Virus record (IMG/VR): IMGVR_UViG_3300006931_000029
Coordinates: 124,001 to 188,000 of that record
DNA length: 64,000 nucleotides
Direction: 5' to 3' (one strand)
In this document: piece after piece, positions 1-64,000 of the stretch
How positions within the stretch are numbered: the stretch's first letter is position 1
How the letters are laid out: the number at the start of each line of letters is the position of its first letter
Notes under the pieces: model-generated
What the model saw: the letters and a program-made list of their open reading frames with translations, nothing else
Told to the model about the DNA's origin: nothing
Databases searched by the model: none
Made by a program: the position numbers and the translations under genes

Positions 1-129
1 GCATCCTACGAGTCCCATGCGGACACGGACACCAAACATCATCCGCGTGAACCCGATTTCCCAGCGACCACCGAGAGACACCCAGCGGTGGAAGAAATTT
101 TCGTTGGGTTGTGCCGGTTTGAAAACCAT
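1..129 (-). CDS. hypothetical protein, partial (runs off window)
   Basis: ATG at 129, open to position 1 (MVFKPAQPNENFFHRWVSLGGRWEIGF...); TGTTTACA motif 29 nt upstream. Confidence 0.6.
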   Translation of the reverse strand, partial: MVFKPAQPNENFFHRWVSLGGRWEIGFTRMMFGVRVRMGLVGC

Positions 130-164
130 GACTCTATCTTAAGAACGTATCAAAATGTGTAAAC

Positions 165-200
165 AAAAAAAAAGAGGGCAGCTTTCGCCGCCCTCCTTTT
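165..200. terminator. intrinsic terminator, probably bidirectional
   Basis: GAGGGC(174-179)/GCCCTC(190-195) stem flanked by an A9 run and a T4 run, directly after the flotillin stop. Confidence 0.7.
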
Positions 201-223
201 CGGGGGTTTGGTGTAGTCCGGCT

Positions 224-2020
224 TTAGGTCTTCTTTGCCGCGGGCACTGCAGGCGAAGGTGTCGTTTCAACGTCCGTCACCATTCCCGCCATCTGAGCGA
301 GTTTGGACGGGTCCATCTTCAGAAGCTTCAGCAACGGCGTAACGTCAACGCCAGCCGCTTTTGCTTTGAGGAAGAATTCAGTAACCATGCCAGGGATTGC
401 GCCAGCGAAACTGGCGACGCCGCCGCCTTTGCCGTCACCGGTGCCCATGTCAACGATGGAAACATTCTTGATCGCACCCAGCGACGTGCCGAGAGGACCG
501 AACATTGCCGCCAACATTTTAGCGCCGGCATCGCCGCCCTTGTCGAAGAGCACAGGAAGACGATCGAGTACCATGATGAATTTGCCTTCTTCAGATAGTT
601 GCTTCAACGCCTCGGCCAATTTCTCGGTACCTTCAGCTTCGGCGAGAAGAGCAGCGCGTTTACCGTTGGCAACAGCGAGCAATCCTTTCTCAGAACCATC
701 GGCTTCGGCAAGAAGAGCAGCACGCCGACCGTCAGCAGCTGCGAGTTGGTTTGCACGAACACCTTCTGCGATGGCGAGTTGGGTTGCCTTATTGCCATCG
801 GCCTCGGCTGTCAACTTGACGCGTGTCGCTTCACCTTCAGCCGCAGCGATCGTGCGAGTCTTGGACGCGATACCTTCACCTTCCTTGACAGCAGCGTTTG
901 CTTTACCGGTTGCCGTGATTTCCAGTTGACGCGCCGTGCGTTCAGACACGGATTGCTGGTTATCGGCCTCAATGAGGGCAGCTTTGGCTTTCGCCTCAGC
1001 TTCGACGATGATTGTCGCCTGCAGTCTCTTTTGGTTGAGACTAGCCTGCTTTTCCTGCACGGCAATACCAGCGTCAGCGGCTGCGGCGTCTCTGGCCGCT
1101 TCTTTCACCCGGAGATTTTGCTCTTGGGCTGTTTTAGCAATGGCGTTGGCCATATCGGCCTCAGCTTTTTTGCCTTCAGTTTGAACCTTAAACTCGGCAA
1201 TCTGAATGTCGCGTTTCTTTTCGGCGTCAGCGACCATAGCGGCGTTCTGCGCCTTTACCTCGGCCGACTCGCGTTCAGCGTTAGACGTCTTGATGGCGGT
1301 TTCCTTCTTTGCTTCTGCCGTGGCGATTTCAGCATCACGGATGATGGCGGCGGTTTCTTTACGGCCGAGAGCCTTGATGTAGCCTTCCGCGTCTTGAACG
1401 TCTTGCACGACCAGCGTGATGATCTGAATCCCGAGACGGCGGAACTCGTCAGACGACTCTTCAAGAACCTGCTTGTTGAACTCAGAGCGATCCCGAAGAA
1501 TCTGCTCGACGCTCAACTTAGCAATGATGCTACGAACGTGACCGCGAAGGATTTCGCTAATCGTGCTCTTGATTTCTTCGGCGTCTTTGCCGAGGAATGC
1601 TTGCACCGCATTCGATTGTTCGTCGGGATTCGGCGAAACACGGCATGTGGCAACGGCAGTGATGTTAACCGGGACGTTCTTGGCCGTCGGCACCTGTTGC
1701 TCCTTAATTTCCACCTGGAAGGCAGCTGTGCTCATGACCTCGAACCGCTCCACGATCGGCATCAAAATCTTACCACCACCGGTGATGATTTTGAATCCGC
1801 GGATACCGGTCTTCTGAACGGACTCCTCGGTGTAGTTGTACTTGTACTTCCGGCCGTAGAAGACGCCGATGCCGTTCGGCGGAACCGTTTTGTAGCGCGA
1901 TGCGGCAATGAAGCCAACGATCGCGACGCAGATAACGACGGCGATGATTACACCTGGAACGAAAAAGCCACCAAGCAAACCGGGGCTTGCTTGAGCGAGG
2001 AAGAGCATGCTAGTATTCAT
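224..2020 (-). CDS. flotillin / SPFH (band 7) domain membrane protein
   Basis: N-terminal TM helix, SPFH core (LRGHVRSIIAKLSVEQILRDRSEFNKQV...LGIQIITLVVQDVQD...GYIKALG), long AEA-rich coiled coil. Confidence 0.93.
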   Translation of the reverse strand: MNTSMLFLAQASPGLLGGFFVPGVIIAVVICVAIVGFIAASRYKTVPPNGIGVFYGRKYKYNYTEESVQKTGIRGFKIITGGGKILMPIVERFEVMSTAAFQVEIKEQQVPTAKNVPVNITAVATCRVSPNPDEQSNAVQAFLGKDAEEIKSTISEILRGHVRSIIAKLSVEQILRDRSEFNKQVLEESSDEFRRLGIQIITLVVQDVQDAEGYIKALGRKETAAIIRDAEIATAEAKKETAIKTSNAERESAEVKAQNAAMVADAEKKRDIQIAEFKVQTEGKKAEADMANAIAKTAQEQNLRVKEAARDAAAADAGIAVQEKQASLNQKRLQATIIVEAEAKAKAALIEADNQQSVSERTARQLEITATGKANAAVKEGEGIASKTRTIAAAEGEATRVKLTAEADGNKATQLAIAEGVRANQLAAADGRRAALLAEADGSEKGLLAVANGKRAALLAEAEGTEKLAEALKQLSEEGKFIMVLDRLPVLFDKGGDAGAKMLAAMFGPLGTSLGAIKNVSIVDMGTGDGKGGGVASFAGAIPGMVTEFFLKAKAAGVDVTPLLKLLKMDPSKLAQMAGMVTDVETTPSPAVPAAKKT

Positions 2021-2599
2021 TTATTCGACAATAAGGGTTGATCCTGAAACTGAGACGACTCTGACTTCCCGCCCGCGTGAAATAAGCAACTCAGTCATCC
2101 TCGCTCTGGCGAAGAAAGTTGTGTATTGACCACTGACAGAAAGAGCAACTTCGCCGGTACCGCCTGGCACAATGTCAATCGTGACGGTGCCGGTTCTGCC
2201 GACAGCAGAGTCGATGTCCAAATTAGACGAGGCTTGCTGGCTGTAGAGCATGCGCAACATTCCGATCATCAATCCGCCAAGGCTCATACCGGATGCAAGA
2301 CCGACAAGCGATGAGCTCGTAACGCCAAGACCGTAGACGGTTGATAAGGCGCCGCCAGCTCCGAGACCAACGCAGAAGAGCGCGATGATCTTTGGCGAAA
2401 AGATGCTCACAGTTGCGTGGCCCGAATCTCCGCCATGATCGGCGTCATGGTCGTGCTCGTGACCGCCGTCGCCGTGTCCACCGCCGCCGAATTGGCCGAG
2501 TATCCAAGCAGCGACGAGGTAGACCATTCCAACTGCGATGCACAGCGAGAAGACAAGAAGTTGCGTTGAGTCACGCAGGGCGTTGATGAATGAATTCAT
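2021..2599 (-). CDS. nfeD: NfeD-like membrane protein (short form) with His-rich loop
   Basis: Probable start MNSFINAL at 2599; 3-4 TM helices, HGDGGHEHDHDADH loop, C-terminal OB fold (VGRTGTVTIDI...GEV...ISRGREVRVVSVSGSTLIVE); abuts flotillin. Confidence 0.85.
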   Translation of the reverse strand: MNSFINALRDSTQLLVFSLCIAVGMVYLVAAWILGQFGGGGHGDGGHEHDHDADHGGDSGHATVSIFSPKIIALFCVGLGAGGALSTVYGLGVTSSSLVGLASGMSLGGLMIGMLRMLYSQQASSNLDIDSAVGRTGTVTIDIVPGGTGEVALSVSGQYTTFFARARMTELLISRGREVRVVSVSGSTLIVE

Positions 2600-2838
2600 G
2601 GGAATGTTTGAGAACTGTAACGGTCTGGAAAACTTTGAGGGTACGGAAAGTGTTGAGGACAATCCCGGTTTTTGCAGTTGTCGTCGGCACAGATGTACTC
2701 TTCGCGCCATTGACGCTCGTAGATTCTGCAGGCAACTTCAAACGCTGCGTCGTCCACGTACTCTTCGCGTTGTGGTGCGCCATTCGGGTACGACGTGGTC
2801 TTCTGTAGCCAAAACTTCTTGACGACGATCTTGCTCAC
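2596..2838 (-). CDS. hypothetical protein
   Basis: 80 aa, ATGA-type overlaps with both neighbours. Confidence 0.6.
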   Translation of the reverse strand: MSKIVVKKFWLQKTTSYPNGAPQREEYVDDAAFEVACRIYERQWREEYICADDNCKNRDCPQHFPYPQSFPDRYSSQTFP

Positions 2839-3332
2839 TTGATCAGCGGGAGTTTGATCCGCGGAGACTTACGAGGACGCCTCTTGTTTTCAACCATCTT
2901 CTTCAGGATGGCTGTCCGATTCGCCTTGGCCGACACCAGAGATCGCTCGAGTGATCTGATATGGCCAACAGCTTCCGCGTACGCCACGCGGACAGAATGG
3001 TCGTGAAGCCGATTCCTGAACGTGTCGTCGTCCAGCCGCTGCTGAATCAAGCGCCGGAAAATGCGTAGAAGCGATCGGCGATGGCGGGAGTCCCATGCGA
3101 CGTGGTATGAACCCCGAACGCCGTGGATATAGGCGTGCCCTGACGAATACTTCTCAGAGACCCAGTAGCCGCGAACCCTCATCAGCTCTGGAGAAGGCGG
3201 TTGCTTCTGATCCGTCTGCGCCAGTTGAAAATCTGCCGAATGAACGTAAATCTTACCGCTGTGGCAGAGGAATTCCAGGGTAGCGGAATTGCCCTTGTCG
3301 TCCTTGGCTTTAGTGAAAATCGATTGATTCAC
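2835..3332 (-). CDS. hypothetical protein
   Basis: 165 aa, in operon; GTTCT motif 8 nt before the GTG start. Confidence 0.65.
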   Translation of the reverse strand: MNQSIFTKAKDDKGNSATLEFLCHSGKIYVHSADFQLAQTDQKQPPSPELMRVRGYWVSEKYSSGHAYIHGVRGSYHVAWDSRHRRSLLRIFRRLIQQRLDDDTFRNRLHDHSVRVAYAEAVGHIRSLERSLVSAKANRTAILKKMVENKRRPRKSPRIKLPLIK

Positions 3333-3382
3333 GAAGCCAGAGAACGTAGTCTGGCTAGCCAGGATTCAAAATTGTTTACGAA

Positions 3383-3694
3383 TCAGTTAATAGGCAACCT
3401 AGCTCTGTCTGGAATTCTCAACTGCTTGCCAGTTGGAATGTCCAGAAACGGATCGGTGAGATTGTTCACTTGAGCAATCGCCCACCACAATTTAGCCGTG
3501 CCGTAGAAGCTGAACGAGATGCGATCAAGCCTATTCTCGGCGCCTTGGCGAACGGTGTAAATCTGGTCAGTTGCAGCTGGCAGCACCACCGGTTGTTGGA
3601 GTCCAAGGACGATGACTCCACCGACGTCGTAAACCGGCGTCTTGCTGAACATCGAAAGACTTGGAAGTGGGACCTTCTTAACCGATACGGCCAT
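3383..3694 (-). CDS. baseplate wedge protein, T4 gp53/LysM-like
   Basis: RLDRISFSFYGTAKLWWAIAQVNNLTDPF...GKQLRIP signature. Confidence 0.75.
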   Translation of the reverse strand: MAVSVKKVPLPSLSMFSKTPVYDVGGVIVLGLQQPVVLPAATDQIYTVRQGAENRLDRISFSFYGTAKLWWAIAQVNNLTDPFLDIPTGKQLRIPDRARLPIN

Positions 3695-3699
3695 TTGCC

Positions 3700-4059
3700 C
3701 TAAGTATCACTCTTCTGGTCGCTCCGAACTAGCTTGAGAAGGTGACCGTATCTTCCTGTGAATCTTTCCACCTTGAGCGGAAACGACGGCTCCTCAATCT
3801 TCGAAAATCGTGAAGCCGTCAGGCACGGTTCGTAATTTTTTGGCCCACCTTCAGGCGGGGATCGTCGACCTATTTTCTCGCCATGCGGTGCGAAAACGAT
3901 TAGGTCGATGGTGCCGTCCGACCAGGTTTCTTTAACCTTTCCGAACGTTGGGCTATGATCGTCCGTGTGATCTTTGACCCAGTCTCCGGTTTTGAACGGA
4001 AACTTATTTTTCTGTGTTTGCTTTAGGGGCAAGTTTTTCCTTAAGAGCCAGTTCAACAA
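3700..4059 (-). CDS. hypothetical protein
   Basis: 119 aa, fills the gap; start uncertain (overlaps the ATPase end). Confidence 0.55.
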   Translation of the reverse strand: MLNWLLRKNLPLKQTQKNKFPFKTGDWVKDHTDDHSPTFGKVKETWSDGTIDLIVFAPHGEKIGRRSPPEGGPKNYEPCLTASRFSKIEEPSFPLKVERFTGRYGHLLKLVRSDQKSDT

Positions 4060-5866
4060 CGTTGAGATATTTCGAAACCTTTAGCACCATGTCCGAAGAA
4101 GGTTGTTTCTTCTTCGCAACGGCGTAGTACTTGGTCAACTTGATTAAATTGCGAACAGAACGACCTGCGATAGGGCCGAAGTGCTCAACGAGCCTTCCTA
4201 CGTCAGCGTCCGTGAAGTTCACAGTGAGTTGCTTTGAGAGCATTGTCCAAAGACTAGGAAGCAAGTCAGTCGTGGGTAGCTCGTAATGAAGATGCGCCGT
4301 CGCTCGGCTGAGAATAGCGTCGTCGATGTCATCACCAAGATTTGTGGTCATGAACATGATGCCGCGGTAGTATTCAAGAACGCGCAAAAACACGCCGACA
4401 ATCGCATTTTGTTGGATGTCGTCTCCACGCCGACGAACGTAGACATCGGCCTCGTCTAGCAACAGAATCGCCTCCCATCGCGCAGCCCTAGACAACACAC
4501 GCAGTAGGTTTTTCTCCAGCTGTTCAGGATCAATGCCCAACTGGGAACATTGTACTGAGTAAAACGGTTTTTCAAACGCCTCGGAAGAGGCTTCCGCTGT
4601 TAGCGTTTTTCCTAGCCCTGGACCGCCCGAGCAAATGGTGATGATTCCTCTGGCTTTTCCGCGTACGATGTCGCTGATGTTGACAGTCGTGGACGACAGT
4701 AGGATTTGAATGAACTCCATGTCCGATTCCGGAAGAATCAGCTTCTCCCAAATCGCTTTGTCATACTGATAAGGAATGATTGAATTCGCAGCCACGAAGA
4801 TGTGGAAATCTCGTTGAAGGTCGAACATACGCACGACAGGAATGGTTGGAACAACCGGATTTTTGATATTCCAGAAGTCGCTGCTGTCGTTGTCGTCATC
4901 GCCATCTTTGATTTCAAAACCGGTGGCCTTGTTGAAATCGTCGTCGTAGCCCTCCTCTTCGCAGTCATCCAGAACCAATCTGGATGGCAAACCTTCTACA
5001 GTCAAAGAAACGGTTTTCTCTCGCTGCCACCGGTAGTAGCTGTTCTCGTCCTGTTGAATAGAGATTCCTTCGATAGATTCATCTGATGGAATCCACTGAG
5101 TCCCGACCTTATCCGCAACAGCCGAGTAAGCCCTGTAGCTCTCCTGGTAAGACTTCATGAGCATCGGGTTGCTCAAGTAAAAATCGGCTCTAGCTAAGAC
5201 GGTATCCAACGACACGCCGTCTTGTTTGCGATCTTTCTTGCGCACTATGCGAGTCCTTCCCTCATCGTCTCCATCATTGTCAAGGTCGTCGTTGTCGATG
5301 TCAGACATTAGCGACACGCTACCGTTTCTGAACACGTTGCCGTAGATGTTGTACGTGTCCGTGCATAGGCGTGGGTTCTCCTTGCCGATAATAGCGCTAG
5401 CGCTAACCGTTACGCGCTCCGTAGTTCTGCGACTCGGCGCGGTGTACTCGATAGATGAGACAAACAACGGCGTCTCGAGATAGCCCTTGATCTTCACGAA
5501 AATCCAGCGATGCTCACTTGTCTTTTCGATGGCAGTTTTTAGCACCTTCGACAGCGTAAGTAGGTCGTGGATTTGAACTGATTTTGGGTCAAAATTAGCA
5601 GCTTTCGTTGCCTCTTGGAGTTGGTTCATGCTTCGAGCACGGCGCTCGAGCTCTTTGAACTCGCGATAGACACGAGCAGAGCCAGGAACCTTTTCGTTCA
5701 TGTCTTTAGACGCCAGCTTCTTGACGGCTTCAAGCTGATCCACCGTGGCGTGCGCCAATAGCGCCTCTTCGTCAATCGACCAATGCTCCTTATTCCATGA
5801 TTGGGATGCCTTCCCTTTCTTCAGCGCTTCCTTTAGGAGGTCGGCATAACGGTTAATGATTTGCAT
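4004..5866 (-). CDS. AAA+ ATPase
   Basis: Walker A GGPGLGKT, Walker B LLLDEAD, sensor FMTTN, DDAILSR arginine finger. Confidence 0.9.
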   Translation of the reverse strand: MQIINRYADLLKEALKKGKASQSWNKEHWSIDEEALLAHATVDQLEAVKKLASKDMNEKVPGSARVYREFKELERRARSMNQLQEATKAANFDPKSVQIHDLLTLSKVLKTAIEKTSEHRWIFVKIKGYLETPLFVSSIEYTAPSRRTTERVTVSASAIIGKENPRLCTDTYNIYGNVFRNGSVSLMSDIDNDDLDNDGDDEGRTRIVRKKDRKQDGVSLDTVLARADFYLSNPMLMKSYQESYRAYSAVADKVGTQWIPSDESIEGISIQQDENSYYRWQREKTVSLTVEGLPSRLVLDDCEEEGYDDDFNKATGFEIKDGDDDNDSSDFWNIKNPVVPTIPVVRMFDLQRDFHIFVAANSIIPYQYDKAIWEKLILPESDMEFIQILLSSTTVNISDIVRGKARGIITICSGGPGLGKTLTAEASSEAFEKPFYSVQCSQLGIDPEQLEKNLLRVLSRAARWEAILLLDEADVYVRRRGDDIQQNAIVGVFLRVLEYYRGIMFMTTNLGDDIDDAILSRATAHLHYELPTTDLLPSLWTMLSKQLTVNFTDADVGRLVEHFGPIAGRSVRNLIKLTKYYAVAKKKQPSSDMVLKVSKYLNVVELALKEKLAPKANTEK

Positions 5867-5936
5867 GGGTTAGCTGGAAGTTCTTGGACTATGGCCGACT
5901 CTACCGGCTTAATTTGATTTTGTAAACAAAAAAGAA

Positions 5937-8006
5937 ATGGCTAGAAAGACAGGTAAAAACACCAAGGAGAAACCACTATCTCGAATCGAAAAGGCGATTG
6001 AGGAAGTGATGAAGGGCGAGAACGCCGATCCGCTGTTGCAGAACTTATCCTCTGATGACCAAAAACTTCTCCAGGAAGCACTAGCCGAGTTACGGTCCAG
6101 TCCAGATATGGCCGACGCCTATCTGAAGGACCTATGGCGTTTGGACTACGAGCGGCGTCCACCGTCCATGCAAGAATTCCTCGAAGACCCCTACTGGCTT
6201 GGGGGATTGATGATGAAATCCGAGGAGTCGGAAGGTATGTTTCCGATGTGGAAAAAGCTTCTGTGTCAGGACTTCGACCTGGATTCGCGCGTCCACAACC
6301 TGGTTGTCTCTGGTTCTCTCGGCATCGGTAAGACCTTCGTAACCGTCACGATCTTGCTCTATCGGATCGTTCTCGCCCGGTGTTTGCGTAATCCGCAAGC
6401 ATTCTTCGGTCTCACGAAGGGATCATCCATCTTCTACGCCACGCTATCTGTCACGCGGTCGGTCGTGCAGGAAACCGCCTTCGGTGACTTCCTGAATTTC
6501 ATGACGAACTCGCCCTTCTTCGTGGAGGAGTGTCATTTCAACCCCGAGAAAAAGTACGCCAACTTCCGCATCTCGATCGGCCGAGGAATCTACCTCACGG
6601 CTGGTTCTCAAGGTTGGCACATTATTGGTCGTAACGCAATGGGCGTTGCGTTGGACGAAGGTAACTTCCGTCTCGAAGCCAATCCTGACCTGAAGGCGTA
6701 CAAACTCTATGATGAAGTTCGTACGCGTATTCGTAACCGTTTCCAGCGGATGGCAGGATTCTTGCCGGCTATTTCGATTCTGTCGTCCTCAGCTCGAGAC
6801 GAGTCTTCGTTCACAGAGCGTGTCAAAACGGACATCGAGAAGAGCAAGAAGACCGATCCGGACCAACGCATCTACTCCTATCCTGTTTATGTCATCAAGG
6901 AGCATACGCTGGTTCTCTCGTCCAAGTGGTTCAAGGTAGCGTATGGCCTAAAAAACGTTGATCCTTACGTCCTCAAAGGCATCTACGACAAGAAAGGAAA
7001 TCCTCTGGAAGGTGAGCCTCACGAAATATCACCGCCCGGCGCCAGAGTGGAATTGGTGCCGGAGAACTACAGAGAGGACTTTCGGCGCAACGTTAAAAAC
7101 GCTCTTCAAAACGTTTCTGGTATCTCGACCGGCGGTTCGTTCAGGTTCCTAAGCAATCAAATCGATTTGGAGAAGGCCATTGAAGCCGGCGAAGCGAATG
7201 GAATTGTGGCACCTCACACGATCCTGTCACTGCCCATTTCAGAGGAAGACCAATCCAACATCTGGGACTATCTCAATGCAAAACTTTTTCTCACGAAGCA
7301 GATGAGTCGTCTGCAGCCGAAGCGAGACCCGTTCGCGGCACGCTACTGCCACATCGACTTGGCGACTCGAACACAAGCCGGCATTTCTGTCTGTCACGTT
7401 GCTGGGAAACAGTTGGTTCAAGGACTAGTTCGAGACGGCGGCGAAGTGTTCGATGAGTACAGAGTCGTCGTGGAATACGACTTCATTCTATCTGTGGTCG
7501 CCGGCAAGTCAAAGCCAATCTCGATCATCAAGGTGATCAATTTCCTATACTGGCTACGTGACGTGTGCGGATACCGATTTGCCCTCGTGACCGCCGACCA
7601 ATTTCAATCTGCGCTTCCACTGCAGATGCTGGAGAACAAAGGCTTCAAGATCGCTAACCTCTCTGTGGATCGTTCAAAGAAACCGTACGAAGCATGGAGA
7701 GCTGGGTTTGAGGAACGCCGCATCAGAATGTTCCGCCATGAGATTCTGATGCAGGAAGCCGAAAACCTTTGCGATCTACCGGACAAGGTTGATCACTTGC
7801 CGGACCAAACCAAGGACGTGTGCGACTCAGCAGCTGGTTGCTACTATTCGGCGATCACGTTCAAAGACGATCGAGTGACCAACGCCGCGCACGGAGCAGA
7901 GCCGTCCATCTACACGAACCTGAACAATGACGATGGCGAACCACCGCCGGTGTCAGTCGTCGATTTGAATCAGTACAAGAAGCCCACAAAGAGCTTTAGC
8001 GTCTAA
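5937..8006 (+). CDS. terL: terminase large subunit (T4 gp17-like)
   Basis: Walker A VVSGSLGIGKT, Walker B VALDEGNF, coupling motif LSS, RNaseH-like nuclease residues HIDLA, TADQFQS, TKDVCDSAAG. Confidence 0.9.
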   Translation: MARKTGKNTKEKPLSRIEKAIEEVMKGENADPLLQNLSSDDQKLLQEALAELRSSPDMADAYLKDLWRLDYERRPPSMQEFLEDPYWLGGLMMKSEESEGMFPMWKKLLCQDFDLDSRVHNLVVSGSLGIGKTFVTVTILLYRIVLARCLRNPQAFFGLTKGSSIFYATLSVTRSVVQETAFGDFLNFMTNSPFFVEECHFNPEKKYANFRISIGRGIYLTAGSQGWHIIGRNAMGVALDEGNFRLEANPDLKAYKLYDEVRTRIRNRFQRMAGFLPAISILSSSARDESSFTERVKTDIEKSKKTDPDQRIYSYPVYVIKEHTLVLSSKWFKVAYGLKNVDPYVLKGIYDKKGNPLEGEPHEISPPGARVELVPENYREDFRRNVKNALQNVSGISTGGSFRFLSNQIDLEKAIEAGEANGIVAPHTILSLPISEEDQSNIWDYLNAKLFLTKQMSRLQPKRDPFAARYCHIDLATRTQAGISVCHVAGKQLVQGLVRDGGEVFDEYRVVVEYDFILSVVAGKSKPISIIKVINFLYWLRDVCGYRFALVTADQFQSALPLQMLENKGFKIANLSVDRSKKPYEAWRAGFEERRIRMFRHEILMQEAENLCDLPDKVDHLPDQTKDVCDSAAGCYYSAITFKDDRVTNAAHGAEPSIYTNLNNDDGEPPPVSVVDLNQYKKPTKSFSV

Positions 8007-8041
8007 TCTTTTTTGTTTACATTTTCAACCCACGTGTTCTT

Positions 8042-8278
8042 ATGGCCGACATGGTTGATCCAGTCGAACTCGACAAGTTAGTTGCGGACGCGCTTAAAAA
8101 CGCGATCGAGAACGGCTATGACGAAGTTCGGACCGACGAGCCACGCATCGTTGCGATGGACCTTATGTCCAATGATTCTTTCATCGAGACGAAGATGTCT
8201 GAGGTGGAAGACTTGGAAGAAGCAATCGGCATCGTCACAGCTGCTGTCGAACGCTGGCGCATCGAACACCGGTTTTGA
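8042..8278 (+). CDS. small acidic hypothetical protein
   Basis: 78 aa downstream of the TGTTTACA motif at 8014. Confidence 0.65.
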   Translation: MADMVDPVELDKLVADALKNAIENGYDEVRTDEPRIVAMDLMSNDSFIETKMSEVEDLEEAIGIVTAAVERWRIEHRF

Positions 8279-8279
8279 T

Positions 8280-8579
8280 ATGGTCGAGCTCTTCTTCAAA
8301 GCCACGTGGATTCCGGACATCAAGAAATTCCACGTCCAGTTCAAATGCAAAGGTCACACTCACGTTGAGATGATGGAGCAAGACCGTTACTTTGCGTTCT
8401 GTGATTCGCTCGATGACAGATTGGAAGTAGCTGGATGGAAGATCGAATTTCTACCTCACGGCAACAACGACCCGATTTTCACTGACAAAATCGTGGTTGC
8501 CTTGAGACAGTATTTTCGGGACATCCGCCGAAGCTACGAACTGTCGCTGCAGGGTAGTCCAACAATTTTTCATCTCTAA
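8280..8579 (+). CDS. hypothetical protein
   Basis: Probable start MVELFF at 8280, 1 nt after the upstream stop. Confidence 0.6.
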   Translation: MVELFFKATWIPDIKKFHVQFKCKGHTHVEMMEQDRYFAFCDSLDDRLEVAGWKIEFLPHGNNDPIFTDKIVVALRQYFRDIRRSYELSLQGSPTIFHL

Positions 8580-8580
8580 C

Positions 8581-8656
8581 GCTTCGATAGCTCAACTGGT
8601 AGAGCAGGGTTCTCTAAAAACCTTGGTTGTGGGTTCGATTCCCATTCGAAGCGCCA
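8581..8656 (+). tRNA. amber suppressor tRNA (anticodon CUA), tRNA-Trp-like body
   Basis: 76-nt cloverleaf: GCTTCGA/TCGAAGC acceptor, GCTC/GAGC D stem, GGGTT/AACCT stem with loop CT-CTA-AA (anticodon 8614-8616), GTGGG-TTCGATT-CCCAT T arm, G73, encoded CCA. Confidence 0.93.
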
Positions 8657-8666
8657 TATTTAGTCC

Positions 8667-8924
8667 ATGTCGGACGAACGCAAACTAGTCTCTGTCGATG
8701 AGATTGCCAAGCTACTTGCTAACGAAAACGGCGACTGGCCGTTTTCCGTCGAAGGTGACCAAGTCGAACTCGTCATCGAGAGCAACGTTTACACTCTTTC
8801 GAAAGAAGAATTCAGTCAACTCCAGGACGCGGCGAAGACGGTCAGTTGGAGAGAGTATTCGAACGGCGAACAGGTGGAGTCTGAAACTCCAGAAGCCCTG
8901 GTCGACCGGCTGCTAGACAGTTAA
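8667..8924 (+). CDS. acidic hypothetical protein with C-terminal PxxLVDxLL tag
   Basis: 85 aa ending ETPEALVDRLLDS. Confidence 0.7.
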   Translation: MSDERKLVSVDEIAKLLANENGDWPFSVEGDQVELVIESNVYTLSKEEFSQLQDAAKTVSWREYSNGEQVESETPEALVDRLLDS

Positions 8925-8992
8925 CAGCAGGCAAATAAGTTTTTTACTTTCTCGTTTACAATCGCGAGAAAAAGTATCCATGCTTGACTGTC

Positions 8993-9307
8993 ATGGATAA
9001 AACCTTCTTCCTATTCGATAGAAAAGAAATCGAGGGTTGGAAAGTACGCCTAGCGATGCTATGCCAATCCTGCCCTGTTCACGGTCGACACCCAGACTTT
9101 TGTCCTCTCCTCGAGCTTTCAAAATTAAAGCCTGGGGACCAGATAGACTTCATCAAAACGCTTCCTGTAGACGCTTTGAGGTACGTCTTGGCTAGACACG
9201 AAGTATGCATGGAAAACGAAGTTGGCAAATCGTTAAAAGACGCGTTAGTTAGTTCAAATGCTGACTCGTACGCGTTCTACGAATCGGTTCAAGTCGCTCG
9301 AGCATAA
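8993..9307 (+). CDS. Cys-containing hypothetical protein
   Basis: MDKTFF...CQSCP...CPLL...RHEVC; ATG lies inside an 8-bp inverted repeat. Confidence 0.65.
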   Translation: MDKTFFLFDRKEIEGWKVRLAMLCQSCPVHGRHPDFCPLLELSKLKPGDQIDFIKTLPVDALRYVLARHEVCMENEVGKSLKDALVSSNADSYAFYESVQVARA

Positions 9308-9467
9308 CCCTTCGAGAGAACAGAGGATTGCCGAGCTAGACCGTTGCACGTTATGGAATTACTGGCTAATCGAAGATGGCGAGCATTCGGCGGTGGATTC
9401 CAACAGAGTCCGAGAAAGGATCAACAGACTGTTGGATGCTAGGCTCTACCTTATGAAAAAGGTTTGA
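9258..9467 (+). CDS. hypothetical protein
   Basis: 69 aa filling the gap; start uncertain. Confidence 0.4.
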   Translation: MLTRTRSTNRFKSLEHNPSREQRIAELDRCTLWNYWLIEDGEHSAVDSNRVRERINRLLDARLYLMKKV

Positions 9468-9539
9468 GTTGAATTTGTTTCACTTTTTTTGTTTACATTG
9501 ACGAAGCCTTAGGCATTGTCGATGACGTTCTACTTCACC

Positions 9540-9803
9540 ATGAAATCCGAAAACTAGGTTCCTACCGTCGCCGATGAGGTGACGTTCCACTTCAACAAGG
9601 CCCATCTCACGGACTCCACGATTCCGATGTGGGTTCTCAAGTTGAAGGGTCAAACCTACTACGTTTCGCACGTTTCGTCCACGGCTCCATGGAGCACCAA
9701 GGAAACGCCTGACAACCCTGCTACCAAGGGTTCTCTCAAGTTCAAGAAGGTCGTGGTCTCAATCCACGACGGTGAAGCGGTCATCGAACCGATTGCCGCA
9801 TGA
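9540..9803 (+). CDS. conserved phage protein with in-frame amber at codon 6
   Basis: ATG AAA TCC GAA AAC TAG GTT... in frame with ORF 9579-9803 (FHFNK...IPMWVLK...PWSTKETPDNP.TKGS); ATG has the GTTCT upstream motif. Confidence 0.7.
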
Positions 9804-9812
9804 ACCAATTTT

Positions 9813-9908
9813 GGCAGAGTCGCCGAACGGTGAGCCGCAAGGCTCTTCAGGCCCGGGTGTCCGGAAGGAGACTCGTCTATGTAGGTTCGAATCCTACCTC
9901 TGCCTCCA
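9813..9908 (+). ncRNA. tRNA-derived RNA (Cys-like body) without an anticodon loop
   Basis: GGCAGAG/CTCTGCC-T-CCA acceptor, GTAGG-TTCGAAT-CCTAC T arm, GCC/GGC D stem with inserted GAGCC-GCAA-GGCTC hairpin, CGGGT/ACTCG stem capped by TCC-GGAA-GGA. Confidence 0.75.
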
Positions 9909-9910
9909 AT

Positions 9911-10041
9911 TTCCCTGTAGCTCAGAAGCTTTGCGAAGTCGCCCGCAGATCACGGGATGACGACGCAAATACCGTCGGCAACGACGAGGTAGAGCGGCCG
10001 GTTCTAACCGGAGTGTCGCTGGTTCAAATCCAGTCAGGGAC
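9911..10041 (+). ncRNA. tRNA-derived RNA (Asn-like body) with 62-nt D-loop insertion
   Basis: TCCCTG/CAGGGA acceptor, GCTC/GAGC D stem, CCGG-TTCTAA-CCGG arm, GCTGG-TTCAAAT-CCAGT T arm; insert at 9926-9987; no encoded CCA. Confidence 0.75.
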
Positions 10042-10050
10042 TTAATTTCC

Positions 10051-10434
10051 ATGAAAGCTGAAAACTAGGTAGATGAAACGCTGAGGCTCTACGTGATCCT
10101 CAGAAACGACGCTGGAATGACGCCCGGCAAGATGGCTAGTCAGGCATCTCATGCGGCGGTTCAAGCGAGCCTGGACTGCCTGGGCAGAGCCCCGGATCGA
10201 TTCAAGCGGTATCAAGACGGAACCTTCGGCACGAAGGTCGTCCTCCACGCTGACGAACTCAAGATGCGCTGGCTCTTTGAGCTGGCGACTGAGCGTCAGA
10301 TTCCCTGCGCCCTGATTGAAGACAGCGGCCATGCCGCGTTTCACGACGGGCGCCCAACCACCACCGCACTCGGCATCGGTCCCATTCAACGGCACGAGAT
10401 GCGAGAGCTGAAGAAACTGGAGCTCGTCAAATGA
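10051..10434 (+). CDS. pth2: peptidyl-tRNA hydrolase, PTH2 family, with in-frame amber at codon 6
   Basis: LRLYVILRNDAGMTPGKMASQASHAA, TKVVL, IEDSG, TTTALGIGP are PTH2 motifs; the only in-frame ATG ahead of the first beta strand is 10051, followed by TAG at 10066-10068. Confidence 0.88.
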
Positions 10435-10440
10435 ACTAGC

Positions 10441-10638
10441 TCACTCTTCATCGGAGTCGAGACCCGCCTTCTTGCGAGCGCACGAAATCGCATAGTCCTT
10501 CATGGACCTGCAACGACCGCCGAAGCTACACCACTTCGTTTCCATAGAATCTCCGCAGCAACAAACGTCATCATCGCAGTCTCGGTAGGCTCTTTCGATC
10601 CGCCGAGCAATCAAAAATCTCTGAACCCGCACTATCAT
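10441..10638 (-). CDS. Cys-rich hypothetical protein
   Basis: DCDDDVCCCGDSM...WCSFGGRC; fills an otherwise empty gap. Confidence 0.45.
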   Translation of the reverse strand: MIVRVQRFLIARRIERAYRDCDDDVCCCGDSMETKWCSFGGRCRSMKDYAISCARKKAGLDSDEE

Positions 10639-11104
10639 GAATCTCACCCAAATCAACGACAGTATCAACGCAGGCATTTACGCCAAGAACTTCAGCTACG
10701 CTTCGCCTTTCTCAAAAGGTGCTTATCTAGAATTTCGATTGCAATGGAAGGAAACCTACGCTCGCATCTCGAAAGCGATCCGTGCCAATAAGGCACTTGA
10801 GAAGGAATTTCAACGGTCACTCGTTGGTCTTTCCAAGTTAACCGCCGAGCAGTCGGCCATCCTCAAGGAGCAAGCAAAATTCGAACTACCGAAGTCCATT
10901 GGCTTCGTGCAAGTCACTGCTCCGAATTCACCAGGATGGTTGCCAACGTCGTGGCGGCTGAAAGCTACGGCACACTTCCTGCTCGTCCTCAACAAACAGA
11001 TGAAAATCGAGGCCGAGAAACAGTATCAGGATTCCCACGCCGTGTCCGGACAACCGGACGCGAACGCCTTACGCCAATCGAGCACGGGTCCCAACTTGTC
11101 GTGA
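10637..11104 (+). CDS. hypothetical protein
   Basis: 155 aa, protein-like composition. Confidence 0.55.
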   Translation: MNLTQINDSINAGIYAKNFSYASPFSKGAYLEFRLQWKETYARISKAIRANKALEKEFQRSLVGLSKLTAEQSAILKEQAKFELPKSIGFVQVTAPNSPGWLPTSWRLKATAHFLLVLNKQMKIEAEKQYQDSHAVSGQPDANALRQSSTGPNLS

Positions 11105-11322
11105 AACTCCCTGGCATCCGAATCGGAGTCGGGTGACCAGTTTCGAACGAATGCCTGAAGGTACGCCTTGCTGTCGTTTAGTACGGCAGCAAGGTCCTTG
11201 CGAAACTCGCCGGCGTCTTCGCCGGCTGGTTCGAATTCATGGATGAAGGTTTCGAGTGGGGAAGCCGCCTGGTCGTTCACTGACGCCTCAGACTGTTCCC
11301 ACGAGGGAAGTTTACGAATCAC
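11026..11322 (-). CDS. hypothetical protein
   Basis: Coupled (GTGA) to the phosphoesterase; overlaps the convergent gene. Confidence 0.55.
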   Translation of the reverse strand: MIRKLPSWEQSEASVNDQAASPLETFIHEFEPAGEDAGEFRKDLAAVLNDSKAYLQAFVRNWSPDSDSDAREFHDKLGPVLDWRKAFASGCPDTAWES

Positions 11323-11918
11323 GCTGAACTAAGAACAGTCCGTCCACGGTCGCCGGTCGTATCGGCGTTGTGGTGATCGACCGGTACCCAGGTCTTCGTC
11401 GCCATCTTTGCTTGGATTTGCTCTACGGTCAACGGGCGGAAGTCCCAACAGTCTACACCCACGTCGAACTGGCGCGCGTCCTGAGGATCAGGAAGAGTCC
11501 CATGGCTGTGCCCATACAGTTGCCAAGCGCCATGATGGCTCTTGTTCCAAACCTTCATCGCGTAGTGGCACAGCGTGATCGCCTGCTTGATCGTCTTGCC
11601 ATCCTCTTGGATTTTGACTTCGATCTCCAGAAGTCCGGCGACATTCTTGAACCGGTTAAGGCAGCGGAGCGCTCGATTCTCATGGTTACCCACGATCAAG
11701 ACGATGTTGCCGTTAAGCTTTTCGAGATACTGTTCGGCCGGACCGCCGCCTACTGCAAAGTCTCCGAGATGGTAAACGGTATCGCCGGGTTGGACGATTT
11801 CATTCCAGCGCCGGATCAATTCATGATCCATCTCCTCGGCCGTAGCAAACGGACGCTTGGAATACTTGATGATGTTAGCGTGCCCAAAGTGGGTGTCGCT
11901 GGTGAAAAACTGTCTCAT
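11319..11918 (-). CDS. calcineurin-like metallophosphoesterase
   Basis: SDTHFGH, YHLGDF, GNHE, LCHY, YGHSH, DVGVD motifs. Confidence 0.92.
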   Translation of the reverse strand: MRQFFTSDTHFGHANIIKYSKRPFATAEEMDHELIRRWNEIVQPGDTVYHLGDFAVGGGPAEQYLEKLNGNIVLIVGNHENRALRCLNRFKNVAGLLEIEVKIQEDGKTIKQAITLCHYAMKVWNKSHHGAWQLYGHSHGTLPDPQDARQFDVGVDCWDFRPLTVEQIQAKMATKTWVPVDHHNADTTGDRGRTVLSSA

Positions 11919-11928
11919 TTGAGTTGAA

Positions 11929-11957
11929 CCTACCAGCTGGTAGGGATTTTGTAAACA
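11929..11957 (-). promoter_or_regulatory. promoter with perfect 16-bp palindrome
   Basis: TTTACA-17nt-TAGGTT; CCTACCAGCTGGTAGG (11929-11944) overlaps the spacer and -10. Confidence 0.6.
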
Positions 11958-11960
11958 TTA

Positions 11961-12164
11961 TTATTCGATGAATTCCACGTCGTGGAACCAGGCGCGTCTG
12001 ATGTAGATGCCCTCTTTGATGAGATAACCAGTGTCGGACACACCGGTTATCTTGCCCTCGTGGACTGACATTCCGAATTGGCAGAATTGCAGAAAACGGA
12101 CTTGCTTGCCGATGTTACGGCGAGCCCTCCTTTTCTTCAGCCACCTAGAAAACCACTTGAACAT
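11961..12164 (-). CDS. small basic hypothetical protein
   Basis: 67 aa; GTTCT 8 nt upstream. Confidence 0.55.
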   Translation of the reverse strand: MFKWFSRWLKKRRARRNIGKQVRFLQFCQFGMSVHEGKITGVSDTGYLIKEGIYIRRAWFHDVEFIE

Positions 12165-12180
12165 TCACGGCAAGAACATC

Positions 12181-12975
12181 TTACCCGATAGCCCAGATGC
12201 GAATCACACCTTGACCACCTGCGCCACCTGCGCCTGAAAAACTTGGGTTCGCGGAACGGCCACCACCGCCACCACCGCCTCCGCCCATGAAACCGGCTCC
12301 ACCGGTTCCACCGCCCGCGCTACCACCACCTCCACCGCCGCCACCCGTGCCCCAGTTTTTTGACGACGTTGGCGCTGCGTTAGCTGCGCTTCCGCCTGCT
12401 AACGTGCTGCCGAGCTTTCCACCGTTTCCACCAGCAACCGCGGCATTGCCACCTGTTTGGCCGGCGCCGTTTCCGCCGCCACCACCAGCGTCAGCTGTCG
12501 CCGGTGTTGACGCGCCAGTGTTTGCCCCAGCGCCGGCGACACCACCTTGGATTGTGGTGTTGGCAACGCTGCCTCCGTTTCCAGTAACATTTCCTGCACC
12601 GTTGCAGCCGCTTCTTCCACCCGTGCCGCCACCGCCGCCGCGAGCGCGGAGAATAACTGTGCTGCTGGACGTGACCGTCGAGTCGCCGCCCGTACCGCCT
12701 GTGTTGCCTGTGTCAGCTTGAACAGCTGTACCGCCAGCAGCGGCCGATCCTACTGCTGCGGTCAAGCTAGACGCTACGTCGGCCGTAGCGAAGAAAGACG
12801 TCGCGAAACCTCCGCCTTGACCTCCACCACCTCCCGGATTTGTTACGCCGCACTGAGAAGAGCCGCTACCACCACCGCCGCCACTGCCAATCGCCTCGAT
12901 GATTAGCATGTCGGCAGACGTTGGAACAGAGTAGCTGTTCGAGCCCGTCGTGTAGACTGTGAGTGTGACTGCCAT
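12181..12975 (-). CDS. glycine-rich virion/tail-associated protein (paralog 3)
   Basis: YSVP...IIEAIGSGGGGG...AGFMGGGGGGG...GVIRIWAIG. Confidence 0.8.
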   Translation of the reverse strand: MAVTLTVYTTGSNSYSVPTSADMLIIEAIGSGGGGGSGSSQCGVTNPGGGGGQGGGFATSFFATADVASSLTAAVGSAAAGGTAVQADTGNTGGTGGDSTVTSSSTVILRARGGGGGTGGRSGCNGAGNVTGNGGSVANTTIQGGVAGAGANTGASTPATADAGGGGGNGAGQTGGNAAVAGGNGGKLGSTLAGGSAANAAPTSSKNWGTGGGGGGGGSAGGGTGGAGFMGGGGGGGGGRSANPSFSGAGGAGGQGVIRIWAIG

Positions 12976-12978
12976 GTT

Positions 12979-13887
12979 TTAACCTTGTGCCCAAAAACGA
13001 ACTACGCCGCCACCGCCAGCACCACCGCTACCCGACGGATTTGTGTTGCTGAATCCGCTGGCGCCTCCGCCACCACCGCCACCCATGAAACCGGCAGAAC
13101 CACCGCCGGAAGTTCGAGTAGAATTGCTCATAGCGCCTCCGCCACCGCCGCCTCCGCCGCCATAACCCCAGGTGTTTGAGTGAGTAGGCGTGGTACCGCC
13201 GGGTTGGCCACCTGATCCGCTATCAGCCGCGCCACCTGATCCGCCACCGGATGCGGTCGATCCGCCTTTAACTCCGCCGGCTCCGCCAGCCGCTCCTGCT
13301 GTCGTACCACCCGTGGATTTGCCACCACCTCCACCACCACCGCCTGCAGCGCCTGCTGAACCTGCGACGCCGTTAGTTCCACCAGCAGCGCCGCCTGTCG
13401 TATTCGCAGCTCCTCCCGCGCCGCTTGTTCCGCTTGAAAGACCCGCGCCACCGGCGTTTCCGCCAGGTGCGGTTACGATCGCAGTACCGCTCGACGTAAC
13501 AGTTGTAGAATTTCCGGCCGTACCAGCACCACCGTTTGCCGTACCCGTAACGCCGGTGCCACCACCGCCGCCACCTATTGAGACGATCAACGACGCGGCT
13601 GCATCTGCCGTGGATATGCGAACAAATGCGTAACCACCTCCACCACCACCACCGCCTCCGCCGCCGTTGTTGGTGGAAACGTTACTTCCGCCAGCGCCAC
13701 CACCGCCACCGGTTCCGATGCCTTCAATAAACAGCAGACTCGATCCGACTGGAACCGAGTATGTTCCGTTTGCAGTGAAGACGTCTAGCTGAAAAAATCC
13801 AGCGCTAGCTCCTCCTGACGCAGCGTCAGCTGTCGACCAAAAATTTCGACAATGACTCGTTTTTGTAACTCTGCTTGATTGGATCAT
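12979..13887 (-). CDS. glycine-rich virion/tail-associated protein (paralog 2)
   Basis: FFQLDVFT...IEGIGTGGGGG...AGFMGGGG...GVVRFWAQG. Confidence 0.8.
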   Translation of the reverse strand: MIQSSRVTKTSHCRNFWSTADAASGGASAGFFQLDVFTANGTYSVPVGSSLLFIEGIGTGGGGGAGGSNVSTNNGGGGGGGGGGGYAFVRISTADAAASLIVSIGGGGGGTGVTGTANGGAGTAGNSTTVTSSGTAIVTAPGGNAGGAGLSSGTSGAGGAANTTGGAAGGTNGVAGSAGAAGGGGGGGGKSTGGTTAGAAGGAGGVKGGSTASGGGSGGAADSGSGGQPGGTTPTHSNTWGYGGGGGGGGGAMSNSTRTSGGGSAGFMGGGGGGGASGFSNTNPSGSGGAGGGGVVRFWAQG

Positions 13888-14786
13888 CCTGTTGCCCAGA
13901 TACGAATCACTCCGTCTCCGCCGACTCCGCCGGTACCGCCGTTGTTGTTGCCGCCAGAAGTTGACGAGTGTCCGGAGCCACCTCCACCACCACCACCCAT
14001 GAAACCAGCGCCGCCAGCAACCGCGTTGCCTGAAGTTCCGTTTGCGCCACCACCGCCGCCACCACCAGAACCCCAGTTAGTCGAGTGAGAGGTCGCAGCG
14101 CCTCCGTTTGCTGCTCCGCCAGCTCCTTCGCCACCATACAATCCGCCAGAGTTTCCAGCCGATCCAGTGCCAAGAGACGCGGCACTACTTGAACCTGCGC
14201 CGCCGCACCCGCCACCGCCGGCTAACGCGGCAGTAGGTTGCGTTGATGCGCCTGAAGATACTCCGATAGTTCCGTCTCCACCGCCTTGCGTTGTGGCTCC
14301 AGCACCAGCCGAACCGCCCGCGGCGTTCGTGCCGCCGCCGCCCGCACCGCCTGCGAGCGCTCGAATAATTTCGTCTCCTGAGCCGTTGTTGTCAACAACG
14401 AACGAAGGGTTTCCAGCAGCGCCAGGACTTCCGCTGCTGCCTGCTGTGCCACCACCGCCTGAACCCGTGCCACCCGCCCCAACCGTGTAAGATAGCGGGC
14501 CGGTTAAATTTGCGACAGCAAACATAACGCGAGCGTAGCCACCACCGCCACCACCACCACCACCGAACGCAGCAGTTGCCGTGACAAAGGATCGGCCGCC
14601 TCCGCCTTGACCGCCGCCGCCTATGGCTTCGATCATCAACTGTGTCGCTGAACTAGGAATAGCGTAGCTGCCGGTTCCACTCGTGAAAACGTCCAACTGA
14701 AAAAATGCTCCGCCAGCGACTGGTACCGTTGTCCAATCTCTCCGTAGGTGTCCACCATCTTCTTTGTTAACCGTGGTAACGATCAT
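13884..14786 (-). CDS. glycine-rich virion/tail-associated protein (paralog 1)
   Basis: FFQLDVFT...IEAIGGGG...AGFMGGGG...GVIRIWATG. Confidence 0.8.
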   Translation of the reverse strand: MIVTTVNKEDGGHLRRDWTTVPVAGGAFFQLDVFTSGTGSYAIPSSATQLMIEAIGGGGQGGGGRSFVTATAAFGGGGGGGGGYARVMFAVANLTGPLSYTVGAGGTGSGGGGTAGSSGSPGAAGNPSFVVDNNGSGDEIIRALAGGAGGGGTNAAGGSAGAGATTQGGGDGTIGVSSGASTQPTAALAGGGGCGGAGSSSAASLGTGSAGNSGGLYGGEGAGGAANGGAATSHSTNWGSGGGGGGGANGTSGNAVAGGAGFMGGGGGGGSGHSSTSGGNNNGGTGGVGGDGVIRIWATG

Positions 14787-15133
14787 GCGTCTGTCATGCC
14801 TAGCAGTTGGACGGTTACGCCGGAACCATCTGCTAAGCCGAAGATGGCATCGTTCGTGTCAGTAAGAACCCATGGATATTTCGGTTCCAAAAGCAATGAC
14901 TCGTTGGTGACGAGAGTCACTTTGTACATCTGGTTGGTCGTAGCTACAGTGCCCAGCGAACCTCCCGAATCAGGCACGTTGTTCAATGTCACGACTCTAG
15001 ACGACGCGTTCGAATTGTGCAGTTGAATGCACCCGACATACGTCTTTGTCGAAGAGGGATTGGCGTAGATGGAAGCAGAAGCGCCAGTCGCAACCGACGC
15101 AATGTCCATCAGCTTGTTGAATTGAAGTGCCAT
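14783..15133 (-). CDS. small beta-rich virion structural protein
   Basis: Resembles 17371-17682 (I..HN.N...RVVT...ESL.L...VL...DAI); lies in the tail-fibre operon. Confidence 0.65.
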   Translation of the reverse strand: MALQFNKLMDIASVATGASASIYANPSSTKTYVGCIQLHNSNASSRVVTLNNVPDSGGSLGTVATTNQMYKVTLVTNESLLLEPKYPWVLTDTNDAIFGLADGSGVTVQLLGMTDA

Positions 15134-15136
15134 GGC

Positions 15137-17371
15137 TTAAGTAGCGAACAGCCAGAGAAAACGAGGGTCGTTGCCGGCCACGCCCTGGAAACCTTGATTT
15201 CCCTGGAATCCTTGAAAGCCTTGCGTTCCCGTTGCGCCTTGAACTCCTTGAGGACCTTGGAAACCCTGATTTCCTTGCGATCCTTGGGAACCTTGAGAAC
15301 CCTGCGATCCCGCAGGTCCAGCGAACGCGAATGTGAAACAGACCTCGTCATTCAGCGAGAACGTTGTACCGGAATCGTCCTGGTACGTGACAGCGAATTT
15401 GCGATAGCCGGTCGCCGACACCACGCTTCCTGTGAAGATGAATGTTGCAAACGTGTTGACGTCTGCCTTCTTGTAGACCTTTATCGTGCCGCGGTTGGTA
15501 GACGATCCGAAGTTGTCCAACGAATCCAACCATCCTGTGACGTCAACCAACGACTCGTTGAGCAAGTCAACATAAAGGAACGTAACAGAAGCATAGGTCG
15601 CGTTGTTGAACTTCAGGAAGCCATCGCCAGGATCAGAGTCGGCTGTGTTGGTGTTGAAGAAGAAAATCTGCGTGTCGCCGCCGGCACTAGAATCACCGGA
15701 CGAACCTTGGAATCCTTGCGAGCCTTGAGAACCCGTCGAGCCCTGGTTGCCTATAGACCCTTGGAATCCTTGCGAGCCTTGAGCTCCTTGATTTCCTTGA
15801 GCGCCCGTGCTTCCCGCCGCTCCTTGCGCACCAGTCAATCCCTGGAAACCCTGGCGGCCCTGGAAACCTTGTGCGCCTTGTGCGCCGTCGTTGCCGGGCG
15901 CTCCGGTCAATCCTTGAACACCTTGGTTTCCTTGGTTGCCAGTGTATGTCCACGTGAACGCAATGTCATTACCAGCAGTGAACGTCGTGCCTGAAGAATG
16001 CTGGAACGTGACGGCAATCTTTCGATAACCCGTCGCCGTTGTGACGCTTCCAGTGACGATGAACGTAATGAAGACGTTTGCATCTGCGCTCTTGAACAAC
16101 TTGAGCACGCCGCGGTTCGTCGACGAGCCAAAGTCGTCGATAGCATCCAACCACGTTGTGATGTCGACGCCACCTTTGTTGAACGTGCTCGCAAAAATCT
16201 GGGTGACAGAAGCGTAGGTCGCGTTGTTGAAACGGACCTTGCCGCTACCCGGGTCTGCGTCGCTCGTTCCGGTGTCCCATGTGTAGATTTGTGTGTCGCC
16301 GCCAGAACCTTCGCTGCCCTGCGCACCTGTAGAACCCTGATTTCCTTGGAAACCCTGAGAGCCCGTAGTTCCAGTTGAGCCTTGGAATCCCTGATTACCC
16401 TGCGAACCTTGGAATCCTTGGAATCCCTGCGCGCCATCGGGAGGACCTTGGAATCCTTGGAATCCCTGACTGCCTTGTGATCCTTGTGCTCCCGCAGTTC
16501 CGGCTGAGCCTTGACTACCTTGCGATCCAGTCGACCCGGTCGCACCTTGAAAACCTTGAAAGCCTTGCGCTCCAGTTGATCCCGCCGCTCCTTGAAGTCC
16601 TTGGAAACCTTGGCGACCTTGGAATCCTTGCGAGCCTTGAGCACCCGCTGCGCCTTGCGAACCCTGAAATCCCTGCGCGCCATCAGGAGGACCTTGGAAT
16701 CCTTGAAAACCCTGTGCACCTTGAGAGCCAGTTGAACCTTGAAATCCCTGCGAACCCGTCGTTCCTGTCACGCCTTGGAAACCTTGACGACCTTGGAATC
16801 CCTGCGCACCTTGCGATCCCGTGGTTCCAGTTGAGCCTTGGAAACCTTGGTTGCCCTGCGCTCCGCTGATGCCATAAGTGAAGATCGCGACTCCCGTGAA
16901 AACAGGAGACGGCGCTGCTGAGAAGACCGTGCAAGTTAGCGTGACGGTCGAATTGATGTTGTCGAACGAAACGTTAGTGATGCTGTAGACAACGTGTGTC
17001 GAAGAGTTCGTCTCGAGATAGATGACAAAGTGAGACGGTGCCAATCCCGAAAACCAACTCGAAGCGTTCTGACCCGCAAGGTTCGTTTGATTTGCGACAA
17101 TGGCTGTTGCGAGTTGAGGGCTCGCATTGTTCAATCGGAAAGTTCCAGTCGTTGGATTTCCAGTCGTCAGCGACGAATAGGTGTAGCGCTGCGACGGCCC
17201 GCCTGCTGTTCCTGTCGGCCCTTGAAAACCCTGAAATCCTTGAAAACCCTGAGCGCCCTGATTCGCGTCCGCGTAATCTTTGTTGACTGCGTCTTTGCCA
17301 TCAACCGGTGCACTCAAACCAGCCAACCGCTGGTTTTCGAGCGTATTGCCTCTTTGAATGATCGGAACCAT
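15137..17371 (-). CDS. collagen-like tail fibre protein
   Basis: N-terminal LSAPVDGKDAVNKDYAD knob motif, G-x-Q triplet tracts (QGFQG), three repeated globular domains. Confidence 0.85.
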   Translation of the reverse strand: MVPIIQRGNTLENQRLAGLSAPVDGKDAVNKDYADANQGAQGFQGFQGFQGPTGTAGGPSQRYTYSSLTTGNPTTGTFRLNNASPQLATAIVANQTNLAGQNASSWFSGLAPSHFVIYLETNSSTHVVYSITNVSFDNINSTVTLTCTVFSAAPSPVFTGVAIFTYGISGAQGNQGFQGSTGTTGSQGAQGFQGRQGFQGVTGTTGSQGFQGSTGSQGAQGFQGFQGPPDGAQGFQGSQGAAGAQGSQGFQGRQGFQGLQGAAGSTGAQGFQGFQGATGSTGSQGSQGSAGTAGAQGSQGSQGFQGFQGPPDGAQGFQGFQGSQGNQGFQGSTGTTGSQGFQGNQGSTGAQGSEGSGGDTQIYTWDTGTSDADPGSGKVRFNNATYASVTQIFASTFNKGGVDITTWLDAIDDFGSSTNRGVLKLFKSADANVFITFIVTGSVTTATGYRKIAVTFQHSSGTTFTAGNDIAFTWTYTGNQGNQGVQGLTGAPGNDGAQGAQGFQGRQGFQGLTGAQGAAGSTGAQGNQGAQGSQGFQGSIGNQGSTGSQGSQGFQGSSGDSSAGGDTQIFFFNTNTADSDPGDGFLKFNNATYASVTFLYVDLLNESLVDVTGWLDSLDNFGSSTNRGTIKVYKKADVNTFATFIFTGSVVSATGYRKFAVTYQDDSGTTFSLNDEVCFTFAFAGPAGSQGSQGSQGSQGNQGFQGPQGVQGATGTQGFQGFQGNQGFQGVAGNDPRFLWLFAT

Positions 17372-17682
17372 TAGATGGCAATGAAGGAGACAGTTGCACT
17401 GAGGGAACTGTCGGCGCTAGCAATGAGATAGATCGAATCCCCAGCGGAAAGAAGGATTTTTTCAGTCGAAAGGAACAGGCTGTCGTACGCTCTCATCGTC
17501 CGGCTTTTGATGATTGTGGTCGTCGGACTTGCAGCGTTTCCCTGTTTGATGACGTGAACATCCACCGTTCGCTCGGCATTTACATAGTTGCAAACCATAA
17601 TGTTCACAACCGCGTAGTTCAACCCCGCCGGGACGGTCAGAAGCGTTGTTCCCGCTGCTGCGATCAGGTTCTGTAAGATCAT
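17371..17682 (-). CDS. small beta-rich virion structural protein
   Basis: TTLLTVPA...NIMVCN...ILLSAGDSI pattern; coupled to the fibre gene. Confidence 0.65.
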   Translation of the reverse strand: MILQNLIAAAGTTLLTVPAGLNYAVVNIMVCNYVNAERTVDVHVIKQGNAASPTTTIIKSRTMRAYDSLFLSTEKILLSAGDSIYLIASADSSLSATVSFIAI

Positions 17683-20219
17683 GAGCTGAGGTCACGGTTC
17701 CAGGTGTATTGGAAATTGACGGTGAGGTAGTTCAACTTGATCTTCGTCTGAGCCTCGTCGAAAACGAACACGTAGCCGTTGTACTTCGAAGCGTTGATGC
17801 GGTTGATGACCTGCGTGTCCGGGTCCATGCCGCCGATGCCGATGGTGCGCCAATTTGTACCGTTCGCCATGTTCGTCTGGAACGTGGCTTGCTTGATGCG
17901 CGTGAATCCACCGGGAGTGTACGACTGCAGCGTGAGAGGAAGTTCGACGTGACGGGCGGTCGATCGATCGACAGACGTTCCGATGGTAGCAGGAGCGTCG
18001 GTTGCTTCTGAGATGAACGCAGATGCCCCAGTGACGTCTTGAATACCACCACCGATCAGGAACGCTGGGTCGCTTTGCGTGACGTCCACAACCGGCGTTG
18101 ATGCCGTTGCGCTGTTCAGCACGTCGACCAACCAGTTGACGACCTGCGTCGTCGACGTTTCGATCTTGATCGTGATTGGGATCGTGAGCGTTGGTCCAGC
18201 TCCGATAGCATTGCCATTGAAGTAGACAATGTTCGAGGTCGTGGCAACGGTTGAATCGCTCTCAACGAATGAGAATTTTCCAGCGCCCGGAAAGCTGCTC
18301 GAACTGTATGTGACAACAGACAGTTCCGTCGTGTCTCGATAGACGTGAATCTCGGTTTTAACACGACCGCCTGTTCCGCGATCGCCAACAACAGGAGCTG
18401 TACCTTCGCGCCGCATCGCCGGCCGAGGATTCGTCAACACGACGAAGTAGGTCGGCAACGCTGGATTTTGACGGATAGCGTAGATCGTGTAGAACGCAAC
18501 AGCGCCTCGAGTCGTGTCTGGATCGGACCCGTTGAGAACCACCCGGTAGCGTCCATTTCCGCTGAACAAGGTGGGATCACTCAGGTCGAAGATGTCTGTT
18601 GGAAGGACGGTGAATGTCGACGCCGTTGCGCCTTCGATTGCCTCCCACTCGTCTCCAACCTCATTGAATTTCTCCCACTGATATGTCGGCGTGACGTAAT
18701 TCTGCTGGACTGCCGTGAGCAGAATGGACACCGGGTTGGACGAGGTCGGCGTGAAGTCGGTCTTCCAGTTGTCCCACGGAGATTCGCCGATGTATGGGAT
18801 GGCGTTTGGAAATTGAGTTTGAGGATCGACGCCGTTCCAACCAGGAGTTAGTCCACCTTGGCGCTGAACTTGTGCCGACGGCGGTGCAACCAACGGCTGC
18901 ATCATGTCGATCGCATTCTCGATCTCACCAAACCACTGACCGGTCGATCCGTTGCCGGACCTGAAATAGAGAGTCGGGATTCCGCTGATCGTTGAGATTG
19001 GGGCGGCTGGTGAACACGTGACTTGGCGCGAGTTAGTGAACGCCGTGATGCGCGTGTATTGCGTCGAGATTTTGATGACCGAGCCAATGTCGGCGGCGGT
19101 GAACACGTATTCGCCTGTCTGAGCGCTGCCCGAATATGATAGCTCACCAGCCGTAGTCAAATTCATGTTCGCACCGACGCTGACCGCAGGTGGAATGTAG
19201 CTTCCGGTCGTGGCAACGGCAAGCTTTGCCGGAAGATTGCGGGGGTTCGTGAACGGATTTCTATCCGCTCGAGCGTAGAGTTTGATCGGCGAACCGGCTC
19301 CATTGCCCCAACGGTTGACATAACCGAATTGAGGCCCGAGGTAATTCGAACCAGGAGCATACGGCTCGTTGCACAATTGGCTCCGGTCGTACGGCCGAGC
19401 GAGACCGTTGACGTCGACCACACAGAGACCGTAGAGTTGGATTTGCTCCGTGCCGGTCGTGGTCGTTGCAGGCAGAACTGGCCAACCGGTCACCGTCGGA
19501 GACTTTCCATTCGGCGTAGCCGGAGACAGCTTGATGGACAGTTGGTAGGAAACCTGCAACCATTGTCCAGGAGATAGGAAGATGATGTCAGGAAGCACCA
19601 CCCGGCTGAACAGCGTGGTCGCCTTTGGAGAATCTTTGAAACCCAACTCAGCGATTTGAACCGGACTCGACTCGAGATAGAAGTCGAAGGTCCTGAACAT
19701 CGTCACTGTGTCACCATCAATTTCGGTACCGCACATGCCGTCACCGACCTGGTACCGCATGTTCATCGAGTATGGCGTGACGAGCGCCGTCTGATCGACG
19801 TTGTAGACATCGAACGCAGCCGAAGAAACCGTCTGAGAAACATCGACCGTTACTGTGGTCGTGTTGGTGTAGGCGGTGACTCTCGCAGACTTGTTGGTGC
19901 CGGGCCAGTAGATGAGCTTTCCGACTATGGAAGGAGAGAAAGAGTAAGAGCCAGCAGTGATGGAAACGGTCGTTGTTGCTTGAGACGCATTCGACGCCGT
20001 GGTGACTTTGGTAGGCGTCGTTCCTGTTCCCGCTACGCAAAACTGAAAGGCCTGCGCCCACGGCATGAAGGCGATCTTGTCCAGACCTGAGTCCAAAATC
20101 AAGTTGGGTAACCATTTGTCGTGCTGAAAGTCCACGGACCCGTCGGCATTCATCACGCGGCACTTGTACCGGCCGCGAGCCGACGTAACAAACTCTTTGT
20201 GAAAGACGGAGGCGGGCAT
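17679..20219 (-). CDS. large tail/baseplate-associated structural protein
   Basis: Probable start MPASVF at 20219; Thr/Ser-rich beta protein with internal repeat (FSPSIVGKLI..ARVTAYTNTTTVT / FTAADIGSVI..TRITAFTNSRQVT). Confidence 0.7.
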   Translation of the reverse strand: MPASVFHKEFVTSARGRYKCRVMNADGSVDFQHDKWLPNLILDSGLDKIAFMPWAQAFQFCVAGTGTTPTKVTTASNASQATTTVSITAGSYSFSPSIVGKLIYWPGTNKSARVTAYTNTTTVTVDVSQTVSSAAFDVYNVDQTALVTPYSMNMRYQVGDGMCGTEIDGDTVTMFRTFDFYLESSPVQIAELGFKDSPKATTLFSRVVLPDIIFLSPGQWLQVSYQLSIKLSPATPNGKSPTVTGWPVLPATTTTGTEQIQLYGLCVVDVNGLARPYDRSQLCNEPYAPGSNYLGPQFGYVNRWGNGAGSPIKLYARADRNPFTNPRNLPAKLAVATTGSYIPPAVSVGANMNLTTAGELSYSGSAQTGEYVFTAADIGSVIKISTQYTRITAFTNSRQVTCSPAAPISTISGIPTLYFRSGNGSTGQWFGEIENAIDMMQPLVAPPSAQVQRQGGLTPGWNGVDPQTQFPNAIPYIGESPWDNWKTDFTPTSSNPVSILLTAVQQNYVTPTYQWEKFNEVGDEWEAIEGATASTFTVLPTDIFDLSDPTLFSGNGRYRVVLNGSDPDTTRGAVAFYTIYAIRQNPALPTYFVVLTNPRPAMRREGTAPVVGDRGTGGRVKTEIHVYRDTTELSVVTYSSSSFPGAGKFSFVESDSTVATTSNIVYFNGNAIGAGPTLTIPITIKIETSTTQVVNWLVDVLNSATASTPVVDVTQSDPAFLIGGGIQDVTGASAFISEATDAPATIGTSVDRSTARHVELPLTLQSYTPGGFTRIKQATFQTNMANGTNWRTIGIGGMDPDTQVINRINASKYNGYVFVFDEAQTKIKLNYLTVNFQYTWNRDLSS

Positions 20220-20343
20220 GTTGCCCCTAAATACGCAGGTCAAGCAGAGTGTAGTTAGCGTCATGGGCACCATCCACGAAACCAATCGTCGTCGCGCATC
20301 GGCTCTGGCAAGCCAAATGTGACCTAGCGCTTTACCCGCCGCC

Positions 20344-20724
20344 ATGCAACCACCCGATCAAGAAGAACGGCTGAACGCTCCGCCACCTTACCGGCCGAGC
20401 ATCGATAGGATTTTCCTTGACAAACTAAGCGAGTCCGATCGCTACCTGGTCACGAAACTGGATTCCGTGGACCAGCGTATTGAGTGGTTAATCGTGGTCG
20501 CTCTCTCGAGCCACAACCGAGGCATCGACCTAGCGTCTTCTGTCAGAAAGTTAGAGGAACGTGTCGCCAGATTGGAACAGGCGAACGACCCAGAAGACAA
20601 AAGTATGCTCAAGTGGATTCGAGAGAATGTCATGGCTCCTGCTAAGATGGTCGGTTGGTTGATCGCCACCGGGATTGGAGCCCTGATCGTTGTTCTTCTA
20701 GAAAAATACTTTGGCAGCAAGTGA
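20344..20724 (+). CDS. coiled-coil protein with C-terminal TM (holin/XhlA-like)
   Basis: VRKLEERVARLEQ coiled coil; MVGWLIATGIGALIVVLL TM helix. Confidence 0.6.
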   Translation: MQPPDQEERLNAPPPYRPSIDRIFLDKLSESDRYLVTKLDSVDQRIEWLIVVALSSHNRGIDLASSVRKLEERVARLEQANDPEDKSMLKWIRENVMAPAKMVGWLIATGIGALIVVLLEKYFGSK

Positions 20725-21149
20725 ATTCACTCACCGACTACGTCAATCGGCTTCTCCGTCCTTCCAGAATCCTACTGGTTGAGGACGACGAAGCAGTTTG
20801 CGCTGTCATAGAGTCGCTAGCCAAGAAGTTCAACTGCGAGATGATGACCGTCCATACGGCGAAGGACGCGCTGAGAGAATCTCTCGAAACCAAGTACGAT
20901 CTCGTCCTGCTCGATTACCAGTTGCCGGACGGCAACGGTGTTGAAGTGTTTAAGACAATCCGGGCCAAGTCATGTGACGTGCCGGTTTGTATCGTGACAG
21001 GCTTTCTATCCGAACACCTGATCGATCAAGTGAAGGATATTGGATTCGCAGTCTTCGTGCAGAAGCCGAAGGACTTGACGATGAAGAATCTGATCAACAT
21101 CTTCATGACGTTCGGCATCAAGCCGAACCCGGCTGCAGAAGCCGGATGA
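20721..21149 (+). CDS. stand-alone response-regulator receiver domain
   Basis: GTG start overlapping the upstream TGA; ILLVEDD, YDLVLLDYQLPDGNG, CIVTG, QKP. Confidence 0.92.
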   Translation: MNSLTDYVNRLLRPSRILLVEDDEAVCAVIESLAKKFNCEMMTVHTAKDALRESLETKYDLVLLDYQLPDGNGVEVFKTIRAKSCDVPVCIVTGFLSEHLIDQVKDIGFAVFVQKPKDLTMKNLINIFMTFGIKPNPAAEAG

Positions 21150-21526
21150 ACCTAGCCGAACATGTCGTAGATGTTTTGCTTGAAGCCGTGCCGTCGTCAC
21201 TTCGAGTGAACCTAAGGTTTGCGCTTGATGGCCACGACGACGAGTTGGTTCTGCCCGGACTTGTGTCTGTTGAGAGCGCTCCGAAAAATACCTACGGTGG
21301 AGCATGGCGTTTGACGGTCTTCGACGCAAAGAAAACCATGGGTTTACTCCACATCAACTTCGAGTTGGATGGACAACCAACTCTAGAGAAGGTTCAACAG
21401 GTGCTTGGGCCAGACCATGACGCGTACGAATACTTGCTCGGAGACATCAACGATTGGCTCGAATCGTCTTCCGGAGAATTTGCCACTGACTTCTCCGTGG
21501 AAGGCGTGTCCGCCCCACCCGCTTGA
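21146..21526 (+). CDS. acidic protein with N-terminal VVDVLLE tag
   Basis: ATGA-coupled start MNLAEHVVDVLLEA. Confidence 0.7.
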   Translation: MNLAEHVVDVLLEAVPSSLRVNLRFALDGHDDELVLPGLVSVESAPKNTYGGAWRLTVFDAKKTMGLLHINFELDGQPTLEKVQQVLGPDHDAYEYLLGDINDWLESSSGEFATDFSVEGVSAPPA

Positions 21527-21530
21527 CCAA

Positions 21531-21878
21531 TCAGGTGGGACCCCTTTGAGGGTCAAGTCTCGAGGTGCTTACTCATAAGTGTCAGCGCGGAGAATCGAAA
21601 AAGAAAACGGTGGACGCGAGGGAGGAGTTCGGGTTTGCTAGTTGTTTCCTAAGCTGGGCAGGACCGCTTCACTGTCCCGTTCAACGCCTTGCGGCGAAGA
21701 CCCATGTTGCTTTTTCCATCCCCACAGAACCGCTGCTCAAGCCCCTAAAGCGGGGCTCTCATAACGATTGCCGAACTACCAGAGCAGTCTCCGTCGAGAC
21801 GGGAAGCAGTAGTTCATTGGCTCAGCAAAAAGGCTGACTCCGTCGAGTCAACACTCTCGGCCACCGGAAAAACGCCCC
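21531..21878 (-). ncRNA. candidate structured non-coding RNA (unrecognised)
   Basis: About 350-nt gap between convergent genes, with many hairpins and a long-range closing helix; GCAA tetraloop reads on the minus strand. Confidence 0.55.
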
Positions 21879-21887
21879 ATTAGGCTT

Positions 21888-22403
21888 CTACGACCTCTCA
21901 GCCGCTTCCGCAGAACCAGGCGTTTGTTCAAGAGAACGCTGTTCAGAATCGCCAGATTTCAACGTCAGGTTTGTTCCCCTGAGAGCAGCAATGCCGGACT
22001 CCCGGGCCAAATCTTGCAGCGTAAACAGGTAATTCTTCGCCAATTCGTAAGGGTCTGCGCTCATGAATCCGTACATCGGCGAGTACGACCGCCGATCCGA
22101 GTACAGCTCAAGGGAGAAGGCGAGACCGTTGTGGTAGCTGCCGAGCGAGTCAGATTGTCCACGAGCAAACACCCTGACGTTGCGAGCGTCGTAAACGAAC
22201 GACTCGATTCTTGCGTCGTTGTCCCTGATGATAACGCCGTCTCCTCTCACGAAGATGGCAATTCCTTTGCCCATTTCACCGCAGGAAAAACCCATCTTGC
22301 GAAGGATTTTCAGCGTAACCCACCAAACACTGGACGTGTCATCGGCAGGTTCCTTTGGTGCCAGTGCAAGCAATGAATTTCTGTTTACGAGTTCCAATTC
22401 CAT
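21888..22403 (-). CDS. hypothetical protein
   Basis: 171 aa; GTTCT 10 nt upstream. Confidence 0.65.
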   Translation of the reverse strand: MELELVNRNSLLALAPKEPADDTSSVWWVTLKILRKMGFSCGEMGKGIAIFVRGDGVIIRDNDARIESFVYDARNVRVFARGQSDSLGSYHNGLAFSLELYSDRRSYSPMYGFMSADPYELAKNYLFTLQDLARESGIAALRGTNLTLKSGDSEQRSLEQTPGSAEAAERS

Positions 22404-22419
22404 ACGTAAGGTGAGAACA

Positions 22420-22824
22420 ATGAAGCCTGCGAATCTAGTGGATCAAATGCTGGAGACCGACAGTGAGCCTGCGCGTGAGCCAACTCCTAGTTTGACGGTT
22501 CCAGACGCTGGCATGTCTCGGTATCCGAAGGATGAAGAGGCCACTCGCAACGCTGTCGAGAAAGTCGGGGATGGACAACAGCCGGATGAATTTTTCGTGT
22601 CGATCGGCGACGAGTTCTACGAGGACGAACCTGAACAATCCGGCGAGAGCTACAGCATCGGCCAGTTTGCCGATCCGAAGGAAGCCGAGAAGATGTTCAA
22701 CAACGTCGAGCTGAACGGCGCAGAAGGACCGCGCTGGGTTTCAGTCGAGAATCGTCTCAAAGGCCTGATCAAGCAACGCTACCTGAAGAAGGTGGTGAGC
22801 TATCAGGAGGAGACACGGGACTAG
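22420..22824 (+). CDS. acidic protein with N-terminal PANLVDQMLE tag
   Basis: ATG 22420; ends TAG TAG. Confidence 0.7.
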   Translation: MKPANLVDQMLETDSEPAREPTPSLTVPDAGMSRYPKDEEATRNAVEKVGDGQQPDEFFVSIGDEFYEDEPEQSGESYSIGQFADPKEAEKMFNNVELNGAEGPRWVSVENRLKGLIKQRYLKKVVSYQEETRD

Positions 22825-23089
22825 TAGGAGCAGTGCCGGACGAGAACTGAGTCGGGTGTTCCTGATCGGCGCCGTCGTAGTTGGCGCTGACCAATTCGCG
22901 CAGCGAGAAGGCAACGAACGGGCCTTTGAACTGACGAAGGTCTTCTCTCGATTGAACTAGTTCGGCTTGCTTGGCAGTCAAGACGAGAATCCGTTTACCA
23001 GATCGAAACTCTTCGACAAACGCAGCGGCACGCTCAGGTTTGAACGCCGTTGCGCCTGACTCACCGAGTAACTGCTTGATGAGCGTCAT
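22769..23089 (-). CDS. tagged small protein (LIKQLLGE)
   Basis: ATGA-coupled. Confidence 0.65.
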   Translation of the reverse strand: MTLIKQLLGESGATAFKPERAAAFVEEFRSGKRILVLTAKQAELVQSREDLRQFKGPFVAFSLRELVSANYDGADQEHPTQFSSGTAPTSPVSPPDSSPPSSGSVA

Positions 23090-23373
23090 AGCACGATCCA
23101 GTCTACTCCTAATCTTTCCATCGTGTCTAAGAGTTTGGAGGCTTCGGCTGAGAATTCAGCGACGTCGACTTCAACCATCTGCAGCGTGCCGACTTCGATG
23201 GTAGCGCCATCGTCGACGTTGAGATAATCTCTCAAGCCGCGCGACAGACCGACATCTTGAGCTTTGATTGCTTTGTAGATTTTCGGGCCGTTGCTGCCTG
23301 GATTTCCAACTTGAGCGGCATCGACAGGCGCTTCGCTCAACATCTGATCCACGATTGTCTTGGCGTTGTTCAT
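23086..23373 (-). CDS. tagged small protein (IVDQMLSE)
   Basis: ATGA-coupled. Confidence 0.7.
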   Translation of the reverse strand: MNNAKTIVDQMLSEAPVDAAQVGNPGSNGPKIYKAIKAQDVGLSRGLRDYLNVDDGATIEVGTLQMVEVDVAEFSAEASKLLDTMERLGVDWIVL

Positions 23374-23654
23374 GAGAATCCGGTTACGTCTGTGATGACC
23401 TTGGCAAATTCAGGACGCGCGCAAACTTTTGCCGCGGCATTTTTCAATGCCTGAGCGAGGTTGAATCGGTCGCTGGTCTCAGCGTTGGGCGTCATCACGA
23501 TGTCGATACCTTCGAGTTCAGTACCGTCAAGGCTGATGCTAACAGTCATGATGCGACCGCGTCGTGAAAGCTGGCGCGAGCGTCGGCCCTTATTGGCATC
23601 GCCCTCGGGTCCTTCTTCGTTGAGAAGCTTGTTAACTGTGTCAGAAGGTTTCAT
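23370..23654 (-). CDS. tagged small protein (PSDTVNKLLNE)
   Basis: Probable start MKPSDT at 23654, overlapping the upstream TGA. Confidence 0.7.
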   Translation of the reverse strand: MKPSDTVNKLLNEEGPEGDANKGRRSRQLSRRGRIMTVSISLDGTELEGIDIVMTPNAETSDRFNLAQALKNAAAKVCARPEFAKVITDVTGFS

Positions 23655-24169
23655 GGGTGTCCCGGCCTTGGCGGCCAAACTGGTTGAGCTTTCTGTTGTT
23701 GCAGCGGAGTTCTGCCTTCTCCGTATCCTAGCATGAAGCAAGCGAGCCGAGCGTACCGTCTTGCTTCTTCCGGGTTCTTGACTAAGTCGTTGGCTTTATC
23801 GATGCAGAGTGTCCAACACTCCTCCTTCATGCGAGCGTCGTACTCGGGCGAGTCTGGGTCTAAGTCTTCTGGTGCTACGTCGCCGAGGTATTGTTCGACC
23901 TCGTCCTTGATTCTTTTGACGATTGGATTTTCTCCACGCTCGGTGATCGAATCTTCGCTCAGCAGTTGCTCAACCACGCCGCTTGGCGTGAGGTCAGGAA
24001 GTACTTTGAAGAAGTCGAAATCAGAGCCGTCTTTTCCGTCAGAAACAGGTAGCTCAACGATTTCGCCGGGCTTCACGTCGCGAGGATGGCATTCACGCTC
24101 GCCTTCCCTAGTCTTGACCACAACGTGGTCATAACGGTCAAGAAGGTCTTTGTGCCGGATCATCCGCAT
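23651..24169 (-). CDS. acidic protein with internal PSGVVEQLLSE tag
   Basis: 172 aa; TGTTTACA 34 nt upstream. Confidence 0.7.
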   Translation of the reverse strand: MRMIRHKDLLDRYDHVVVKTREGERECHPRDVKPGEIVELPVSDGKDGSDFDFFKVLPDLTPSGVVEQLLSEDSITERGENPIVKRIKDEVEQYLGDVAPEDLDPDSPEYDARMKEECWTLCIDKANDLVKNPEEARRYARLACFMLGYGEGRTPLQQQKAQPVWPPRPGHP

Positions 24170-24224
24170 AGTTTACCTACAGACTAACAGAACACGGCAT
24201 TTTGTAAACAGATTCTTCCCAGCA

Positions 24225-24692
24225 ATGGAAAATGTAGCCCAGTCCGAGGAGTGGAAACGACTAGGGCTATCACTAGAAGCGTTTCAGGGAACCAATGTCC
24301 ATGATTCGGCCACGTGGACCATCAAGGTGCGGCGATCTGGAGTTTCCAATGGTCTGATTCAGTTTACTATCCGGACGCGTCTGGACTATGGTCAACTAGA
24401 CCCGTATGATGCTTTCCTAGGCTTGTGCGAGACGTTCGCCGGTCTTCCAGGAGATTATTACAGTTGGATCAGTCTCGCCGGCCTGCCTGACACCGAGTCG
24501 TACCGCTACCGCTTTCAGGAACTCCAACGCCAAAAACAAGGAACGATCGATGTCCTCGGCCCAGATGTTATTTCGAGAATTGCCAATTTACGTCCCACCG
24601 GGGAACAGAAGCGTGTTCTACCGGCCGGTCCAGCAAGCTTACGGGCGGTCAACCTACATCCAAATCCCGGAATGCCGATGCAAACCCCATGA
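24225..24692 (+). CDS. hypothetical protein
   Basis: Probable start MENVAQ at 24225. Confidence 0.55.
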   Translation: MENVAQSEEWKRLGLSLEAFQGTNVHDSATWTIKVRRSGVSNGLIQFTIRTRLDYGQLDPYDAFLGLCETFAGLPGDYYSWISLAGLPDTESYRYRFQELQRQKQGTIDVLGPDVISRIANLRPTGEQKRVLPAGPASLRAVNLHPNPGMPMQTP

Positions 24693-25189
24693 GCGACGAG
24701 GTCCCGAGGGAGGAGTCTGTGCCTGCACCGGAGCCATCCCCAGAATCGACCCCAAAACCGGCTGGAAAACTTAGGGCGGTCAATGGCGGAGTTGGAATGC
24801 CCGGAGCTGTGCTGCTCGATCTTTTCGGCAGCTACGTTTGGGACGCCTTCGGTGACCTTCCATACCACGTCGGGTCATCGCTAGAAATTGAGAAAGGAAC
24901 CACTGAGTGGGCTGGAGCGCGTCTGAACAAAAACCAATGGAGAGACGTTGATGTTCGATTGATCATGAGCGACGAAGAGTGGGAGAAGCAAGGATTCGGC
25001 GACCCAAGGGACACGCATCGAAACGCCAAGTGGGTTGCTATCACGCTGGCATGGACGGCTTTTGGCCGCCAACTTACGGGATTGCCCATTGATTTTCAGA
25101 TTCAACAACAGACCGAAGCGAATAAGGAAGAAGGCCTCCGGTCGGCAATCGGCCTCGTTCCTCATCGTTTCAAAAAATACACACAATGA
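24689..25189 (+). CDS. putative minimal nucleotidyltransferase (Pol-beta fold)
   Basis: YHVGSS...RDVDVRL...PIDFQI matches hG[GS]-x-DhDh-x-D. Confidence 0.6.
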   Translation: MSDEVPREESVPAPEPSPESTPKPAGKLRAVNGGVGMPGAVLLDLFGSYVWDAFGDLPYHVGSSLEIEKGTTEWAGARLNKNQWRDVDVRLIMSDEEWEKQGFGDPRDTHRNAKWVAITLAWTAFGRQLTGLPIDFQIQQQTEANKEEGLRSAIGLVPHRFKKYTQ

Positions 25190-25536
25190 ACAAAGTCCTT
25201 ACCTCGAAAGACATCAAGTCAACGTCTCCCATTCTGTCGTGCAGCGCAGCGGTCTTCAAGCTCGGCGGCCGAGATTTTTCAGCCCGGTCGTCGGCGTTCG
25301 AATCGATGTATGAGGTCGAGAAGTTCGTGAACGAACACGCCGGTTTTCTGGTGATCTTCGACCAGCCGAATCTCTTCGTGCCTGACGTTCCAACAAGCGA
25401 TCGTGACAAGGTTGTCCTCCGCTATGTGATCTTGCCGAACTTCCACGACTTGATCAGCAGAATGTATCAAGCCACGATAGACGTCGGACTTGCCGGCGAT
25501 CTGAGAAAAGACCTCGACACTTATTTTGGAAAGTGA
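25186..25536 (+). CDS. hypothetical protein
   Basis: ATGA-coupled, 116 aa. Confidence 0.6.
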   Translation: MNKVLTSKDIKSTSPILSCSAAVFKLGGRDFSARSSAFESMYEVEKFVNEHAGFLVIFDQPNLFVPDVPTSDRDKVVLRYVILPNFHDLISRMYQATIDVGLAGDLRKDLDTYFGK

Positions 25537-25823
25537 GTCCGTATCAGAAAGCTATTGCCGCCGTCGTTCTCAACACGGCATTTTCCGTTGAGGAGCAGGA
25601 CTACTATTGCGGCCAGCGAAATAGCGGCTGCAAGTGTCCGGTCGCTTTAGCCATCCGCCGGACTTTGGACACAAGTTCAACCGTGTCAGTCTGTGCTGCC
25701 ACAATCCGAATCGACTCCGTTTGGTTTGTGACACCGAAGGAGGTCGACGCCTACATTAAGGCGTACGACAGACGAGAACCGAATTGTTTTCTGCTCGATT
25801 TCAGAATCAAAGAAGTGGCTTAA
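25533..25823 (+). CDS. hypothetical protein
   Basis: GTGA-coupled; CKCPVALAI motif. Confidence 0.6.
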   Translation: MSPYQKAIAAVVLNTAFSVEEQDYYCGQRNSGCKCPVALAIRRTLDTSSTVSVCAATIRIDSVWFVTPKEVDAYIKAYDRREPNCFLLDFRIKEVA

Positions 25824-26515
25824 GCGTTCGCCCAGTCGAGGACGATCTTGGCCGCGGTCAAGAGACTCTCAGGTGGAATCTTCAAAGGATCGGCGTCGGC
25901 AAATTGGCCGAACGTGTCTTGCAGCTCGTCAGGAAGATTGATGGTGCCGCCGGTTTCATCGGTCATGCTGGCTCCCCAGAAACCGTCTGCCGTGCCGATG
26001 TCGAGAGTACCTAGCTTGTTCGGGCAGCTCAGGTAGCCGGGATATTCGTAGGAACACTTGACGCCATTCTCATTAAAGAATCTCTCACACTCGAGACCGA
26101 GCTGTTGAAGCGCGTTGTTCTCGTCTTCACTGAGAAGGGTTTCGACCACGTCGGATGGCGCGATAGTTTCACCTGTTGCGCGGTCGATGTCGAGTGTCCG
26201 CATGTTGCCGGACAACTTCAGCGTCTTGCGTTCAGGAGCTGGAGCCGATAGTAAATCCCAAATCTCGTTGGCATCGGTATTGATTGAACCGTCGACTTCA
26301 TCCCGAGAAGCGTCAAGATGCTGTAGCAGACCTTTCATCAACCGTTGGCGCTCGGATTGAACTCCACGATCAAAATTCAGATGAGACAAGATGGCGTTCG
26401 CAAGGCGCCCAATCTCGACTTCCATTCCACTTTCTTGATCGCGAGTGCGGCCACCGAGTTCGTTGTAGTCACGAATCTCCTTGTTGACCCACATCCTGTC
26501 GATCTTGCCGGCCAT
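25820..26515 (-). CDS. two-domain acidic protein with internal PSDVVETLLSE tag
   Basis: 231 aa in operon. Confidence 0.7.
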   Translation of the reverse strand: MAGKIDRMWVNKEIRDYNELGGRTRDQESGMEVEIGRLANAILSHLNFDRGVQSERQRLMKGLLQHLDASRDEVDGSINTDANEIWDLLSAPAPERKTLKLSGNMRTLDIDRATGETIAPSDVVETLLSEDENNALQQLGLECERFFNENGVKCSYEYPGYLSCPNKLGTLDIGTADGFWGASMTDETGGTINLPDELQDTFGQFADADPLKIPPESLLTAAKIVLDWANA

Positions 26516-26517
26516 CG

Positions 26518-26832
26518 TTAAGGAAGTTTGGCGATGAAGTCGGCAACGTCCCTGACAGGGATGAAATCGTTGCCGTACTCAAAGTCGGGCGCAACGGCCT
26601 TCACGAACTCAAACGTTCCGTCAGGATTGGCCATGACGTGGCAACTGATCTCTTCGCCGGTTTTGAGTTTGATTCCGATCTCGGCGACTTGCTCCGGTCC
26701 CATTACGTCGATGTGGGTAATGTCGCCAACACCAGTTCTGGCAAACGCGCCACGGAGTTCAGCAGTGAACGCCTCGATAGCGTCAGCTTCGCTCAGCATG
26801 TTTTCAACCATCTGCAGGGGCGTGATTTTCAT
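26518..26832 (-). CDS. tagged acidic protein (PLQMVENMLSE)
   Basis: ATGA-coupled. Confidence 0.7.
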   Translation of the reverse strand: MKITPLQMVENMLSEADAIEAFTAELRGAFARTGVGDITHIDVMGPEQVAEIGIKLKTGEEISCHVMANPDGTFEFVKAVAPDFEYGNDFIPVRDVADFIAKLP

Positions 26833-27194
26833 TCTTCGATGAGACGGCTAACAACTTGCCTTGGAGTGGATTCTCGGCGTAAAGGACGGCTAGGGCGACT
26901 GAAGTTCGTGAAAAATTTTCCGGCACTCCGGTCGGCTTTTGCTTGTTGGATCGCCGACTGGATTTCCTCAACTCCAGCCGTTTCTTTATCCACAAAGAAG
27001 GTCAAGCTGTCAACGAAGTGCCGACCGGCAGTCGAGTCCAGATATTCCTTCGCCTTCAGCGGATCGCCACCGAGGACGTCGATCAGGTAGTTGTAGATGC
27101 CGAGCACCTGAGCGCGGGAGACGTTGCCCCAATTGGCAAGCGTGCCGTAAAATCCCCAGTCGGTGTTGATGTCGTCGGCGGTGAACTGTGCCAT
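26829..27194 (-). CDS. protein with C-terminal PRQVVSRLIEE tag
   Basis: 121 aa downstream of the TGTTTACA at 27256. Confidence 0.7.
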   Translation of the reverse strand: MAQFTADDINTDWGFYGTLANWGNVSRAQVLGIYNYLIDVLGGDPLKAKEYLDSTAGRHFVDSLTFFVDKETAGVEEIQSAIQQAKADRSAGKFFTNFSRPSRPLRRESTPRQVVSRLIEE

Positions 27195-27268
27195 GTGATA
27201 AATATGAGCTCAGGTCTTGAGGCTCGTGACCCATACAACACAACCCAGCTGAGTTTGTAAACAAAAAT

Positions 27269-27805
27269 TTACTTCACCAACTCCAGATTCTCGTGGTCGA
27301 GAATGATGCCGTACGCGCCTGGCAGTTTGCTGTCCATTGGGTTGTGACCCAACTCTGAGATGTTCACAGAATACCGTCCATCTTCGTAGGCGTCACGAAT
27401 CACGCCGATCTTTCCGTTGCTGTCTCCTCGTTGGTTAGACTTCACTCTCGTGCCTGGAACAAGCTGAGTGAAACCCGACTCTTTGAACCAGACAATAGAC
27501 GCCTGGCGAACGGCTTCTCTGAGGTAGGAAGATGTTCGATCCATCACTTCAACCAGAGCAGAGTCGGCATCCCATCCGTCGTGCTCGAGCTCTCGAGCGA
27601 GACGATAGCCGTCGTCGGTGGTGGAACCCTTGATCGCACCCGTTAGCTGGTCGATGACGCTGTCCCGCTCTTCAGTTTCTTGCTCGTAGTCAGTCGAGTC
27701 ACCGTTTTGGTTTAACCACTCGATGACGTCAGGAAGCAGACGCTCAACGGCGGTCTTGATGATCGCTGAGTCGTTGACGGTGGGACGTTTCGTCAGTGTC
27801 GGCAT
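27269..27805 (-). CDS. hypothetical protein
   Basis: 178 aa. Confidence 0.65.
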   Translation of the reverse strand: MPTLTKRPTVNDSAIIKTAVERLLPDVIEWLNQNGDSTDYEQETEERDSVIDQLTGAIKGSTTDDGYRLARELEHDGWDADSALVEVMDRTSSYLREAVRQASIVWFKESGFTQLVPGTRVKSNQRGDSNGKIGVIRDAYEDGRYSVNISELGHNPMDSKLPGAYGIILDHENLELVK

Positions 27806-27807
27806 AC

Positions 27808-28179
27808 TTAGGTATGAACTAAGGGTTCGAGGTTGAATGACTTCAAGGCAGCAAGAGCTTCGTCCACCTTCTCGTTAGGAACAACGACCACGATAGTCTT
27901 GGTGGTTTGGGTTTTCTTCCACTCGATGAAGACCGTCTCGGTGTTGCGATCGCCATTGTACGGATCGGGACCTTTTCCCTGCCACGCGACGTAACCGCCG
28001 AAGTCGTTTTCGATGACGAATTCTCGGTCCGCTTTTCCTGGTTTCACGAACCACGATCCGTCTTCCTTTGCTCCCCACAATTCTGCCCAAAGATCGTCGT
28101 TGTAGTCCTCGAAATAAAAACTGTCTCCGAGCTCATTGATGAAACGACAAAATTCGATGGCTGTTGTGGGTGTGGACAT
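27808..28179 (-). CDS. hypothetical protein
   Basis: 123 aa. Confidence 0.65.
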   Translation of the reverse strand: MSTPTTAIEFCRFINELGDSFYFEDYNDDLWAELWGAKEDGSWFVKPGKADREFVIENDFGGYVAWQGKGPDPYNGDRNTETVFIEWKKTQTTKTIVVVVPNEKVDEALAALKSFNLEPLVHT

Positions 28180-28203
28180 AGGAATGTTTACTAAAGAACA
28201 CGG

Positions 28204-29010
28204 TCAGGTCTCCGAGGCCGTGACAACAGGTTTCGATTTTTCCGAATCCCAATTCATCGCGAGACGCGATATTTGACCGACGTACTCAGCCGCTTTTTCC
28301 TTCGTCCACGCGTGAATAATCCAACTGCCGTCTCGGTATGCCCTCGTCGTCTTTTCCGCTGAGAAGAGAAGCTCGAGCATGTCTGCCAATTCCTTTGGTA
28401 TGTTTTCGATCTCGATGTGGTAGACGCGTTTGCGACTACCGAGAACCATTGCGTGGGTCGGAATGTGGTTAAACACGACTCGGTACCACGGTCCGGTCCA
28501 GTAGCTGCCGTAGAGATTTTTCGTTTCGGTGAATTCGAGACCGTTGAAGTTGATGTCTTCGTCACACACCAGATTGTGCCAGAAATAATGATTGCTGAGA
28601 TGGCCGTAGCCATTCATGCATGTCCGATGGGCGGTTCGCTTCATCGATTGGATGTGCTCCTGATTTCTCAGAGACTCCACTGTATTTTCCCACCCGCGCT
28701 GGCAGATGGGACAAATTTGGTTTCTCACGTCGGCCACGATCGTACCCGTGACCGACTTGTCGTCACCGCCAAAGTGTTCGTGCCATCGAACCCATAGCTG
28801 GTTGTATTGGTCAAACCCGCAGGCAGGAGAACCATCGTTCAGTCTGTCGGGCGTCACGGGCTTGAGGATTTCGTTTCCTTTGCTGCCACCGAAGTGGATC
28901 GTGCTCATGGGTTGGTCGGGTTTGGGATCGCGTGTGTAGAAGCATGGACCTTTGTCGCCAAAACACAGGTGGCAATCGCCATCGCCATTCGTATCATTTG
29001 GGCAAGGCAT
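28204..29010 (-). CDS. hypothetical protein with Cys motifs
   Basis: Probable start MPCPND at 29010, 29 nt after TGTTTACA; CPIC...HRTC. Confidence 0.65.
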   Translation of the reverse strand: MPCPNDTNGDGDCHLCFGDKGPCFYTRDPKPDQPMSTIHFGGSKGNEILKPVTPDRLNDGSPACGFDQYNQLWVRWHEHFGGDDKSVTGTIVADVRNQICPICQRGWENTVESLRNQEHIQSMKRTAHRTCMNGYGHLSNHYFWHNLVCDEDINFNGLEFTETKNLYGSYWTGPWYRVVFNHIPTHAMVLGSRKRVYHIEIENIPKELADMLELLFSAEKTTRAYRDGSWIIHAWTKEKAAEYVGQISRLAMNWDSEKSKPVVTASET

Positions 29011-29140
29011 AGCGTCACCCAAACGCCTCAGCCAATAATGTAAACAAAAATTGGGGCCGACGTGTGGGTTTACACCACGAGGAGCATCAGATTGAACGCT
29101 TCCGCCGTCCACGGCGGACCCGATTACCCGTCGGCACTGA

Positions 29141-29392
29141 CTAAAATACCACAGCAGAGAACGGAAATGGACCGCCTGCAATCCTGGTGGCTTCAGCGGC
29201 AACGTCCGGCGGTAACCCATCTTTGAGCAAAGCTTCGCGTAGCTGAACGAAGATGCTGTAGTGAAGCATCAGGTAACGGACCGCAATCGCCGCCTCGTTG
29301 TGGTCGTGCGCTGCTTGCATCCAGAGCACTAGAGACTTGTTGGCTTTTCCGATGTCCTTTAGCATCTCTCCCTTAAAATTGTTGTTTAGCAT
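29141..29392 (-). CDS. hypothetical protein
   Basis: 83 aa. Confidence 0.5.
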   Translation of the reverse strand: MLNNNFKGEMLKDIGKANKSLVLWMQAAHDHNEAAIAVRYLMLHYSIFVQLREALLKDGLPPDVAAEATRIAGGPFPFSAVVF

Positions 29393-29410
29393 TTTCCTAA
29401 CAATCGGGCG

Positions 29411-30043
29411 TCACGGTGAACGCGCAAGCATGTACCGCCCGTCTGGCTTTAACTCAAGCACAAAGTACCCGCAGTTTGGCGGATTCTTCTCGGCTTCAAA
29501 TTGTTCGACAGTATAGTGCAGCCACCGCATCACGATGATTCGGCTCGTGTACCCGTGCGTCACCAGAATCAAGTTATCCGGATGGTCTGGTCGAGCAAAA
29601 TCTCTGTGCAACGTCTCGAGAAAAGTGGATATACGATCGAACACGTCTGCGCCTGATTCTCCATCGGGAATCCGGTACCAAAAACGGGAAAAGGCATCGC
29701 GCTCTTTGTCGATGCGAATGGCTTCTTCAGGATCGCGCAAGTGTCCCCATTCCTGCTCTCGGATGCGTGGGTCTTCCTTCACCCACGCAGGAGGTTTTAT
29801 GCCAAGCCGAGAGCGAAGCATGTGTTCGGCCGTTTCCCTGGTTCGTTTGAATGGAGAAACCCACATCGCAAACGGCTCGACACCAATCACGTCTGCGAAC
29901 AACCTGTCACCGGCCCAGAATGCCTGTTCCTTTCCTTTGTCAGTCAGAGGGATCAGGTGGTCCTGAGTTTTGCCTCTCGTCTCTTTGTCGGCGTTGGACA
30001 TCGACTCACCGTGGCGGATGATGACAATCCTTTTTGGCTTCAT
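29411..30043 (-). CDS. histidine phosphatase (phosphoglycerate mutase family)
   Basis: IIRHGES, SPFKRTRETA, DPRIREQEWG, PDGES, LVTHG, NCG. Confidence 0.93.
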   Translation of the reverse strand: MKPKRIVIIRHGESMSNADKETRGKTQDHLIPLTDKGKEQAFWAGDRLFADVIGVEPFAMWVSPFKRTRETAEHMLRSRLGIKPPAWVKEDPRIREQEWGHLRDPEEAIRIDKERDAFSRFWYRIPDGESGADVFDRISTFLETLHRDFARPDHPDNLILVTHGYTSRIIVMRWLHYTVEQFEAEKNPPNCGYFVLELKPDGRYMLARSP

Positions 30044-30051
30044 AGTTCTCC

Positions 30052-30063
30052 AGAACGTGTTCT
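30052..30063. promoter_or_regulatory. bidirectional GTTCT element
   Basis: Near-palindrome AGAACGTGTTCT gives GTTCT 7-8 nt before both divergent starts (30043 and 30071). Confidence 0.55.
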
Positions 30064-30070
30064 AACCTGA

Positions 30071-30508
30071 GTGCAGAAAATCATCGGCTACATCACATGG
30101 GATTCCACGCCAACAGTTGGAACTGCCCACGGCGTCCACCGGCTTTCGTTTATCGACGTCCTCACGGGCACAAGCATGTCGTTTCCTCCTGAGGAAATCA
30201 TCGTTCAACAGTTCATCATCGCCGGCAAGGTCGCTTCGCGGTTGATTGAATCATTGCCGATGTTTACACCACGCAAACCGAAGCCGGACGGGTCGCCGTG
30301 GAAAGCCAACATCAAAGACGAACCGGACATCACGATCCTCGGCACGCTTGCGAGATGGCCGATCCTCTCCGACCCGGCACCGGAAATGGAAGACAAACTC
30401 CTCTTGATTGCCCCGAAGCCGGGTGGAGTCGACAAAGTCTTTGAGGTAACAATCACCGGCCAATTTGCCGATGCTATCCTCAACCCTCAGGAAGGTCCAC
30501 GTTCGTAG
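30071..30508 (+). CDS. hypothetical protein
   Basis: 145 aa, divergent gene. Confidence 0.6.
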   Translation: MQKIIGYITWDSTPTVGTAHGVHRLSFIDVLTGTSMSFPPEEIIVQQFIIAGKVASRLIESLPMFTPRKPKPDGSPWKANIKDEPDITILGTLARWPILSDPAPEMEDKLLLIAPKPGGVDKVFEVTITGQFADAILNPQEGPRS

Positions 30509-31437
30509 TCGGTCAAGTCTCTCCACTCGCGCATGCTGCTGATAGACGAGAGGTCGACTTCTGAGTAACGCCGTTCGATTGCGGCATCAGAGCCGACGTT
30601 GATGAAGACAGCGCCAGGTGCCGCTTGATCAACGAACTGAGTCCACGCTTTGGCGTCATAGGTTGCCGTGGTAGGGAAGGACGGAAGCTCGTGCGATTTG
30701 ACTGCACGAAGGAATGGAACCGTAGCGCTGATCAACTCTGCTCGGCCGATCTCGCCATCATGCATGTTACGAGCAACGGCAATTCCACGGGCTCTTGCGT
30801 TCGGCCAACCGATCTGAAGACCCCGCGTCATCGTGCCGGTGCTGACAGCGCACCAAAACTCTGGCGGTTCGCCATGAACTTCAGCGATGTCGGCGGCAAA
30901 TTTCACGATGCCGGCCGTCACCTCAGGCACGCCTTTCAGACCGAACGGCAAGTACTTTGCGCCGTGCTTAGCGGCCCACTTTCTGGCATAGCTGTTTAGC
31001 ATCGGCATCGCTGCAGTCCGGATGAACCGAAGGTCGGCGCCATAAGCCTTGCAAACCGCCTGGTGCTTCGAGACTTCGCCGCTAGCAGGGACGAAGAAGA
31101 CGGTCTTCTTCCCGTACATCTGCGCAAGGACGCAGATGGCTTCTGCCGCGTGGCCGACTCGAGGAGCGCAGTAAACCAGCGTGTCTTCCGGCGTGGTGGC
31201 AATCAGCTTCTCGGCCGCGTAGGCTTTGAAACCTGCCGGGGCTTTGTCACACCTCACAACGTTCAACGGACGATCATCAGTGCCAAACCGTTCAAGCAGA
31301 GATGCCGCGTCAGGCATCCGACTTTTGAAGTTCGTGCCATAAAGTTTTAGGTAGAAGTCACGCGCACCTTGAGCGTTCAGGGGAGTTGGAATATCTCGGT
31401 TGCTGGGATCGGCTGTGATCGTGAATTGAGGCTTCAT
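30487..31437 (-). CDS. PLP-dependent fold-type II (cysteine synthase/TrpB-like) enzyme, phage family
   Basis: FKAY, VYCAPRVGHAA, FFVPAS...YGADL, WCAVSTGTM phosphate loop, YDAKAW. Confidence 0.65.
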   Translation of the reverse strand: MKPQFTITADPSNRDIPTPLNAQGARDFYLKLYGTNFKSRMPDAASLLERFGTDDRPLNVVRCDKAPAGFKAYAAEKLIATTPEDTLVYCAPRVGHAAEAICVLAQMYGKKTVFFVPASGEVSKHQAVCKAYGADLRFIRTAAMPMLNSYARKWAAKHGAKYLPFGLKGVPEVTAGIVKFAADIAEVHGEPPEFWCAVSTGTMTRGLQIGWPNARARGIAVARNMHDGEIGRAELISATVPFLRAVKSHELPSFPTTATYDAKAWTQFVDQAAPGAVFINVGSDAAIERRYSEVDLSSISSMREWRDLTDYERGPS

Positions 31438-31895
31438 TCAGTCTTTGTTTGGATCGTGGCGTGAGGAAAGGCAGGTGTTATTTTCTGGAGAATGTTGACA
31501 GCTTTTTTGCCATCTGTTTCGCCACCTTTGAGTTCCTCGATGTGAACGTAGTCGGTCTTCGTGTTGAGCTTGTTGAATCCGAATTCCAACATGAGCAAGT
31601 GAACGGCGGCAAGCGATGGAAGTGGGCGATCCACGCTTCTCACATCTTCAATCGAAACCGAGATGTGCCGAACCCAGTCGATTGGATGGTTTTGGCGTTC
31701 GATAGAAAACGTCACCATGTAACCCATCGGAATCATGATCGTCCTGTTAGGATCATCACCGACAGGCTTGAGCCGACCGTGTTTGTCGTTGACGCGAGCA
31801 ATCATCTCCTCTAGACCGATAGGATTTTCGTACGCGTAACGAATGACCTTTCCTATGGCCTCTCTGACGGAATTGTCGATGACTATTGGTCGCAT
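31434..31895 (-). CDS. hypothetical protein
   Basis: RHISVS motif; in operon. Confidence 0.6.
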   Translation of the reverse strand: MRPIVIDNSVREAIGKVIRYAYENPIGLEEMIARVNDKHGRLKPVGDDPNRTIMIPMGYMVTFSIERQNHPIDWVRHISVSIEDVRSVDRPLPSLAAVHLLMLEFGFNKLNTKTDYVHIEELKGGETDGKKAVNILQKITPAFPHATIQTKTE

Positions 31896-32095
31896 AGGCG
31901 TTTCAGTTTTTCAGGTGCTTCCGGCTGTTGAACAAGAACGGTAACCGTGACCAGCCTGCATGTCCGGGCGTAGTCTTTGTGGCGGTATTTTGAATCTGTC
32001 TTGGTTAAAGCGTCGAACGCATCTCCTTCCTTGCTACGGATGGTGGACGGCAGCAACTTACCTTTCGGCGTGGTGTAGGCAAAATAGGTGCTCAT
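31883..32095 (-). CDS. hypothetical protein
   Basis: ATGA-coupled. Confidence 0.55.
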   Translation of the reverse strand: MSTYFAYTTPKGKLLPSTIRSKEGDAFDALTKTDSKYRHKDYARTCRLVTVTVLVQQPEAPEKLKRLCDQ

Positions 32096-32364
32096 ATTCC
32101 GGCTCCCATGTTGTCGATAGCAGTTTGAGTTAAACGTTCTTGCCGACTCGGCAAGTTGAAGAGATATTGGGCCAACAGTCCAGGATTATGTTCGTTGCCG
32201 TTACCCTTCACCCGATAGATGGAGCTAGGCCATAATTTGCCTTGCTTCACCTTGTCCTGGAGCTCGTCCAAAGAGGAACACTCACAGACAACCAGGCAAT
32301 TACTCAGCGCGCGTCTGGGTTGACCGAATTTGTCGTAGAGCTGTTTTCTATCGACAGGCATCAC
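32092..32364 (-). CDS. hypothetical protein
   Basis: Coupled to neighbours. Confidence 0.5.
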   Translation of the reverse strand: MMPVDRKQLYDKFGQPRRALSNCLVVCECSSLDELQDKVKQGKLWPSSIYRVKGNGNEHNPGLLAQYLFNLPSRQERLTQTAIDNMGAGI

Positions 32365-32903
32365 CGTTTTTCGGTCGTGGTAGTGATGACGCCGATGAGC
32401 GTGTTCATCTCCTCTGCTTCCTTCAACTTAGCATCGCGCTTGTTCTTGATCGACGTGCAGTCAACAGGCAGGCGGTAGCGCTTGAAGAATTGTTTGACCC
32501 GCTGGACATTAGCGGCCATCTTGGCAGGTTCCTGCGCTTCACGAAGAGAACCGGGCTTGTCTGAAATCGGCCAAGAGATTGTGAACAAGAGTTTGTTGTC
32601 GTCCGCCTGAATGGTCACGCTCAACGAGTCGAGCTCTGAATTGATGATTCCGTGGTTTCCTTCGAGGCCGAAACATTCGCCAAGACTCCATGATTGCACC
32701 GGATGACGGAATTCACCAGAGACGCAGATGTGGTTCACGCTGTCGATCTCAACCTTGCATCCCATTTTTCCAACCTTCTTGAAGCCAAGATGGATGCGCT
32801 CAGAACGAGCTTCGTCTTCGAGCGCTAGAATTCGAGCGCTGCGAAAGGTGATCTCTCGACGCAATCGTAGTTGTTCGCGATAGGGTGTCTCTTTGGTTTT
32901 CAT
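32361..32903 (-). CDS. hypothetical protein
   Basis: ATGA-coupled, 180 aa. Confidence 0.6.
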   Translation of the reverse strand: MKTKETPYREQLRLRREITFRSARILALEDEARSERIHLGFKKVGKMGCKVEIDSVNHICVSGEFRHPVQSWSLGECFGLEGNHGIINSELDSLSVTIQADDNKLLFTISWPISDKPGSLREAQEPAKMAANVQRVKQFFKRYRLPVDCTSIKNKRDAKLKEAEEMNTLIGVITTTTEKR

Positions 32904-33406
32904 GGCTGGAGCCGTTTGCGGATGTTCTCGATCTCTGGGTGAATGGCTTTAGCGTGGGTGATCTGTTCGAGGATCAACGGCCAACGACCGCGGTAGTCTT
33001 CGATCACGCTATCGTAGACACCGTGCTTGTCAGTGAAGTCCAGCACGTATTCGGTCTTGAACGGAACGCCGATGTACTCTTGCCCGCTCCTCCACGTTGG
33101 GTCGATAACGTAGCCGTTAAGATCGATGCACCACGCGTGAAGGACTGGAATGACAGCACCTAGCGCGTAGCCTTCGCAGTAGATGGCGTCGTGCATCATG
33201 GCGTAGTTGAGAGCGTTCTTGAAACATTCCTTCAGCTTGCCAAACTTTGGGAATGATTGGTTCACGGTTCGGCAGTGCAAGCCGTGATCTAGAATGAACT
33301 GGCACGAGCTGTGGCCGTTATTGCACAGCTTCTGCATCTCTGCATTGATGCGCAGGTAACCGGCAACGCTGGCGTCGGTCTGAAGTTGCATCGGATACTC
33401 TTTCAC
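32900..33406 (-). CDS. hypothetical protein, possible Cys-His catalytic (papain/transglutaminase-like) fold
   Basis: KECFKNA...YCEGYA...LHAWC...VIDPTW. Confidence 0.6.
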   Translation of the reverse strand: MKEYPMQLQTDASVAGYLRINAEMQKLCNNGHSSCQFILDHGLHCRTVNQSFPKFGKLKECFKNALNYAMMHDAIYCEGYALGAVIPVLHAWCIDLNGYVIDPTWRSGQEYIGVPFKTEYVLDFTDKHGVYDSVIEDYRGRWPLILEQITHAKAIHPEIENIRKRLQP

Positions 33407-33912
33407 GACACGAGCTCCGTGTATTGCTTGGCGAACAGCGGGTCCATCGTATCCTTGTCAAGCGACCCGTTTTTGTCTGGTACAACGAGTCGAAGGACTG
33501 GACGGTCACACTCGGTCGCTTCGACGAAGCATGTTGGCATCGTAGCAATGTCGGCGTAGACGACGCCGGGAACGTATGGTTGGCCGATGTTTTCCGTAGC
33601 GGCGATCCGATACTTCGAAGCGATGTGGTGGAGAATGCCCATCGCATTTCGCTGGCCGATGTTGATGACGATCTGAACATCGGGAAAACCGAAGGTCTGC
33701 TTGAGACCATGCGTGTGAATGTTCACCAATCCAGGAGCGGGACCGCCGTCGATGACAAGATCAATCCAAAACCCGTATCTGGCCACCTGCTCCTCCTGCC
33801 ATTGACGGACCTGAGCCAGACGCTCTTCGAACGTACCGGGCAAATTGCACATCGCGCACTCGGTTTTCGGTTGAGGAAGATCGGATTTCATTTGAGGAAT
33901 TTCTTCAGCCAC
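33403..33912 (-). CDS. DUF4262-like protein
   Basis: YGFWIDLV...HTHGL..TFGFPDVQI...VLRLVVPDKNG. Confidence 0.55.
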   Translation of the reverse strand: MAEEIPQMKSDLPQPKTECAMCNLPGTFEERLAQVRQWQEEQVARYGFWIDLVIDGGPAPGLVNIHTHGLKQTFGFPDVQIVINIGQRNAMGILHHIASKYRIAATENIGQPYVPGVVYADIATMPTCFVEATECDRPVLRLVVPDKNGSLDKDTMDPLFAKQYTELVS

Positions 33913-34202
33913 TTAGGCTCGTCGTTGGAGTTGATGGGTTTCGAGATGCGTAAAACTTCGGCGTTTGTCGGGTGATCTTGGCGATAGTACCGGTGGGTTT
34001 TTCCGCCGTTCGGCCAGTGGACGTCGATGTAGCGGATGAACTTGGTGTCTTTAGATTTCCCGGCGTCTCGGTCAGAGGTGGTGCAGAGGATCGGATGCTG
34101 GCCATTTTCGAACTGACCGTTGTGGTAGTATTCGTAGAGAGCGGCGATTTCTTTGTCAGTAAGCAGGTAGACTATCTTGATGTTTTCTTCGGCGACTCTC
34201 AT
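33888..34202 (-). CDS. hypothetical protein
   Basis: 104 aa in operon. Confidence 0.55.
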   Translation of the reverse strand: MRVAEENIKIVYLLTDKEIAALYEYYHNGQFENGQHPILCTTSDRDAGKSKDTKFIRYIDVHWPNGGKTHRYYRQDHPTNAEVLRISKPINSNDEPKWLKKFLK

Positions 34203-34205
34203 TCG

Positions 34206-34640
34206 TTATTTGCGGGGAGGACGTTCATGGATTGTTTTGAGCTCAGAAGGGACGCGGAGGACTGGAGCTACGTCTTCCAGCGTATGCCCACGGTATTTCC
34301 AGGTTGATTTACGGCGACCGTTGACGAGTGGAATCTTATCATACGTCCACGACTGGTCGAAAACGTAAACATGAAACACGGACATCTTATTTGCAATCTC
34401 CTCAATCGTAGCGCCGAAAGTCGTGCTCGCGGATTCTTTGTCCTCCCACGGAGTGATGAAGCCGCCGAGAGTAATGCTTTCGACCATGCCCATGCTCACC
34501 AGCTTTCCTGCCAAGTCAGCTGTGTTGAAATCATTCTTCAAGACCGGAGCTACGTGTGTAGGATACCCGTCGAAGTGGAGATAGCATCCTTGATAGATGC
34601 CGTCCTTGGTCTTGGCGATGATGGCGGCGTGCGTACTCAC
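34206..34640 (-). CDS. conserved phage protein
   Basis: MSTHAAI...YLHFDGYP..VAPVL pattern. Confidence 0.65.
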   Translation of the reverse strand: MSTHAAIIAKTKDGIYQGCYLHFDGYPTHVAPVLKNDFNTADLAGKLVSMGMVESITLGGFITPWEDKESASTTFGATIEEIANKMSVFHVYVFDQSWTYDKIPLVNGRRKSTWKYRGHTLEDVAPVLRVPSELKTIHERPPRK

Positions 34641-34993
34641 GCGATTTCAGCGGCTCGGTCGAGGCGTGACGCGATGAGGTTTAAGGCTTGATCCCGAAGC
34701 TTGTCGAAGATCATGACGCGCTTGCTACGCGCAGCGCTGGTTTCCAAGCAGTCAGCGTTAAGGCAAGCCGGAATCTTCTTTGTTGGCCACGCCTTTTGAT
34801 GAAAATACCGGATGACGCTGTAGTCTAGGACGTTGAAAGGCCTAGCGGTCGGTTGCCACAGCAGGATTTCGATAGCGAGTTTAGTGTTCATTTGAAGAAT
34901 TTGAACCACATGCCGGCGACGGTCGCGAAAGCGACGACAAGCATGAGAGTTAGTACGCCGACGATTGCCAGTGGATGCATGGTTATGAGGCAA
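34637..34993 (-). CDS. hypothetical protein
   Basis: Fills gap; start uncertain. Confidence 0.45.
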   Translation of the reverse strand: MPHNHASTGNRRRTNSHACRRFRDRRRHVVQILQMNTKLAIEILLWQPTARPFNVLDYSVIRYFHQKAWPTKKIPACLNADCLETSAARSKRVMIFDKLRDQALNLIASRLDRAAEIA

Positions 34994-35279
34994 TGGCGGT
35001 TACTCGGCCGTAGATGGACGTCGTCCAGCCGTTAGTTTTTCCTTTGTTGTTGCCGATGAGAAAGCGATCGCCTTGAACTGCCTTGACGAGATGGAGGTAT
35101 TGGAATCCGTTTACTTTGCAGAGAACCACGTCGCCCTTCTTGACTAATTCCAGCGCGACAGGTTCGACGGTGACCAATTGGCCGGACTCCACTTTGCCGG
35201 CCATTGAACCACCACGAGGACGGAACTGGACGGTCTTTCCAGCCTTAAGGTCGGCGATGTATGAAGTTGCCCAACTCAT
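34983..35279 (-). CDS. S24/S26 peptidase-like protein
   Basis: Start MSWATS at 35279; RPRGGSM...GDVVLCKV...YLHLVK...IGNN. Confidence 0.65.
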   Translation of the reverse strand: MSWATSYIADLKAGKTVQFRPRGGSMAGKVESGQLVTVEPVALELVKKGDVVLCKVNGFQYLHLVKAVQGDRFLIGNNKGKTNGWTTSIYGRVTAIAS

Positions 35280-35464
35280 GGCTTGAATCCTTTTGGAACG
35301 TGGATGGTAACTCTCGACCCTCTGTAGTCGAACCAGAATTTGCCGCCGCAATTGATGAAATACCCAGCGCGGTTCTTGCGCAGACCAGCCACGTATGTCG
35401 TGAGAGACTTACGGTCTGGTTCCGGCAGAGCCGGAACGACGTCGAGTTTAAGTCGCGCGATCAT
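35276..35464 (-). CDS. hypothetical protein
   Basis: ATGA-coupled on both sides. Confidence 0.5.
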   Translation of the reverse strand: MIARLKLDVVPALPEPDRKSLTTYVAGLRKNRAGYFINCGGKFWFDYRGSRVTIHVPKGFKP

Positions 35465-35799
35465 TTGGTCACAACGGTCACTGGATAAACGGTCACCTCG
35501 GCATACGTTTCGCCGCCGACCTTAGCCGTGATGACAGTTGCAATGCCGTCCTCGTTGACATTGACGTTGACTTCGTAAGCAATGTTGTCAACTGCGTCGT
35601 CATGGAACTGGCTGTTGTGCTCCTCGGCAGATGTCTGAAGTTGCTCTCTAGCGTATGCAACAGCGTCTGTTTGCGCGCCTTGGAAGACGGTGTTTCTTGA
35701 ACCTTTGAGCTCGGCGATTTCTTGGTCGCTGAGGTCTGAATAGTCGCCGTTGAGGTCGTCGACGAGAACGATCTGCCACAGTTCGGGTTTGGTTTTCAT
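35461..35799 (-). CDS. acidic hypothetical protein
   Basis: ATGA-coupled. Confidence 0.6.
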   Translation of the reverse strand: MKTKPELWQIVLVDDLNGDYSDLSDQEIAELKGSRNTVFQGAQTDAVAYAREQLQTSAEEHNSQFHDDAVDNIAYEVNVNVNEDGIATVITAKVGGETYAEVTVYPVTVVTK

Positions 35800-36254
35800 T
35801 CGGCGTGGGTAGCGGGTTTCATGGAGCGGACAAGGTCTTCACGATCGAACAGGGTCGGCGCAGCGTCGAGCTTGGCGAGAAGTTCTTCGTCCTTCAGAAG
35901 GATCGACCAGCCACAAGGCAGGCAGACAGCCATCCACGTCTGACCATCGCAGAAATCGACCTCGACAACGTCGCCGACCGACAACGACCGGCAGCGATTG
36001 CCGTCGTCCGCCCAGATCGCCTCACGTTCGTTCTGCCGAGTAGGGTCGTTGGAGACGCTGAAGAACTCTCTGGCGAAGGCGCCGGTGACCGCAACCTTTG
36101 CTACTGGGTTGATTCCGTCCATGAGGCTGAAGAAGTACCGCGCCGACGGCTGGAGCTTCACCACGCGGCTTGGAAGTTCGGCACGTGGACAACCGAAGAG
36201 ACGCGCCCGGACTTCAGGCACCACTGCTGAACGAAGAGGAGCTGGAGAGTTCAT
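35796..36254 (-). CDS. hypothetical protein
   Basis: Start MNSPAP at 36254, 30 nt after TGTTTACA; RSLSVGDVV motif. Confidence 0.65.
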   Translation of the reverse strand: MNSPAPLRSAVVPEVRARLFGCPRAELPSRVVKLQPSARYFFSLMDGINPVAKVAVTGAFAREFFSVSNDPTRQNEREAIWADDGNRCRSLSVGDVVEVDFCDGQTWMAVCLPCGWSILLKDEELLAKLDAAPTLFDREDLVRSMKPATHAE

Positions 36255-36315
36255 GAGCCCATCCAACCCACTTTGGATGGAAATGTAAACAAAAAAGTGT
36301 TGAAAAAATGAGCAT

Positions 36316-36348
36316 AAAAAAGCCGCCCTCCCCACACGGGAGGGCGGC
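36316..36348 (-). terminator. intrinsic terminator
   Basis: 11-bp stem GCCGCCCTCCC/GGGAGGGCGGC followed by U6 on the minus strand, after the PEP-CTERM gene. Confidence 0.9.
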
Positions 36349-36395
36349 CCATCTATCGTCGGCGGCTAACTTTCGAAGGATTTCCGCCGAATTGG

Positions 36396-37151
36396 TTAGG
36401 CTAGGGCCGCGCTGCGCTGCCGCATGCGGTGAAGCTTGACCAGGCCCAGCAAGAAGAAGCCAGCAGCCAAGCCATAGGTGCCGGGCTCAGGAACTGGCAC
36501 GATGCCGACCGGTTGGTTGTTGATCCGAACACCGAACACACCATCATCGAAGTCCTGAAGGCCGGGGCTGATTTGCCCGCGGTCATCAATACCGAAGATG
36601 TAGTAGGTGAAGTTGATGTCGGAGGCCGTAAATGTCGTCCAGTGAAGGATGTCATCCATCGCATACTTCACTCCGTCCGTTGACGTGTCTTGATGCCAGA
36701 AAACCAAGTCGGTTGCCGCGTTAGCACCGATGCGCCACGTTAGCGTGGAGCCGGCGCCGTAGTTGGCGTAGAGGACCTGATTGCTTGCACCGAGAAGAGA
36801 CGATTCTGACCCGATGTTGTTTGCATCCGAGCTGTCCTTTGCGAGGAAAACTACGTCGGCGAAGAAGCCGGCGCCAACCTGTAGGTCCGATGGGGAGGTC
36901 GGATCAAGGTTCGGGATGTTGTTGAATGTGAGGCCTGCGTAGTTGAACGTGTGAATCTGGCCGTCGAAGTCCGGCACCGGTTGAAAGGTACCGAGATTCA
37001 AAAGCGTACTGTTCACGAACGCCGCATCCGCCTTCATCGCCGAGAACGGCGCGATAGCGGTATTGGACGAGCTGTAGATCAACTGAGCATGGGCAGAACT
37101 GGCGCAAAGCGCCAGAACGAGACTAAGCAACTGCAGTGCGTTCTTTTTCAT
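36396..37151 (-). CDS. PEP-CTERM (exosortase-target) secreted protein
   Basis: Signal peptide ending AHA; C-terminus VPEPGTYGLAAGFFLLGLVKLHRMRQR (VPEP + TM + basic tail). Confidence 0.9.
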   Translation of the reverse strand: MKKNALQLLSLVLALCASSAHAQLIYSSSNTAIAPFSAMKADAAFVNSTLLNLGTFQPVPDFDGQIHTFNYAGLTFNNIPNLDPTSPSDLQVGAGFFADVVFLAKDSSDANNIGSESSLLGASNQVLYANYGAGSTLTWRIGANAATDLVFWHQDTSTDGVKYAMDDILHWTTFTASDINFTYYIFGIDDRGQISPGLQDFDDGVFGVRINNQPVGIVPVPEPGTYGLAAGFFLLGLVKLHRMRQRSAALA

Positions 37152-37184
37152 ATATGGTGTGATTCCCCGTATCTCTACGGAAAC

Positions 37185-37997
37185 TTAGAAGGCAGCGATG
37201 TCTGCTACCCATGGTGGCGCCATGTTGATCCTGATCTCGGTCAAGTTCACCGACGCCATGGAGCCGAAATACTTCGGCACGCCATTGACGACGATGAACA
37301 CAGGTGACCCTGAGTCACCAGCTTGAACGACCACAGGCGCCGTAGATTTGTTGCTCGCGGTGGCGACCCAACCAGCGCCGCTTGCGAAGGCGTACTTCAA
37401 CAGCGTTTTGCCGGCGATTGGACGCGTGAGACTGCCAAGACCGAATGCGACAACCTCGCGGCTCACGTACTTGTCGGCAGACTCGAGAGGAGCGATAGCG
37501 GCTGGCTTCACTCCGAGAATGTTGCGATCAAGCTGATAGCACTCGAAGTCGTCTTTCGTGAAGATGACCTTGCTGATGATCGCGACCTCGCCGCCGAAGG
37601 CGACCTTCAACCCGATGTAAGGAGCGAACGGAGCGTTGTTGTAGTGGTGAGCTGCAGCGATGACGTTCGGACGAACCAAAGCGCAGAGACGAATCTGACC
37701 ACCCGGATTGATGATGCCGACTGAATCGTAGCTGTTCACCAGCGTGGTTCCACTCGTGATCAGAACCTCGGTTGGGGGTGGCTGAACGTACACGTCTGTC
37801 GTGTATGAAGGGAACGTAACCATGACGCCGTCTTTCACCACGGGCGGCGGGAAGACAGTCACGGTTTGCTTGACCGGGTCTGGAGTGACCAGGACTTTTG
37901 TTGACGTACCAGCTGTGGACGTGATACCGAAAAAGCTCGGGTTCAGTCCGCCGTTTGCAAGCAGTTCGTTAGCAGTTGTTGCGTTTTGAATAATCAT
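37185..37997 (-). CDS. trypsin-like serine protease domain protein
   Basis: VIAAAHH (His), DFECYQL (Asp), QAGDSGSP (Ser). Confidence 0.8.
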   Translation of the reverse strand: MIIQNATTANELLANGGLNPSFFGITSTAGTSTKVLVTPDPVKQTVTVFPPPVVKDGVMVTFPSYTTDVYVQPPPTEVLITSGTTLVNSYDSVGIINPGGQIRLCALVRPNVIAAAHHYNNAPFAPYIGLKVAFGGEVAIISKVIFTKDDFECYQLDRNILGVKPAAIAPLESADKYVSREVVAFGLGSLTRPIAGKTLLKYAFASGAGWVATASNKSTAPVVVQAGDSGSPVFIVVNGVPKYFGSMASVNLTEIRINMAPPWVADIAAF

Positions 37998-38021
37998 GGT
38001 TATGGTGGGAGGACCTATCTA

Positions 38022-38909
38022 CTAGGCATTAACCTCCGCCATTTTGCTGCGAACCTTGTTAGTCATTTTGCTCCGAAGCTTAATTTGCTTCGACCACAAC
38101 CAGCATCGAATACGATCAGGAAAATTCACGGCTCTCAGCCAGAACCGGTAGAAAGGAGTGACATACTTCCATTCGCCGAGTGGGCGAGACGGGAGGTGGT
38201 TCAGCTTCTTGATGAGACGAAGCATGCGATCGTCATCACGTTCTCTCGACGAGCACAAGTTAGCCGCACAGAGTTCTGCGCCGTGCGCAAGCGACAACAA
38301 CCAAAGGTGTTCGTATCCTGCGGGGCTGAGAATGTGGTCGATTGACCGCTCGCTCAAACAACCACTCATCTTCAAGATGGTTTGCTTGAGTGGGAACTTA
38401 CGCGAAGAGAATAGGTCAGTGCCGATGATAGTCATGCGCGGTGCATCGGGTTTCTGCCATGCGTCCAACGTCTGCTCTGAGCAGCGGATCAGGACGTCGA
38501 GAGCCTCGAGAGAGGAGAAACCGACCACCGAATTGTTTGTGAGGAGACCAGAACTCCAGTCGTTCATCTTGAAGACTTCGCGGGCACAGGCTGCACGGTT
38601 TGCCTTAGGCACAGGCAGCTTGAAGTCCTGACGATTCCAAACCAGCACGTCGGAGTCGACCCAGTAGACCGCCTCGTAGAGTCCGGTCTTGAGGTGTGAC
38701 CGAACAAGCTGAAGACGACAGATGTCCGAGCGGGTAACCTTGGTGAAAGGAGCGCGGCAGTATTGCTTCGCGAAGTCGAACAGTTCGTCACCGACGTAGA
38801 GGTACTTGTAACCGCGGATGAACGCCCACGTCTTCACGCTGCTCATGCACGCTTGAACCCAAGCTGCAGGGTTCGGACGGCTCGACTGGAGGACAAGGAT
38901 TGGCTTCAT
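38022..38909 (-). CDS. GT-A fold glycosyltransferase (nucleotide-diphospho-sugar transferase)
   Basis: SVKTWAFIRGYKY, KVTRSDICRL, VYWVDSDVLV (DxD), NNSVVGF. Confidence 0.7.
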   Translation of the reverse strand: MKPILVLQSSRPNPAAWVQACMSSVKTWAFIRGYKYLYVGDELFDFAKQYCRAPFTKVTRSDICRLQLVRSHLKTGLYEAVYWVDSDVLVWNRQDFKLPVPKANRAACAREVFKMNDWSSGLLTNNSVVGFSSLEALDVLIRCSEQTLDAWQKPDAPRMTIIGTDLFSSRKFPLKQTILKMSGCLSERSIDHILSPAGYEHLWLLSLAHGAELCAANLCSSRERDDDRMLRLIKKLNHLPSRPLGEWKYVTPFYRFWLRAVNFPDRIRCWLWSKQIKLRSKMTNKVRSKMAEVNA

Positions 38910-38912
38910 GGG

Positions 38913-39173
38913 TTAATCTCGGTTGAGTGCTGAAAGCATCATCTTTTTCGCTTCTTCGAACTTGAGCTTACCAGCTTCCGTCTCACCCTTCTCGACCAGT
39001 TTAACGGCTTCGAGATGGACGCGAATGGCGAGAAGCGCTTTGTCGGCTCCCATCTCGTTCGCGATGATCGCAGCAGCGATGTCCCGGTCTTGGGGCGTCC
39101 AAGACGTCGAGTGCCCGAGTCGCACCAAGATGCGATCTGCAGACTTTACGGCTCTAGTTGGTAGAATGGCCAT
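38913..39173 (-). CDS. hypothetical protein
   Basis: 86 aa, first gene after an AT-rich promoter region. Confidence 0.55.
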   Translation of the reverse strand: MAILPTRAVKSADRILVRLGHSTSWTPQDRDIAAAIIANEMGADKALLAIRVHLEAVKLVEKGETEAGKLKFEEAKKMMLSALNRD

Positions 39174-39254
39174 TGTTTTGTCCGTGTCGCATTAGCGCGG
39201 ACGATTGACACCTGTTGTAGACTTTCGATCCATGCGAAATATCACAATGTCAAA

Positions 39255-39300
39255 AAACGATAAAGTAAACATCAAAATGTAAACAATTTTCGTTAAGAAC
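39255..39300 (-). promoter_or_regulatory. AT-rich promoter region with tandem GTTTAC
   Basis: TGTTTACA at 39278-39285 plus a second GTTTAC about 14 nt downstream. Confidence 0.5.
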
Positions 39301-39333
39301 TCGCTTCAGTTCATGCCGCTGACTGGTGCAACT

Positions 39334-39942
39334 TCAGCCGAAAGCCGATTGGGCCGCTGGTTTCTTGCCATGAAGCATAGCACGAAGGTCTACAATCCGC
39401 TCCTTGTGACGTTTTATTTTCGTGTGACACTCCGACTCTGCCGTCGCATACATGTCCATTTGTACCTCTCGCATCCACACGCGAAGGTCGTCGTTTTTGT
39501 AGACGAACTCGAGACGCGTAAAAGCTGGATTGTGAGGCTGTAGTTCGGCTCGTTCGACGTAGAGGTTGGTGAACCGACTCGGGATGCTGATGTCCACTGT
39601 CACGCGCTTGTTCTCTTCCTCTTCGCAGTCAGCGAGAATGATGCTGTAAGTCGCCGTGATGACGCGAGGTGAACTGAAGTCGATTGAGTTTTTGTCCTGC
39701 TTCTCGTGATGACCAAGACGAACTTTTTCGAGACTGATCGGTCCGCTCCCTCGGCTGTACGCGAACGCCAATCCCCTCGGCATTACAAACAGCCATCCAT
39801 CTTCAATCGCCTTACGAATGGCGTAGTCAAGGTTCGTGCCACGAAATTTCTTGTTCAGAGTTTCGGCGGCGAGAAGCGTTTGGGCGAAAGCACCTGGCGC
39901 TGATTTGAAGACGATGGGTCTGGCTTTGGGTTTCTTGCTCAT
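39334..39942 (-). CDS. hypothetical protein
   Basis: 202 aa. Confidence 0.65.
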   Translation of the reverse strand: MSKKPKARPIVFKSAPGAFAQTLLAAETLNKKFRGTNLDYAIRKAIEDGWLFVMPRGLAFAYSRGSGPISLEKVRLGHHEKQDKNSIDFSSPRVITATYSIILADCEEEENKRVTVDISIPSRFTNLYVERAELQPHNPAFTRLEFVYKNDDLRVWMREVQMDMYATAESECHTKIKRHKERIVDLRAMLHGKKPAAQSAFG

Positions 39943-39961
39943 AGTGGTTTAGGCGACGATG

Positions 39962-40270
39962 TTAGTCTCCGTTTGCGTCGAAGGAAAGTTCAAGGATTCT
40001 GCCGCACCAACGGCACGCGTACCAGACGCTGCCTTTGTGACGCAGCCAAATCAGCCGGTTGATTCGACGAGAAAGGACGCGGCGTTTCGCAGTGGTTCTG
40101 ACAGTGGTTTCTACTACCACGAACCTGGTAGGGCGATGATCAAGCTCGTAGTCGGGATGTTGTTTGACTCGGTTACGAATCGTGGAAACATTCGAACGAA
40201 CGTCAACCAAGAGCTGCTTGATTGCAAGAAGGAGGCGGCGGTTGTTAAGATCGTGCTTGTGGTCGCTCAT
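39962..40270 (-). CDS. hypothetical protein with CRWC zinc knuckle
   Basis: ATGA-coupled. Confidence 0.5.
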   Translation of the reverse strand: MSDHKHDLNNRRLLLAIKQLLVDVRSNVSTIRNRVKQHPDYELDHRPTRFVVVETTVRTTAKRRVLSRRINRLIWLRHKGSVWYACRWCGRILELSFDANGD

Positions 40271-40689
40271 GCTAGTTTCCTCGGGTATTTGGCCAGCATT
40301 GCAGGCATGAGTTTGATATTAGCCGATGAATTGGCCGGATCATGCCACGCCATGAACTCTCGCACCTCCATGCAGTCGATGTCTGTTCGACCTTCAACTG
40401 ACGCACGCGCGGCGATGACGTCCGGGCTGGATTCCGGGTAAGCGTCCACTCGTTTTGGTGCAAGAAATTTGTTGGCCATCGTGAGACCGCCGAGACAGAG
40501 CTTAGCGTTCTTGGCCGCCTTCTCTTCCCAGTCCGGCTTGCGATAGTCGATCTTCGTGTGACAGAAAAATGGGAAGTTGCGCCACAGATTCTCCAAGACC
40601 GTCTGCGGCGTGTAGTCGCCAAGATAGGATGGCAATGCCGTGTGACGGAACGGACACGCCGGACACTGGACTTTGCAGGGCTTATTCAT
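40267..40689 (-). CDS. Cys-rich hypothetical protein
   Basis: PCKVQCPACPFR...FFCH...LCLG. Confidence 0.65.
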   Translation of the reverse strand: MNKPCKVQCPACPFRHTALPSYLGDYTPQTVLENLWRNFPFFCHTKIDYRKPDWEEKAAKNAKLCLGGLTMANKFLAPKRVDAYPESSPDVIAARASVEGRTDIDCMEVREFMAWHDPANSSANIKLMPAMLAKYPRKLA

Positions 40690-40859
40690 CCGCGGCTGAG
40701 AATGAACGTCAGCTCGGCAATGTGACGTTCGGTCGATTCGGCGATACAGATTGCTTGGAATCGCGTGATGTCGGATTTTGTCTTGTCGTTTCCGGCTTCG
40801 CGCATGAGCTTAGCGAACGCGCGTTGACTCTCCAGGTACTCTGCCATTTTGGTGTCCAT
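40686..40859 (-). CDS. hypothetical protein (57 aa, below the ORF-track cutoff)
   Basis: MDTKMAEYLESQRAF...LSRG-TGA, overlapping the next ATG. Confidence 0.55.
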   Translation of the reverse strand: MDTKMAEYLESQRAFAKLMREAGNDKTKSDITRFQAICIAESTERHIAELTFILSRG

Positions 40860-40861
40860 GG

Positions 40862-41059
40862 TTAGGCTCGGCGTTCTAAAATTTTCTTCAGTGCTGTGAC
40901 TCGAACGTTATTGCTAAAGACCTGCCGATCGTCCCACTTCCTGTCCCATCGAGCCCATCCACTGCCCAAAAGCACCACGCTTTCTTCAAGTTCACGGCGA
41001 TTGCGCTTCGAAACGGTCCGTTGGACCAGTTGAAAGATAGGTTTGACCGTGTCACCCAT
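40862..41059 (-). CDS. hypothetical protein
   Basis: Start MGDTVKP at 41059. Confidence 0.55.
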   Translation of the reverse strand: MGDTVKPIFQLVQRTVSKRNRRELEESVVLLGSGWARWDRKWDDRQVFSNNVRVTALKKILERRA

Positions 41060-41312
41060 CGACCTGAATCCTAGTGCCTTGAGTAGGTCTTTCAGCTGTT
41101 CCGTCACAGATAGCGACGATGCGTCTTGAATCCACGACGGTGCAACGGGCTTGGACGGTTTTGATTTGGCGCTTCGGTATGTCATAGTGAGGATATTTGC
41201 CTGCGTGGTACCAGCAACGCTTGATGCTAAGCTGTTCGGCCATCTTGTGCAGATTCTCGACCGAGTATGGCACGCAGACGAGGTGACGCTGGTTGTCACA
41301 GTAGAAGGTCAC
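41052..41312 (-). CDS. DUF4031-like protein
   Basis: HLV....ENLHKMAEQL...WYH...PHYDIP. Confidence 0.65.
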   Translation of the reverse strand: MTFYCDNQRHLVCVPYSVENLHKMAEQLSIKRCWYHAGKYPHYDIPKRQIKTVQARCTVVDSRRIVAICDGTAERPTQGTRIQVDG

Positions 41313-41650
41313 CGATAGAGCGGGTACTTCACGAGCGCAGCACGTTCTAACAGCTCAAGCTCGTAGGATCGTTCCCACGTTTGGCCGTCGGTCGGATGCT
41401 GGCGAATGCGGGCTTCCTCGACGGCCATGTAGCGAACCTTGTAACGCCAGATGCCGAAGACCGGATCGTAGAAACCGCCGGTCACGATACCAACTTGGCC
41501 GCTGAGCTTGTTGCGAACGGCGTCACCTTGGTTGTAGAACGGGTCGACGCCGACAGGGATGGTGGCAATCTGCGGAGACCGGATGGCCGGTTGAACGACG
41601 CAGCCGGTGAAAGATACCGACAGGAGAAGGAGTGGAAGCAGGAATTTCAT
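41309..41650 (-). CDS. putative lipoprotein
   Basis: Signal LLLLSVSFTGC with lipobox Cys. Confidence 0.6.
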   Translation of the reverse strand: MKFLLPLLLLSVSFTGCVVQPAIRSPQIATIPVGVDPFYNQGDAVRNKLSGQVGIVTGGFYDPVFGIWRYKVRYMAVEEARIRQHPTDGQTWERSYELELLERAALVKYPLYR

Positions 41651-41653
41651 GGT

Positions 41654-42223
41654 TTAGATTTTTGTGTAGCTGATGTCGTCGGTGGCCGACAAATGTTTCA
41701 GCTTGAGTTCGGCTTCGTTGACGTCGGTGACCTTTCGTTTCTCTCCGCCGACGCTGGTGATCTCGTAGGTTTCACCGCCGAGGCGGTAGCTGTTTGCCAT
41801 CCTCAAGATTGTGTCTCGCATCGTATTGGCGAGATGCGTGGCATGAGGAAGAATTTCGGCTTCGATCTGACGCTTGAGCTCCATGGCGGTGCCCCGCTTG
41901 CCGTCGTGGTTATTCTTTGGACCGACGTCGGTGAGGCACAGGTAAGCGTTCATGAACGGATCAGTGTGTGCCGTCCCACAAACCATAACCGTCGCCCAGG
42001 TGCGGATGATCGTCTCACGAATTTTCGGCTCAAGCATCTCTCGTGAGATGTTGACGATCTGTTCGTCGGTGAGCTCGTAGACGTTATCGTGGGCTCGACT
42101 GATCTCAGCCAGTGCCGTCTGAAGGATGAAATTGGCCTGAATGCTGGAGAAGTTAAGGTCTTTGCTACCGACGATTTGCTGTGCAATTTCGGCGACGTTG
42201 CGCCATTGAGATGGAATGCTCAT
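41654..42223 (-). CDS. hypothetical protein
   Basis: Probable start MSIPSQW at 42223. Confidence 0.6.
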   Translation of the reverse strand: MSIPSQWRNVAEIAQQIVGSKDLNFSSIQANFILQTALAEISRAHDNVYELTDEQIVNISREMLEPKIRETIIRTWATVMVCGTAHTDPFMNAYLCLTDVGPKNNHDGKRGTAMELKRQIEAEILPHATHLANTMRDTILRMANSYRLGGETYEITSVGGEKRKVTDVNEAELKLKHLSATDDISYTKI

Positions 42224-42365
42224 GATTCTTTCTGCATCGAAGCCTTCTTGCGAGCGAGGAGGATGTCTAGCTTTGTGAAGTGTTTCTTTGTGCGTGGCTT
42301 GGCGTTTTGAAGACGTTTGACTGCCCGTTCTGTGCGAGCGGCGTTGAGTTTTTGGCCAGCGTATT

Positions 42366-42647
42366 TCATTTGTCGGCCTTTTTGGCCAGTTCAAGCTTTA
42401 AGAGGGCAACGTCACGCTCTAGCTGCGCGATGCGTTCAAGGTCGCTGAGAGTCGACTTCGACGCTTGATGACGAGCTTCTATCGCTTTAATTTCGGCGAT
42501 GAAGTCAATGTCGGACTGGCTGACTCTGCCGTAGCTGCGCCAAATGTTAGGATCGAATGCTATCACGAGTGCGAATACGACGAGAGGCAGAAACACGACT
42601 AATGATTTAGCTTTCATGCGATGGCAGCGTTGACTTGGTTCGCCCAC
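42366..42647 (-). CDS. membrane-anchored coiled-coil protein
   Basis: LVVFLPLVVFALVIAF TM followed by heptads. Confidence 0.55.
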   Translation of the reverse strand: MGEPSQRCHRMKAKSLVVFLPLVVFALVIAFDPNIWRSYGRVSQSDIDFIAEIKAIEARHQASKSTLSDLERIAQLERDVALLKLELAKKADK

Positions 42648-42958
42648 TCTTTTTGCTGAGCGTCGAGTTGAATTCGAACACGAGCAGCCGACTCAGTCTC
42701 GGGCTTCGGATAACCGAGGCTCCATGCGAGTTCGAGCGGCGTGGTATTCTTGAGAAGGACGAGCATCTCGGTAACCGTCAGGCGGGCGAAGACGAACTTC
42801 ACCCAAGATTTGGCTTTCGCCATCGGCGCACGGTACTTGAAACGAGCGATCGCCTCACGAGGTTCGTCGATGATGACGTAAACTTCAGATCGACCGGAAA
42901 CCATTCCGACTCGGTTACCGTCCACGAAGATGAGATTGGCTGCGATGGTGACTTTCAT
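42614..42958 (-). CDS. hypothetical protein
   Basis: 114 aa. Confidence 0.6.
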   Translation of the reverse strand: MKVTIAANLIFVDGNRVGMVSGRSEVYVIIDEPREAIARFKYRAPMAKAKSWVKFVFARLTVTEMLVLLKNTTPLELAWSLGYPKPETESAARVRIQLDAQQKEWANQVNAAIA

Positions 42959-42964
42959 GGTCGT

Positions 42965-43168
42965 TTAGCCAACCATCATGAAGCCCGTGCCGAGAATCTC
43001 GTTGACTCCCTTTCCACCGGGGCAGATAAAGACTGCCGTCCAACGATCCTCGATCGTCTTGCAAACCAGATGACGAACCGAGAGGTTCGTGAACTTCGCC
43101 AGCGCCGTGGTCAGATTCGCTTCGGTCGCATAGCTCTTAACGTTTTTGGAGGAGATTTGGGTTGCCAT
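42965..43168 (-). CDS. hypothetical protein
   Basis: Start MATQIS at 43168, 30 nt after TGTTTACA. Confidence 0.6.
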   Translation of the reverse strand: MATQISSKNVKSYATEANLTTALAKFTNLSVRHLVCKTIEDRWTAVFICPGGKGVNEILGTGFMMVG

Positions 43169-43242
43169 GAACCCATACAACCCACTTTATCTGAAAATGT
43201 AAACAAAAAAGTATAACAAAAGTGAGTCTAGTTTTTTACAAT

Positions 43243-44568
43243 TCAACTGATCCTGGTGACCTTCAAGAAAGACCCAACCAAGACGTTGCCCGTGCCACTG
43301 GTTGCCTTCTTCGCGGTGAGAAACAGGTTGCACGCCGAATTGGGTGCCGTGATCAGACCACCAAACGTCACAACACCGTTCCCGACTTGTCTGATCATCG
43401 CTGTGGATTGGAAACCTTGGGCAGTGATCTGATCAACGACCCGCAGAGCATTCGCACCCAGCGTGGCCTGTGTGCCTTCCATCCATCCGTTAATGGTAGC
43501 GCCAGCGACGCTGCATTGAATACCGAACTGAGCACCTGCCGTCGACGATGATTGAGCTCCGATAAAACCGTTGAACTCGTAGACCCCGTTAGCGACTAGG
43601 GCAACGGTCGAGTCGGTGATCGTCGTGTTGACGGTGGTGTAGGCAGCAACTACGTCTACCGTTCCCCAGATGCTCGTCGCGCCTTGAAAACCCTGTGGTC
43701 CCTGAGCTCCGGTCGTTCCTTGACTGCCCGTAGTTCCGGTCGTCCCTTGGAATCCTTGCGAACCTTGAGTTCCAGTTCCTCCTTGCAAACCCTGGAATCC
43801 TTGAGCACCAGTGCCCGTCGCACCTTGGAATCCCTGGAAACCCTGGTTGCCCGTCGTGCCTGTCGCACCTTGAACTCCTTGAGAACCGGTCGAACCTCCT
43901 ACTCCTTGGAATCCTTGAAAGCCCTGACTTCCTGTCGAACCTGTGGCGCCTTGCAATCCCTGTGATCCGACGCCGGTTGCACCTTGGAAACCTTGACTGC
44001 CTTGCGAACCGGTCGTGCCGGTTACGCCTTGAAAACCTTGGCGACCCTGAAATCCCTGAAAGCCTTGAGCTCCGACGTCGCCTTGAGAACCCGCGCTTCC
44101 CTGCAAACCCTGATTGCCCTGCGCCCCGGTGTTTCCAACAACGCCCTGCGATCCTTGAGAACCGACGGCTCCTTGGGCACCTGTCGCGCCCTGAGAACCT
44201 GTCGAACCACCTACTCCTTGGAAACCCTGAGCTCCGACACCAGTCAAACCTTGAAAGCCTTGGAAACCCTGGTTTCCTTGTGAACCAATCGATCCTTGAA
44301 CTCCTTGTGAACCGGTCGCTCCTTGCGACCCGACTGCGCCTTGTACGCCCTGACTGCCAGTTACGCCTTGAAAACCCTGGTTGCCTACGGCGCCTTGGAA
44401 ACCCTGCAGCCCACTGGAATACGGCAGAGAATTCCAGCGCGTAACTCCGTCACCTAGCTTCCACTTGCCGGTGTCAACCTCAACGCCGAGTTCACGTTCA
44501 GCGAGAAGAGGATTGATGGCGGTGGCAAGTGCTGCCAACCCGCCACGTTGCTGCATCTGCTGGGCCAT
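43243..44568 (-). CDS. collagen-like tail fibre with Mtd/hyaluronidase-type N-terminal motif
   Basis: NPLLAERELGVEVDTGKWKLGDGVTRWNSLPY, about 240 aa of G-x-Q triplets, C-terminal beta domain. Confidence 0.85.
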   Translation of the reverse strand: MAQQMQQRGGLAALATAINPLLAERELGVEVDTGKWKLGDGVTRWNSLPYSSGLQGFQGAVGNQGFQGVTGSQGVQGAVGSQGATGSQGVQGSIGSQGNQGFQGFQGLTGVGAQGFQGVGGSTGSQGATGAQGAVGSQGSQGVVGNTGAQGNQGLQGSAGSQGDVGAQGFQGFQGRQGFQGVTGTTGSQGSQGFQGATGVGSQGLQGATGSTGSQGFQGFQGVGGSTGSQGVQGATGTTGNQGFQGFQGATGTGAQGFQGLQGGTGTQGSQGFQGTTGTTGSQGTTGAQGPQGFQGATSIWGTVDVVAAYTTVNTTITDSTVALVANGVYEFNGFIGAQSSSTAGAQFGIQCSVAGATINGWMEGTQATLGANALRVVDQITAQGFQSTAMIRQVGNGVVTFGGLITAPNSACNLFLTAKKATSGTGNVLVGSFLKVTRIS

Positions 44569-44802
44569 TTAGAATGATCCGCCATCGATGGGTGTTGTTC
44601 CGCCGTAGTTCGTGTCCCACGTCCCGCCATCAATGTTGCCCATGGACGAGGCTTGAGCTCCTTGAGAGCCTTGAACACCTTGCGGTCCTGCCACTCCTTG
44701 AGGACCCTGCGGTCCAGAAGGAATGCCCGTAAGCGTATCGCCCGGCTGAAGGAGCTCGAGGTCACCCTGCGGGGTGAGTACGAGTGGTCTCCTCTCGGAC
44801 AC
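44569..44802 (-). CDS. small collagen-containing structural protein
   Basis: RRPLVL...LELLQPGDTL; GPQG repeats; IDGG motif. Confidence 0.65.
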   Translation of the reverse strand: MSERRPLVLTPQGDLELLQPGDTLTGIPSGPQGPQGVAGPQGVQGSQGAQASSMGNIDGGTWDTNYGGTTPIDGGSF

Positions 44803-44805
44803 GCG

Positions 44806-45276
44806 TTACAGTTTGATGCTGCGGTAAGGCGCAGACAGACGTAGGTCCGTCGGCGACATTGCTTGGCCCAGCTCCACGACGAACGCACCATCGGCCGTCG
44901 GAGCTTGGTCACTGGCTTCACCAGCAACAGTATCGGAGAGGAAGTAACGAACGCCTTCGGTCAAACCGCCGGAGGTACCGAACGCCGCATCCCACGCCGC
45001 CGTCGAGGCGGTATGAACTCCGCTCAGCAACACGTCGCCGATCGCGCCTGGAGCAATGGTACCGTTGAACACAAGTCCAATGACGTCCTTCGTCGCCAGC
45101 GCGTTGGCTCGTGCCTTCTTGATGGTGCCATCGCCGTCGTTGTAGACGGGAGTGCAGATGGCTAGTGAGCCGACTTCGTTGTTAGTCTGACGCGCTGCGT
45201 CGTAAGACTTGGTGTAATCACCAGCTTGGAGCTGCTGAAGTTCACCGTTGACGAGAACAAGTGGTTTGCGAATCAT
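44806..45276 (-). CDS. structural/decoration protein
   Basis: RKPLVLVNGELQQLQAGD; VYNDGDGTIKKARA...VIGLV; GVRYFLS. Confidence 0.65.
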   Translation of the reverse strand: MIRKPLVLVNGELQQLQAGDYTKSYDAARQTNNEVGSLAICTPVYNDGDGTIKKARANALATKDVIGLVFNGTIAPGAIGDVLLSGVHTASTAAWDAAFGTSGGLTEGVRYFLSDTVAGEASDQAPTADGAFVVELGQAMSPTDLRLSAPYRSIKL

Positions 45277-45282
45277 TGGAAG

Positions 45283-45759
45283 TTAGAGGAGGATTGGATT
45301 GGCGAGAGTAATAAATACCTGCGTTGGTGTGACGACGCTTCCGATCAGCTGATTCCAACCAGTCGTCGGTGGGATAGTGGAAGGCCACTTGCCATTGGCC
45401 CACAATTTTTGGCGTGCTGTCCACTTCCACGCCGGATTTTCGCACACGCCGTAGAAGCATACGACAACGCTCATGCCGGGCCACGCTTCGTCAAGAGCAA
45501 CGCCGGCCAAAAGATTCATGTTGTCGAGGTCGCTGCTGTCGCATCGATAACCGTCTGTCGTCACCAACGAATACGCCTCGATGTGGGCATTCGCCGTCAT
45601 AGTGAGAAGACCGGCATTAACCGTTGACCCGACGTCGCCCGGTATACCTCCTCCACTGCCGTCAAGTCCTCTGGCGCCTTGTGGTCCTTGAGGACCAGGC
45701 GTACCTCGAGCGTCGAGGCCTCTTTCAATTCCAGGAAACGGTATTTGGACTACTTGCAC
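45283..45759 (-). CDS. structural/decoration protein with short collagen segment
   Basis: GPQGPQG; YRCDSSD...LAGVA...G...NPAWKW. Confidence 0.65.
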   Translation of the reverse strand: MQVVQIPFPGIERGLDARGTPGPQGPQGARGLDGSGGGIPGDVGSTVNAGLLTMTANAHIEAYSLVTTDGYRCDSSDLDNMNLLAGVALDEAWPGMSVVVCFYGVCENPAWKWTARQKLWANGKWPSTIPPTTGWNQLIGSVVTPTQVFITLANPILL

Positions 45760-45779
45760 TCACTACCTACCGGCTAAAA

Positions 45780-46100
45780 TCAAGCCGTAACTTCTCGGTC
45801 AGAGACTGGAGCAGCAGGTATTAAGTTACCTGTTACAGTAGGTTCTTTCGTACCTATCGGGACTGTGACTGCTGGGGTAGTTGACTTCAGAGCGTTCATC
45901 AGAAACACGGTGAGCACGATCAACGCTTGCGTGTTGTCGATGACCAAGATTTCACCCTTCTTGACACAGTTGACAGTCCAGACTCCGAGGATGTCGATGA
46001 TGATCAACGCGCCAACCCATTGGCCCCATTTCGATGTATCGCCGAGACGAGATTTGATCGCGTCGTAGAATGACTGTAGGAAGTTCATCATGGTCATCAT
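45780..46100 (-). CDS. putative holin
   Basis: About 100 aa with two TM segments, next to the fibre genes. Confidence 0.5.
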   Translation of the reverse strand: MMTMMNFLQSFYDAIKSRLGDTSKWGQWVGALIIIDILGVWTVNCVKKGEILVIDNTQALIVLTVFLMNALKSTTPAVTVPIGTKEPTVTGNLIPAAPVSDREVTA

Positions 46101-46108
46101 TTATGCAT

Positions 46109-46141
46109 AAAAACAGGGCGACCCGTTTCCGAGTCGCCCTG
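46109..46141 (-). terminator. intrinsic terminator
   Basis: CAGGGCGAC/GTCGCCCTG 9-bp stem followed by U5 on the minus strand. Confidence 0.8.
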
Positions 46142-46158
46142 GTTCAAAAACGATCTGG

Positions 46159-46641
46159 TTAGACCGTCGGCGCGTCCGGAACGACCGGAGTAGCCGGAGC
46201 ATCCGGCACCACGTCGGCCAGCGCTTGCGCAGAGGCCGACAGAGAGTTCAACGAGGAAAGGAATGCCTCGTCCGTGACGTTCGGGTCTTGAGCGTCGGCG
46301 ATCAACTGGTCGATCTGCGCCTGCATGGCGGTGACCTTCGCGTTGATCTCTCCGAGAGCTTCTGCGTTCTTGGCTGCGGCTGCAGCAATGGCTGTTTTGA
46401 TTTCGCTGAGTTTCATATTGATTTCTTGGATTTCCTGACGTAGTGAATTCAGGTCGTCTTTGGTTGGTGCATTCAGCAAGTGGGACCTGAACCACTCGAG
46501 AATGAAAAAGAGAGCGCCATCGCCCGTGGTAGGCAATGACACTGCGGGTCCTGGCGGACCTTGTTCTCCGCGCTCTCCTGGTTGACCCTGCGGTCCTGTG
46601 TCGCCTTTTGGTCCTGGCGGACCTGGATGGTGATCGTGCAT
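46159..46641 (-). CDS. collagen-headed coiled-coil protein
   Basis: MHDHHPGPPGPKG...; long Ala-rich coiled coil; alternative start MKLSE at 46416. Confidence 0.6.
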   Translation of the reverse strand: MHDHHPGPPGPKGDTGPQGQPGERGEQGPPGPAVSLPTTGDGALFFILEWFRSHLLNAPTKDDLNSLRQEIQEINMKLSEIKTAIAAAAAKNAEALGEINAKVTAMQAQIDQLIADAQDPNVTDEAFLSSLNSLSASAQALADVVPDAPATPVVPDAPTV

Positions 46642-46643
46642 GG

Positions 46644-47537
46644 TTACGGAATTATCGTGACGGTTATTTTCTGACTGACAGTGGAGCCTGCGGTGTTTGA
46701 GACCGAGCACATATAGACACCACCGTCGGAGGCCTGCGCAGATGCGACGGAAAAGACTTGGTTCGTTGATCCTTGGATTGGCGTTCCGTTCTTGAACCAT
46801 TGGAAAGAAAGTGGTGGTGATCCTTCAGAATCGGCTGATAGGGTGAGGAGTTGTCCTACCTTAACTGTCGTAGCCAAGGCGAGTTTCACTGATCCGGCTG
46901 GTGCAAATGCAACGTAGACAAATTTGGTGCCATCGCTAGCAAGGAGTTGTCCTGCGTGATTGGCAGGATCAGGAAGTCCTGAAACACCCGGAGGTCCTTG
47001 CGGGCCGACGTCACCCTTCGGTCCTTGTACGCCGATGCCTGGCAATCCCGGGTCGCCTTGATCGCCTTTCGGACCTTGCGGGCCTGGAGGTCCTGGAATT
47101 CCGGTAGGCGGAGGAGGTGGCGTTACACCAATCGACACCGACGAACCAACCTTCGTCTTCAGCTTTGCACCATCTTCCATGGTGATGGTAACTCCAACCA
47201 AGGGCGAGAGATTGTTCGACCCGAGTGTAGCGCTGAATCCTCCGCTCACGTTGTTCGCGACGACGATCGCAATACCGCCGGCCGATTTGACTACGTTAAT
47301 CTTGTCAAGGACACTGTTGACACCTCGATCAAGCAAAACAATTTTGCCAGCCCACGCAGCGTCTGCCGATTGGCCGAGTCCGCCGTAAACCAAAACAGCT
47401 GTGGTCGCAACCTTCGGCGTGCCAGTGACGTAGACGGCAGGGTATGCGTCAGGCGTTGCAAAGACGTAGACAGCGTCTGCGGCCGCCAAAAACGGTAACA
47501 GAAATAGGAATCCCAAGAAAACGGTAAGGCGCTTCAC
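46644..47537 (-). CDS. secreted PA-domain / collagen / Ig-like protein
   Basis: Signal peptide, PA domain ([10 protein letters not shown]...[11 protein letters not shown]), GPP repeats, Ig I-set (LSFQWFKNG...[11 protein letters not shown]). Confidence 0.85.
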
Positions 47538-47636
47538 GGCACCTTATGTATCCGCTTCGTCTACTCAAAAACCGTAAAGCGACAACTGTCTACAGGTCTT
47601 ACACTATCCGTAAATTTCTCGATGTAACGATTCGAT

Positions 47637-47758
47637 AAATTTTTTGAGCGCAACGCATTTTGAAACGGCTTACGGCGCACGCGCTGGCATAAAATTATCT
47701 GCATCAACGCTGAAAATTTTGAGCGCCGATTAGGATTCGTTTCAGGAACATTTGTTCC
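47637..47758. promoter_or_regulatory. regulatory region with direct repeat and palindrome
   Basis: TTTTGAGCGC at 47642 and 47717; GGAACA-TT-TGTTCC at 47745-47758; lies in a 250-nt AT-rich gap. Confidence 0.45.
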
Positions 47759-47787
47759 ATCTCGCGGCTCCAGGCTGGGCTCAGAGC

Positions 47788-48102
47788 TCAGTCCAGAACG
47801 ATCTGGCTTAGACCTTCTCCAGGTTTCCAGGTAGCGGTTGCCGTTGCCTTGCACCTCATGCAGCGGATAGGCATGTTGTCCATTTCCATGATCGGAGAAA
47901 CCATCGAATGAGCTTCGTGAATCGTTCGCCAATCGTGGTCTCCTCGCTTGCACTTTAGCTCCTCTAGCCGCTTGGCAATCCTAGCGTCATCACGCTTCAT
48001 CCTGCGATAATGCATCAACGTGAACAGAAGCATCACGATCGTGGCCCAACAGCCAAGAAAGAATTCGGGCGGCGCGTTGACAAGTCTGTCCACTAAGCTC
48101 AT
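47788..48102 (-). CDS. membrane protein with zinc finger
   Basis: TM helix; CKRGDHDW...CMRC. Confidence 0.6.
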   Translation of the reverse strand: MSLVDRLVNAPPEFFLGCWATIVMLLFTLMHYRRMKRDDARIAKRLEELKCKRGDHDWRTIHEAHSMVSPIMEMDNMPIRCMRCKATATATWKPGEGLSQIVLD

Positions 48103-48380
48103 GGCGTAATTGTGAACTCAGCTTTGAGCACGGCCGTAGGTTTTATCACTTCGACCGTGATGACACCATAGCGCACAGCCAACCTCACAGCGTCGGCTAG
48201 GCACTTTGCATTGATCTTTTTGTAGAGGTGACCGCGCTGAGTCTCTATAGTCTTCGTGCCGACGTCGCAGACGGTTGCTATCTCCTTTGCCGATTTTCCA
48301 TTCGCCATCATCTCCCAAATTTGGTACTCACGTTCCGTGATCTTGAATCCATTCACGGTAACTTTAGAGTAGACGGTCAT
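48099..48380 (-). CDS. stand-alone LuxR/NarL-type HTH regulator
   Basis: ITEREYQIWEMMANGKSAKEIA...VGTKTIETQRGHLYKKI...DAVRLAVRYGVI. Confidence 0.9.
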   Translation of the reverse strand: MTVYSKVTVNGFKITEREYQIWEMMANGKSAKEIATVCDVGTKTIETQRGHLYKKINAKCLADAVRLAVRYGVITVEVIKPTAVLKAEFTITP

Positions 48381-48826
48381 TTTGGCGGTGGAGCGTGTGG
48401 GTCCTCGATGGCGTCTAAGCGAATAGCTTCAGCAAGAATACGCAACGCGTTGTGAGTTCTCAGAGAACGACCGCCACCGCCAGAGGTTCTGAACCGCAAC
48501 CATTCGGATGTGCCGCCAGGCATAAGCTGTGAACCGTGGGGACGCGATGAGACATAGACATGCATATCACCATCTGGAGCACGAAGTACACCAATCTTGC
48601 CCTGGTATGTGCCGTCGTGGTCGTCGTGCAACCGCTCAAGCACGCCGTCTTCCACGCTTGTCAGCGGCCAGAATGACTCTAGGACGGTTTGAATTACCAG
48701 CTGCGGATTGACGTTGATCGCTTGCTCGATTGCCTTTCGAAGGCTTGCCAGTCTTACTGCGTGGTCGAGTGAGCGAGAGAAGGGCGTCGGCCCATCCGTT
48801 CCAGTAGGTGGAGTCTTCGAGGGCAT
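48377..48826 (-). CDS. hypothetical protein
   Basis: C-terminal LERLHDDHDG...WLRFRT.GGGGRS portion looks real; start uncertain. Confidence 0.55.
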   Translation of the reverse strand: MPSKTPPTGTDGPTPFSRSLDHAVRLASLRKAIEQAINVNPQLVIQTVLESFWPLTSVEDGVLERLHDDHDGTYQGKIGVLRAPDGDMHVYVSSRPHGSQLMPGGTSEWLRFRTSGGGGRSLRTHNALRILAEAIRLDAIEDPHAPPPK

Positions 48827-48893
48827 CGGATACTTTGGCGTTCTGTCGTGCTTCAGCGGCCTGCTTTCTAAGCTCGTCTTCGCTGAAGGTCAC
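48636..48893 (-). CDS. hypothetical protein
   Basis: GTG overlapping the upstream TGA; overlaps the next ORF. Confidence 0.4.
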   Translation of the reverse strand: MTFSEDELRKQAAEARQNAKVSDALEDSTYWNGWADALLSLTRPRSKTGKPSKGNRASDQRQSAAGNSNRPRVILAADKRGRRRA

Positions 48894-49330
48894 GCTAGTG
48901 AATCTTGGGGTTTCCAGGTGGTAGGACGAGAGCACCAAGCTCGGTGCATAAAATCCTTGTTGAATCCTTTGAAGAGATACTTTGGGTCCATGTCCAGCAT
49001 CTTCGCCGTGACGTTGATGACCCGAGTCGTGTTGGCTTTTGAGTCACCGAACGCATGAGACACAAGCCAAATGGCGTGGACAATCTTCATCTTCCGCTTC
49101 GTCTCTTCCACCACCGCCGTCGAATTGACGTACGTTGGATCGTACTCCCAGTCCCACTCTTGGCAGAGGTAGTCGATTGCTGCACACTCCTTGTCCGACA
49201 TCTTGTACTCGGTGTCGAACGGATAGATCATGAACTTCAACTCGCCGAAGTTCTGGGTTTCTTCAAGGAACGACCATGCCTCACCGTCGTCCTTGAACAT
49301 TCTGCGGAGGTGATCGGGTGCTTGTGGCAT
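48890..49330 (-). CDS. hypothetical protein
   Basis: MPQAPDHLRRMFKDD...CAAIDYLCQEWDW. Confidence 0.65.
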   Translation of the reverse strand: MPQAPDHLRRMFKDDGEAWSFLEETQNFGELKFMIYPFDTEYKMSDKECAAIDYLCQEWDWEYDPTYVNSTAVVEETKRKMKIVHAIWLVSHAFGDSKANTTRVINVTAKMLDMDPKYLFKGFNKDFMHRAWCSRPTTWKPQDSLA

Positions 49331-49331
49331 G

Positions 49332-49649
49332 TCAGAGATTGGTTAGCGAGAAACGACTCGACTTCTTCTTTGGCGGCGGTCTTGAGTCTTGTTCGAACTT
49401 GATCTCTTGGTCGATGGCGGCTGCTGAAAACGTAACGCCTTTACGGCGACGGGGCACAACTGTCTGCGATCCTTGATGACCCTGGGGTCCTGAGTACTGA
49501 ACTCCTTGATGCCCTCCTCCAGAGGATTGGGAACCGGCAGAACCGCCGCCTCCGCCACCTCTGACGGCAACATAAGACACACCCCAGTTAAGTCTAGGGG
49601 CATGCGACCCAGAATCAAGCACCACGAAATCGTCACCATTTGCGCCCAT
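49332..49649 (-). CDS. low-complexity hypothetical protein
   Basis: Gly-rich; in operon. Confidence 0.45.
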   Translation of the reverse strand: MGANGDDFVVLDSGSHAPRLNWGVSYVAVRGGGGGGSAGSQSSGGGHQGVQYSGPQGHQGSQTVVPRRRKGVTFSAAAIDQEIKFEQDSRPPPKKKSSRFSLTNL

Positions 49650-49726
49650 CGGGCCAACAGGTCCGACGCAACCGGTCGGCCCGATGTTACGCGCGAATGG
49701 ATTTGGATTCCTGTGCAGTTGGCCCC

Positions 49727-49927
49727 TTAGACGAAAGGGCGCACAAGGACGTCGACGAGGGCGAGGTCAGTTGGGAGTTTATCTTTGTTGTCGAGCGTGG
49801 CTTTCATCGCAGCGGCACGGTCGTCAGTGGCGATGAAACAATACGGCGGAACGATGAGCACCTCGGGTGTACCTTCTTCGCGCTGTTTGTGGGTAGGTTT
49901 CTGAACGATAGCGACTTCGTAGAGCAT
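49727..49927 (-). CDS. hypothetical protein
   Basis: MLYEVAIVQKPT...VLVRPF; GTTCT 10 nt upstream. Confidence 0.7.
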   Translation of the reverse strand: MLYEVAIVQKPTHKQREEGTPEVLIVPPYCFIATDDRAAAMKATLDNKDKLPTDLALVDVLVRPFV

Positions 49928-49942
49928 AGGTTTTGGTAGAAC

Positions 49943-50272
49943 TCAACCTGATTTTCGACTGGAAATTTCCTTCAGTAAAGACCTGATGATGTCGTGGTAC
50001 TCTTGCCAGTGAAGCGGCATGGTCGGAGAGTAGTATTCCACGTTGCCTAGTTTCTTCTCGATTTCAGCGTGACGCTTTGAGAGCGGTAGAGGCGCGAGTA
50101 TCCAGCGACGATGATGTCCATGGATCGTTGGTTGTTCAACGGCAAGCCCTTTCTTTACCAGGCGATTCAGTGCAGCCACTTCCCAACTTCGGACGTCTCC
50201 ACCGGAAATCGGTGACAGCTGCAACAGCTTGTAAACACGAGCCTCAAGCTCGGTGAGTTTAGGATCGCCCAT
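49943..50272 (-). CDS. possible winged-helix protein
   Basis: LTELEARVYKLL...ALNRLVKKGLA. Confidence 0.5.
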   Translation of the reverse strand: MGDPKLTELEARVYKLLQLSPISGGDVRSWEVAALNRLVKKGLAVEQPTIHGHHRRWILAPLPLSKRHAEIEKKLGNVEYYSPTMPLHWQEYHDIIRSLLKEISSRKSG

Positions 50273-50317
50273 GAGCAGAAGAATTCGTTTACGTTTTAAC
50301 AGACTAGTAGGTAGTCT

Positions 50318-50587
50318 ATGAAACCGATCCAACTCGTCGAGGCTCTGCTAGGTGACACGCAGCCAGTGATCGTGCAAGATCGTGTGATCCCGAACGGCGA
50401 CATGGTTTGTCCTCACTGCAAGGAAAGCATCCACGAAAAGGGACTAGCGTACCGAGATGGTCAACACATCCACGGTGCCTGCGGCGGTACGGTGACTCTT
50501 CCTCCACCATCAGCGACCGAGCTGAAGTGGCTCGACCAATTCAAATCACAGGTCTCGAGTCTGAAGAATCCGCCGGCGAATATCTGA
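50318..50587 (+). CDS. zinc-ribbon protein with N-terminal PIQLVEALLGD tag
   Basis: CPHC...HGACG. Confidence 0.65.
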   Translation: MKPIQLVEALLGDTQPVIVQDRVIPNGDMVCPHCKESIHEKGLAYRDGQHIHGACGGTVTLPPPSATELKWLDQFKSQVSSLKNPPANI

Positions 50588-50738
50588 TTTCGATCCAGAA
50601 GCCGATCATCGGCAATGGACAGACATAGAGGCGCTTGGCCTTCTTGTCGTAGTAGGCGCCAATCCACAGGTCGTACCACCGAAAGAAGGTTTCGACGGTG
50701 AGTTCCCAATCGCAGCGATAAGACGAAGGCGTTTGCAC
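50541..50738 (-). CDS. hypothetical protein
   Basis: FFRWYDLWIGAYYD...YVCPLP. Confidence 0.55.
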   Translation of the reverse strand: MQTPSSYRCDWELTVETFFRWYDLWIGAYYDKKAKRLYVCPLPMIGFWIEIRYSPADSSDSRPVI

Positions 50739-50741
50739 GGA

Positions 50742-51122
50742 CTAAACCTCTTCTTTTCCGTCACGAATCATCTGAGCGCCCGGATACTTCTCCTGCAGCT
50801 CCTTGAACTCTTTCGATAGGGTCAAGAGAGCGTCGATCTTTTGGGCTTTGAGCTGCGCCTCGATTCGATCGGTGATGATGTTGACCAGCTCCTTCAGCGA
50901 ACTGTGATTTGGATCGTCGAGGTTTCGATTGTCTACTGTGTTGGCGTAATTTTCCGCCCAGATACCCAAGATTCTGAGGTCCTGAACATTGATGACGATC
51001 GTCGCATCATTCTTCGGATCACACGGGATGTCCTTCGTCCCACAAGCCGGACAACTCGTTGCTCCTTTCAACTCGTCAGCGGTGAAAGATTTATTGCAAC
51101 GAATACAACGGGCGGCGTCCAT
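50742..51122 (-). CDS. zinc-ribbon protein
   Basis: CIRC...CPAC. Confidence 0.65.
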   Translation of the reverse strand: MDAARCIRCNKSFTADELKGATSCPACGTKDIPCDPKNDATIVINVQDLRILGIWAENYANTVDNRNLDDPNHSSLKELVNIITDRIEAQLKAQKIDALLTLSKEFKELQEKYPGAQMIRDGKEEV

Positions 51123-51125
51123 GTC

Positions 51126-51350
51126 CTACTTATCGACGCGAAACGCATTGCGAATCTCGTCCCGCTCCTTCGTCCAGTCTTTGCACCAGTCAATGATCGG
51201 TTGTCGGGCGGTAGGAACTTCCATTCCAATCATGATAACGAACTCTTGCAGCGCATACTCCATGGCGAGAACTCTGGCTTCCCAATGAGTCTGCGGCTCA
51301 CAGCCAGGCGGTTCCTGGCTGGGAAGGCCTCGGTCTTCGTTAATGTCCAC
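51126..51350 (-). CDS. hypothetical protein
   Basis: 74 aa; GTTCT 6 nt upstream. Confidence 0.55.
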   Translation of the reverse strand: MDINEDRGLPSQEPPGCEPQTHWEARVLAMEYALQEFVIMIGMEVPTARQPIIDWCKDWTKERDEIRNAFRVDK

Positions 51351-51939
51351 CTGACGAGAACGCCTTCACCAAGTCCAGATATGGTTGCGACATCTTGTGA
51401 GCTGCCGTCCTCGACGCCCAATCGATGGCCGTGTCAAGACTCATGCTCATGTTTCGAATAGCGTATGCAGCAGCGACAGCCCCGGTCCGGTCTGTACCGT
51501 TCAAGCAGTGAACGTAGATTTTCTTCGCGCTCATCTCATTCAGTCGGCTGATGAAATCGATCAGCCCTTCGAAGTCGTAGGACTGTGCCGAAGGACCGGT
51601 GACGTCCGGCGTCGTACCGCCTTCGATCGGCCACCAACAGAGAAGCCTGTTTTGATAAGGCATCGCGTGCATCAAAGCAGGGTCCCACTGAGGATCGAGA
51701 AACGGCGGAGCACTACGGGTGAACTTGCAGGCGTAGGTGCGCTCGAGAACCTCTAGCAGGTCAACCTCGCCGGTGTTATCGGTCAGACAGATTTGAATCA
51801 AACCGGATTTCTCAGAACCGATCAACGAATCGAGCTGAGCAAAGTCGACTTCTCGGTCCTTGTTCAGTGGGAAGTTGCCACGCCAAAGATTGCCATGGAT
51901 TTCGGAGACGCGAGCCGGATCAAGGATGGGATTGTTCAT
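51340..51939 (-). CDS. protein tyrosine/dual-specificity phosphatase
   Basis: IYVHCLNGTDRTG = HCx5R catalytic loop; LWRG near the N-terminus. Confidence 0.85.
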   Translation of the reverse strand: MNNPILDPARVSEIHGNLWRGNFPLNKDREVDFAQLDSLIGSEKSGLIQICLTDNTGEVDLLEVLERTYACKFTRSAPPFLDPQWDPALMHAMPYQNRLLCWWPIEGGTTPDVTGPSAQSYDFEGLIDFISRLNEMSAKKIYVHCLNGTDRTGAVAAAYAIRNMSMSLDTAIDWASRTAAHKMSQPYLDLVKAFSSGGH

Positions 51940-52319
51940 GGTTGTGTTCGTTCGCCTCTGCGCATCTTCATTTCAGCTTCTCGCGACTCCTTGAGAGCAT
52001 GATAGCTCTCACGGTCAGTCTTGAGATGGTTAAGAAGCCAAGCTTCAGTCATGTTGCTGGCGAAGATTTCTGCCTCCTCATAGTCAGTGAAAACCCACGG
52101 ATGGGTCAAGCACCAATGACGTGGATTAAACGTCGCCGTGTATGACTTCGTCAACCTCAACCAAACGCCAGATGACACGCGTCGAAATTCAATGATGCTC
52201 CCACCTGGATACGGTATTACCCGTGCTTCCAACCGAGGGATAGGAATAGCTGGAAGCGTGTTGAGCGGTGAGGAGATTCGCCGCTTCCACCAAACTCGAA
52301 GTATGCGCAGCCATCTCAC
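51936..52319 (-). CDS. hypothetical protein
   Basis: ATGA-coupled. Confidence 0.55.
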   Translation of the reverse strand: MRWLRILRVWWKRRISSPLNTLPAIPIPRLEARVIPYPGGSIIEFRRVSSGVWLRLTKSYTATFNPRHWCLTHPWVFTDYEEAEIFASNMTEAWLLNHLKTDRESYHALKESREAEMKMRRGERTQP

Positions 52320-52678
52320 TTTTTCTTAAACGCTTCCAGTTCCGGCGGGCCATAGACGTTGTCGACGGCTGAGTTTGCCGTATACCGAGCGTCGCTCGAT
52401 CCAGCGCCATTGTCAATCGCCTTGTTGAAGACTGACCACCAGAGAACTGCTCGGTCGCCGGCAACCACCATAGTCGTGGGAAGCGGAAGCTTCGCCGGTT
52501 GCTTTGCGTCCTTGTCCATGTAGACGATGATGTCCGGACCAGGAAAATAGACGTGAACGTAAGCGTTCACCAGCAGCGTTCCGCAGATGAACAATACCGC
52601 AAGGGCGATTGCCACGTCGCGAGGATCGAAATACTGCCACCAGCGTTTGCGTGGCGGCGGGTTGCTGAGCTGCTTCAT
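52316..52678 (-). CDS. membrane-anchored hypothetical protein
   Basis: Single TM helix. Confidence 0.6.
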   Translation of the reverse strand: MKQLSNPPPRKRWWQYFDPRDVAIALAVLFICGTLLVNAYVHVYFPGPDIIVYMDKDAKQPAKLPLPTTMVVAGDRAVLWWSVFNKAIDNGAGSSDARYTANSAVDNVYGPPELEAFKKK

Positions 52679-53190
52679 GGTTCGATGATCTTAGCGATTG
52701 TGGCTAGCGCTTCCTTTGTAGAGTGGTGCATTCCAGTCGTGAGGTAATCAGAAATCCGCTTAGCCTTCTGCTCAGGAGAACTGTCTGGCCATTTGGCCTC
52801 CGGAATCTTGGATGCGTCTGTCAGCAGGGTGATGCCGTGAACGCCATGAAAATCAGCACGAACTCGGATGACGTTTGATTCGATCGTCTTGAACAAATAG
52901 CCCTGCGGACATTCCTTGATCAAGTTTTCAACGTCGTCCTTGTTGATGCAACCGTACTCCGACCGGTCCGGATTGTCGCCGTTCAGTATTTTGAATGGCC
53001 GAGTGAGGAAGCTGTTGTTCAGCCCGATGATCGAAATGAACTTGGTGGATGGACCGTAAGCAGTCAGCGTGCCGGCTCTAGGATCATTCCACCAGACGGC
53101 GCAGCTCCTGCACTCGCACCACTTGGGATTCTCAGCGATGCGGCTGGGAACCACCAAGCTGCCACAAGAGTGGCAAAACATCATCTTCAT
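52675..53190 (-). CDS. zinc-ribbon protein
   Basis: CHSC...CECRSC. Confidence 0.65.
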   Translation of the reverse strand: MKMMFCHSCGSLVVPSRIAENPKWCECRSCAVWWNDPRAGTLTAYGPSTKFISIIGLNNSFLTRPFKILNGDNPDRSEYGCINKDDVENLIKECPQGYLFKTIESNVIRVRADFHGVHGITLLTDASKIPEAKWPDSSPEQKAKRISDYLTTGMHHSTKEALATIAKIIEP

Positions 53191-53474
53191 TTGCCGAACC
53201 CGCCGCCACCCTTCTTGAAGTCGTCGACAGTGATGTCGCTGGCCCTGAAGACGACGAGAGGATAGTAAGGAGCGAAGATTGACACGCTCTCGTTGCTATT
53301 GCGATGCCACCGCGCGAACAGAGCCATCTGAACTTCCAGGAGTCTGGTCATGTCCCTGTCCACCTCCGGTGAAAGTGGAACGGTCACACTGGGATAAACC
53401 AGTCTCAGCCGAAGTTCCTCAGCTGAAAGTTCCTCATCAGTCCACTCTGAATAACGGTGTGCAACGACTCTCAT
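53187..53474 (-). CDS. hypothetical protein
   Basis: Start MRVVAH overlapping the Tad1 stop. Confidence 0.5.
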   Translation of the reverse strand: MRVVAHRYSEWTDEELSAEELRLRLVYPSVTVPLSPEVDRDMTRLLEVQMALFARWHRNSNESVSIFAPYYPLVVFRASDITVDDFKKGGGGFGK

Positions 53475-53896
53475 TTGGTATGGGTGCCCTCTACTCCGCG
53501 GGCTAGACGGTCTTTGGTTCTCTTCTGTAACCACTCGAGTGCAGATTCCAGATGCTTCAGAGCCTCAGCGTTTTCCACACAGGCGTATTTGCCTGGGATG
53601 CTGAAGTTGAACGAGCTGTCCTCGTTGCGGGCGTACTGGAATCCCCGCATGCGATCGATGGCAACGGCGATAATCGCTTCGTTCGTAATGCCGTTACGGT
53701 CGGCTGGGGTTTGAATCGGTCCGTTTTGGAACCGAAGGTTCACGCCGAACGGTACGCGCTCACCAGCAATCGCGCCGGCTTCGCCAATGATGTCGTACTT
53801 GTGGTTGGCACCGCCAGGACCTGGCGCGTCAACAGCTGCGATTTCGATGGCTTCGTTGAGACCGCCGACAATGTGATTTGAGATGATGCGTTTCAT
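53471..53896 (-). CDS. tad1: Tad1-like anti-Thoeris/anti-CBASS signal sponge
   Basis: GPGGANHKY, FQNG, NGITNEAII...DRMRGFQ, ENAEALKHLESALEWL..RT.DR..RGVEGT match the Tad1 family pattern as recalled. Confidence 0.75.
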   Translation of the reverse strand: MKRIISNHIVGGLNEAIEIAAVDAPGPGGANHKYDIIGEAGAIAGERVPFGVNLRFQNGPIQTPADRNGITNEAIIAVAIDRMRGFQYARNEDSSFNFSIPGKYACVENAEALKHLESALEWLQKRTKDRLARGVEGTHTK

Positions 53897-54271
53897 TTAG
53901 TAGGGTGGATTTTTGGTTAGTTCCTCAGCGATGCAGAACTTTCCCCTTACTCTTGTCATCAAAACCTCTTTCGCAATGTCCGGTCCGGCGGCGAAGTCGC
54001 AGTGAGCCATGCTCTGTGGAAAACCAGTTGCTTCGAAGGCCCACTTAGTCAGGTCGTCTAGCGTAGCCAACGTCTCAGCTGTCGGTCCCCATTCGTCATG
54101 AATGATCCAGACGTCTGGCCTTCCGTACAATCGAACGGTCAGCCTGTTCGCTTGATGAATCCAATAGGAGCGGCGTCGCCTGCTGCGTTGGCGATCGACG
54201 TTGCGGTACGCTCTGGCAATCTTGTGCAGTAGCCGAGAACGAGTACACGCGTCTAGTTTTGGTGTCTTCAT
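53897..54271 (-). CDS. hypothetical protein
   Basis: Probable start MKTPKL at 54271. Confidence 0.5.
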   Translation of the reverse strand: MKTPKLDACTRSRLLHKIARAYRNVDRQRSRRRRSYWIHQANRLTVRLYGRPDVWIIHDEWGPTAETLATLDDLTKWAFEATGFPQSMAHCDFAAGPDIAKEVLMTRVRGKFCIAEELTKNPPY

Positions 54272-54371
54272 CGTGAAGCCAATGTGGCCGAGCTTTCGCC
54301 CGGCCACAAGGTCCAGCTTCAACTTACGGACACCGGCAAACGCCGGGCCGCTCAAGTGATAAGAACAGCGA

Positions 54372-54728
54372 TCAGGCTTTCTTAGCCTTGGGTGGCACCA
54401 CAGACACAGAGACCAGCATGCCATAGGTCCGATTGTGGCGGGCGAAACGGCGTCCGGACATAAGTTTGGCAGTCGCGAGGCTGACGAACTCGAACGTCTC
54501 CTCTGTGCCGTCTGCGTGTGTGACGACCGTCTTGACGGAACCGAACTCCGCCTTCAACTGAACGAGAATGGTCTCAACGGCGTTGACGGCACTGGCGAGT
54601 TTCTTGTAGCCTTCACCGCCGCCACCTTGATTGCGGTTGTTGCCGCCCTGAAAATGGAAGAACCATTCCGGCTTCCAGATTTTGGATTTTGCTTTGCGTA
54701 CTTTACCGTGGAAGACTTCGATGTGCAT
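54372..54728 (-). CDS. DUF1508/YegP-like protein
   Basis: Start MHIEVF; WFFHF.GGN......GEGY...ASAVNAV. Confidence 0.6.
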   Translation of the reverse strand: MHIEVFHGKVRKAKSKIWKPEWFFHFQGGNNRNQGGGGEGYKKLASAVNAVETILVQLKAEFGSVKTVVTHADGTEETFEFVSLATAKLMSGRRFARHNRTYGMLVSVSVVPPKAKKA

Positions 54729-54729
54729 G

Positions 54730-55161
54730 TTAGCTTGATGTTGGGATTGTGGTGCCGCCGGAAGCGATATAGTCGAGCACGTGACCGTAGGTCTTGAACT
54801 TCTCTGCGTGCTCTTCAGGAATTTCGCCACCGATTTGGTCTTTGAACTCCTCCTCGATCGCCATAAGCAACTCGACCATGTCGAGTGAGTCGCAACCAAG
54901 ATCGTCAAAGGTGGCAGAACCAACCACCTGGTCGGAGTTCAGGTTCAGCTGATTGACGAAGATTTCTCGGAGCTTAGTGTCGACTTCTTGGCGTTCCATA
55001 GCGGTTTGAGGTTGGATGAATAAGGCGTGGTGAAAAGCTTTGAGTAGAAGAACTCGGTCGAAGTTGCTGATAGTTGGATCGATTCCCAGTGGAAGCCTGA
55101 CGTAGTTCAGCGCAAACAGAAGCCACTCGCGTTCCTCGCGTAGGCGTTGCAGCTCGTCCAT
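54730..55161 (-). CDS. acpP: acyl carrier protein domain, with possible 54-aa N-terminal extension
   Basis: TFDDLGCDSLDMVELLMAIEEEF...IPEEHAEKFKT; internal ATG at 54999 gives a stand-alone ACP. Confidence 0.9.
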   Translation of the reverse strand: MDELQRLREEREWLLFALNYVRLPLGIDPTISNFDRVLLLKAFHHALFIQPQTAMERQEVDTKLREIFVNQLNLNSDQVVGSATFDDLGCDSLDMVELLMAIEEEFKDQIGGEIPEEHAEKFKTYGHVLDYIASGGTTIPTSS

Positions 55162-55436
55162 TACGGAAGCCTCTTGGAGAGTTCCTTCCGCTTCGTAGTT
55201 TCAAAGTCGTCCGGTTCCGCCTCCACAATCTTGGAAAGCTCTGCAAGATCACCGAGAATTTGTCGGTATTCTGGAAAGATGAAGCTGATGATTAGCACGC
55301 GGAAACTGCCAATCTCTGCAGTGCGAGCAAGGATGATGTTGAGGATGGCCTTCTTCATCTCCTTGTTGCTCATGTGATCCGCGGAGCGCATGTAGTATTC
55401 CAGGAGCTGCGGGACGGTTTGGCGTCTGTCTTTCAT
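55161..55436 (-). CDS. hypothetical protein
   Basis: Coupled to neighbours. Confidence 0.55.
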   Translation of the reverse strand: MKDRRQTVPQLLEYYMRSADHMSNKEMKKAILNIILARTAEIGSFRVLIISFIFPEYRQILGDLAELSKIVEAEPDDFETTKRKELSKRLP

Positions 55437-55678
55437 TTGCGTGATCCTCCTTCAACTGTTGATGTGACTATCTTGCCGCCGAGAACCGTGGCGCCCCAAC
55501 CTCCGTTGAGAGCGCTAGTCGAGATGATGTAGCCGAGGTAGCCGTCAACTCCGAAGCAGTAGGAAACCTGTTCACCTCGGTACATGAAGACGCCCTTCGG
55601 TCCTCCTGCGGCGTGAACGGCGGTTGGCGCGTCGATCCATTGGGCGTTTGGCGACGTCGTGTATTCATGCCGACTCAT
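55433..55678 (-). CDS. hypothetical protein
   Basis: ATGA-coupled. Confidence 0.55.
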   Translation of the reverse strand: MSRHEYTTSPNAQWIDAPTAVHAAGGPKGVFMYRGEQVSYCFGVDGYLGYIISTSALNGGWGATVLGGKIVTSTVEGGSRK

Positions 55679-56301
55679 ACCAGTCCTGCGTCAGTTGCCT
55701 TCTGAACAATCTCAGTGGAGTCATCCAGCGAGAATTCTCCGGTGGTCATCAGTTTCTCGACCGTAATACCCTTCAAGAACTGCGGACCTGTGAATCCTGC
55801 TTTGATCAGACGCGCTATCATCGCAAGTGAGACACCTAACACGCTCCGGAAAGCAGACGCGTCCCGGTTTGATGAGTCTAGCGATTCGTCGAGGTCTCGC
55901 TCCTCGTCCTGCCGTTCGATGAAGTCTTTCGCCAGCTTCGCCATGTTCAACTTGTCGATCCTGCCTTTGATGACGTACGAGTTGTCACCCATGCCGATCG
56001 GCTCCTTGAGGGCGTACTCCGATCGAGAAAGGATTGCTTTCAATTCACCGATGTTGAACTCGTCTCTGAACAAGTCGATGGCTCCATCTCGATAGTCAGG
56101 AACGGTGTACAGCTCGACGGCCAGTTTTTCTAGTTCGGCCCAGCGGTCAAACAAGATAACCGAATGATGCTCCTCGTTGCGGTGTTCTCGGCGGAACATC
56201 ACCAGTGACCGATGTACGCGATGCAGCGTAAGTGCGGGACAGGATTCTGCCGCCTTCTCCGCTGCCAAAAGTGCGGCGGCACGGAAATACAGATTGAGCA
56301 T
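55675..56301 (-). CDS. hypothetical protein
   Basis: 208 aa; GTTCT 8 nt upstream. Confidence 0.65.
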   Translation of the reverse strand: MLNLYFRAAALLAAEKAAESCPALTLHRVHRSLVMFRREHRNEEHHSVILFDRWAELEKLAVELYTVPDYRDGAIDLFRDEFNIGELKAILSRSEYALKEPIGMGDNSYVIKGRIDKLNMAKLAKDFIERQDEERDLDESLDSSNRDASAFRSVLGVSLAMIARLIKAGFTGPQFLKGITVEKLMTTGEFSLDDSTEIVQKATDAGLV

Positions 56302-56347
56302 GTCTGCGTAGAACGTAACCTGGATAGGTAAACGATTCCAGACTAAG

Positions 56348-56578
56348 TTATGTTTCGCTAATGTCTATCTCAACCTTGACCGTTCCGTCGGCACACTTAA
56401 CCTCCATCAAACGGATCGTGCGACCTTGAAGAATGAGAATGACGAGAGTGGCACGGCGATGGCGGTTAAAATCCCTTTCCCATGAACAGCCAGCCGATTC
56501 AACTAAGGCGCTGAGCGCTTCGTGAGCCATCGCCATCTCTTCTTTGGTAAAATCCAGTGAATCAGCCATCTTGCTCAT
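56348..56578 (-). CDS. hypothetical protein
   Basis: ATGA-coupled. Confidence 0.55.
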   Translation of the reverse strand: MSKMADSLDFTKEEMAMAHEALSALVESAGCSWERDFNRHRRATLVILILQGRTIRLMEVKCADGTVKVEIDISET

Positions 56579-56841
56579 GACGCAGATAACGTTCGAAACT
56601 TCTTCTCGTTTGCCAGTATCAACCGGAGTTTGGCCTGCGTTTCAAGATAGTGCTTGATGGTTGCAACCGTCCAACCGAAGACAGTCGCCTGTTCCCAGAG
56701 AGCCATCAAGATGTGCACGTGCTGGTTTGCATTGTGCACGGACATCCCTGAGCAGTAAAGGTTTACCTGCCGGAGAAGTTCGTTAGGATGCTCAAAGTAG
56801 TTGTCCACCTCACTCGGGTTCTTTGCGCTCTCTTCGTGCAT
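56575..56841 (-). CDS. hypothetical protein
   Basis: 88 aa. Confidence 0.5.
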   Translation of the reverse strand: MHEESAKNPSEVDNYFEHPNELLRQVNLYCSGMSVHNANQHVHILMALWEQATVFGWTVATIKHYLETQAKLRLILANEKKFRTLSAS

Positions 56842-57019
56842 CGTCAGACTTATCGGTAACTATCGGAGTGACCGCGATTCCATGCATGTCGATTAGCGCC
56901 ACGCCATCGTCCACCATGAAGGCGTGGTCGTAGCCAGCTGCCTTCAACTTGTTAGCGATCTCGTCGAAGGCTGGTTTGCTGATCTCAAGTCTGGCGAAGG
57001 TGTGAGTGATCCTCAACAT
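56810..57019 (-). CDS. conserved small phage protein
   Basis: THTFA.LE.S..AFDEI..KL.AAGY.HAF...IDMHGIA; start 31 nt after TGTTTACA. Confidence 0.65.
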   Translation of the reverse strand: MLRITHTFARLEISKPAFDEIANKLKAAGYDHAFMVDDGVALIDMHGIAVTPIVTDKSDDARRERKEPE

Positions 57020-57076
57020 AGCGATGGACAGAACTTGGTCTGACGCGCTTGTAAACAAAAACTTGTAGACAACGTG

Positions 57077-57547
57077 TTAATAGCCGCGCAGTTCGTCTCG
57101 AACTTCCATCAACAAATGGCCCAACTTATTTTGGCCAACGCCGTCGCACACGCCCCAAAAGTGGTCGCTCCACCAATTTTTCTCTTCAAGAAATTTCTGC
57201 CCCGTGTCCAGCAGCGCTCGCCTCATCTGTTCGTTGGCGTACTTGGCCCGAAGCACGTCGCGCATGACGTCGACCTTCCGGGTCTCCCAATCGGCGGTAA
57301 GCTTTGCCGTCTGCCCTTTGGTCTTTGCCTGGAATGGTGAGCAGCCCTTGAAGTAAGACCGAGCATTCGGCCAATGATCTTCCTTTGGCCACTTCGCCGC
57401 CTGGTAGGCGTTCTCGCTGGACGGAAAGAACTCGCCCTCGTAGTGGAGGGGAGTCGGAAACATGTTCGACAACCAGCGATACGGGCCGAAGAACCCTCGA
57501 ATCACCAGGTCGTTGTGGACGTACTCGAAGTCAGGTGGGATTCTCAC
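57077..57547 (-). CDS. NADAR (YbiA-like) ADP-ribosylguanine/N-glycosidase family protein
   Basis: YRWLSNMFP, FPSSENAYQAAK, WETRKVDVM...KY, LLDTG, WSDHFWGV...GQNKLGHLLMEVR. Confidence 0.9.
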   Translation of the reverse strand: MRIPPDFEYVHNDLVIRGFFGPYRWLSNMFPTPLHYEGEFFPSSENAYQAAKWPKEDHWPNARSYFKGCSPFQAKTKGQTAKLTADWETRKVDVMRDVLRAKYANEQMRRALLDTGQKFLEEKNWWSDHFWGVCDGVGQNKLGHLLMEVRDELRGY

Positions 57548-57564
57548 CTGACAGAGAACGAAAA

Positions 57565-57795
57565 CTAGTCCTCAATCAATTTGCTGACAAGAGATTCGGC
57601 AGCTTTCCTGCCGGTCTTGATCTTGCGCCACTTCGATTGGGCGGGATCGTCATTGGTGAACATCACGCGCTTCACGCGGCCATCGGCCAATCGAATGCGC
57701 ACGCCATCGTCTTTGTCGTGGCCGATCAAACCGACCACCTTGCCGACGCCAAATTCTGGATGTTTCACGTCGTCACCGACTTGGACCATGAGCAT
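57565..57795 (-). CDS. stand-alone UvrD/PcrA C-terminal Tudor-like domain with C-terminal LVSKLIED tag
   Basis: VGDDVKHPEFGVGKVV...VRIRLADGRVKRV. Confidence 0.65.
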   Translation of the reverse strand: MLMVQVGDDVKHPEFGVGKVVGLIGHDKDDGVRIRLADGRVKRVMFTNDDPAQSKWRKIKTGRKAAESLVSKLIED

Positions 57796-57833
57796 GATGA
57801 CTAATTACTCTGTCAGGAAACGGGTGTAAACGC

Positions 57834-58517
57834 CTAACTGACGCCGGCGTGGAGTTGGCGCATCTGATCCGGCGAGAGCCAGTGGTATCCGAGTTGGGTT
57901 CTTGCGAAAGACATCGGATGGTTCAGGGTTTCCGGCGCCATCGTGTGGAGCAGGAAGGTGTCGTACATCAAGACGTCACCGATGGCCCGCCACCAATAGC
58001 CGATCGTCACGTCCGCGTAACCGTTCCAGGTTGGGTTTGGATGGTTGCCAATGTAGTCGAACAGGCGTTTAACCAGCGCGGCGCTGATGGCAAATCCCGC
58101 ACCTCCGGCGTAGTACTGGACGTGGATGTCGGTCTTCTCACCGTGCATGCTGTCTCTGTACTTGTCCTTGTCCGGTGAAAACCAGAATGGCCAGCCAGTT
58201 GCGATCGACCGTCCTGGTTGCCGACCCACCATTACCTCCTCGAGATGGAGGACCAGGTTGTTGACGAGCACGTAGCCATCATCATCGGCGAAGTAGTACC
58301 AGTCTTGGGTCGGATCGTAGTTGCTCCTGTCTTTGAAGAAGGCAACGTACTTCAACGCCATGTTGTCGTAGCCGATGGCCGTGCCATAGCCGACCTTCTC
58401 GGGACCGGGTTCGTCGCTGAGGAAGACGAAGTTTTGTCCCTTCAACCAAGTCTCTCGCTGGGCTTTCTGCCGCTCAAGGTACTTTTCGCAAGTCAGTAGG
58501 ACGTATTTGATCTTCAC
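57834..58517 (-). CDS. GT31 (Fringe/galactosyltransferase-like) glycosyltransferase
   Basis: QRETW, WYYFADDDGYVLVNNL, YYAGGAGFAIS, DVTIGYW, YHWL. Confidence 0.85.
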   Translation of the reverse strand: MKIKYVLLTCEKYLERQKAQRETWLKGQNFVFLSDEPGPEKVGYGTAIGYDNMALKYVAFFKDRSNYDPTQDWYYFADDDGYVLVNNLVLHLEEVMVGRQPGRSIATGWPFWFSPDKDKYRDSMHGEKTDIHVQYYAGGAGFAISAALVKRLFDYIGNHPNPTWNGYADVTIGYWWRAIGDVLMYDTFLLHTMAPETLNHPMSFARTQLGYHWLSPDQMRQLHAGVS

Positions 58518-59011
58518 GGCTGCTTGCGTTTGCGCGTGGGTAAAACGTATCCCTGAGCTTTAGCAAAATCTCTCAGCTGGTTCGCCGCCGCTTCAATCTC
58601 TGCATCGGTCACGCCGTCGTCGGTGTCGTCCCAAATGGCGGAAATTTGTTGCTGGTAATACTCGGTGTCTGAGAAGTCTACCACCGATTCTCCGGTCTTC
58701 AAACTGTCCAGATTGACCTTGGAAAAGATACGAAATAGCTCCTCGACTGGAGGAAGTTTTCTCTTCTCCGGAGCGTTATTCGACGCCCATGCCTTCAGCT
58801 TATCGATCTCGTCGGCGCCATAAGCTTGGTCTTCGTCTTCTTGCTGAATCGAATTCCAGTCATCGTCGTCCAGCGCCAAGATAAGGCGTTTGAGTTCGGC
58901 CTCGTCCTTGATCCTCACGCCTAACTCGATCGCCAACCGATGAGCCAAGCTCAGAATCGGATCGATGTGGTTCTCCGCAAGCAGCTTCTCGACGAGGTCT
59001 TCTGGTTTCAT
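58514..59011 (-). CDS. acidic protein with N-terminal PEDLVEKLLAE tag
   Basis: Start 31 nt after TGTTTACA. Confidence 0.7.
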   Translation of the reverse strand: MKPEDLVEKLLAENHIDPILSLAHRLAIELGVRIKDEAELKRLILALDDDDWNSIQQEDEDQAYGADEIDKLKAWASNNAPEKRKLPPVEELFRIFSKVNLDSLKTGESVVDFSDTEYYQQQISAIWDDTDDGVTDAEIEAAANQLRDFAKAQGYVLPTRKRKQP

Positions 59012-59049
59012 GGCTGTGTTTTAACCACTTCAGCTGCGTTTTGTAAACA

Positions 59050-59694
59050 TTATTTCCTCAGCCATCCGGTATGGTTCGGAGTCTGCCAGTTAGGAAGGTA
59101 GCCGATCTTCCTGAAGTGGTCGTGCACTGCCTTCTGGACTCCGGTGTAACCCCAATCGTCGACGATCAAGATGCCGCCCGGTACCAGTTTGTCCCACAGA
59201 TAGTCCATGGCCACAACCGTCGGGTCGTGCATGTCCATATCAAGGCGGAGCATTGCAATCGGACCTGGTTGATTGTCCGGCAACGGCAGAGTGTTCTGAA
59301 TCCATCCCTCGACCAACCGGAACTGTTCGAATGGCAGGTTCAGCTCGATGATGTGGTTCTCGACGTCGGTTCGCCGGTGCGCCGTGATCCCACTCGACAC
59401 GAGGAGGTCTTCAGGTAGTTCGCGATTCGGGTCGAGCTTGTCGCCGAATCCCGGCTGGTATTCGTCGTGGCGACCGGCCAGTTGAATGCCTTCGAAAGAA
59501 TCGTAACCCCAAACCGTCTTCGTCTTGGCCGCGAGGTGCATTGCAATGATGGATGAACCCATCGCGACGCCGCACTCAACCAAATCTCCTTCCAGGTTAG
59601 ACGCTTCTTGTGCGAGACGATACGTCTCTTGAAGCGTGGATTCGAAACCGTAGAAACGGTGGAGGATTTTCTTGAGGATTTCCTGGTCGGTCAT
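59050..59694 (-). CDS. TylF/MycF-family sugar O-methyltransferase
   Basis: GDLVECGV..GSS, WGYDSFEG, LRLDMD, LVPGGILIVDDW. Confidence 0.9.
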   Translation of the reverse strand: MTDQEILKKILHRFYGFESTLQETYRLAQEASNLEGDLVECGVAMGSSIIAMHLAAKTKTVWGYDSFEGIQLAGRHDEYQPGFGDKLDPNRELPEDLLVSSGITAHRRTDVENHIIELNLPFEQFRLVEGWIQNTLPLPDNQPGPIAMLRLDMDMHDPTVVAMDYLWDKLVPGGILIVDDWGYTGVQKAVHDHFRKIGYLPNWQTPNHTGWLRK

Positions 59695-60485
59695 TCGTTA
59701 AGTACCGGCTTGGTCTTCTTCCACTCCTCGATCAGGTAGCAGAGGCGCTCGTACTCCAGCTCGTCGATACTCAACAGCGTGAGCCACGTCTTGAAGTAGT
59801 TGTCCAACTCTTGGGCGCGAGGATGCGTCTGCTTGTGATAAATCTCAAAGTCCTTCCTGTTTTGAACCTTGTCGGCGATCAGCATCTGCTTCACCTCGGG
59901 CAGTGGCGACATGGTCAAACTCTGCAACTCGTCGAAGCTGAGGTAGGAGTTGGCCGTGCGACGGTACTCCATGGCGAGGATGATGACGCTGATGCCATCG
60001 TTAGCCACGCCGTGAACCAGCCAGTTTCGATGAACCGAATCCAGGTCCATGGAGTGTTCCAGGTTCACGTCGTCTTGCACGAACGGGTGCAGGCAAAAGG
60101 CCATCATCGCATTTGGCGTGGCTCCGATCGCCTTCAAGACGACGATCCCTTCGTCGATGTGGTTGATGTACGGAACGCCGGACCGCTGGGCTTTCTTCTC
60201 GGCGTAGAATCCTTTGATCGCTGCGTACGAGCAGGACTTGGTAACGTCCCACGCGATCGGTTCGACGGGCTCCATCTCGTCGTAGCAATAGGCGCCGGTG
60301 TGTTGGCTTTCGTCGTGCTTGACGAACCAAACGTCGCCTCCGTGACCGGGCACGTGACCGACAACGGTACCCTTTATGCCGATCTCTCGGCACTCTAGAT
60401 GCCGAGGCACGATCATCATTCCGTCTGTGGTTCCGAGTTTAGCAATCCTGACCTTCAAGTAGGGTTTGACGTCGTTGCAGTTCAT
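59691..60485 (-). CDS. HD-like (SpoT/MESH1-type) domain protein with N-terminal extension
   Basis: RSGVPYINH, FCLHPFVQDD (HD replaced by HP), MLIADKVQN. Confidence 0.6.
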   Translation of the reverse strand: MNCNDVKPYLKVRIAKLGTTDGMMIVPRHLECREIGIKGTVVGHVPGHGGDVWFVKHDESQHTGAYCYDEMEPVEPIAWDVTKSCSYAAIKGFYAEKKAQRSGVPYINHIDEGIVVLKAIGATPNAMMAFCLHPFVQDDVNLEHSMDLDSVHRNWLVHGVANDGISVIILAMEYRRTANSYLSFDELQSLTMSPLPEVKQMLIADKVQNRKDFEIYHKQTHPRAQELDNYFKTWLTLLSIDELEYERLCYLIEEWKKTKPVLNE

Positions 60486-60751
60486 GCTGGGTTGGTGGCT
60501 TCTTCGAAGTTAGTTGTGAGAAAGTGTGGCGCAAGACCACCGATCATCGTCAAGAAGATAGGCGATCCGTTGTTGAGTGCTTCGAGCTGCTCCTTCGACG
60601 GAGTGTGGGCGACAACGCACATCTGCAATCCATCGCATGAGCCTTGGCTGATAGGACCGATGAACCCAGGAATTGTGCGAACCTGACTCTCAGCGAGTCC
60701 TGCTGGCGGACCAAAGTCAGTGTTGGCCTGTGGGAATTTGGTGAATTGCAT
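60482..60751 (-). CDS. conserved small phage protein
   Basis: FPQAN...IP....CVVAHTPS.E.L..LN.G.PIFL. Confidence 0.65.
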   Translation of the reverse strand: MQFTKFPQANTDFGPPAGLAESQVRTIPGFIGPISQGSCDGLQMCVVAHTPSKEQLEALNNGSPIFLTMIGGLAPHFLTTNFEEATNPA

Positions 60752-60929
60752 CGAGTCTTTCTTTTCCTGCCGGCGTGATCCAGTAGCCCATGCCGATCTT
60801 AGTGGCGTACTTCAAACTTTCCAGATGGACGCACGACTTTGGGTTGAACCTGTAGGACTTGCGGTTGAGGTTGTGAGCCCGCATGTCCGTCAACGCAAGC
60901 AACTGGCGAGTGGTCAATTGAGTGTTCAT
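60717..60929 (-). CDS. hypothetical protein
   Basis: 70 aa. Confidence 0.5.
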   Translation of the reverse strand: MNTQLTTRQLLALTDMRAHNLNRKSYRFNPKSCVHLESLKYATKIGMGYWITPAGKERLDAIHQIPTGQH

Positions 60930-61111
60930 GGTAGGAGTTTCTCCACTTCATCTATCCTACCGGCGTCTACGGCGTCTCGAGGAGAGCAACCTAAGTCAGG
61001 ATGGACTGTGAACCACCACCTCATCGAAGGAATCCTCTTGCCCAAATCCAACAGGCGTTGAGCCATACCGTCGTCCATCGGCAGCGTGTTGCTGTTGGTA
61101 TTCGTAACCAC
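60926..61111 (-). CDS. hypothetical protein
   Basis: GTTCT 7 nt upstream; ATGA-coupled. Confidence 0.5.
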   Translation of the reverse strand: MVTNTNSNTLPMDDGMAQRLLDLGKRIPSMRWWFTVHPDLGCSPRDAVDAGRIDEVEKLLP

Positions 61112-61123
61112 GTTCAGAAGAAC

Positions 61124-61390
61124 TTAACCGCCGACGCCTAGCGGCGCGTTGCTTGGCACATTTGTCTTCGGCGCAAGCGTCGCAGAGTTTGCCGTGTCCG
61201 CCGATTGGCCCATAGTACCGTGCTGGTCGATAGCACCGGGGCTTGGAGCAATAGACTTCCGGTTTATCGTGCAAAACTGACAGAACGAAACTGGTATGGG
61301 TGGTGGAAGTGGCATGACCAGCATGGATTGGTCGCAGCGACACTGCAGAATCTTTCCACCATTCAGCAATTTGCGTCCGAAGGGAATCAT
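61124..61390 (-). CDS. hypothetical protein
   Basis: ATG 7 nt after the structured RNA; an alternative frame (60996-61427) is also plausible. Confidence 0.35.
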   Translation of the reverse strand: MIPFGRKLLNGGKILQCRCDQSMLVMPLPPPIPVSFCQFCTINRKSIAPSPGAIDQHGTMGQSADTANSATLAPKTNVPSNAPLGVGG

Positions 61391-61397
61391 AAAACAC

Positions 61398-61651
61398 GCA
61401 CAGCCGATCTAGCTGGTCGACGGGCATTCACCCTCGTTAAGAACACCTGTCATCCCAAACCAGATCGGCTATGCGGCCCGTCACGCACGACGGGTTGTGG
61501 CCCTTTGGTTGCGCCAGTGTGCAGGGTATAGCGATGAGCTGCAGTCTCGTTCGCATCTGCTCCTAAAGCCTGTCCAACCGGGACTTTTATGACTATGACA
61601 GGTTAACCCACCCGTCGATTCGAGGATGAACCGGGTTTCGCTAAACTGTGC
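61398..61651 (-). ncRNA. candidate structured RNA or leader (unrecognised)
   Basis: Terminal GCACAG/CTGTGC pair, nested 8-bp and 9-bp long-range helices, and a crossing 9-bp helix; GTTCT 5 nt upstream. Confidence 0.55.
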
Positions 61652-61662
61652 CAGAGAGAACG

Positions 61663-61854
61663 CTATTTGATCCTCCACGGCGGGCGACTGCGCAACGCGT
61701 GCAGCACATCAATTCCCATCCAGATAAAGCCGATGATGAGGCAAGCCCTCAGAAAGCCAGGTGTTGCAGTATCGAGCACGTAAAACGTGGCAGCTGCAAT
61801 GCACATCGCAAGGATACCGCATAGAAACAACCAGAGAATCCACTCAGTCTTCAT
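61663..61854 (-). CDS. small membrane protein
   Basis: Two TM helices. Confidence 0.6.
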   Translation of the reverse strand: MKTEWILWLFLCGILAMCIAAATFYVLDTATPGFLRACLIIGFIWMGIDVLHALRSRPPWRIK

Positions 61855-62182
61855 CGTGGAGTATTTCTATGAAACGTTCCGCTCGTTCCTGTTCATCCAT
61901 CACAAAGTTGACGAAGTCGTATGACTTTGTCGGCCACTCGAGAACCTGAGCCGACGTCATCGACGAACCCTCAGGTGGTTTCATACACGACATCTTCCTG
62001 ACAGACTTCATCGCCAAGCGGTCGTCGTCATCGACCCGCACATCGACGATGTCAAGCGCGTCTTCCTCAAGATCGTTGTAGATGCCGTTGTCGTCGCTGA
62101 TCTCTGTTGCGCGACCCTCCTCGGGGTTCAAGAGCATCAAGTGACCTAGCGCGTCTCGGTAAACTGCTCCGCGGAAGGTCAT
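61844..62182 (-). CDS. acidic hypothetical protein
   Basis: Start MTFRGA overlapping the upstream TGA. Confidence 0.6.
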   Translation of the reverse strand: MTFRGAVYRDALGHLMLLNPEEGRATEISDDNGIYNDLEEDALDIVDVRVDDDDRLAMKSVRKMSCMKPPEGSSMTSAQVLEWPTKSYDFVNFVMDEQERAERFIEILHDED

Positions 62183-62382
62183 CGTTTGCGATTGCGTAGA
62201 TGCCAAATCAACGGCATGGCGGTTGCAAAGCCTAGCCACGGAATCCATATCAGTAACGCCCATGCGTGGAACGTAGTCACGAGACAGGCCAGCGCAAACG
62301 GTACCCACGCTGCAATCAGCATGCCGATGAAAGGATTAGCTGGAGCTTTCATGTTTGGCTGGAAGCAGAAACTCCTTGGCAA
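62179..62382 (-). CDS. small membrane protein
   Basis: Two TM helices. Confidence 0.55.
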   Translation of the reverse strand: MPRSFCFQPNMKAPANPFIGMLIAAWVPFALACLVTTFHAWALLIWIPWLGFATAMPLIWHLRNRKR

Positions 62383-62797
62383 AATCTCGGTTATTCAATC
62401 CAGTGTATTTCCAATCGTCAACGTCTTGTCTCGACGGTGTGACTGGTTGACCGTTGTGAGTCCACACAATCTTGGCTAACGTCATGCTTTCGATCCGCGC
62501 AAGATACTCCAACACTTTGGCGAGATGAGTCAGTTCCACCGTCTCAGCGGCGGGCTCAGTGTCTACGTTCGGCTCTTCACGCTTGAAGATACGGATGAGC
62601 TGACCCATCTTGATGTTGTTGTAGACAATGGCCGACTGGCGTCCTTGATGGAAGTTCACGCCGTAGTAGTCGTTCCTCTCCTTGCACCAGGCGATCCATT
62701 CGTCGCAGCTGGCAAGCTCCGCCTTGTACTCGCGTTCGTACAGCGCCTCAAAATCAGCCAGAGACTTAGGGTGAACGTATGGCGTCGGCGAACTCAT
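62336..62797 (-). CDS. hypothetical protein
   Basis: 153 aa; GTTCT 7 nt upstream. Confidence 0.65.
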   Translation of the reverse strand: MSSPTPYVHPKSLADFEALYEREYKAELASCDEWIAWCKERNDYYGVNFHQGRQSAIVYNNIKMGQLIRIFKREEPNVDTEPAAETVELTHLAKVLEYLARIESMTLAKIVWTHNGQPVTPSRQDVDDWKYTGLNNRDFAKEFLLPAKHESSS

Positions 62798-62808
62798 GTT
62801 GGTTAGAA

Positions 62809-63180
62809 CTAACCCTGTGACGGGTCTCCGTCCATGTCCAATATCCGAGTGGGACGTGGGAATTCGGTGATGTAGAGATGCCGACCTACTTCCTTCGCCA
62901 CGATTATCGGTCGTGCACCACCGACCGGATAGATGTCAAGGATATAGGAGCCGAAGTCCAACCATGAATGCTCCCATAGCTTCGACGGCACGTACCAGCC
63001 ACGAACCACTGTGCCTTTGCCCGTCCACTCATGGAAAGTCTTCGCTGCGGTGTGGCAATCAGAGATTCCTTCCAGCATGTTCAACGCTGTCCACGCGTCA
63101 GCCAACAGCTCGTCGATCTCGGCCGGCGTACTCGGCAAGTCGCCAGAGACCTGAGCGTAAGGCGTGAACGTCGGTTTCAT
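62809..63180 (-). CDS. hypothetical protein, possible Cys-His catalytic fold
   Basis: DCHTAA...VVRGW...WEHSWL...ILDI. Confidence 0.6.
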   Translation of the reverse strand: MKPTFTPYAQVSGDLPSTPAEIDELLADAWTALNMLEGISDCHTAAKTFHEWTGKGTVVRGWYVPSKLWEHSWLDFGSYILDIYPVGGARPIIVAKEVGRHLYITEFPRPTRILDMDGDPSQG

Positions 63181-63371
63181 TCTTCGACGTTAACGTAATG
63201 GTAAGGAACAGGCGGCGTGCCCTTCTCCTGAATACGAAAGTTGCGTGCGCCCGCCTCCACTAAATCTTGAATCGTAGCTTCAGGGTCAATGAAAATCCTA
63301 ACGCCTCGCCCATCGATCATCTCGAGTTGCTCAGGGCGGGTACGGATTTCGTGAATGACTTTCTTCTTCAT
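63177..63371 (-). CDS. hypothetical protein
   Basis: ATGA-coupled. Confidence 0.55.
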   Translation of the reverse strand: MKKKVIHEIRTRPEQLEMIDGRGVRIFIDPEATIQDLVEAGARNFRIQEKGTPPVPYHYVNVEE

Positions 63372-63372
63372 G

Positions 63373-63576
63373 CTATTCGTGTCGTGGAACCGATTGAGGA
63401 TAGATGGACAAGTAGTGGGCAGGACACATGCAGTGGCGTTTGAACTCGACCTCTCGGTGTGCAGACATTACTGTTTCAAGTACGTCCCTCGGGTGACACG
63501 GGAATCGTATCGAGACTTCGCCCTTGCCACGGCAGTCGTTGCATTCCCAACCGAAGACCTGAGAAGTTGGCGTCAC
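63373..63576 (-). CDS. zinc-ribbon protein
   Basis: CNDC...H...HC.C. Confidence 0.55.
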   Translation of the reverse strand: MTPTSQVFGWECNDCRGKGEVSIRFPCHPRDVLETVMSAHREVEFKRHCMCPAHYLSIYPQSVPRHE

Positions 63577-63995
63577 AACTGTGGCAGTTCCGGGTTTGGA
63601 TCGGGCATCCAGTGAGTGACGTGTTCAGTCTTCAACCAGTAACGGCCGCCGTCCGGAGCTGAGAAGTATGGATACCGCTTGTCATTGTCGGCGAAGAAGA
63701 AACCACCACGATAGACGTGTCCATACCTGATGAAGCGAACCATATCGCCTGCGTGAGGAATCGGTGCGCCATCCACGATTTTGATCCACGCGTCGGTGTA
63801 GACACCTAGCTCCTCCATGCGATCGGCAATAACCTTTCGGCGCTCATCAGGTTTCAAACCCTCCTTTGGTTTGCACGTCTCGGTTCCGATGAGTCGACGA
63901 GTCTTTGCATCGAACGTCCAAACTGTCAACATGCGACAGTTTGCGTGGATTTTGTAACCGTGGTAGAAGGCACCGGACGCTTTAGCTGGAGGCAT
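63573..63995 (-). CDS. hypothetical protein with DUF551-like C-terminus
   Basis: Ends VTHWMPDP; may extend beyond the window. Confidence 0.6.
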   Translation of the reverse strand: MPPAKASGAFYHGYKIHANCRMLTVWTFDAKTRRLIGTETCKPKEGLKPDERRKVIADRMEELGVYTDAWIKIVDGAPIPHAGDMVRFIRYGHVYRGGFFFADNDKRYPYFSAPDGGRYWLKTEHVTHWMPDPNPELPQL

Positions 63996-64000
63996 AAATT

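What the first reader, a model, noticed from the sequence alone, without database searches (positions are those of the whole stretch)
8581..10434. Amber-gated translational switch: a suppressor tRNA plus two genes sharing an M-K-x-E-N-UAG-V leader, one encoding PTH2
Seen: a perfect tRNA with anticodon CUA (8581-8656). Two downstream genes start with an 18/20-identical sequence, ATGAAATCCGAAAACTAGGT (9540) and ATGAAAGCTGAAAACTAGGT (10051). Each places an in-frame UAG at codon 6, followed by G, in frame with the protein body. For PTH2, the conserved first strand (LRLYVILR) begins upstream of the ORF-track GTG, so a complete enzyme needs readthrough from 10051 (or a CTG start). ATG 9540 has the phage's own GTTCT start context and a TGTTTACA promoter. 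Known: PTH2 recycles peptidyl-tRNA. Inference: the phage makes selected proteins conditional on its suppressor tRNA (a timing or feedback gate, or a sensor of tRNA/RF1 status) without recoding the genome.
Basis: partly seen in the sequence, partly recalled or inferred. Interest (0 to 1): 0.9.

Follow-up and report, generated by a model that had tools for sequence, protein, structure and literature searches.

The report
Phage suppressor tRNA gates two genes
This phage carries a tRNA that reads the UAG stop codon, and two of its genes (a small unknown protein and a peptidyl-tRNA hydrolase) begin with a few codons followed by an in-frame UAG; the same design recurs in about a hundred related phage sequences, so it finally points to natural targets for the puzzling suppressor tRNAs of ordinary-code phages.

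Summary
The window has a sound tRNA-CUA (8581-8656). Two genes open with a near-identical 22-nt leader, ATG + 4 codons + TAG, in frame with the body: an unknown 81-aa protein ("gene A", 9540-9803) and PTH2 (10051-10434). The window is not TAG-recoded. Comparative data decide the case. Of 73 non-identical gene-A copies from other phage contigs, 69 have ATG + 0-8 codons + TAG (never TAA or TGA) fused in frame to the body. Sixty-five of these have a Shine-Dalgarno-like motif before the leader ATG. All 13 phage PTH2 relatives have the same design. The sequence just after the stop evolves as coding sequence, and 28 of 81 copies have no canonical start there. A tRNA-CUA lies within 4 kb, on the same strand, in 37 of 63 loci. 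In Agrobacterium phage Atu_ph07 the PTH2 leader stop is TGA, and its only suppressor tRNA reads UGA. The M-K-x-E-N sequence itself is lineage-specific; the conserved feature is a short leader plus the stop. Why these two genes are gated is unknown. I found no paper describing this; three phage papers state that suppressor targets were not identified or remain unknown.

The parts
8010..8021 (+). Phage promoter-like motif TTTTTGTTTACA upstream of the two small ORFs and the tRNA-CUA
   Evidence: 9 exact copies in the window; 13 matches with 2 mismatches allowed, against 3.9 expected
8581..8656 (+). Amber suppressor tRNA, anticodon CUA, encoded CCA end
   Evidence: ARAGORN; Rfam tRNA 65.8 bits. 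Closest annotated relatives are Phosso tRNA-Pyl(CUA) and mycobacteriophage tRNA-Trp; the amino acid it carries is not determined
9486..9497 (+). Promoter-like motif 42 nt upstream of ATG 9540, so the leader lies inside the likely transcript
   Evidence: the same motif precedes gene A in L016
9540..9557 (+). Leader 1: ATG AAA TCC GAA AAC TAG (MKSEN + UAG); an in-frame ATG at 9522 could extend it
9558..9803 (+). Body of gene A: 81 aa, FHFNK...WSTKETPDNP..TKGSLKFK family, phage-restricted, no Pfam or PHROG family
   Evidence: AlphaFold model pLDDT 94.9, all-beta, no PDB match
9813..9908 (+). tRNA-like RNA between the two gated genes (acceptor stem, T arm, CCA, no credible anticodon arm)
   Evidence: conserved in L016 with 3 compensatory pairs
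9911..10045 (+). Second tRNA-like sequence, with an insertion of about 57-60 nt in the D loop and a 6-nt anticodon loop TTCTAA
   Evidence: ARAGORN recognises it only after the insertion is removed in silico
10051..10068 (+). Leader 2: ATG AAA GCT GAA AAC TAG (MKAEN + UAG)
10069..10434 (+). Body of peptidyl-tRNA hydrolase PTH2 (121 aa after the UAG)
   Evidence: Pfam PF01981, E 1.4e-18, 67.6 bits; 2zv3, E 8e-13

Best explanation
The phage encodes an amber suppressor tRNA and a very small 'amber regulon'. Gene A and PTH2 are each translated from an ATG that is followed, after a few codons, by an in-frame UAG. Without the suppressor, RF1 releases a useless peptide of 2-11 residues. With charged tRNA-CUA, the ribosome reads through and makes the full protein. 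The output of both genes is therefore set by the activity of the phage's own suppressor tRNA relative to RF1. The stop sits in a dispensable N-terminal leader, so any inserted amino acid is tolerated and aborted products cost almost nothing.

Shown: the conserved anatomy, the co-location with the tRNA, the match between stop codon and anticodon, and coding constraint on both sides of the stop.

Inferred: that readthrough happens and is needed. Also inferred is the purpose, which I take to be coupling the dose or timing of two translation- or tRNA-related proteins to suppressor activity. PTH2 would clear the peptidyl-tRNA produced by drop-off or stalling. Gene A would be a partner of the tRNA or of the decoding step.
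For: (1) Both leaders are in frame with their bodies and unique in the window.
(2) The closest relative, L016, keeps the tRNA-CUA, TAG at codon 6 of gene A and TAG at codon 7 of PTH2, although the leader sequences have diverged.
(3) Gene A: 69 of 73 non-identical copies have ATG + 0-8 codons + TAG. None has TAA or TGA. 65/69 have an SD-like motif before the leader ATG. The base after TAG is A (60) or G (9), never C or T.
(4) The region right after TAG is under protein-coding constraint: pairwise nucleotide differences by codon position are 1519/1419/3477. 28/81 copies have no canonical start between TAG and the conserved FHFNK.
(5) PTH2: all 13 phage relatives have leader + stop. In 8 related loci the leader itself changes mostly synonymously (64 synonymous against 25 nonsynonymous), and the post-stop region has differences of 79/52/222 by codon position.
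(6) A tRNA-CUA lies within 4 kb in 37/63 non-identical gene-A loci, always on the same strand, at a median of 504 nt upstream. It lies within 3 kb in 7 of 13 PTH2 loci.
(7) Covariation: Atu_ph07 PTH2 has TGA in its leader, and its single suppressor tRNA has anticodon UCA (PMC6102473). Phosso has TAG and an annotated tRNA-Pyl(CUA).
(8) Among all leader + stop + ORF candidates in about 100 loci, only these two families recur.
(9) Neither the window nor the loci are TAG-recoded.
Against: There is no experimental evidence of readthrough here or in any relative. 26 of 63 gene-A loci show no tRNA-CUA within the 4 kb available, though many sit in large tRNA arrays on contigs I could not read in full. 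The stop/anticodon covariation rests on a single TGA case. Four gene-A copies are ungated, three of them with a tRNA-CUA within 1-1.5 kb, so gating is not obligatory. In L016 the codon matching GTG 10093 is ATG, so an internal start giving a slightly truncated PTH2 is possible there. The amino acid inserted and the function of gene A are unknown.
Confidence: 0.8

Rival explanations
1. The in-frame stops are tolerated nonsense codons rather than a regulatory device. Once a phage owns a suppressor tRNA, stops can drift into positions that do not matter, which is the first step towards code change proposed for recoded phages.
For: The model of 'detoxified' in-frame stops after suppressor acquisition comes from the Borges et al. 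preprint. N-terminal leaders would be the most tolerant positions. Ungated copies exist.
Against: Drift would scatter TAGs over many genes and positions and would often revert. Instead, one TAG at the same place is kept in 69/73 copies that are only 50-70% identical, and likewise in a second, unrelated family. No other recurrent family carries such stops. The purine after TAG is invariant.
Confidence: 0.09
2. The leader is a separate mini-ORF. The ribosome terminates at the stop and re-initiates at a nearby codon (GTG 9579 / 10093, or the ATT just after TAG in relatives), and the neighbouring suppressor tRNA is unrelated.
For: GTG 9579 and GTG 10093 are in frame, and the second is ATG in L016. 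Most relatives have ATT or ATC right after TAG. In L016 the ORF before PTH2 ends in an ATGA overlap, a typical coupling arrangement.
Against: Coupling does not need a particular stop or a shared frame. Yet the stop is TAG in 69/69 gated copies, from phages where TAG is the rare stop, and it is always in frame. 28/81 copies have no canonical start after it, and some have ACT, GTA, AAA or AAC as the next codon. Conserved residues lie between the stop and the first possible GTG. The PTH2 fold begins upstream of GTG 10093. The TGA/tRNA-UCA match is left unexplained. This phage does not use SD sequences (3/81 starts), so the GAGG before GTG 10093 carries no weight.
Confidence: 0.05
3. The early stop senses host release-factor activity or general termination efficiency, as prfB senses RF2. 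Readthrough would be by host near-cognate tRNAs, not by the phage tRNA.
For: An early in-frame stop as a sensor has a precedent in prfB (established knowledge). 26/63 loci show no tRNA-CUA in the DNA available.
Against: The tRNA-CUA is tightly linked on the same strand. The stop switches to TGA exactly where the phage suppressor reads UGA. Near-cognate readthrough of UAG in bacteria is normally very low (established knowledge).
Confidence: 0.05

Closest known systems
Stop-codon recoding in phages (TAG- or TGA-recoded crAss-like, Lak, Jade and similar phages; Ivanova 2014, Yutin 2021, Borges 2021/22)
   Same: A phage-encoded suppressor tRNA decodes in-frame stops in phage genes inside a standard-code host. 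It is proposed to act as a post-transcriptional gate on expression.
   Different: In those phages tens to hundreds of genes, mainly late, structural or lysis genes, carry many in-frame stops, and coding density in code 11 collapses. Here the genome is standard-coded. The gate is a single stop in a dispensable N-terminal leader. It sits on one or two small translation-related genes next to the tRNA.
prfB (RF2) autoregulation through an early in-frame UGA
   Same: A stop codon early in the ORF decides between abortive termination and a full-length product, according to the state of the decoding machinery.
   Different: prfB needs a +1 frameshift and senses its own product. Here the body is in frame 0 and the deciding factor is a dedicated phage tRNA.
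Synthetic amber-codon translational switches (amber placed just after the start codon; review PMC6412442, seen, not read)
   Same: Same layout, as I recall it: ATG, a few codons, UAG, then the protein. Output is controlled by an orthogonal suppressor tRNA.
   Different: Engineered and controlled by an unnatural amino acid. This would be a natural counterpart.
Lambda bar minigenes and Pth (established knowledge)
   Same: Two- to few-codon ORFs ending in a stop, linked to peptidyl-tRNA drop-off and peptidyl-tRNA hydrolase.
   Different: bar minigenes are not fused in frame to a protein body and do not involve a suppressor tRNA. The link to PTH2 here is only suggestive.
Orphan suppressor tRNAs of cultured standard-code phages (XacN1, Atu_ph07, Summit)
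   Same: tRNA-CUA or tRNA-UCA genes in phages that use the standard code.
   Different: For XacN1 the authors extended genes past their terminal TAG and found no targets (PMC5852040). The Atu_ph07 paper names no specific target. The Summit abstract says possible targets were not identified (PMC9022506). The targets proposed here carry the stop at the 5' end, where that test cannot see it.

Membership tests
Canonical tRNA (suppressor, anticodon CUA) | Cloverleaf with a 7-nt anticodon loop, U33-CUA-A37, acceptor stem and T arm | tested here: met
   ARAGORN; Rfam RF00005, 65.8 bits, full model 1-71; loop CTCTAAA read
tRNA-Pyl / pyrrolysine system | pylS/pylBCD genes and the atypical tRNA-Pyl architecture | not tested
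   'Pyl' is only ARAGORN's label for the anticodon CTA. Pfam scans of the neighbouring ORFs gave no hits at all, so no Pyl gene was seen. The tRNA scores as an ordinary tRNA.
PTH2 peptidyl-tRNA hydrolase (PF01981) | Whole-domain match above the curated threshold | tested here: met
   67.6 bits against a cut-off of 23, profile positions 2-108 of 115; 2zv3, E 8.4e-13, and human Bit1 1q7s, E 3.9e-9
PTH2 peptidyl-tRNA hydrolase (PF01981) | Catalytic residues conserved | tested here: inconclusive
   K21, D85, H88, D93 and T99 are invariant among four phage homologues, but I did not map them onto experimentally defined catalytic residues
Alternatively coded (TAG-recoded, code 15) phage | Phage-encoded suppressor tRNA | tested here: met
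Alternatively coded (TAG-recoded, code 15) phage | Many genes interrupted by in-frame TAG; coding collapses under code 11 and is restored when TAG is read as sense | tested here: not met
   Genes are tightly packed under code 11. Reading TAG as sense gains no more than the TAA control. Only 2 convincing leader-TAG genes in 64 kb.
Alternatively coded (TAG-recoded, code 15) phage | TAG abandoned as a terminator | tested here: not met
   7 of 90 confident genes still end in TAG
prfB-type programmed frameshift at an early stop | Body in the +1 frame relative to the leader | tested here: not met
   Leader and body are in the same frame in the window and in every relative
uORF termination-reinitiation coupling | A usable start codon at or near the uORF stop; stop identity and frame free to vary | tested here: not met
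   28/81 copies have no canonical start. The stop is TAG in 69/69 gated copies and always in frame.

The most novel reading that the evidence does not exclude
The tRNA-CUA and gene A form a conserved, mobile two-part module in which the gene A protein itself acts on UAG decoding. It might antagonise RF1, or escort or protect the suppressor tRNA. Its amber-gated synthesis would then close a feedback loop that sets or flips how the infected cell reads UAG. PTH2 would be co-gated to clear the resulting peptidyl-tRNA. Two observations fit a functional tie beyond gating: ungated gene A copies still sit next to a tRNA-CUA, and the gene A fold occurs fused or adjacent to RNA-repair kinases.
Probability: 0.2. 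Interest if true: 0.92.

Novelty: new variant of a known kind. Interest (0 to 1): 0.85.

Why it matters
Many cultured phages that use the standard code carry suppressor tRNAs, and what those tRNAs are for has stayed open. This finding names concrete, conserved targets and a simple rule for finding more: SD, ATG, a few codons, then a stop that matches the suppressor anticodon. It explains why standard pipelines miss or truncate these genes, or 'fix' them by switching to code 15. It shows a natural version of the amber switch used in synthetic biology. It also offers a possible minimal starting point for the evolution of full stop-codon recoding. The question becomes directly testable in three cultured systems: RHph_I1_18 on Rhizobium, Phosso on Sinorhizobium and Atu_ph07 on Agrobacterium.

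Tried and rejected
- An exact-pattern scan of IMG/VR for the 20-nt leader found only the window's own contig plus chance hits in AT-rich phages. The nucleotide motif itself is therefore not the conserved feature.
- Genome-wide TAG recoding is rejected.
- A start at GTG 10093 supported by the upstream GAGG is rejected, because this phage does not use SD sequences.
- Isotype of the tRNA-CUA: nearest-neighbour comparison with 171 other phage tRNAs gave no consistent answer. BLAST against phage records gave Trp-like for the window's tRNA and Lys/Asn-like for another. It is left undetermined.
- Function of gene A: there is no Pfam, PHROG or PDB sequence match beyond marginal WW-domain similarity (E 0.006-0.4). 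There is no PDB fold match; the best E is 0.67. The only fold matches are uncharacterised phage proteins and a kinase-fused domain in phiRSL1.
- The first 100 kb of RHph_I1_18 were scanned for more amber-leader genes. Only gene A was convincing.
- The gene-A copy that appeared as the single TGA member turned out to be an ungated gene with its own ATG (L112).
- The apparent glutamine at the stop position in database proteins is an artefact of code-15 gene calling.
I dropped that row and did not resend it.
- Seven literature searches found no description of the design.
Full report
**What is in the window**

The window is part of IMG/VR contig IMGVR_UViG_3300006931_000029, 224,954 bp. Most of its genes lie on the minus strand. 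A short plus-strand island (about 5.9-11.1 kb) holds the feature.

ARAGORN and Rfam both call a normal 76-nt tRNA with anticodon CTA and an encoded CCA end at 8581-8656; the Rfam score is 65.8 bits against a threshold of 29.

Shuffles predict 0.03 matches. The repeat extends to 22 nt at 20/22 identity.

Each copy reads ATG, four codons, TAG, then G, and is in frame with the ORF behind it.

- The first ORF, here called gene A (body 9558-9803), has no Pfam or PHROG family.
- The second is PTH2 (PF01981, E 1.4e-18).
- The PTH2 fold begins before the first canonical start. Profile position 2, and residue 2 of the M. jannaschii enzyme 2zv3, align to R6 of the post-TAG piece, whereas GTG 10093 is V9.
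- No ATG, GTG or TTG lies between the TAG and that GTG.

**The genome is not recoded**

- Genes are tightly packed under code 11.
- Reading TAG as sense gains no more ORF length than the TAA control.
- Seven of 90 confident genes still terminate in TAG.
- A scan for ATG + up to 12 codons + stop + ORF of at least 60 codons found only the two leaders as convincing cases.

**The leaders lie inside the transcript**

The phage has its own promoter-like motif, TTTTTGTTTACA. There are nine exact copies in the window, several lying just upstream of an ORF start on the same strand. With two mismatches allowed there are 13 matches against 3.9 expected.

One copy ends 42 nt before ATG 9540. Another ends 20 nt before ATG 8042, so the motif must sit close to the transcription start, and the leader should be transcribed. 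PTH2 has no such motif of its own and probably shares the gene A transcript.

This phage does not use Shine-Dalgarno sequences: 3 of 81 starts have one, against a background of 7.5%. The GAGG before GTG 10093 is therefore not evidence for a start there.

**The closest relative**

L016 is a 7.1-kb contig whose proteins are 70-75% identical to the window's. It has the same order:

1. tRNA-CUA
2. promoter motif
3. gene A, with ATG AAC AAC GAA TCG TAG GTC
4. a tRNA-like RNA
5. PTH2, with ATG AAT ATC GCA GAA CCA TAG GTT

The leaders have diverged in sequence and, for PTH2, in length, but the TAG and the frame are kept. The codon matching GTG 10093 is ATG in L016, so an internal start is conceivable there.

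**The gene A family**

A protein-pattern scan of IMG/VR found 208 loci. I read the best 80, plus loci from other searches.

- Of 73 non-identical copies, 69 have ATG + 0-8 further codons + TAG fused in frame to the body.
- None has TAA or TGA in that place.
- 65 of the 69 have an SD-like motif before the leader ATG.
- The base after TAG is A in 60 and G in 9, never a pyrimidine. From established work on E. coli amber suppressors, a 3' purine favours suppression.
- The nine codons between TAG and the invariant FHFNK are conserved as protein (I-E-Y/F-A-C-K-D/E-V-V) through synonymous codon changes. Pairwise nucleotide differences by codon position are 1519/1419/3477.
- 28 of 81 copies have no canonical start there.

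So the sequence directly after the stop is translated in that frame. The only good initiation site is the ATG before the stop.

Four copies are ungated and start with Met at about the position of the TAG.

The protein database holds 385 clusters of this family, all unnamed. Many of them show Q where the DNA has TAG, because gene callers switched to code 15 on short contigs.

In 185,579 species genomes the family appears only seven times, always in MAG records, five of them on contigs of at most 7.6 kb. It is therefore probably phage-restricted.

**The PTH2 family**

All 13 phage loci with a relative of this PTH2 have a leader ATG (an SD-like motif precedes it in the 12 loci outside the window's own lineage), then 2-7 codons, then an in-frame stop before the enzyme.

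In eight related jumbo-phage contigs the leader peptide M-(L/I)-x-N-S-F-L is itself conserved through synonymous changes: 64 synonymous against 25 nonsynonymous codon differences. The region after the stop shows differences of 79/52/222 by codon position. Leader and body therefore behave as one reading frame with an invariant stop inside it.

In the GenBank records of Atu_ph07 and Phosso the enzyme is annotated from an internal Met (MTAGKLASQ...), which lacks the first strand.

**Link to the tRNA**

- A tRNA-CUA lies within the 4 kb available in 37 of 63 non-identical gene-A loci. It is always on the same strand, at a median of 504 nt upstream.
- It lies within 3 kb upstream in 7 of 13 PTH2 loci.
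- In Rhizobium phage RHph_I1_18 the unannotated gene A (ATG AGT GAG TTC ATG TAG AAC) ends 18 nt before the annotated tRNA-Pyl(cta).
- Phosso has TAG in its PTH2 leader and an annotated tRNA-Pyl elsewhere in the genome.
- Atu_ph07 is the informative exception. Its PTH2 leader is ATG ATT GGC GAA CAC TTT TGA, and its paper reports one suppressor tRNA, with anticodon UCA, among 33 tRNAs.
- None of the loci looks TAG-recoded.
- Among all leader + stop + ORF candidates in about 100 loci, only gene A and PTH2 recur.
- In the first 100 kb of the complete RHph_I1_18 genome, only gene A is convincing.

**What gene A might be**

AlphaFold gives a confident all-beta model (pLDDT 94.9, pTM 0.81). It has no PDB fold match; the best E is 0.67. 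The PDB sequence profile search gives only marginal WW-like similarity.

BFVD matches are uncharacterised phage proteins, plus a domain fused to a P-loop kinase in phiRSL1.

In Atu_ph07 and Phosso the gene A domain is the C-terminal half of a protein of about 175 aa. That protein sits in an operon with RnlA-type RNA ligase, NUDIX, the gated PTH2 and a kinase-phosphatase (AAA_33 + Metallophos).

The very high conservation across phages of 27-54% GC, together with this company, suggests a partner in the conserved translation or tRNA machinery. That is inference.

**Mechanism and alternatives**

The best reading is that both genes are expressed only through decoding of the leader stop by the phage suppressor tRNA. 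Their output therefore follows suppressor activity relative to the release factor.

- Termination-reinitiation does not explain the exclusive use of TAG, the obligatory frame, the missing start codons or the TGA/UCA match.
- Neutral accumulation of tolerated stops does not explain one fixed position kept in two unrelated families over long divergence.
- A host release-factor sensor that ignores the phage tRNA does not explain the linkage or the covariation.

The purpose of the gate is not established. Candidates are a delay until the tRNA is mature and charged, a dose coupling of PTH2 to suppression-induced peptidyl-tRNA, or a feedback loop through gene A.

The near-identity of the two leaders in this phage is lineage-specific and probably reflects recent copying. 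An 18-nt duplicate of the gene A 5' coding sequence also sits just before ATG 9540.

**Literature**

The searchable library describes phage stop-codon recoding as a regulator of late genes. The XacN1 paper reports that extending genes past their terminal TAG revealed no targets for its suppressor tRNAs. The Atu_ph07 paper names no specific targets, and the Summit abstract says none were identified.

Seven searches found no description of N-terminal leader stops as targets. The library is incomplete, so prior description elsewhere cannot be excluded.

**Verdict**

The feature is a new variant of suppressor-tRNA-based regulation in phages. It is widespread and conserved, and it can be tested in cultured systems.

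Noticed in passing
window 9813-9908 (and L016 3296-3391): A 96-nt tRNA-like RNA with a 7-bp acceptor stem, T arm and encoded CCA, but no credible anticodon arm. ARAGORN's 'tRNA-Glu(ttc)' call conflicts with a GNRA-capped hairpin (GAGCC-GCAA-GGCTC) that covaries with L016 (GAGTC-GCAA-GACTC). RNAalifold finds 3 compensatory pairs between just two sequences. Rfam aligns only the acceptor, D and T arms (31.6 bits).
   Followed up: partly
window 9911-10045; also L058 3723-3799, L063 and L116 322-398: A second tRNA-like sequence is interrupted by about 57-60 nt in the D loop. With the insert removed in silico, ARAGORN calls a tRNA with a 6-nt anticodon loop TTCTAA ('?(Arg|Pyl)(ct)'). Intact tRNAs with the same odd 6-nt (or 8-nt) CTA-containing loop sit about 140-220 nt upstream of amber-gated gene A in other phages that show no normal tRNA-CUA nearby. 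This may be a variant class of suppressor.
   Followed up: partly
window 158, 5921, 8010, 9486, 27256, 29039, 36284, 43198, 57050: Nine exact copies of TTTTTGTTTACA, several just upstream of an ORF start on the same strand. This is probably the phage's own promoter element. No sigma-70-type promoter was found in 7900-10700.
   Followed up: partly
whole window: Gene starts lack Shine-Dalgarno motifs: 3 of 81, below the random background. The window's lineage initiates without SD, unlike most other carriers of gene A, which have strong AGGAG motifs.
   Followed up: yes
window 38019-38024 (minus strand) and the other TAG-terminated genes: The 295-aa gene ending at 38022 stops with two consecutive TAGs. 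The 7 TAG-terminated genes reach the next in-frame stop after a median of 8 codons, against 23 for TGA and 47 for TAA. This hints at back-up stops against the phage's own suppressor, but the sample is too small to be significant.
   Followed up: partly
window 9522-9540 and 9580-9597: An 18-nt direct repeat, 16/18 identical: the sequence just before ATG 9540 copies the coding sequence for VTFHFN of gene A. It creates an upstream in-frame ATG at 9522, giving a possible leader MTFYFTMKSEN*. It is absent from L016.
   Followed up: no
window 10079-10101: The inverted repeat CTGAGG...CCTCAG brackets GTG 10093 and is conserved in L016. It may be a hairpin around the internal start candidate, or it may simply follow from the L-R-L-Y-V-I-L-R codons.
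   Followed up: no
protein database entries P0008, P0015, P0025, P0033, P0038, P0046 and others; L110, L111: Public gene calls of this family show Gln where the DNA has TAG, because callers chose code 15 on short contigs. Other calls start at an internal Val or Met. The GenBank PTH genes of Atu_ph07 and Phosso are annotated from an internal Met. These are systematic mis-annotations caused by the leader stop.
   Followed up: yes
L097 (Atu_ph07) and L098 (Phosso), about 1-4500: The gated PTH2 and a fused gene A domain lie in an apparent RNA-repair operon: RnlA-like ligase, NUDIX, PTH2, a hypothetical protein, the gene A fusion, and a P-loop kinase + metallophosphatase. The window also has a metallophosphatase at 11319-11918 on the minus strand.
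   Followed up: partly

What the first reader, a model, noticed from the sequence alone, without database searches (positions are those of the whole stretch)
8667..59011. Shared amphipathic peptide tag in about 13 unrelated small proteins: candidate capsid-packaging or maturation signal
Seen: consensus (P)xx[LIVM][VI][DENSK]x[LM][LI]x[ED]. N-terminal copies: 21146 HVVDVLLE, 22420 PANLVDQMLE, 23089 LIKQLLGE, 23373 TIVDQMLSE, 23654 PSDTVNKLLNE, 26832 PLQMVENMLSE, 50318 PIQLVEALLGD, 59011 PEDLVEKLLAE. Internal copies between domains: PSGVVEQLLSE in 23651-24169 and PSDVVETLLSE in 25820-26515. C-terminal copies: 8667 PEALVDRLLD, 26829 PRQVVSRLIEE, 57565 ESLVSKLIED. Nine cluster at 21.1-27.2 kb, and the rest of each protein is unrelated and mostly acidic. 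Known: T4 internal proteins carry a short N-terminal capsid-targeting sequence, and gp21 cleaves at [ILV]-x-E. Inference: a modular, position-independent address label that loads diverse cargo into the head for injection.
Basis: partly seen in the sequence, partly recalled or inferred. Interest (0 to 1): 0.75.

Follow-up and report, generated by a model that had tools for sequence, protein, structure and literature searches.

The report
Shared targeting peptide on phage proteins
A 225-kb soil phage puts the same 11-residue amphipathic peptide on about a dozen otherwise unrelated small acidic proteins; it is most likely a T4-style address label that loads them into the head, but no virion data exist to prove it.

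Summary
The motif is real. The strict pattern P-x-x-[LIVM]-V-[EDN]-x-[LM]-L-x-[ED] hits 8 times against 0.9 expected. A weight matrix finds 11 copies at 24 bits or more, then a gap to 14 bits. Nine strong copies lie in the window and three lie just outside it. Codon third positions vary, so the protein is what is conserved. Nine of 12 strong copies start within the first 9 residues (P = 3.5e-8). Carriers share nothing but the tag. Orthologues keep the tag almost invariant, and AlphaFold2 places it in a low-confidence linker: a short linear motif. Relatives (major capsid protein, MCP, 65-82% identical) carry variants at N-terminal, internal and C-terminal positions.

The genome encodes a T4 gp21-type (S77) prohead protease. 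The tag's conserved positions (V5, L/M8, L9, E/D11) have the same spacing as the four mapped positions of the T4 capsid targeting sequence (4, 7, 8, 10). The tagged genes follow GTTTAC-type promoters, as do T4 ipI, ipII and ipIII.

Best reading: a capsid-targeting and processing tag (confidence about 0.4). Main rival: a docking helix for another hub (0.3). The cargo is acidic, whereas T4 internal proteins are basic. This would be a new variant of a known kind.

The parts
58514..59011 (-). 165-aa acidic orphan with an N-terminal tag MKPEDLVEKLLAE (tag codons 58970-59005)
   Evidence: 31 bits in the matrix scan. In-frame stop 4 codons upstream of the ATG. Orthologues keep M1, P3, L6, V7, L10, L11 invariant. 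pI 4.5.
59015..59055 (-). Promoter-like site TGTTTACA-N17-TAnnnT, 38 nt upstream of the 58514-59011 gene
   Evidence: The motif is enriched about 10-fold in intergenic DNA; the site is listed.
50318..50587 (+). 89-aa protein with an N-terminal tag MKPIQLVEALLGD (50324-50359), followed by a Cys/His-rich segment
   Evidence: 26.5 bits. Stop 2 codons upstream of the ATG.
26829..27194 (-). 121-aa protein with a weak C-terminal copy PRQVVSRLIEE; first gene of an operon that continues into two strongly tagged genes
   Evidence: Core score 7.3 bits, at noise level. ATGA overlap with the next gene.
27225..27270 (-). Promoter-like site TTTTTGTTTACA-N17-TAnnnT upstream of the 27194-25820 operon
   Evidence: genome 151263.
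26518..26832 (-). 104-aa acidic protein with an N-terminal tag MKITPLQMVENMLSE (26785-26820)
   Evidence: 27-31 bits. pI 4.4.
25820..26515 (-). 231-aa two-domain protein with an internal tag PSDVVETLLSED (26123-26158) in the inter-domain linker
   Evidence: 29-31 bits. The tag is invariant in orthologues at 41-86% identity, with indels right after it. AlphaFold2 gives folded domains 1-94 and 130-231, with the tag in a stretch of pLDDT below 50.
23651..24169 (-). 172-aa protein with an internal tag PSGVVEQLLSED (23951-23986)
   Evidence: 29-31 bits. Only its C-terminal domain has a homologue in relative G003.
24172..24216 (-). Promoter-like site CTGTTTACA, 41 nt upstream of the 24169-22769 operon (three strongly tagged genes plus one weak copy)
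   Evidence: genome 148210.
23370..23654 (-). 94-aa protein with an N-terminal tag MKPSDTVNKLLNE (23613-23648); its start overlaps the upstream stop (ATGA)
   Evidence: 25-28 bits.
23086..23373 (-). 95-aa acidic protein with an N-terminal tag MNNAKTIVDQMLSE (23329-23364)
   Evidence: 24-25 bits. pI 4.3.
22769..23089 (-). 106-aa protein with a weak N-terminal copy MTLIKQLLGE
   Evidence: 9.0 bits, at noise level.
22420..22824 (+). 134-aa acidic protein with an N-terminal tag MKPANLVDQMLE (22426-22461), preceded by a GTTTAC promoter-like site at 22382
   Evidence: 26-28 bits; promoter site; pI 4.4.
21146..21526 (+). 126-aa protein with a weak N-terminal copy ...HVVDVLLEA
   Evidence: 8.6 bits, at noise level.
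8667..8924 (+). 85-aa acidic protein with a C-terminal tag PEALVDRLLDS (8889-8921), which ends one residue before the stop
   Evidence: 13.9 bits on the 8-residue core. TAA stop with no read-through frame. It lies downstream of the promoter-like site at 8014 and the tRNA at 8581-8656.
57565..57804 (-). Small ORF with a weak C-terminal copy ESLVSKLIED
   Evidence: 9.3 bits, at noise level.

Best explanation
The tag is a short amphipathic docking helix: hydrophobic face L4, V5, L/M8, L9; acidic residues at 6 and 11; usually started by a Pro and followed by an acidic, Pro/Gly-rich linker. Most likely it works like the T4 capsid targeting sequence (CTS).

Proposed mechanism: the tag binds the assembling prohead core, here the scaffold-like C-terminal half of the protease protein, so whatever is fused to it is enclosed in the shell. 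The gp21-type protease then cuts after the acidic residue that follows [LM]-L-x. This releases the cargo inside the head, to be injected with the DNA. Internal copies arise when an upstream domain fuses to a tag-plus-domain module. C-terminal copies would target without being removed.

Shown here: the motif, its enrichment and its N-terminal bias; protein-level conservation; its linear-motif character; the S77 protease; the positional match to the T4 CTS; the promoter parallel.

Inferred: the binding partner, the cleavage, packaging into the head, and injection.
For: - The motif is discrete and enriched. Nine of 12 strong copies sit at the extreme N-terminus, giving putative propeptides of 12-16 residues. 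T4 propeptides are 10-19 residues (PMC9026906).
- The genome encodes one detectable protease, Peptidase_S77, at 61 bits against a cut-off of 27. It is PHROG 'head maturation protease' and aligns to T4 gp21 structure 5JBL at E = 1.3e-8, with His (EHP) and Ser (SSRG) in register. Its gene lies directly upstream of the MCP gene, and the protein carries a C-terminal coiled-coil/Lys-Ala-Pro-rich half.
- T4 N-termini read from NC_000866: IPII/IPIII MKTYQEFIAE, gp24 MAKINELLRE, Alt MELITELFDE, gp22 MLKEQLIAE. In IPIII, residues 4 and 7 target and residues 8 and 10 direct processing (PMC9026906). The tag's invariant or near-invariant V5, L/M8, L9 and E/D11 have the same 3-1-2 spacing.
- The MCP N-terminus keeps G-[IVL]-x-E-[GK] at about residue 40 in roughly 18 relatives. 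The protease itself starts with PRILLED.
- The cargo is hypervariable. Only 1 of 15 carriers has any homologue in three relatives with 65-70% identical MCP. T-even internal proteins are likewise diverse apart from a conserved CTS (PMC3012670).
- T4 ipI, ipII and ipIII are each preceded by a GTTTAC-type promoter and have no TATAAATA within 160 nt. Six of the 8 transcription units carrying strong tag copies follow TTGTTTACA-N17-TAnnnT.
- In relatives, tagged gene arrays lie directly downstream of the MCP gene (L077, L036, L026/L028).
- Orthologues conserve the tag more than anything else, and AlphaFold2 leaves it unstructured.
Against: - There are no proteomic or experimental data, and the phage is uncultured (rhizosphere and soil metagenomes).
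- Nine of 13 carriers have pI below 5.0. T4 IPI-III have pI 8.9-9.5 and are described as highly basic (PMC8442874). Acidic proteins are less obvious companions for packed DNA, and are typical of early host-takeover proteins.
- Some copies have Asp or no acid at the presumed P1 position (LLGD, LLDS, LLGH in relatives). In T4, Asp10 blocks processing (PMC9026906).
- C-terminal copies cannot act as removable propeptides.
- The tag matrix does not recognise T4's own CTSs. The best T4 N-terminal hit is gp22 at 8 bits, so the likeness is one of pattern, not of homology.
- The scaffold-like region is not notably charge-complementary.
- In L077 a strong terminator separates the MCP gene from the tagged array.
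Confidence: 0.4

Rival explanations
1. The tag is a docking motif for a different hub: a host protein (for example RNA polymerase, a chaperone or a nucleoid protein) or a phage early protein. It recruits a set of early host-takeover or anti-defence proteins to one place in the infected cell and has no link to the capsid.
For: - The tagged genes sit in arrays of small orphan genes behind promoters of the class that also precedes the helicase, ligase and AAA+ genes. That class is absent upstream of the MCP, portal and sheath genes.
- The cargo is strongly acidic.
- The tag works at N-terminal, internal and C-terminal positions. C-terminal copies end 0-2 residues after L-L-x, so the terminal carboxylate could stand in for the acidic side chain. 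That suits binding rather than cleavage.
- The tag is conserved but predicted to be disordered.
Against: - No candidate partner was identified.
- T4 internal-protein genes show the same promoter type, so early-type transcription does not tell the two readings apart.
- This reading does not explain the strong N-terminal bias, the constant 12-16-residue distance from Met1, or the match to the T4 CTS spacing together with an S77 protease.
Confidence: 0.3
2. The tag is a degron or an unfoldase-recognition tag. It marks early proteins for timed removal by a host AAA+ protease, or by the phage AAA+ ATPase at 4004-5866.
For: The phage encodes a 620-aa AAA+ protein that matches a PHROG named 'ATP-dependent protease' and Pfam AAA, behind the same promoter type. 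Terminal peptide tags are the usual form of degron (general knowledge).
Against: - The AAA+ protein has no peptidase domain, and the genome has no ClpP or Lon peptidase domain.
- Internal copies flanked by folded domains are unusual for degrons.
- An acidic amphipathic helix is unlike the known ssrA-, MuA- or lambda-O-type signals (from memory).
Confidence: 0.07
3. The tags bind one another (or a small adaptor), so that the carriers assemble into one heteromeric complex or condensate.
For: The tag is an amphipathic helix with an i, i+1, i+4, i+5 hydrophobic face. It occurs at the C-terminus of one gene product and the N-terminus of the next (26829 then 26832; L077 array), which recalls docking-domain pairs.
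Against: Eight residues is very short for a stable helix-helix contact. No heptad continuation is seen. The net acidic character of all copies would make them repel each other.
Confidence: 0.08
4. The tag is a relic of common ancestry, a DNA-level element, or chance.
For: The genes are clustered, and clustering is compatible with local duplication.
Against: - There is no similarity beyond the tag.
- Third codon positions vary.
- Shuffled-proteome and six-frame controls exclude chance.
- The tag is the best-conserved segment in two orthologue families and is found across a clade of relatives.
Confidence: 0.03

Closest known systems
T4 capsid targeting sequence (CTS) of internal proteins IPI/IPII/IPIII, with the similar N-termini of gp24, Alt and gp22
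   Same: Both are short N-terminal peptides (10-19 aa in T4, 12-16 aa here) on otherwise unrelated, hypervariable small proteins. Both have hydrophobic residues at -7, -4 and -3 and Glu at -1 relative to the (presumed) cut. Both phages encode a gp21/S77 protease. In both, the genes follow GTTTAC-type promoters (PMC9026906, PMC3012670, PMC8442874).
   Different: There is no sequence homology. Here there is a leading Pro and a fixed Val. There are at least 12 carriers per genome instead of 3-5. Internal and C-terminal copies exist. The cargo is acidic, not basic. Function has not been tested.
P1 DarB N-terminal capsid targeting signal (Dar anti-restriction system)
   Same: An N-terminal signal is sufficient to send a heterologous protein into a myovirus head, and the cargo is an injected anti-defence protein (PMC9024508).
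   Different: In P1 it is a single large cargo with a stepwise dependence on DarA/Hdf, not a motif repeated across many proteins. P1 has no S77-type cleavage consensus in its signal.
Long propeptides of phiKZ / SPN3US / 201phi2-1 head and ejection proteins
   Same: These are jumbo phages with a gp21-like protease that cuts many internal head proteins after Glu. The propeptides are thought to target those proteins to the prohead (PMC5694885, PMC7411985).
   Different: Those propeptides are 100 residues or longer and are not a common short motif. The cleavage motif there is S/A/G-x-E or A-x-E rather than L-x-E.
Encapsulin cargo-loading peptides and microcompartment encapsulation peptides (recalled from memory, not tested)
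   Same: Both are short terminal peptides on flexible linkers that load diverse cargo into a protein shell. They can be N- or C-terminal. Encapsulin shells share the HK97 fold with phage capsids.
   Different: No encapsulin or BMC (bacterial microcompartment) shell gene is present in this genome. The consensus sequences differ, and those peptides are not coupled to a protease.

Membership tests
T4-type capsid targeting sequence | A short peptide at the extreme N-terminus of otherwise unrelated proteins | tested here: met
   Nine of 12 strong copies start at residues 3-6, P = 3.5e-8. The carriers are unrelated to one another. Three copies are internal or C-terminal.
T4-type capsid targeting sequence | The peptide ends in a gp21-type site (hydrophobic-x-Glu), with targeting residues 3 and 6 positions upstream | tested here: met
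   V5, L/M8, L9 and E/D11 are conserved. The spacing equals that of T4 IPIII residues 4, 7, 8 and 10 (PMC9026906). Two of 11 copies have Asp or a shifted Glu.
T4-type capsid targeting sequence | The phage encodes a gp21-family prohead protease | tested here: met
   PF03420 at 61 bits against a cut-off of 27; 5JBL at E = 1.3e-8 with His and Ser aligned.
T4-type capsid targeting sequence | The peptide is sufficient to carry a foreign protein into the head and is then cleaved off | not testable with these tools
   This needs a packaging assay or virion mass spectrometry. The phage is known only from metagenomes.
T4-type capsid targeting sequence | Sequence homology to the T4 CTS | tested here: not met
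   The tag matrix gives at most 8 bits on T4 N-termini. The resemblance is in pattern only, so this is 'works like', not 'is a member of'.
T4 internal proteins (cargo class) | Basic, DNA-associated small proteins | tested here: not met
   Nine of 13 carriers have pI below 5.0. T4 IPI-III have pI 8.9-9.5.
Peptidase S77 (the protease presumed to act on the tag) | HMM match over the curated threshold, with catalytic His and Ser | tested here: met
Encapsulin / BMC cargo peptides | A cognate encapsulin or BMC shell protein encoded alongside | tested here: not met
   PF04454 and PF00936 are absent from the genome.
Degron for a phage-encoded AAA+ protease | A peptidase partner (ClpP or Lon domain) in the genome | tested here: not met
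   PF00574 and PF05362 are absent. The AAA+ protein has only an AAA domain.
Short linear motif (general) | Conserved in orthologues, lying in a disordered region, flanked by variable linkers | tested here: met
   Alignments A2 and A3; pLDDT below 50 over residues 117-129.

The most novel reading that the evidence does not exclude
A whole clade of uncultured soil jumbo phages uses one portable 8-11-residue peptide as a general cargo-loading label. The peptide works at N-terminal, internal and C-terminal positions and spreads by gene fusion. Through it, each phage loads a dozen or more rapidly changing acidic effector proteins (about 4-5% of its genes) into the virion. This would be by far the largest and most modular CTS repertoire known, and a ready index of injected anti-defence candidates. 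Alternatively, the same label addresses a so-far unknown intracellular hub.
Probability: 0.35. Interest if true: 0.7.

Novelty: new variant of a known kind. Interest (0 to 1): 0.55.

Why it matters
- **An index of injected proteins.** If the tag is a head-loading signal, it marks from sequence alone the proteins these phages inject. Such proteins are prime candidates for anti-defence and host-takeover factors, and they are otherwise unrecognisable orphans.
- **How widespread the CTS principle is.** It would show that the T4 CTS principle operates, with a different sequence, in a distant S77-protease clade. It would also show that the tag tolerates internal and C-terminal placement.
- **Use in engineering.** A tag of this kind is useful for engineering protein delivery by phage capsids.
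- **If the rival is right.** If the tag instead docks to another hub, it defines a new shared interaction motif of early phage proteins and offers a handle to find that hub.

Tried and rejected
- **DNA-level element.** Rejected, because codons vary at third positions.
- **Stop-codon read-through.** I asked whether this could make the C-terminal copies internal, prompted by the tRNA with anticodon CTA just upstream of ORF 8667. Rejected: the stops are TAA/TGA and no frame continues.
- **IMG/VR scan with a degenerate DNA pattern for MKP-x-x-L-V-E-x-L-L-x-E.** It gave only 4 out-of-frame chance matches, so the Pro-containing form is specific to this lineage.
- **Short-alignment search of relatives with the genome search.** It missed most copies. 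I fetched the whole genomes and scanned them in Python instead.
- **Cargo function.** PHROG and Pfam on 10 carriers, Pfam on 10 larger tagged proteins of relatives, and an ESM Atlas search gave no informative result.
- **Late-promoter motif.** I tried to define one so as to time the tagged genes. Only a second, unclassifiable upstream motif [AC]GTTCT[TG] emerged.
- **Charge complementarity** between the scaffold-like domain and the acidic cargo. Not found.
- **Contigs of four other metagenome runs laid on the cluster.** The fragments were identical, with no joints at the tags.
- **Tag matrix on 60 kb of T4.** It does not detect the T4 CTSs. The only strong hit is inside prohead core protein gp68, which I treat as an anecdote.

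Full report
**Setting.** The window is bases 124001-188000 of a single 224,954-bp viral contig with direct terminal repeats, rated complete. GC content is 53.5%. It is a contractile-tailed jumbo phage:
- portal at genome 45610-47448
- sheath at 70512-72599
- baseplate wedge at 20121-22433
- collagen-like fibres
- family-B-like DNA polymerase, DnaB- and UvsX-like proteins, and an NAD-dependent ligase

No isolated phage is close; the portal is at most 25% identical to any. IMG/VR holds a large clade of relatives with MCP 65-82% identical, several of 200-238 kb. The same sequence occurs in at least five rhizosphere or soil metagenome runs.

- The strict regex from the finding gives 8 hits in a greedy ORF set, against 0.92 +/- 0.99 in 200 shuffles. 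With the Pro it gives 9 hits against 0.5.
- A weight matrix run over every six-frame segment gives 11 hits at 24-32 bits, and the next hit is 13.7 bits. The set is therefore discrete.
- Eight of these 11 are in the window. With the C-terminal copy of ORF 8667-8924 (13.9 bits on the 8-residue core), the window holds nine strong copies. The other three lie outside it, in ORFs at genome 76688-77071, 122693-123010 and 123178-123528.
- The copies at 21146, 23089, 26829 and 57565 score 7-9 bits. About 11 hits at 8 bits or more are expected in a shuffled proteome, so I count these four only as possible members.
- Third codon positions differ freely between copies. The peptide, not the DNA, is conserved.
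- Gene starts are well defined by nearby in-frame stops or by ATGA overlaps.
- Nine of the 12 strong copies begin within the first nine residues (P = 3.5e-8).
- The carriers align with each other only over the tag. None matches a Pfam or PHROG family.
- Nine of 13 carriers have pI below 5.0, against 16% of ORFs of similar size.

**Nature of the tag.** The alignment of the 11 copies gives P-x-x-L-V-E-x-L-L-x-E. V5 and L9 are invariant, P1 is present in 10 of 11, position 8 is Leu or Met, and position 11 is Glu or Asp. In a helix this puts residues 4, 5, 8 and 9 on one face. The tag is regularly followed by an acidic, Pro/Gly-rich stretch.

Two orthologue families show how it behaves.
- *The 231-aa protein (25820-26515).* Relatives at 41-86% identity keep P-x-D-V-V-E-x-L-L invariant, while indels accumulate right after it. 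One relative has a different C-terminal part. AlphaFold2 on that alignment gives two folded domains (1-94 and 130-231, pLDDT 70-90), with the tag in a stretch of pLDDT below 50. Strong conservation without predicted structure is the signature of a short linear motif that folds on a partner.
- *The 165-aa protein (58514-59011).* The same conserved C-terminal domain occurs in three arrangements. In two relatives (90-94 aa) the tag is directly attached at the N-terminus. In this phage a 70-residue insert follows the tag. In a 268-aa relative an 88-residue domain lies upstream, which makes the tag internal.

The evolutionary unit is therefore tag plus domain. Internal copies arise by fusion.

**The tag is a feature of the clade.** I fetched three whole relatives and scanned them.
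- G003 has at least nine copies. They include C-terminal ...ADELVRRLID, N-terminal M..ESKADQLVRALLEED, and a cluster at 62-67 kb that ends at a 1921-aa ORF.
- G002 has several copies, including a 522-aa ORF with three.
- G004 uses a variant, [LA]-I-D-x-L-L-x-E.
- In L077, L036 and L026/L028, arrays of tagged genes (N- and C-terminal copies) lie just downstream of the MCP gene. In L077 a strong terminator lies between them.
- The relatives mostly lack the Pro.
- C-terminal copies end 0-2 residues after L-L-x.

**Evidence bearing on function.**

1. *Protease.* The only protease domain found is Peptidase_S77, at 61 bits against a cut-off of 27. It forms the N-terminal third of a 547-aa protein whose gene lies directly upstream of the MCP gene. 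It aligns to T4 gp21 (5JBL, E = 1.3e-8) with His and Ser in register. Its C-terminal part is coiled-coil and Lys-Ala-Pro-rich, that is, scaffold-like. ClpP, Lon, HK97-type S78, encapsulin and BMC domains are all absent.
2. *T4 N-termini.* I read these from NC_000866: IPII/IPIII MKTYQEFIAE, gp24 MAKINELLRE, Alt MELITELFDE, gp22 MLKEQLIAE. The literature states that the 10-residue CTS is sufficient for packaging. Residues 4 and 7 govern targeting, residues 8 and 10 govern processing, and Asp10 blocks processing but not targeting (PMC9026906). T-even internal proteins are diverse apart from the CTS (PMC3012670). The four conserved tag positions have exactly this 3-1-2 spacing, and they end in the same hydrophobic-x-Glu.
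3. *Other head proteins.* The MCP N-terminus keeps G-[IVL]-x-E-[GK] near residue 40 across relatives. The protease begins with PRILLED.
4. *Promoters.* The one strongly enriched intergenic motif is T-rich-TTGTTTACA-N16-17-TAnnnT, about 10-fold over background. It precedes six of the eight transcription units that carry strong tag copies. It also precedes the helicase, ligase and AAA+ genes, but not the MCP, portal or sheath genes. At first sight this argues for early, non-structural proteins. However, T4 ipI, ipII and ipIII are each preceded by a GTTTAC-type promoter and have no TATAAATA within 160 nt, whereas alt, 24 and 22 have TATAAATA. The promoter class therefore does not separate the hypotheses, and it in fact parallels T4.

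**Weighing the readings.**

*For the T4-like reading:* the N-terminal bias with a constant short distance from Met1; the embedded hydrophobic-x-Glu; the S77 protease; the hypervariable cargo; and the promoter parallel.

*Against it:*
- The cargo is acidic, while T4 internal proteins have pI 8.9-9.5.
- Some copies have Asp or no acid at the presumed P1 position.
- C-terminal copies could not be removed.
- The resemblance to T4 is one of pattern, not homology. The tag matrix gives at most 8 bits on T4 N-termini, and its only strong T4 hit is inside core protein gp68.
- No experimental data exist.

*Alternatives.* A docking helix for another hub explains the positional freedom and the acidity at least as well. 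It does not explain the N-terminal bias or the coincidence with the CTS map. A degron is less likely, because no peptidase partner is encoded and folded domains flank the internal copies. Chance, shared ancestry and a DNA element are excluded by the controls.

My estimates are: capsid targeting plus processing 0.4; other hub 0.3; heteromeric assembly 0.08; degron 0.07; relic or chance 0.03; the remainder unknown.

**Comparison with what is known, and novelty.** Functionally the closest systems are the T4 CTS, then the N-terminal signal of P1 DarB (PMC9024508) and the long propeptides of phiKZ-like phages (PMC5694885). The tag is not a sequence member of the T4 CTS family. It differs in consensus, in copy number (at least 12 per genome), in positional freedom and in the charge of its cargo. 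I therefore rate it as a new variant of a known kind, conditional on the function. The motif itself, and its spread across a clade of uncultured soil jumbo phages, appears undescribed in what I could search.

Noticed in passing
window 8581-8656 (+): tRNA with anticodon CTA (amber-suppressor type; ARAGORN calls it tRNA-Pyl), directly upstream of tagged ORF 8667. TAG still ends 65 of 357 predicted ORFs, and none of the tagged ORFs needs read-through.
   Followed up: partly
window 9813-9908 (+): tRNA-Glu(TTC) that is unusually long at 96 nt, possibly with an insertion or intron.
   Followed up: no
genome-wide; in the window e.g. 165, 5928, 8014, 9490, 11957, 27263, 36291, 43205, 59049: About 40 intergenic copies of T-run-TTGTTTACA-N16-17-TAnnnT, a T4-early-like promoter. 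Two back-to-back palindromic pairs lie at genome 90174/90180 and 199454/199459.
   Followed up: partly
genome-wide; in the window e.g. upstream of 17679-20345, 27808-28179, 29411-30043, 60996-61427: A second motif, [AC]GTTCT[TG], lies 12-26 nt before about 20 start codons of both replication and structural genes. Its class (middle or late promoter, or a translation signal) is undetermined.
   Followed up: partly
window 20655-21149 (+): A phage-encoded response-regulator receiver domain (PF00072, E = 2.5e-19) at the edge of the tagged gene cluster.
   Followed up: no
window 4004-5866 (-): A 620-aa AAA+ ATPase (PHROG 'ATP-dependent protease') with an uncharacterised 345-aa N-terminal region and no peptidase domain.
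   Followed up: partly
genome 91784-93427 (-) (L005:11784-13427): The S77 prohead protease is fused to a long scaffold-like C-terminal region. That region ends in repeats of the type EAKKPAAD, and no separate scaffold gene lies between it and the MCP gene.
   Followed up: partly
L126:3024-3449 (T4 gene 68): T4 prohead core protein gp68 contains NTIVENMLDDE, which scores 18.5 bits with the tag matrix. It is the only strong hit in 60 kb of T4.
   Followed up: partly
L132:426-1979 (relative G002, 198925-200478): A 517-aa ORF with three tag copies, one N-terminal and two internal. Each precedes a separate segment, the first with a DxDGT (HAD-like) motif. There is no Pfam match.
   Followed up: partly
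genome 88696-89345 (-), downstream of the MCP gene: Two adjacent small ORFs both begin with MSIV[RQ]K[IL], which may be another shared N-terminal peptide. They have no homologues in relatives.
   Followed up: partly
window 15137-17371 (-) and 43243-44568 (-): Collagen-like repeat tail-fibre proteins. A third lies outside the window at genome 42894-44513.
   Followed up: no
window 25820-26515 (-), residues 96-115: A second invariant linear segment, R-K-T-L-K-L-S-G-N-M..T.D.D-R, lies just upstream of the internal tag in all orthologues and is also predicted to be disordered.
   Followed up: no

What the first reader, a model, noticed from the sequence alone, without database searches (positions are those of the whole stretch)
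9911..10041. tRNA with a 62-nt multi-hairpin domain inserted in the D-loop and a 6-nt anticodon loop
Seen: the body matches a tRNA-Asn-type layout (TAGCTCAG...GGTAGAGC-G-GCCGG...GTGTC-GCTGGTTCAAATCCAGTCAGGGA). The insert at 9926-9987 folds as GCTT-TGCG-AAGT, CCCG-CAGATCA-CGGG and two mutually exclusive helices, CGACG(9961)/CGTCG(9973) versus CGTCG-GCAA-CGACG(9982), a possible switch. The loop TTCTAA can be read as UCU or as a second CUA. It lies in tandem with the previous mimic and 10 nt before the PTH2 ATG. Inference: a tRNA scaffold carrying a structured payload, or a non-canonical D-loop intron.
Basis: partly seen in the sequence, partly recalled or inferred. Interest (0 to 1): 0.75.

Follow-up and report, generated by a model that had tools for sequence, protein, structure and literature searches.

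The report
Strain-specific phage tRNA mimic, expanded D-loop
A 225-kb soil phage carries, in one lineage only, a tRNA-shaped gene with two extra hairpins in its D-loop and a shortened anticodon arm; it is most likely an unspliced, non-decoding tRNA mimic, and neither an intron-bearing tRNA nor a switch.

Summary
Window 9911-10041 has an intact tRNA acceptor stem, D-stem and T-arm. A 62-nt insert sits between G15 and G18, and the anticodon arm is 16 nt with a 6-nt loop.

- The insert folds as two stable hairpins.
- There is no bulge-helix-bulge motif, and the phage has no splicing endonuclease or RNA ligase, so an intron is not supported.
- The element encodes no CCA, whereas 37 of the phage's 38 ARAGORN-called tRNA genes do. 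It also has a U1·C72 mismatch.
- It is absent from every relative, including one whose PTH2 is identical over the 105 residues compared. It is a ~137-nt insertion flanked by AATTTCC repeats, in a slot that holds other cargo in other relatives.
- All copies are identical and no RNA data exist, so function cannot be tested here.

Context favours a mimic. The conserved neighbour at 9813-9908 has a covarying GCAA-capped D-loop hairpin and no anticodon loop. A widespread phage tRNA-like family has anticodon arms reduced to tetraloops or 6-nt loops. The phage also encodes Ro60 and Y-RNA-like modules.

Best reading: an unspliced, non-decoding tRNA mimic. An inert relic is nearly as likely.

The parts
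9911..10041 (+). tRNA-like element #2 (the finding): a tRNA body with an expanded D-loop and a shortened anticodon arm. No CCA is encoded; TAA stands at 10043-10045 where CCA would be.
   Evidence: ARAGORN calls it after the insert is deleted. The cloverleaf-constrained fold is -52.6 against an MFE of -53.0 kcal/mol. Sequence.
9926..9987 (+). 62-nt insert in the variable pocket of the D-loop, between G15 and G18
   Evidence: Folds on its own at -26.8 kcal/mol, z=-3.99. No copy elsewhere in the genome, and no match in 50,697 phage records.
9931..9968 (+). Long irregular hairpin of the insert: UUGCG/CGCAA, a 2x2 internal loop (AA/GA), GUCG/UGAC, CCCG/CGGG with a bulged A, and a 7-nt loop CAGAUCA
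   Evidence: Pair probabilities 0.85-1.0
9973..9986 (+). GNRA-capped hairpin CGUCG-GCAA-CGACG. In the MFE it extends into UACC/GGUA, which would sequester G18/G19.
   Evidence: Pair probabilities 0.59-0.96; MFE structure
9997..10012 (+). 16-nt anticodon-position arm: G·A, then CCGG/CCGG, with loop UUCUAA. A U-A pair can close the loop to a UCUA tetraloop.
   Evidence: Stem probability 0.74-0.76 and closing U-A probability 0.65. Arms of the same length occur in 7 of 41 members of a phage tRNA-like family.
10018..10034 (+). Canonical T-arm GCUGG-UUCAAAU-CCAGU
   Evidence: Motif scan; pair probabilities 0.88-0.99
9908..9914 (+). Left copy of the direct repeat AATTTCC flanking the inserted segment
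   Evidence: Comparison with L022/L023/L029, which read CCA-TTTCC-ATG
10044..10050 (+). Right copy of the direct repeat AATTTCC, immediately before the PTH2 ATG
9813..9908 (+). tRNA-like element #1. It is conserved in all relatives, encodes CCA, has a GCAA-capped hairpin inserted in its D-loop, and has its anticodon arm replaced by a stem capped with GGAA.
   Evidence: Rfam tRNA 31.6 bits. Covariation: 98% of cells paired, 8 pairs with compensatory changes, and 3 of 5 pairs compensatory in the D-loop hairpin.
9489..9499 (+). Phage promoter-like motif TTGTTTACATT upstream of the small gene. It is the likely start of the transcript that carries both mimics and PTH2 (inferred).
   Evidence: 12 matches in the window against 1.44 expected, 0 of 100 shuffles as high. 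No sigma-70-like promoter or + strand terminator in 8400-10700.
9540..9803 (+). Small conserved gene of unknown function with an in-frame TAG at codon 6 (9555-9557)
   Evidence: The TAG is conserved in L017, L018 and the other relatives, and in Rhizobium phage RHph_I1_18.
10051..10434 (+). PTH2 peptidyl-tRNA hydrolase gene with an in-frame TAG at codon 6 (10066-10068)
   Evidence: Pfam PF01981, E=2e-17. Translation. The TAG is conserved in relatives.
8581..8656 (+). Amber suppressor tRNA (anticodon CUA) with encoded CCA
   Evidence: ARAGORN and Rfam, 65.8 bits

Best explanation
This is a recently acquired, lineage-specific tRNA-derived gene. Its product is a non-decoding tRNA mimic that keeps its 62-nt D-loop domain in the mature RNA.

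Shown:
- The acceptor/T-arm minihelix, the D-stem and the universal core nucleotides (U8, A14, G15, G18, G19, A21, C48 and the T-loop) are intact.
- The insert sits exactly in the length-variable pocket of the D-loop and forms two stable hairpins.
- The anticodon arm is a 16-nt capped stem.
- The element is a ~137-nt insertion flanked by AATTTCC repeats, in a slot that varies between relatives.

Inferred:
- It is transcribed from the TTGTTTACATT motif at 9489, together with the amber-gated small gene, mimic #1 and PTH2.
- It is cut out by RNase P at its 5' end and by a host 3' endonuclease. The 3' cut would also create the near-leaderless 5' end of the PTH2 mRNA.
- It is neither spliced nor used on the ribosome. 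It acts, if at all, as a tRNA look-alike for tRNA-binding enzymes, host tRNA-targeting defences or the phage's Ro60 system, with the hairpins displayed at the elbow.
For: Anatomy:
- ARAGORN calls a tRNA after the insert is deleted.
- The cloverleaf fold is within 0.4 kcal/mol of the MFE, and the insert hairpins have probability of about 1.
- The insert's fold has z=-3.99 against shuffles.

Precedent in the same operon: mimic #1 carries a D-loop GCAA hairpin with 3 of 5 compensatory pairs and has no anticodon loop.

Precedent in the same clade:
- The tRNA-like gene at genome c[61476-61549] has a 6-nt loop. Its orthologues in L033 and L034 carry GUAA and UUCG tetraloops at that position.
- A family of 41 distinct sequences from IMG/VR shows strong covariation, with arms of 12-23 nt and loops of 3-9 nt.

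Other context:
- The phage encodes Ro60 plus 8 candidate Y-RNA-like modules, some with tRNA-like payloads.
- tRNA mimicry by bacterial and phage Y RNAs is established (PMC4201824).
- No splicing machinery or BHB motif was found.
- The promoter-like motif is enriched in the window.
Against: - There is no conservation. The element is absent from all relatives and all copies are identical, so neither selection nor covariation can be shown.
- There is no RNA evidence, because all sequencing runs that could be classified are DNA metagenomes and none is shown to be RNA.
- CCA is not encoded, whereas 37 of the phage's 38 ARAGORN-called tRNA genes encode it. The phage also has no CCA-adding enzyme.
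- The U1·C72 mismatch, missing CCA, short loop and insertion together are also what a decaying gene would look like.
- The MFE pairs G18/G19 with the insert and pairs the D-stem 5' strand locally (AGCU/AGCU, P up to 0.89; D-stem P=0.08).
- It is not a sequence-level member of the conserved mimic family: 28 bits, against 59.8 for a true member and 34 for an ordinary tRNA-Asn.
Confidence: 0.45

Rival explanations
1. Inert relic. A tRNA gene cassette landed in the variable slot by microhomology-mediated recombination and is decaying. It has lost CCA, gained a 1:72 mismatch, lost one anticodon-loop base and picked up a 62-nt insertion. It may still be transcribed and cut by RNase P, but it does nothing.
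For: - It is absent from all relatives, including L022/L023/L029, whose PTH2 is identical over the 105 residues compared.
- It is flanked by AATTTCC direct repeats.
- Four separate departures from a working tRNA sit in one gene.
- The same slot holds unrelated cargo in L017, L024 and L025.
Against: - All tertiary-core nucleotides and both D-stem strands are intact, and the insertion falls precisely in the tolerated D-loop pocket.
- The insert is unusually well folded (z=-3.99) and has a GNRA cap like the conserved D-loop hairpin of mimic #1.
- Short anticodon arms are a maintained trait of this clade's mimics, not a defect.
- The identical sequence persists in samples from 2017 to 2025.
Confidence: 0.33
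2. Cis-acting punctuation element. Its only role is as an RNase P / 3'-endonuclease site that separates the upstream RNAs from the PTH2 mRNA and sets that mRNA's short leader and stability.
For: - In every relative a tRNA-like structure ends 5-10 nt before the PTH2 ATG, and no Shine-Dalgarno sequence is visible.
- No internal promoter or terminator was found.
Against: - Mimic #1 already provides this arrangement in relatives that lack element #2, so #2 would be redundant.
- This reading does not explain the 62-nt domain.
Confidence: 0.1
3. Pre-tRNA with an excisable D-loop intron. After splicing it would act as a second amber suppressor (CUA), as tRNA-Arg(UCU), or as a quadruplet UAGA reader with an 8-nt loop.
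For: - Deleting the insert restores a cloverleaf that ARAGORN calls.
- The loop UUCUAA contains CUA, preceded by U and followed by A.
- Two amber-containing genes flank the element.
Against: - No BHB motif lies at the junctions.
- The phage has no EndA, RtcB or RNA ligase, and EndA was found only in archaeal control genomes.
- 62 nt with no Rfam ribozyme or intron match.
- 6-nt loop, no CCA, and a 1:72 mismatch.
- A normal suppressor tRNA is already present at 8581-8656.
- The local amber sites are UAGG, not UAGA.
- N-terminal TAG is not enriched genome-wide: 33 TAG, 30 TAA, 71 TGA.
Confidence: 0.05
4. Conformational RNA switch: mutually exclusive helices in the insert toggle the tRNA-like fold.
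For: Complementary pentamers CGACG (9961) and CGUCG (9973) do exist in the sequence.
Against: - The alternative helix has ensemble probability 0.00, whereas the competing helices have 0.96-1.0.
- No riboswitch family matched.
Confidence: 0.03

Closest known systems
YrlA-type bacterial and phage Y RNAs (tRNA-mimicking partners of Ro60/Rsr; Chen et al. 2014, PMC4201824)
   Same: Both are non-decoding RNAs that combine a tRNA-like T-arm/D-arm core with an extra structured module. D. radiodurans Yrn1 even has a 6-nt 'anticodon loop'. This phage encodes Ro60 and has candidate Y-like modules in its tRNA cluster.
   Different: - In YrlA the RNA ends lie in the Ro-binding stem and the 'acceptor' is a closed hairpin. 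Here the ends are at the acceptor stem and the extra module sits in the D-loop.
- The Ro motif GNCGAAN0-1G is not matched exactly; the insert has UGCGAAG.
- The element lies about 80 kb from the Ro gene.
- The Rfam YrlA model does not hit it.
Neighbouring conserved mimic #1 (window 9813-9908)
   Same: Same operon and same strand. Both have a tRNA acceptor stem and T-arm, a GCAA-capped hairpin inserted in the D-loop, and no 7-nt anticodon loop.
   Different: - #1 is conserved with compensatory changes in all relatives, encodes CCA and has a perfect 7-bp acceptor stem.
- Its insert is one 14-nt hairpin placed after G18/G19.
- #2 is a singleton without CCA, and its two-hairpin 62-nt insert lies before G18/G19.
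Phage tRNA-like family with D-loop AGNGAAA and a hypervariable anticodon arm (alignment A1; genome c[61476-61549])
   Same: A 16-nt anticodon arm with a 6-nt or 4-nt loop, a GUAGCUCAG...GAGC D-stem, and a GGUUCAA T-loop. A few members also lack CCA.
   Different: - The D-loop sequence and length differ.
- The family HMM gives 28 bits, against 59.8 for a true member and 34 for an ordinary tRNA-Asn.
- No family member has a D-loop insert.
Archaeal pre-tRNAs with non-canonical introns, including D-loop positions (for example Aeropyrum pernix, PMC3241643)
   Same: Extra sequence interrupts the D-loop of an otherwise normal tRNA gene.
   Different: Those introns are defined by a bulge-helix-bulge motif cut by EndA and joined by RtcB. 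None of these is present here. The tmRNA, the bacterial Ro homologues and the relationship to a Rhizobium phage all point to a bacterial host.
Phage tRNAs with altered anticodon loops that escape host anticodon nucleases (van den Berg et al. 2023, PMC10264068)
   Same: Phage-encoded tRNA genes whose anticodon loops depart from the host's, in a translation-related conflict setting.
   Different: By that paper's title and abstract, those are decoding tRNAs with altered anticodon loops (the paper was not read here). This element lacks a usable anticodon loop and CCA.

Membership tests
Canonical tRNA (Rfam RF00005) | Scores above the family's gathering threshold as a cloverleaf | tested here: not met
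   No RF00005 match over 9911-10041, even at E<=10. ARAGORN calls it only after about 62 nt are deleted.
Canonical tRNA (Rfam RF00005) | 7-nt anticodon loop with U33 and a readable triplet | tested here: not met
   The loop is UUCUAA (6 nt). ARAGORN reports a two-base anticodon. The loop closes to a tetraloop with P=0.65.
Canonical tRNA (Rfam RF00005) | 7-bp acceptor stem and a 3' CCA (encoded or added), allowing aminoacylation | tested here: inconclusive
   The stem is 6 bp plus a U1·C72 mismatch, and TAA stands in place of CCA. The phage has no CCA-adding enzyme. Addition by the host and charging cannot be tested in silico.
BHB-intron pre-tRNA (archaeal/eukaryal type) | Bulge-helix-bulge motif spanning both exon-intron junctions | tested here: not met
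   An exhaustive scan found no 3-4-3 motif with flanking helices at junctions that would restore a D-loop. The only candidate near them (9925/9987) has no outer helix and two G·U pairs.
BHB-intron pre-tRNA (archaeal/eukaryal type) | Splicing endonuclease (EndA) and RNA ligase available | tested here: not met
   PF01974, PF01139 and PF09414 are all absent from the phage. EndA was found only in archaeal control genomes. The host genome could not be tested.
Group I intron in a tRNA gene | Intron of >200 nt with a P1-P9 core, inserted in the anticodon loop | tested here: not met
   The insert is 62 nt, lies in the D-loop, and has no Rfam intron or ribozyme hit at E<=10.
YrlA / Y RNA | 5' and 3' ends pair into a stem carrying the Ro-binding motif GNCGAAN0-1G | tested here: not met
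   The ends form a tRNA acceptor stem. The nearest string is UGCGAAG inside the insert, which is not an exact match (motif from PMC4201824).
YrlA / Y RNA | Encoded within about 4 kb of the Ro60 gene on the same strand | tested here: not met
   Ro60 lies at genome 52.4-54.0 kb on the minus strand. The element lies at 133.9 kb on the plus strand.
YrlA / Y RNA | tRNA-like T and D arms with tertiary-pair nucleotides | tested here: met
   The T-arm, D-stem, U8, A14, G15/C48 and G18/G19 are all present.
Phage AGNGAAA-D-loop tRNA-like family (A1) | Conserved D-arm GUAGCUCAG-N-GAAAGAGC and an AGGUCGGUGGUUCAAGUCC T region | tested here: not met
   The D-loop is replaced by the 62-nt insert plus AGGUA. 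The HMM gives 28 bits, against 59.8 for a member and 34 for a tRNA-Asn. The covariance model R1 aligns only 9983-10045.
Phage AGNGAAA-D-loop tRNA-like family (A1) | Anticodon arm of non-canonical length with a capped or short loop | tested here: met
   The arm is 16 nt, as in 7 of 41 family members.

The most novel reading that the evidence does not exclude
The element is a natural 'tRNA scaffold'. The tRNA body would provide processing by RNase P, stability and entry into tRNA-handling pathways. The two-hairpin domain displayed at the elbow would be a functional payload: a binding site or decoy for a host defence protein, a tRNA-modifying enzyme, or the phage's own Ro60. On this reading it would be part of a phage toolkit of anticodon-less tRNA mimics. 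That toolkit is linked here to an amber-gated PTH2 module, and the slot after mimic #1 would be a swap site for such payloads.
Probability: 0.2. Interest if true: 0.75.

Novelty: new variant of a known kind. Interest (0 to 1): 0.45.

Why it matters
If the RNA is made and stable, it would be the first bacterial-virus tRNA-shaped RNA known to me with a large folded domain grafted into the D-loop. That would be nature's version of the engineered tRNA scaffold. It would add to evidence that large soil phages field several kinds of non-decoding tRNA mimics alongside Ro60 and Y-like RNAs.

If it is a relic, it still marks an insertion hotspot next to a conserved mimic and an amber-gated peptidyl-tRNA hydrolase. 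It would also be a caution against reading every interrupted tRNA gene as an intron-bearing one.

Tried and rejected
Searches for homologues:
- A D-loop-insert pattern search in IMG/VR returned 11 hits, all tandem, truncated or interrupted tRNA genes and none a homologue.
- An anticodon-arm pattern found nothing in IMG/VR or JGI metagenomes.
- blastn against 50,697 phage records matched only the post-insert tRNA half.
- The insert has no second copy in the genome.
- The closest paralogue in the genome shows only generic tRNA similarity.
- Terminase-anchored relatives (L003, L004) have no tRNAs nearby.

RNA evidence:
- Two run searches and one read-laying gave only metagenome contigs (DNA where the kind is known), identical in sequence and with no joints. 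Expression and splicing are therefore untested.

Structural ideas rejected:
- BHB intron.
- The switch and the GCUU/AAGU hairpin.
- Any known ribozyme or riboswitch.
- An alternative cloverleaf using the CAGAUCA hairpin as the anticodon arm. By inspection it has A at position 33, its stem is about 13 bp, and the remaining sequence does not fit.

Family membership:
- The covariance model built from the conserved mimic family behaves as a generic tRNA model and cannot bridge the insert.
- The family HMM does not place the element in the family.

Genetic code:
- Genome-wide TAG recoding is rejected, because N-terminal TAG is no commoner than TAA.
- The Y-like motif [CT]AGTGA..TTACTTC is not present in the element.

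Full report
**What the window is**

The window is bases 124,001-188,000 of a 224,954-bp IMG/VR phage record with direct terminal repeats and 53.5% G+C. The phage was found in rhizosphere and soil metagenomes.

On the opposite strand it carries a cluster of 36 tRNA genes plus a tmRNA gene at 54-63 kb. Inside the window it has a separate amber suppressor tRNA(CUA) at 8581-8656.

**Checking the observation**

The sequence at 9911-10041 contains every part of a tRNA except a normal D-loop and a normal anticodon loop. The parts, in order:
- UUCCCUG, the acceptor 5' strand
- U8 and A9
- GCUC, the D-stem 5' strand
- A14 and G15
- 62 extra bases (9926-9987)
- G18, G19, U, A
- GAGC, the D-stem 3' strand
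- G26
- GCCGG-UUCUAA-CCGGA, the anticodon-position arm
- GUGUC, the variable loop
- GCUGG-UUCAAAU-CCAGU, the T-arm
- CAGGGAC, the acceptor 3' strand

Neither ARAGORN nor the Rfam tRNA model reports the intact element, even at E<=10. When the extra bases are removed, ARAGORN calls a tRNA with a two-base 'anticodon', meaning a 6-nt loop. This held for more than 70 choices of deletion boundary.

Three details need correcting:
- Position 1:72 is a U·C mismatch, so the acceptor stem has six pairs.
- CCA is not encoded. TAA stands in its place, whereas 37 of the 38 ARAGORN-called tRNA genes of this phage encode CCA, including mimic #1.
- The 'Asn-type' label is weak. The only exact match to the 3' half among one genome per GTDB species is a tRNA-Arg(CCU). 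blastn hits in phages are to Arg, Trp and Met tRNAs.

**The insert**

On its own the insert folds at -26.8 kcal/mol (z=-3.99; none of 200 shuffles as good). In the full element two hairpins dominate the ensemble:
- A long irregular hairpin at 9931-9968, made of UUGCG/CGCAA, GUCG/UGAC and CCCG/CGGG around the loop CAGAUCA.
- CGUCG-GCAA-CGACG at 9973-9986.

There is no thermodynamic basis for a switch.

Forcing the cloverleaf costs only 0.4 kcal/mol (-52.6 against -53.0). The unconstrained ensemble, however, prefers a local AGCU/AGCU pairing over the D-stem, and it pairs GGUA with UACC of the insert. Whether the elbow forms is therefore open.

**Is the insert an intron?**

- An exhaustive scan for a bulge-helix-bulge motif found none at junctions that would restore a D-loop.
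- The phage has no splicing endonuclease, no RtcB, no RNA ligase and no CCA-adding enzyme. The endonuclease family was found only in archaeal control genomes.
- No Rfam ribozyme, intron or riboswitch matches the region.
- The intron reading is not supported.

**Comparative evidence**

Relatives were reached through PTH2 homologues and through a pattern taken from the neighbouring mimic.

- Every relative keeps the order: small gene, mimic #1, PTH2.
- Element #2 occurs only in this phage and in identical copies from other samples (L020, L021, L028; contigs of two more runs).
- L022, L023 and L029, whose PTH2 is identical over the 105 residues compared, read ...CUCUGCCUCCA-TTTCC-ATG. The window reads CCA-ATTTCC-[CTGTAGC...CAGGGACTT-AATTTCC]-ATG. 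Element #2 is therefore a ~137-nt insertion bounded by AATTTCC direct repeats.
- The more distant 229-kb phage (L018, L019) also lacks it, so gain in this lineage is the simpler history.
- The same slot holds a 51-codon ORF in L017, a DUF6165 gene in L024, and an unrelated ~90-nt hairpin with an 11-bp closing stem in L025. It is a cargo hotspot.
- Because all copies of #2 are identical, neither selection nor covariation can be assessed.

**No expression data**

The runs holding the sequence are metagenomes: DNA where the kind is known, unclassified for two of the four laid, and none shown to be RNA. Their contigs match the window without joints.

**Why I still favour a mimic slightly over junk**

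First, the neighbour at 9813-9908 is a bona fide conserved structured RNA. Across seven distinct sequences, 98% of cells pair and eight pairs show compensatory changes (0 of 500 shuffles reach the covariation score). Its D-loop carries a GCAA-capped hairpin in which three of five pairs covary. Its anticodon arm is a stem capped by GGAA. Structured D-loop expansions and loss of the anticodon loop are thus maintained features in this very operon.

Second, the phage's tRNA cluster holds another '6-nt-loop tRNA' at genome c[61476-61549]. Its orthologues in two relatives have GUAA and UUCG tetraloops at that position.

Third, a pattern from that gene recovers 45 IMG/VR contigs, giving 41 distinct sequences together with the three clade members. 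Their acceptor, anticodon-position and T stems covary strongly: 96.7% paired, 239 double-change cells, 0 of 500 shuffles as high. Their arms range from 12 to 23 nt with loops of 3 to 9 nt, and seven have the same 16-nt arm as element #2. A 6-nt loop in this setting is therefore a trait of non-decoding mimics, not a decoding oddity.

Element #2 is not a sequence-level member of that family. The family HMM gives it 28 bits, against 59.8 for a true member and 34 for an ordinary tRNA-Asn. The covariance model aligns only the part after the insert.

Fourth, the phage encodes a Ro60 orthologue next to the tRNA cluster. It also has eight copies of a three-way-junction motif, some wrapped around tRNA-like payloads. 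These look like Y-RNA-like modules of the kind known to mimic tRNA (PMC4201824).

**Likely expression context (inferred)**

- A phage-specific motif, TTGTTTACAWT, is enriched in the window: 12 matches against 1.44 expected. One copy lies at 9489, ahead of the small gene.
- No sigma-70-type promoter or + strand terminator lies between 8400 and 10700.
- The small gene, both mimics and PTH2 are therefore probably one transcript. RNase P cleavage and 3' cleavage of the tRNA-like units would also release a PTH2 mRNA with a leader of about 10 nt.
- Both flanking genes carry an in-frame TAG at codon 6, conserved in all relatives (codon 7 for PTH2 in L017) and always in the context TAGG. The small gene's homologue in Rhizobium phage RHph_I1_18 also has TAG at codon 6, there followed by A.
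- N-terminal TAG is not enriched genome-wide. These look like amber-gated genes served by the suppressor tRNA at 8581, not by element #2.

**Verdict**

- The 'scaffold with payload' reading is compatible with the evidence.
- The 'intron', 'switch' and 'decoder' readings are not supported.
- Best explanation: an unspliced, non-decoding tRNA mimic acquired recently (0.45).
- An inert decaying cassette is close behind (0.33).
- The finding is a new variant of a known kind. As a singleton it is modestly interesting. Its genomic context is more remarkable than the element itself.

Noticed in passing
window 9555-9557 and 10066-10068; tRNA at 8581-8656; L016:3960-4206; L017, L018, L022, L024, L025: The small 87-aa gene has an in-frame TAG at codon 6, and PTH2 has one at codon 6 (codon 7 in L017). 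In this clade the context is always TAGG and the site is conserved in every relative. The small gene's homologue in Rhizobium phage RHph_I1_18 also has TAG at codon 6 and is unannotated there. An amber suppressor tRNA is always nearby. N-terminal TAG is not enriched genome-wide (33 TAG, 30 TAA, 71 TGA), so this looks like amber-gating of two specific genes and not code 15.
   Followed up: partly
window 9813-9908: tRNA-like element #1 is a conserved structured RNA. It has 8 compensatory pairs, a covarying GCAA hairpin in its D-loop, and a GGAA-capped stem in place of the anticodon arm. It encodes U73-CCA.
   Followed up: yes
between mimic #1 and PTH2: window 9909-10050; L017:3392-3560; L024:2554-2990; L025:2879-2975: This slot is a cargo hotspot. 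It is empty in L018 and L022. It holds a 51-codon ORF in L017, a DUF6165 gene in L024, and an unrelated ~90-nt RNA-like hairpin with the 11-bp closing stem GCAAGGTGCGG/CCGCACCTTGC in L025.
   Followed up: partly
genome G000:C1 54.3-61.5 kb, minus strand (L026); also L033, L034, L035: Most clustered tRNAs have G at T-loop position 55 (GGUGCRA) together with AG in place of G18G19 in the D-loop. The few with GG keep UUC. In this phage the counts are 26 AG+G55 against 7 GG+U55, and three relatives show the same pattern. This looks like clade-wide covariation of the elbow tertiary pair.
   Followed up: partly
genome G000:C1 about 52.4-54.0 kb, minus strand (L032:889-2451): The phage encodes a Ro60/Rsr orthologue (TROVE domain) directly downstream of the tRNA cluster. 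Relatives have it too. The nearest cellular homologues (about 52-54% identity) are from Opitutaceae (Verrucomicrobiota), which hints at the host.
   Followed up: partly
genome G000:C1 59.77-61.31 kb, minus strand (L026); L033, L034, L035: Eight copies of the motif P1-[CU]AGUGA..loop..GGUUACUUC-payload-(G)ACUUUUCUC-P1', with covarying P1, have no Rfam match. Some stand alone between tRNAs, one wraps the 'tRNA-Asn(att)' call, and some are permuted and embedded at the anticodon-arm position of tRNA-like genes with P1 capped by GCAA. Relatives have 5-8 copies each. They are candidate Y-RNA-like modules for the phage Ro60.
   Followed up: partly
genome c[61476-61549]; L033:3640-3709; L034:3744-3815; L036-L080: A widespread phage tRNA-like family gave 41 distinct sequences, 38 of them from 45 IMG/VR contigs of up to 433 kb. 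It has the D-arm GUAGCUCAG-N-GAAAGAGC (by construction of the search pattern) and the near-invariant AGGUCGG-GGUUCAA. Its stems covary strongly, and its anticodon arm is hypervariable (12-23 nt; tetraloops, triloops and 6-nt loops).
   Followed up: partly
L026:2536-2749, minus strand (genome 56335-56548): A partial match to bacterial RNase P RNA class A (46.9 bits, E=3e-12, below the gathering score of 100) lies next to tRNA-Ser. It may be a reduced phage RNase P RNA.
   Followed up: no
genome 60084-60494 and about 61090-61165, minus strand: The first stretch may hold a circularly permuted tRNA-like gene (T-arm, acceptor 3' strand, CCA, then acceptor 5' strand, D-arm and anticodon arm) flanked by the Y-like motif halves. 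The second holds an atypical tRNA-Ala(UGC) with G3·U70 and an odd D-arm that ARAGORN misses.
   Followed up: no
window 8013, 8952, 9489, 29037, 36282, 39276, 43196 and others: The motif TTGTTTACAWT occurs 12 times against 1.44 expected, upstream of genes on the coding strand. It is a probable phage promoter element and is also present in L017.
   Followed up: partly
L013:3925-4025 and L014:5258-5358 (unrelated viral contigs): These contigs contain mini tRNA-like units that lack the whole anticodon arm (GCCTCAGTAGCTCAGGTCGCAAGTTCAAGTCTTGTCTGGGGC), immediately upstream of a normal tRNA.
   Followed up: no
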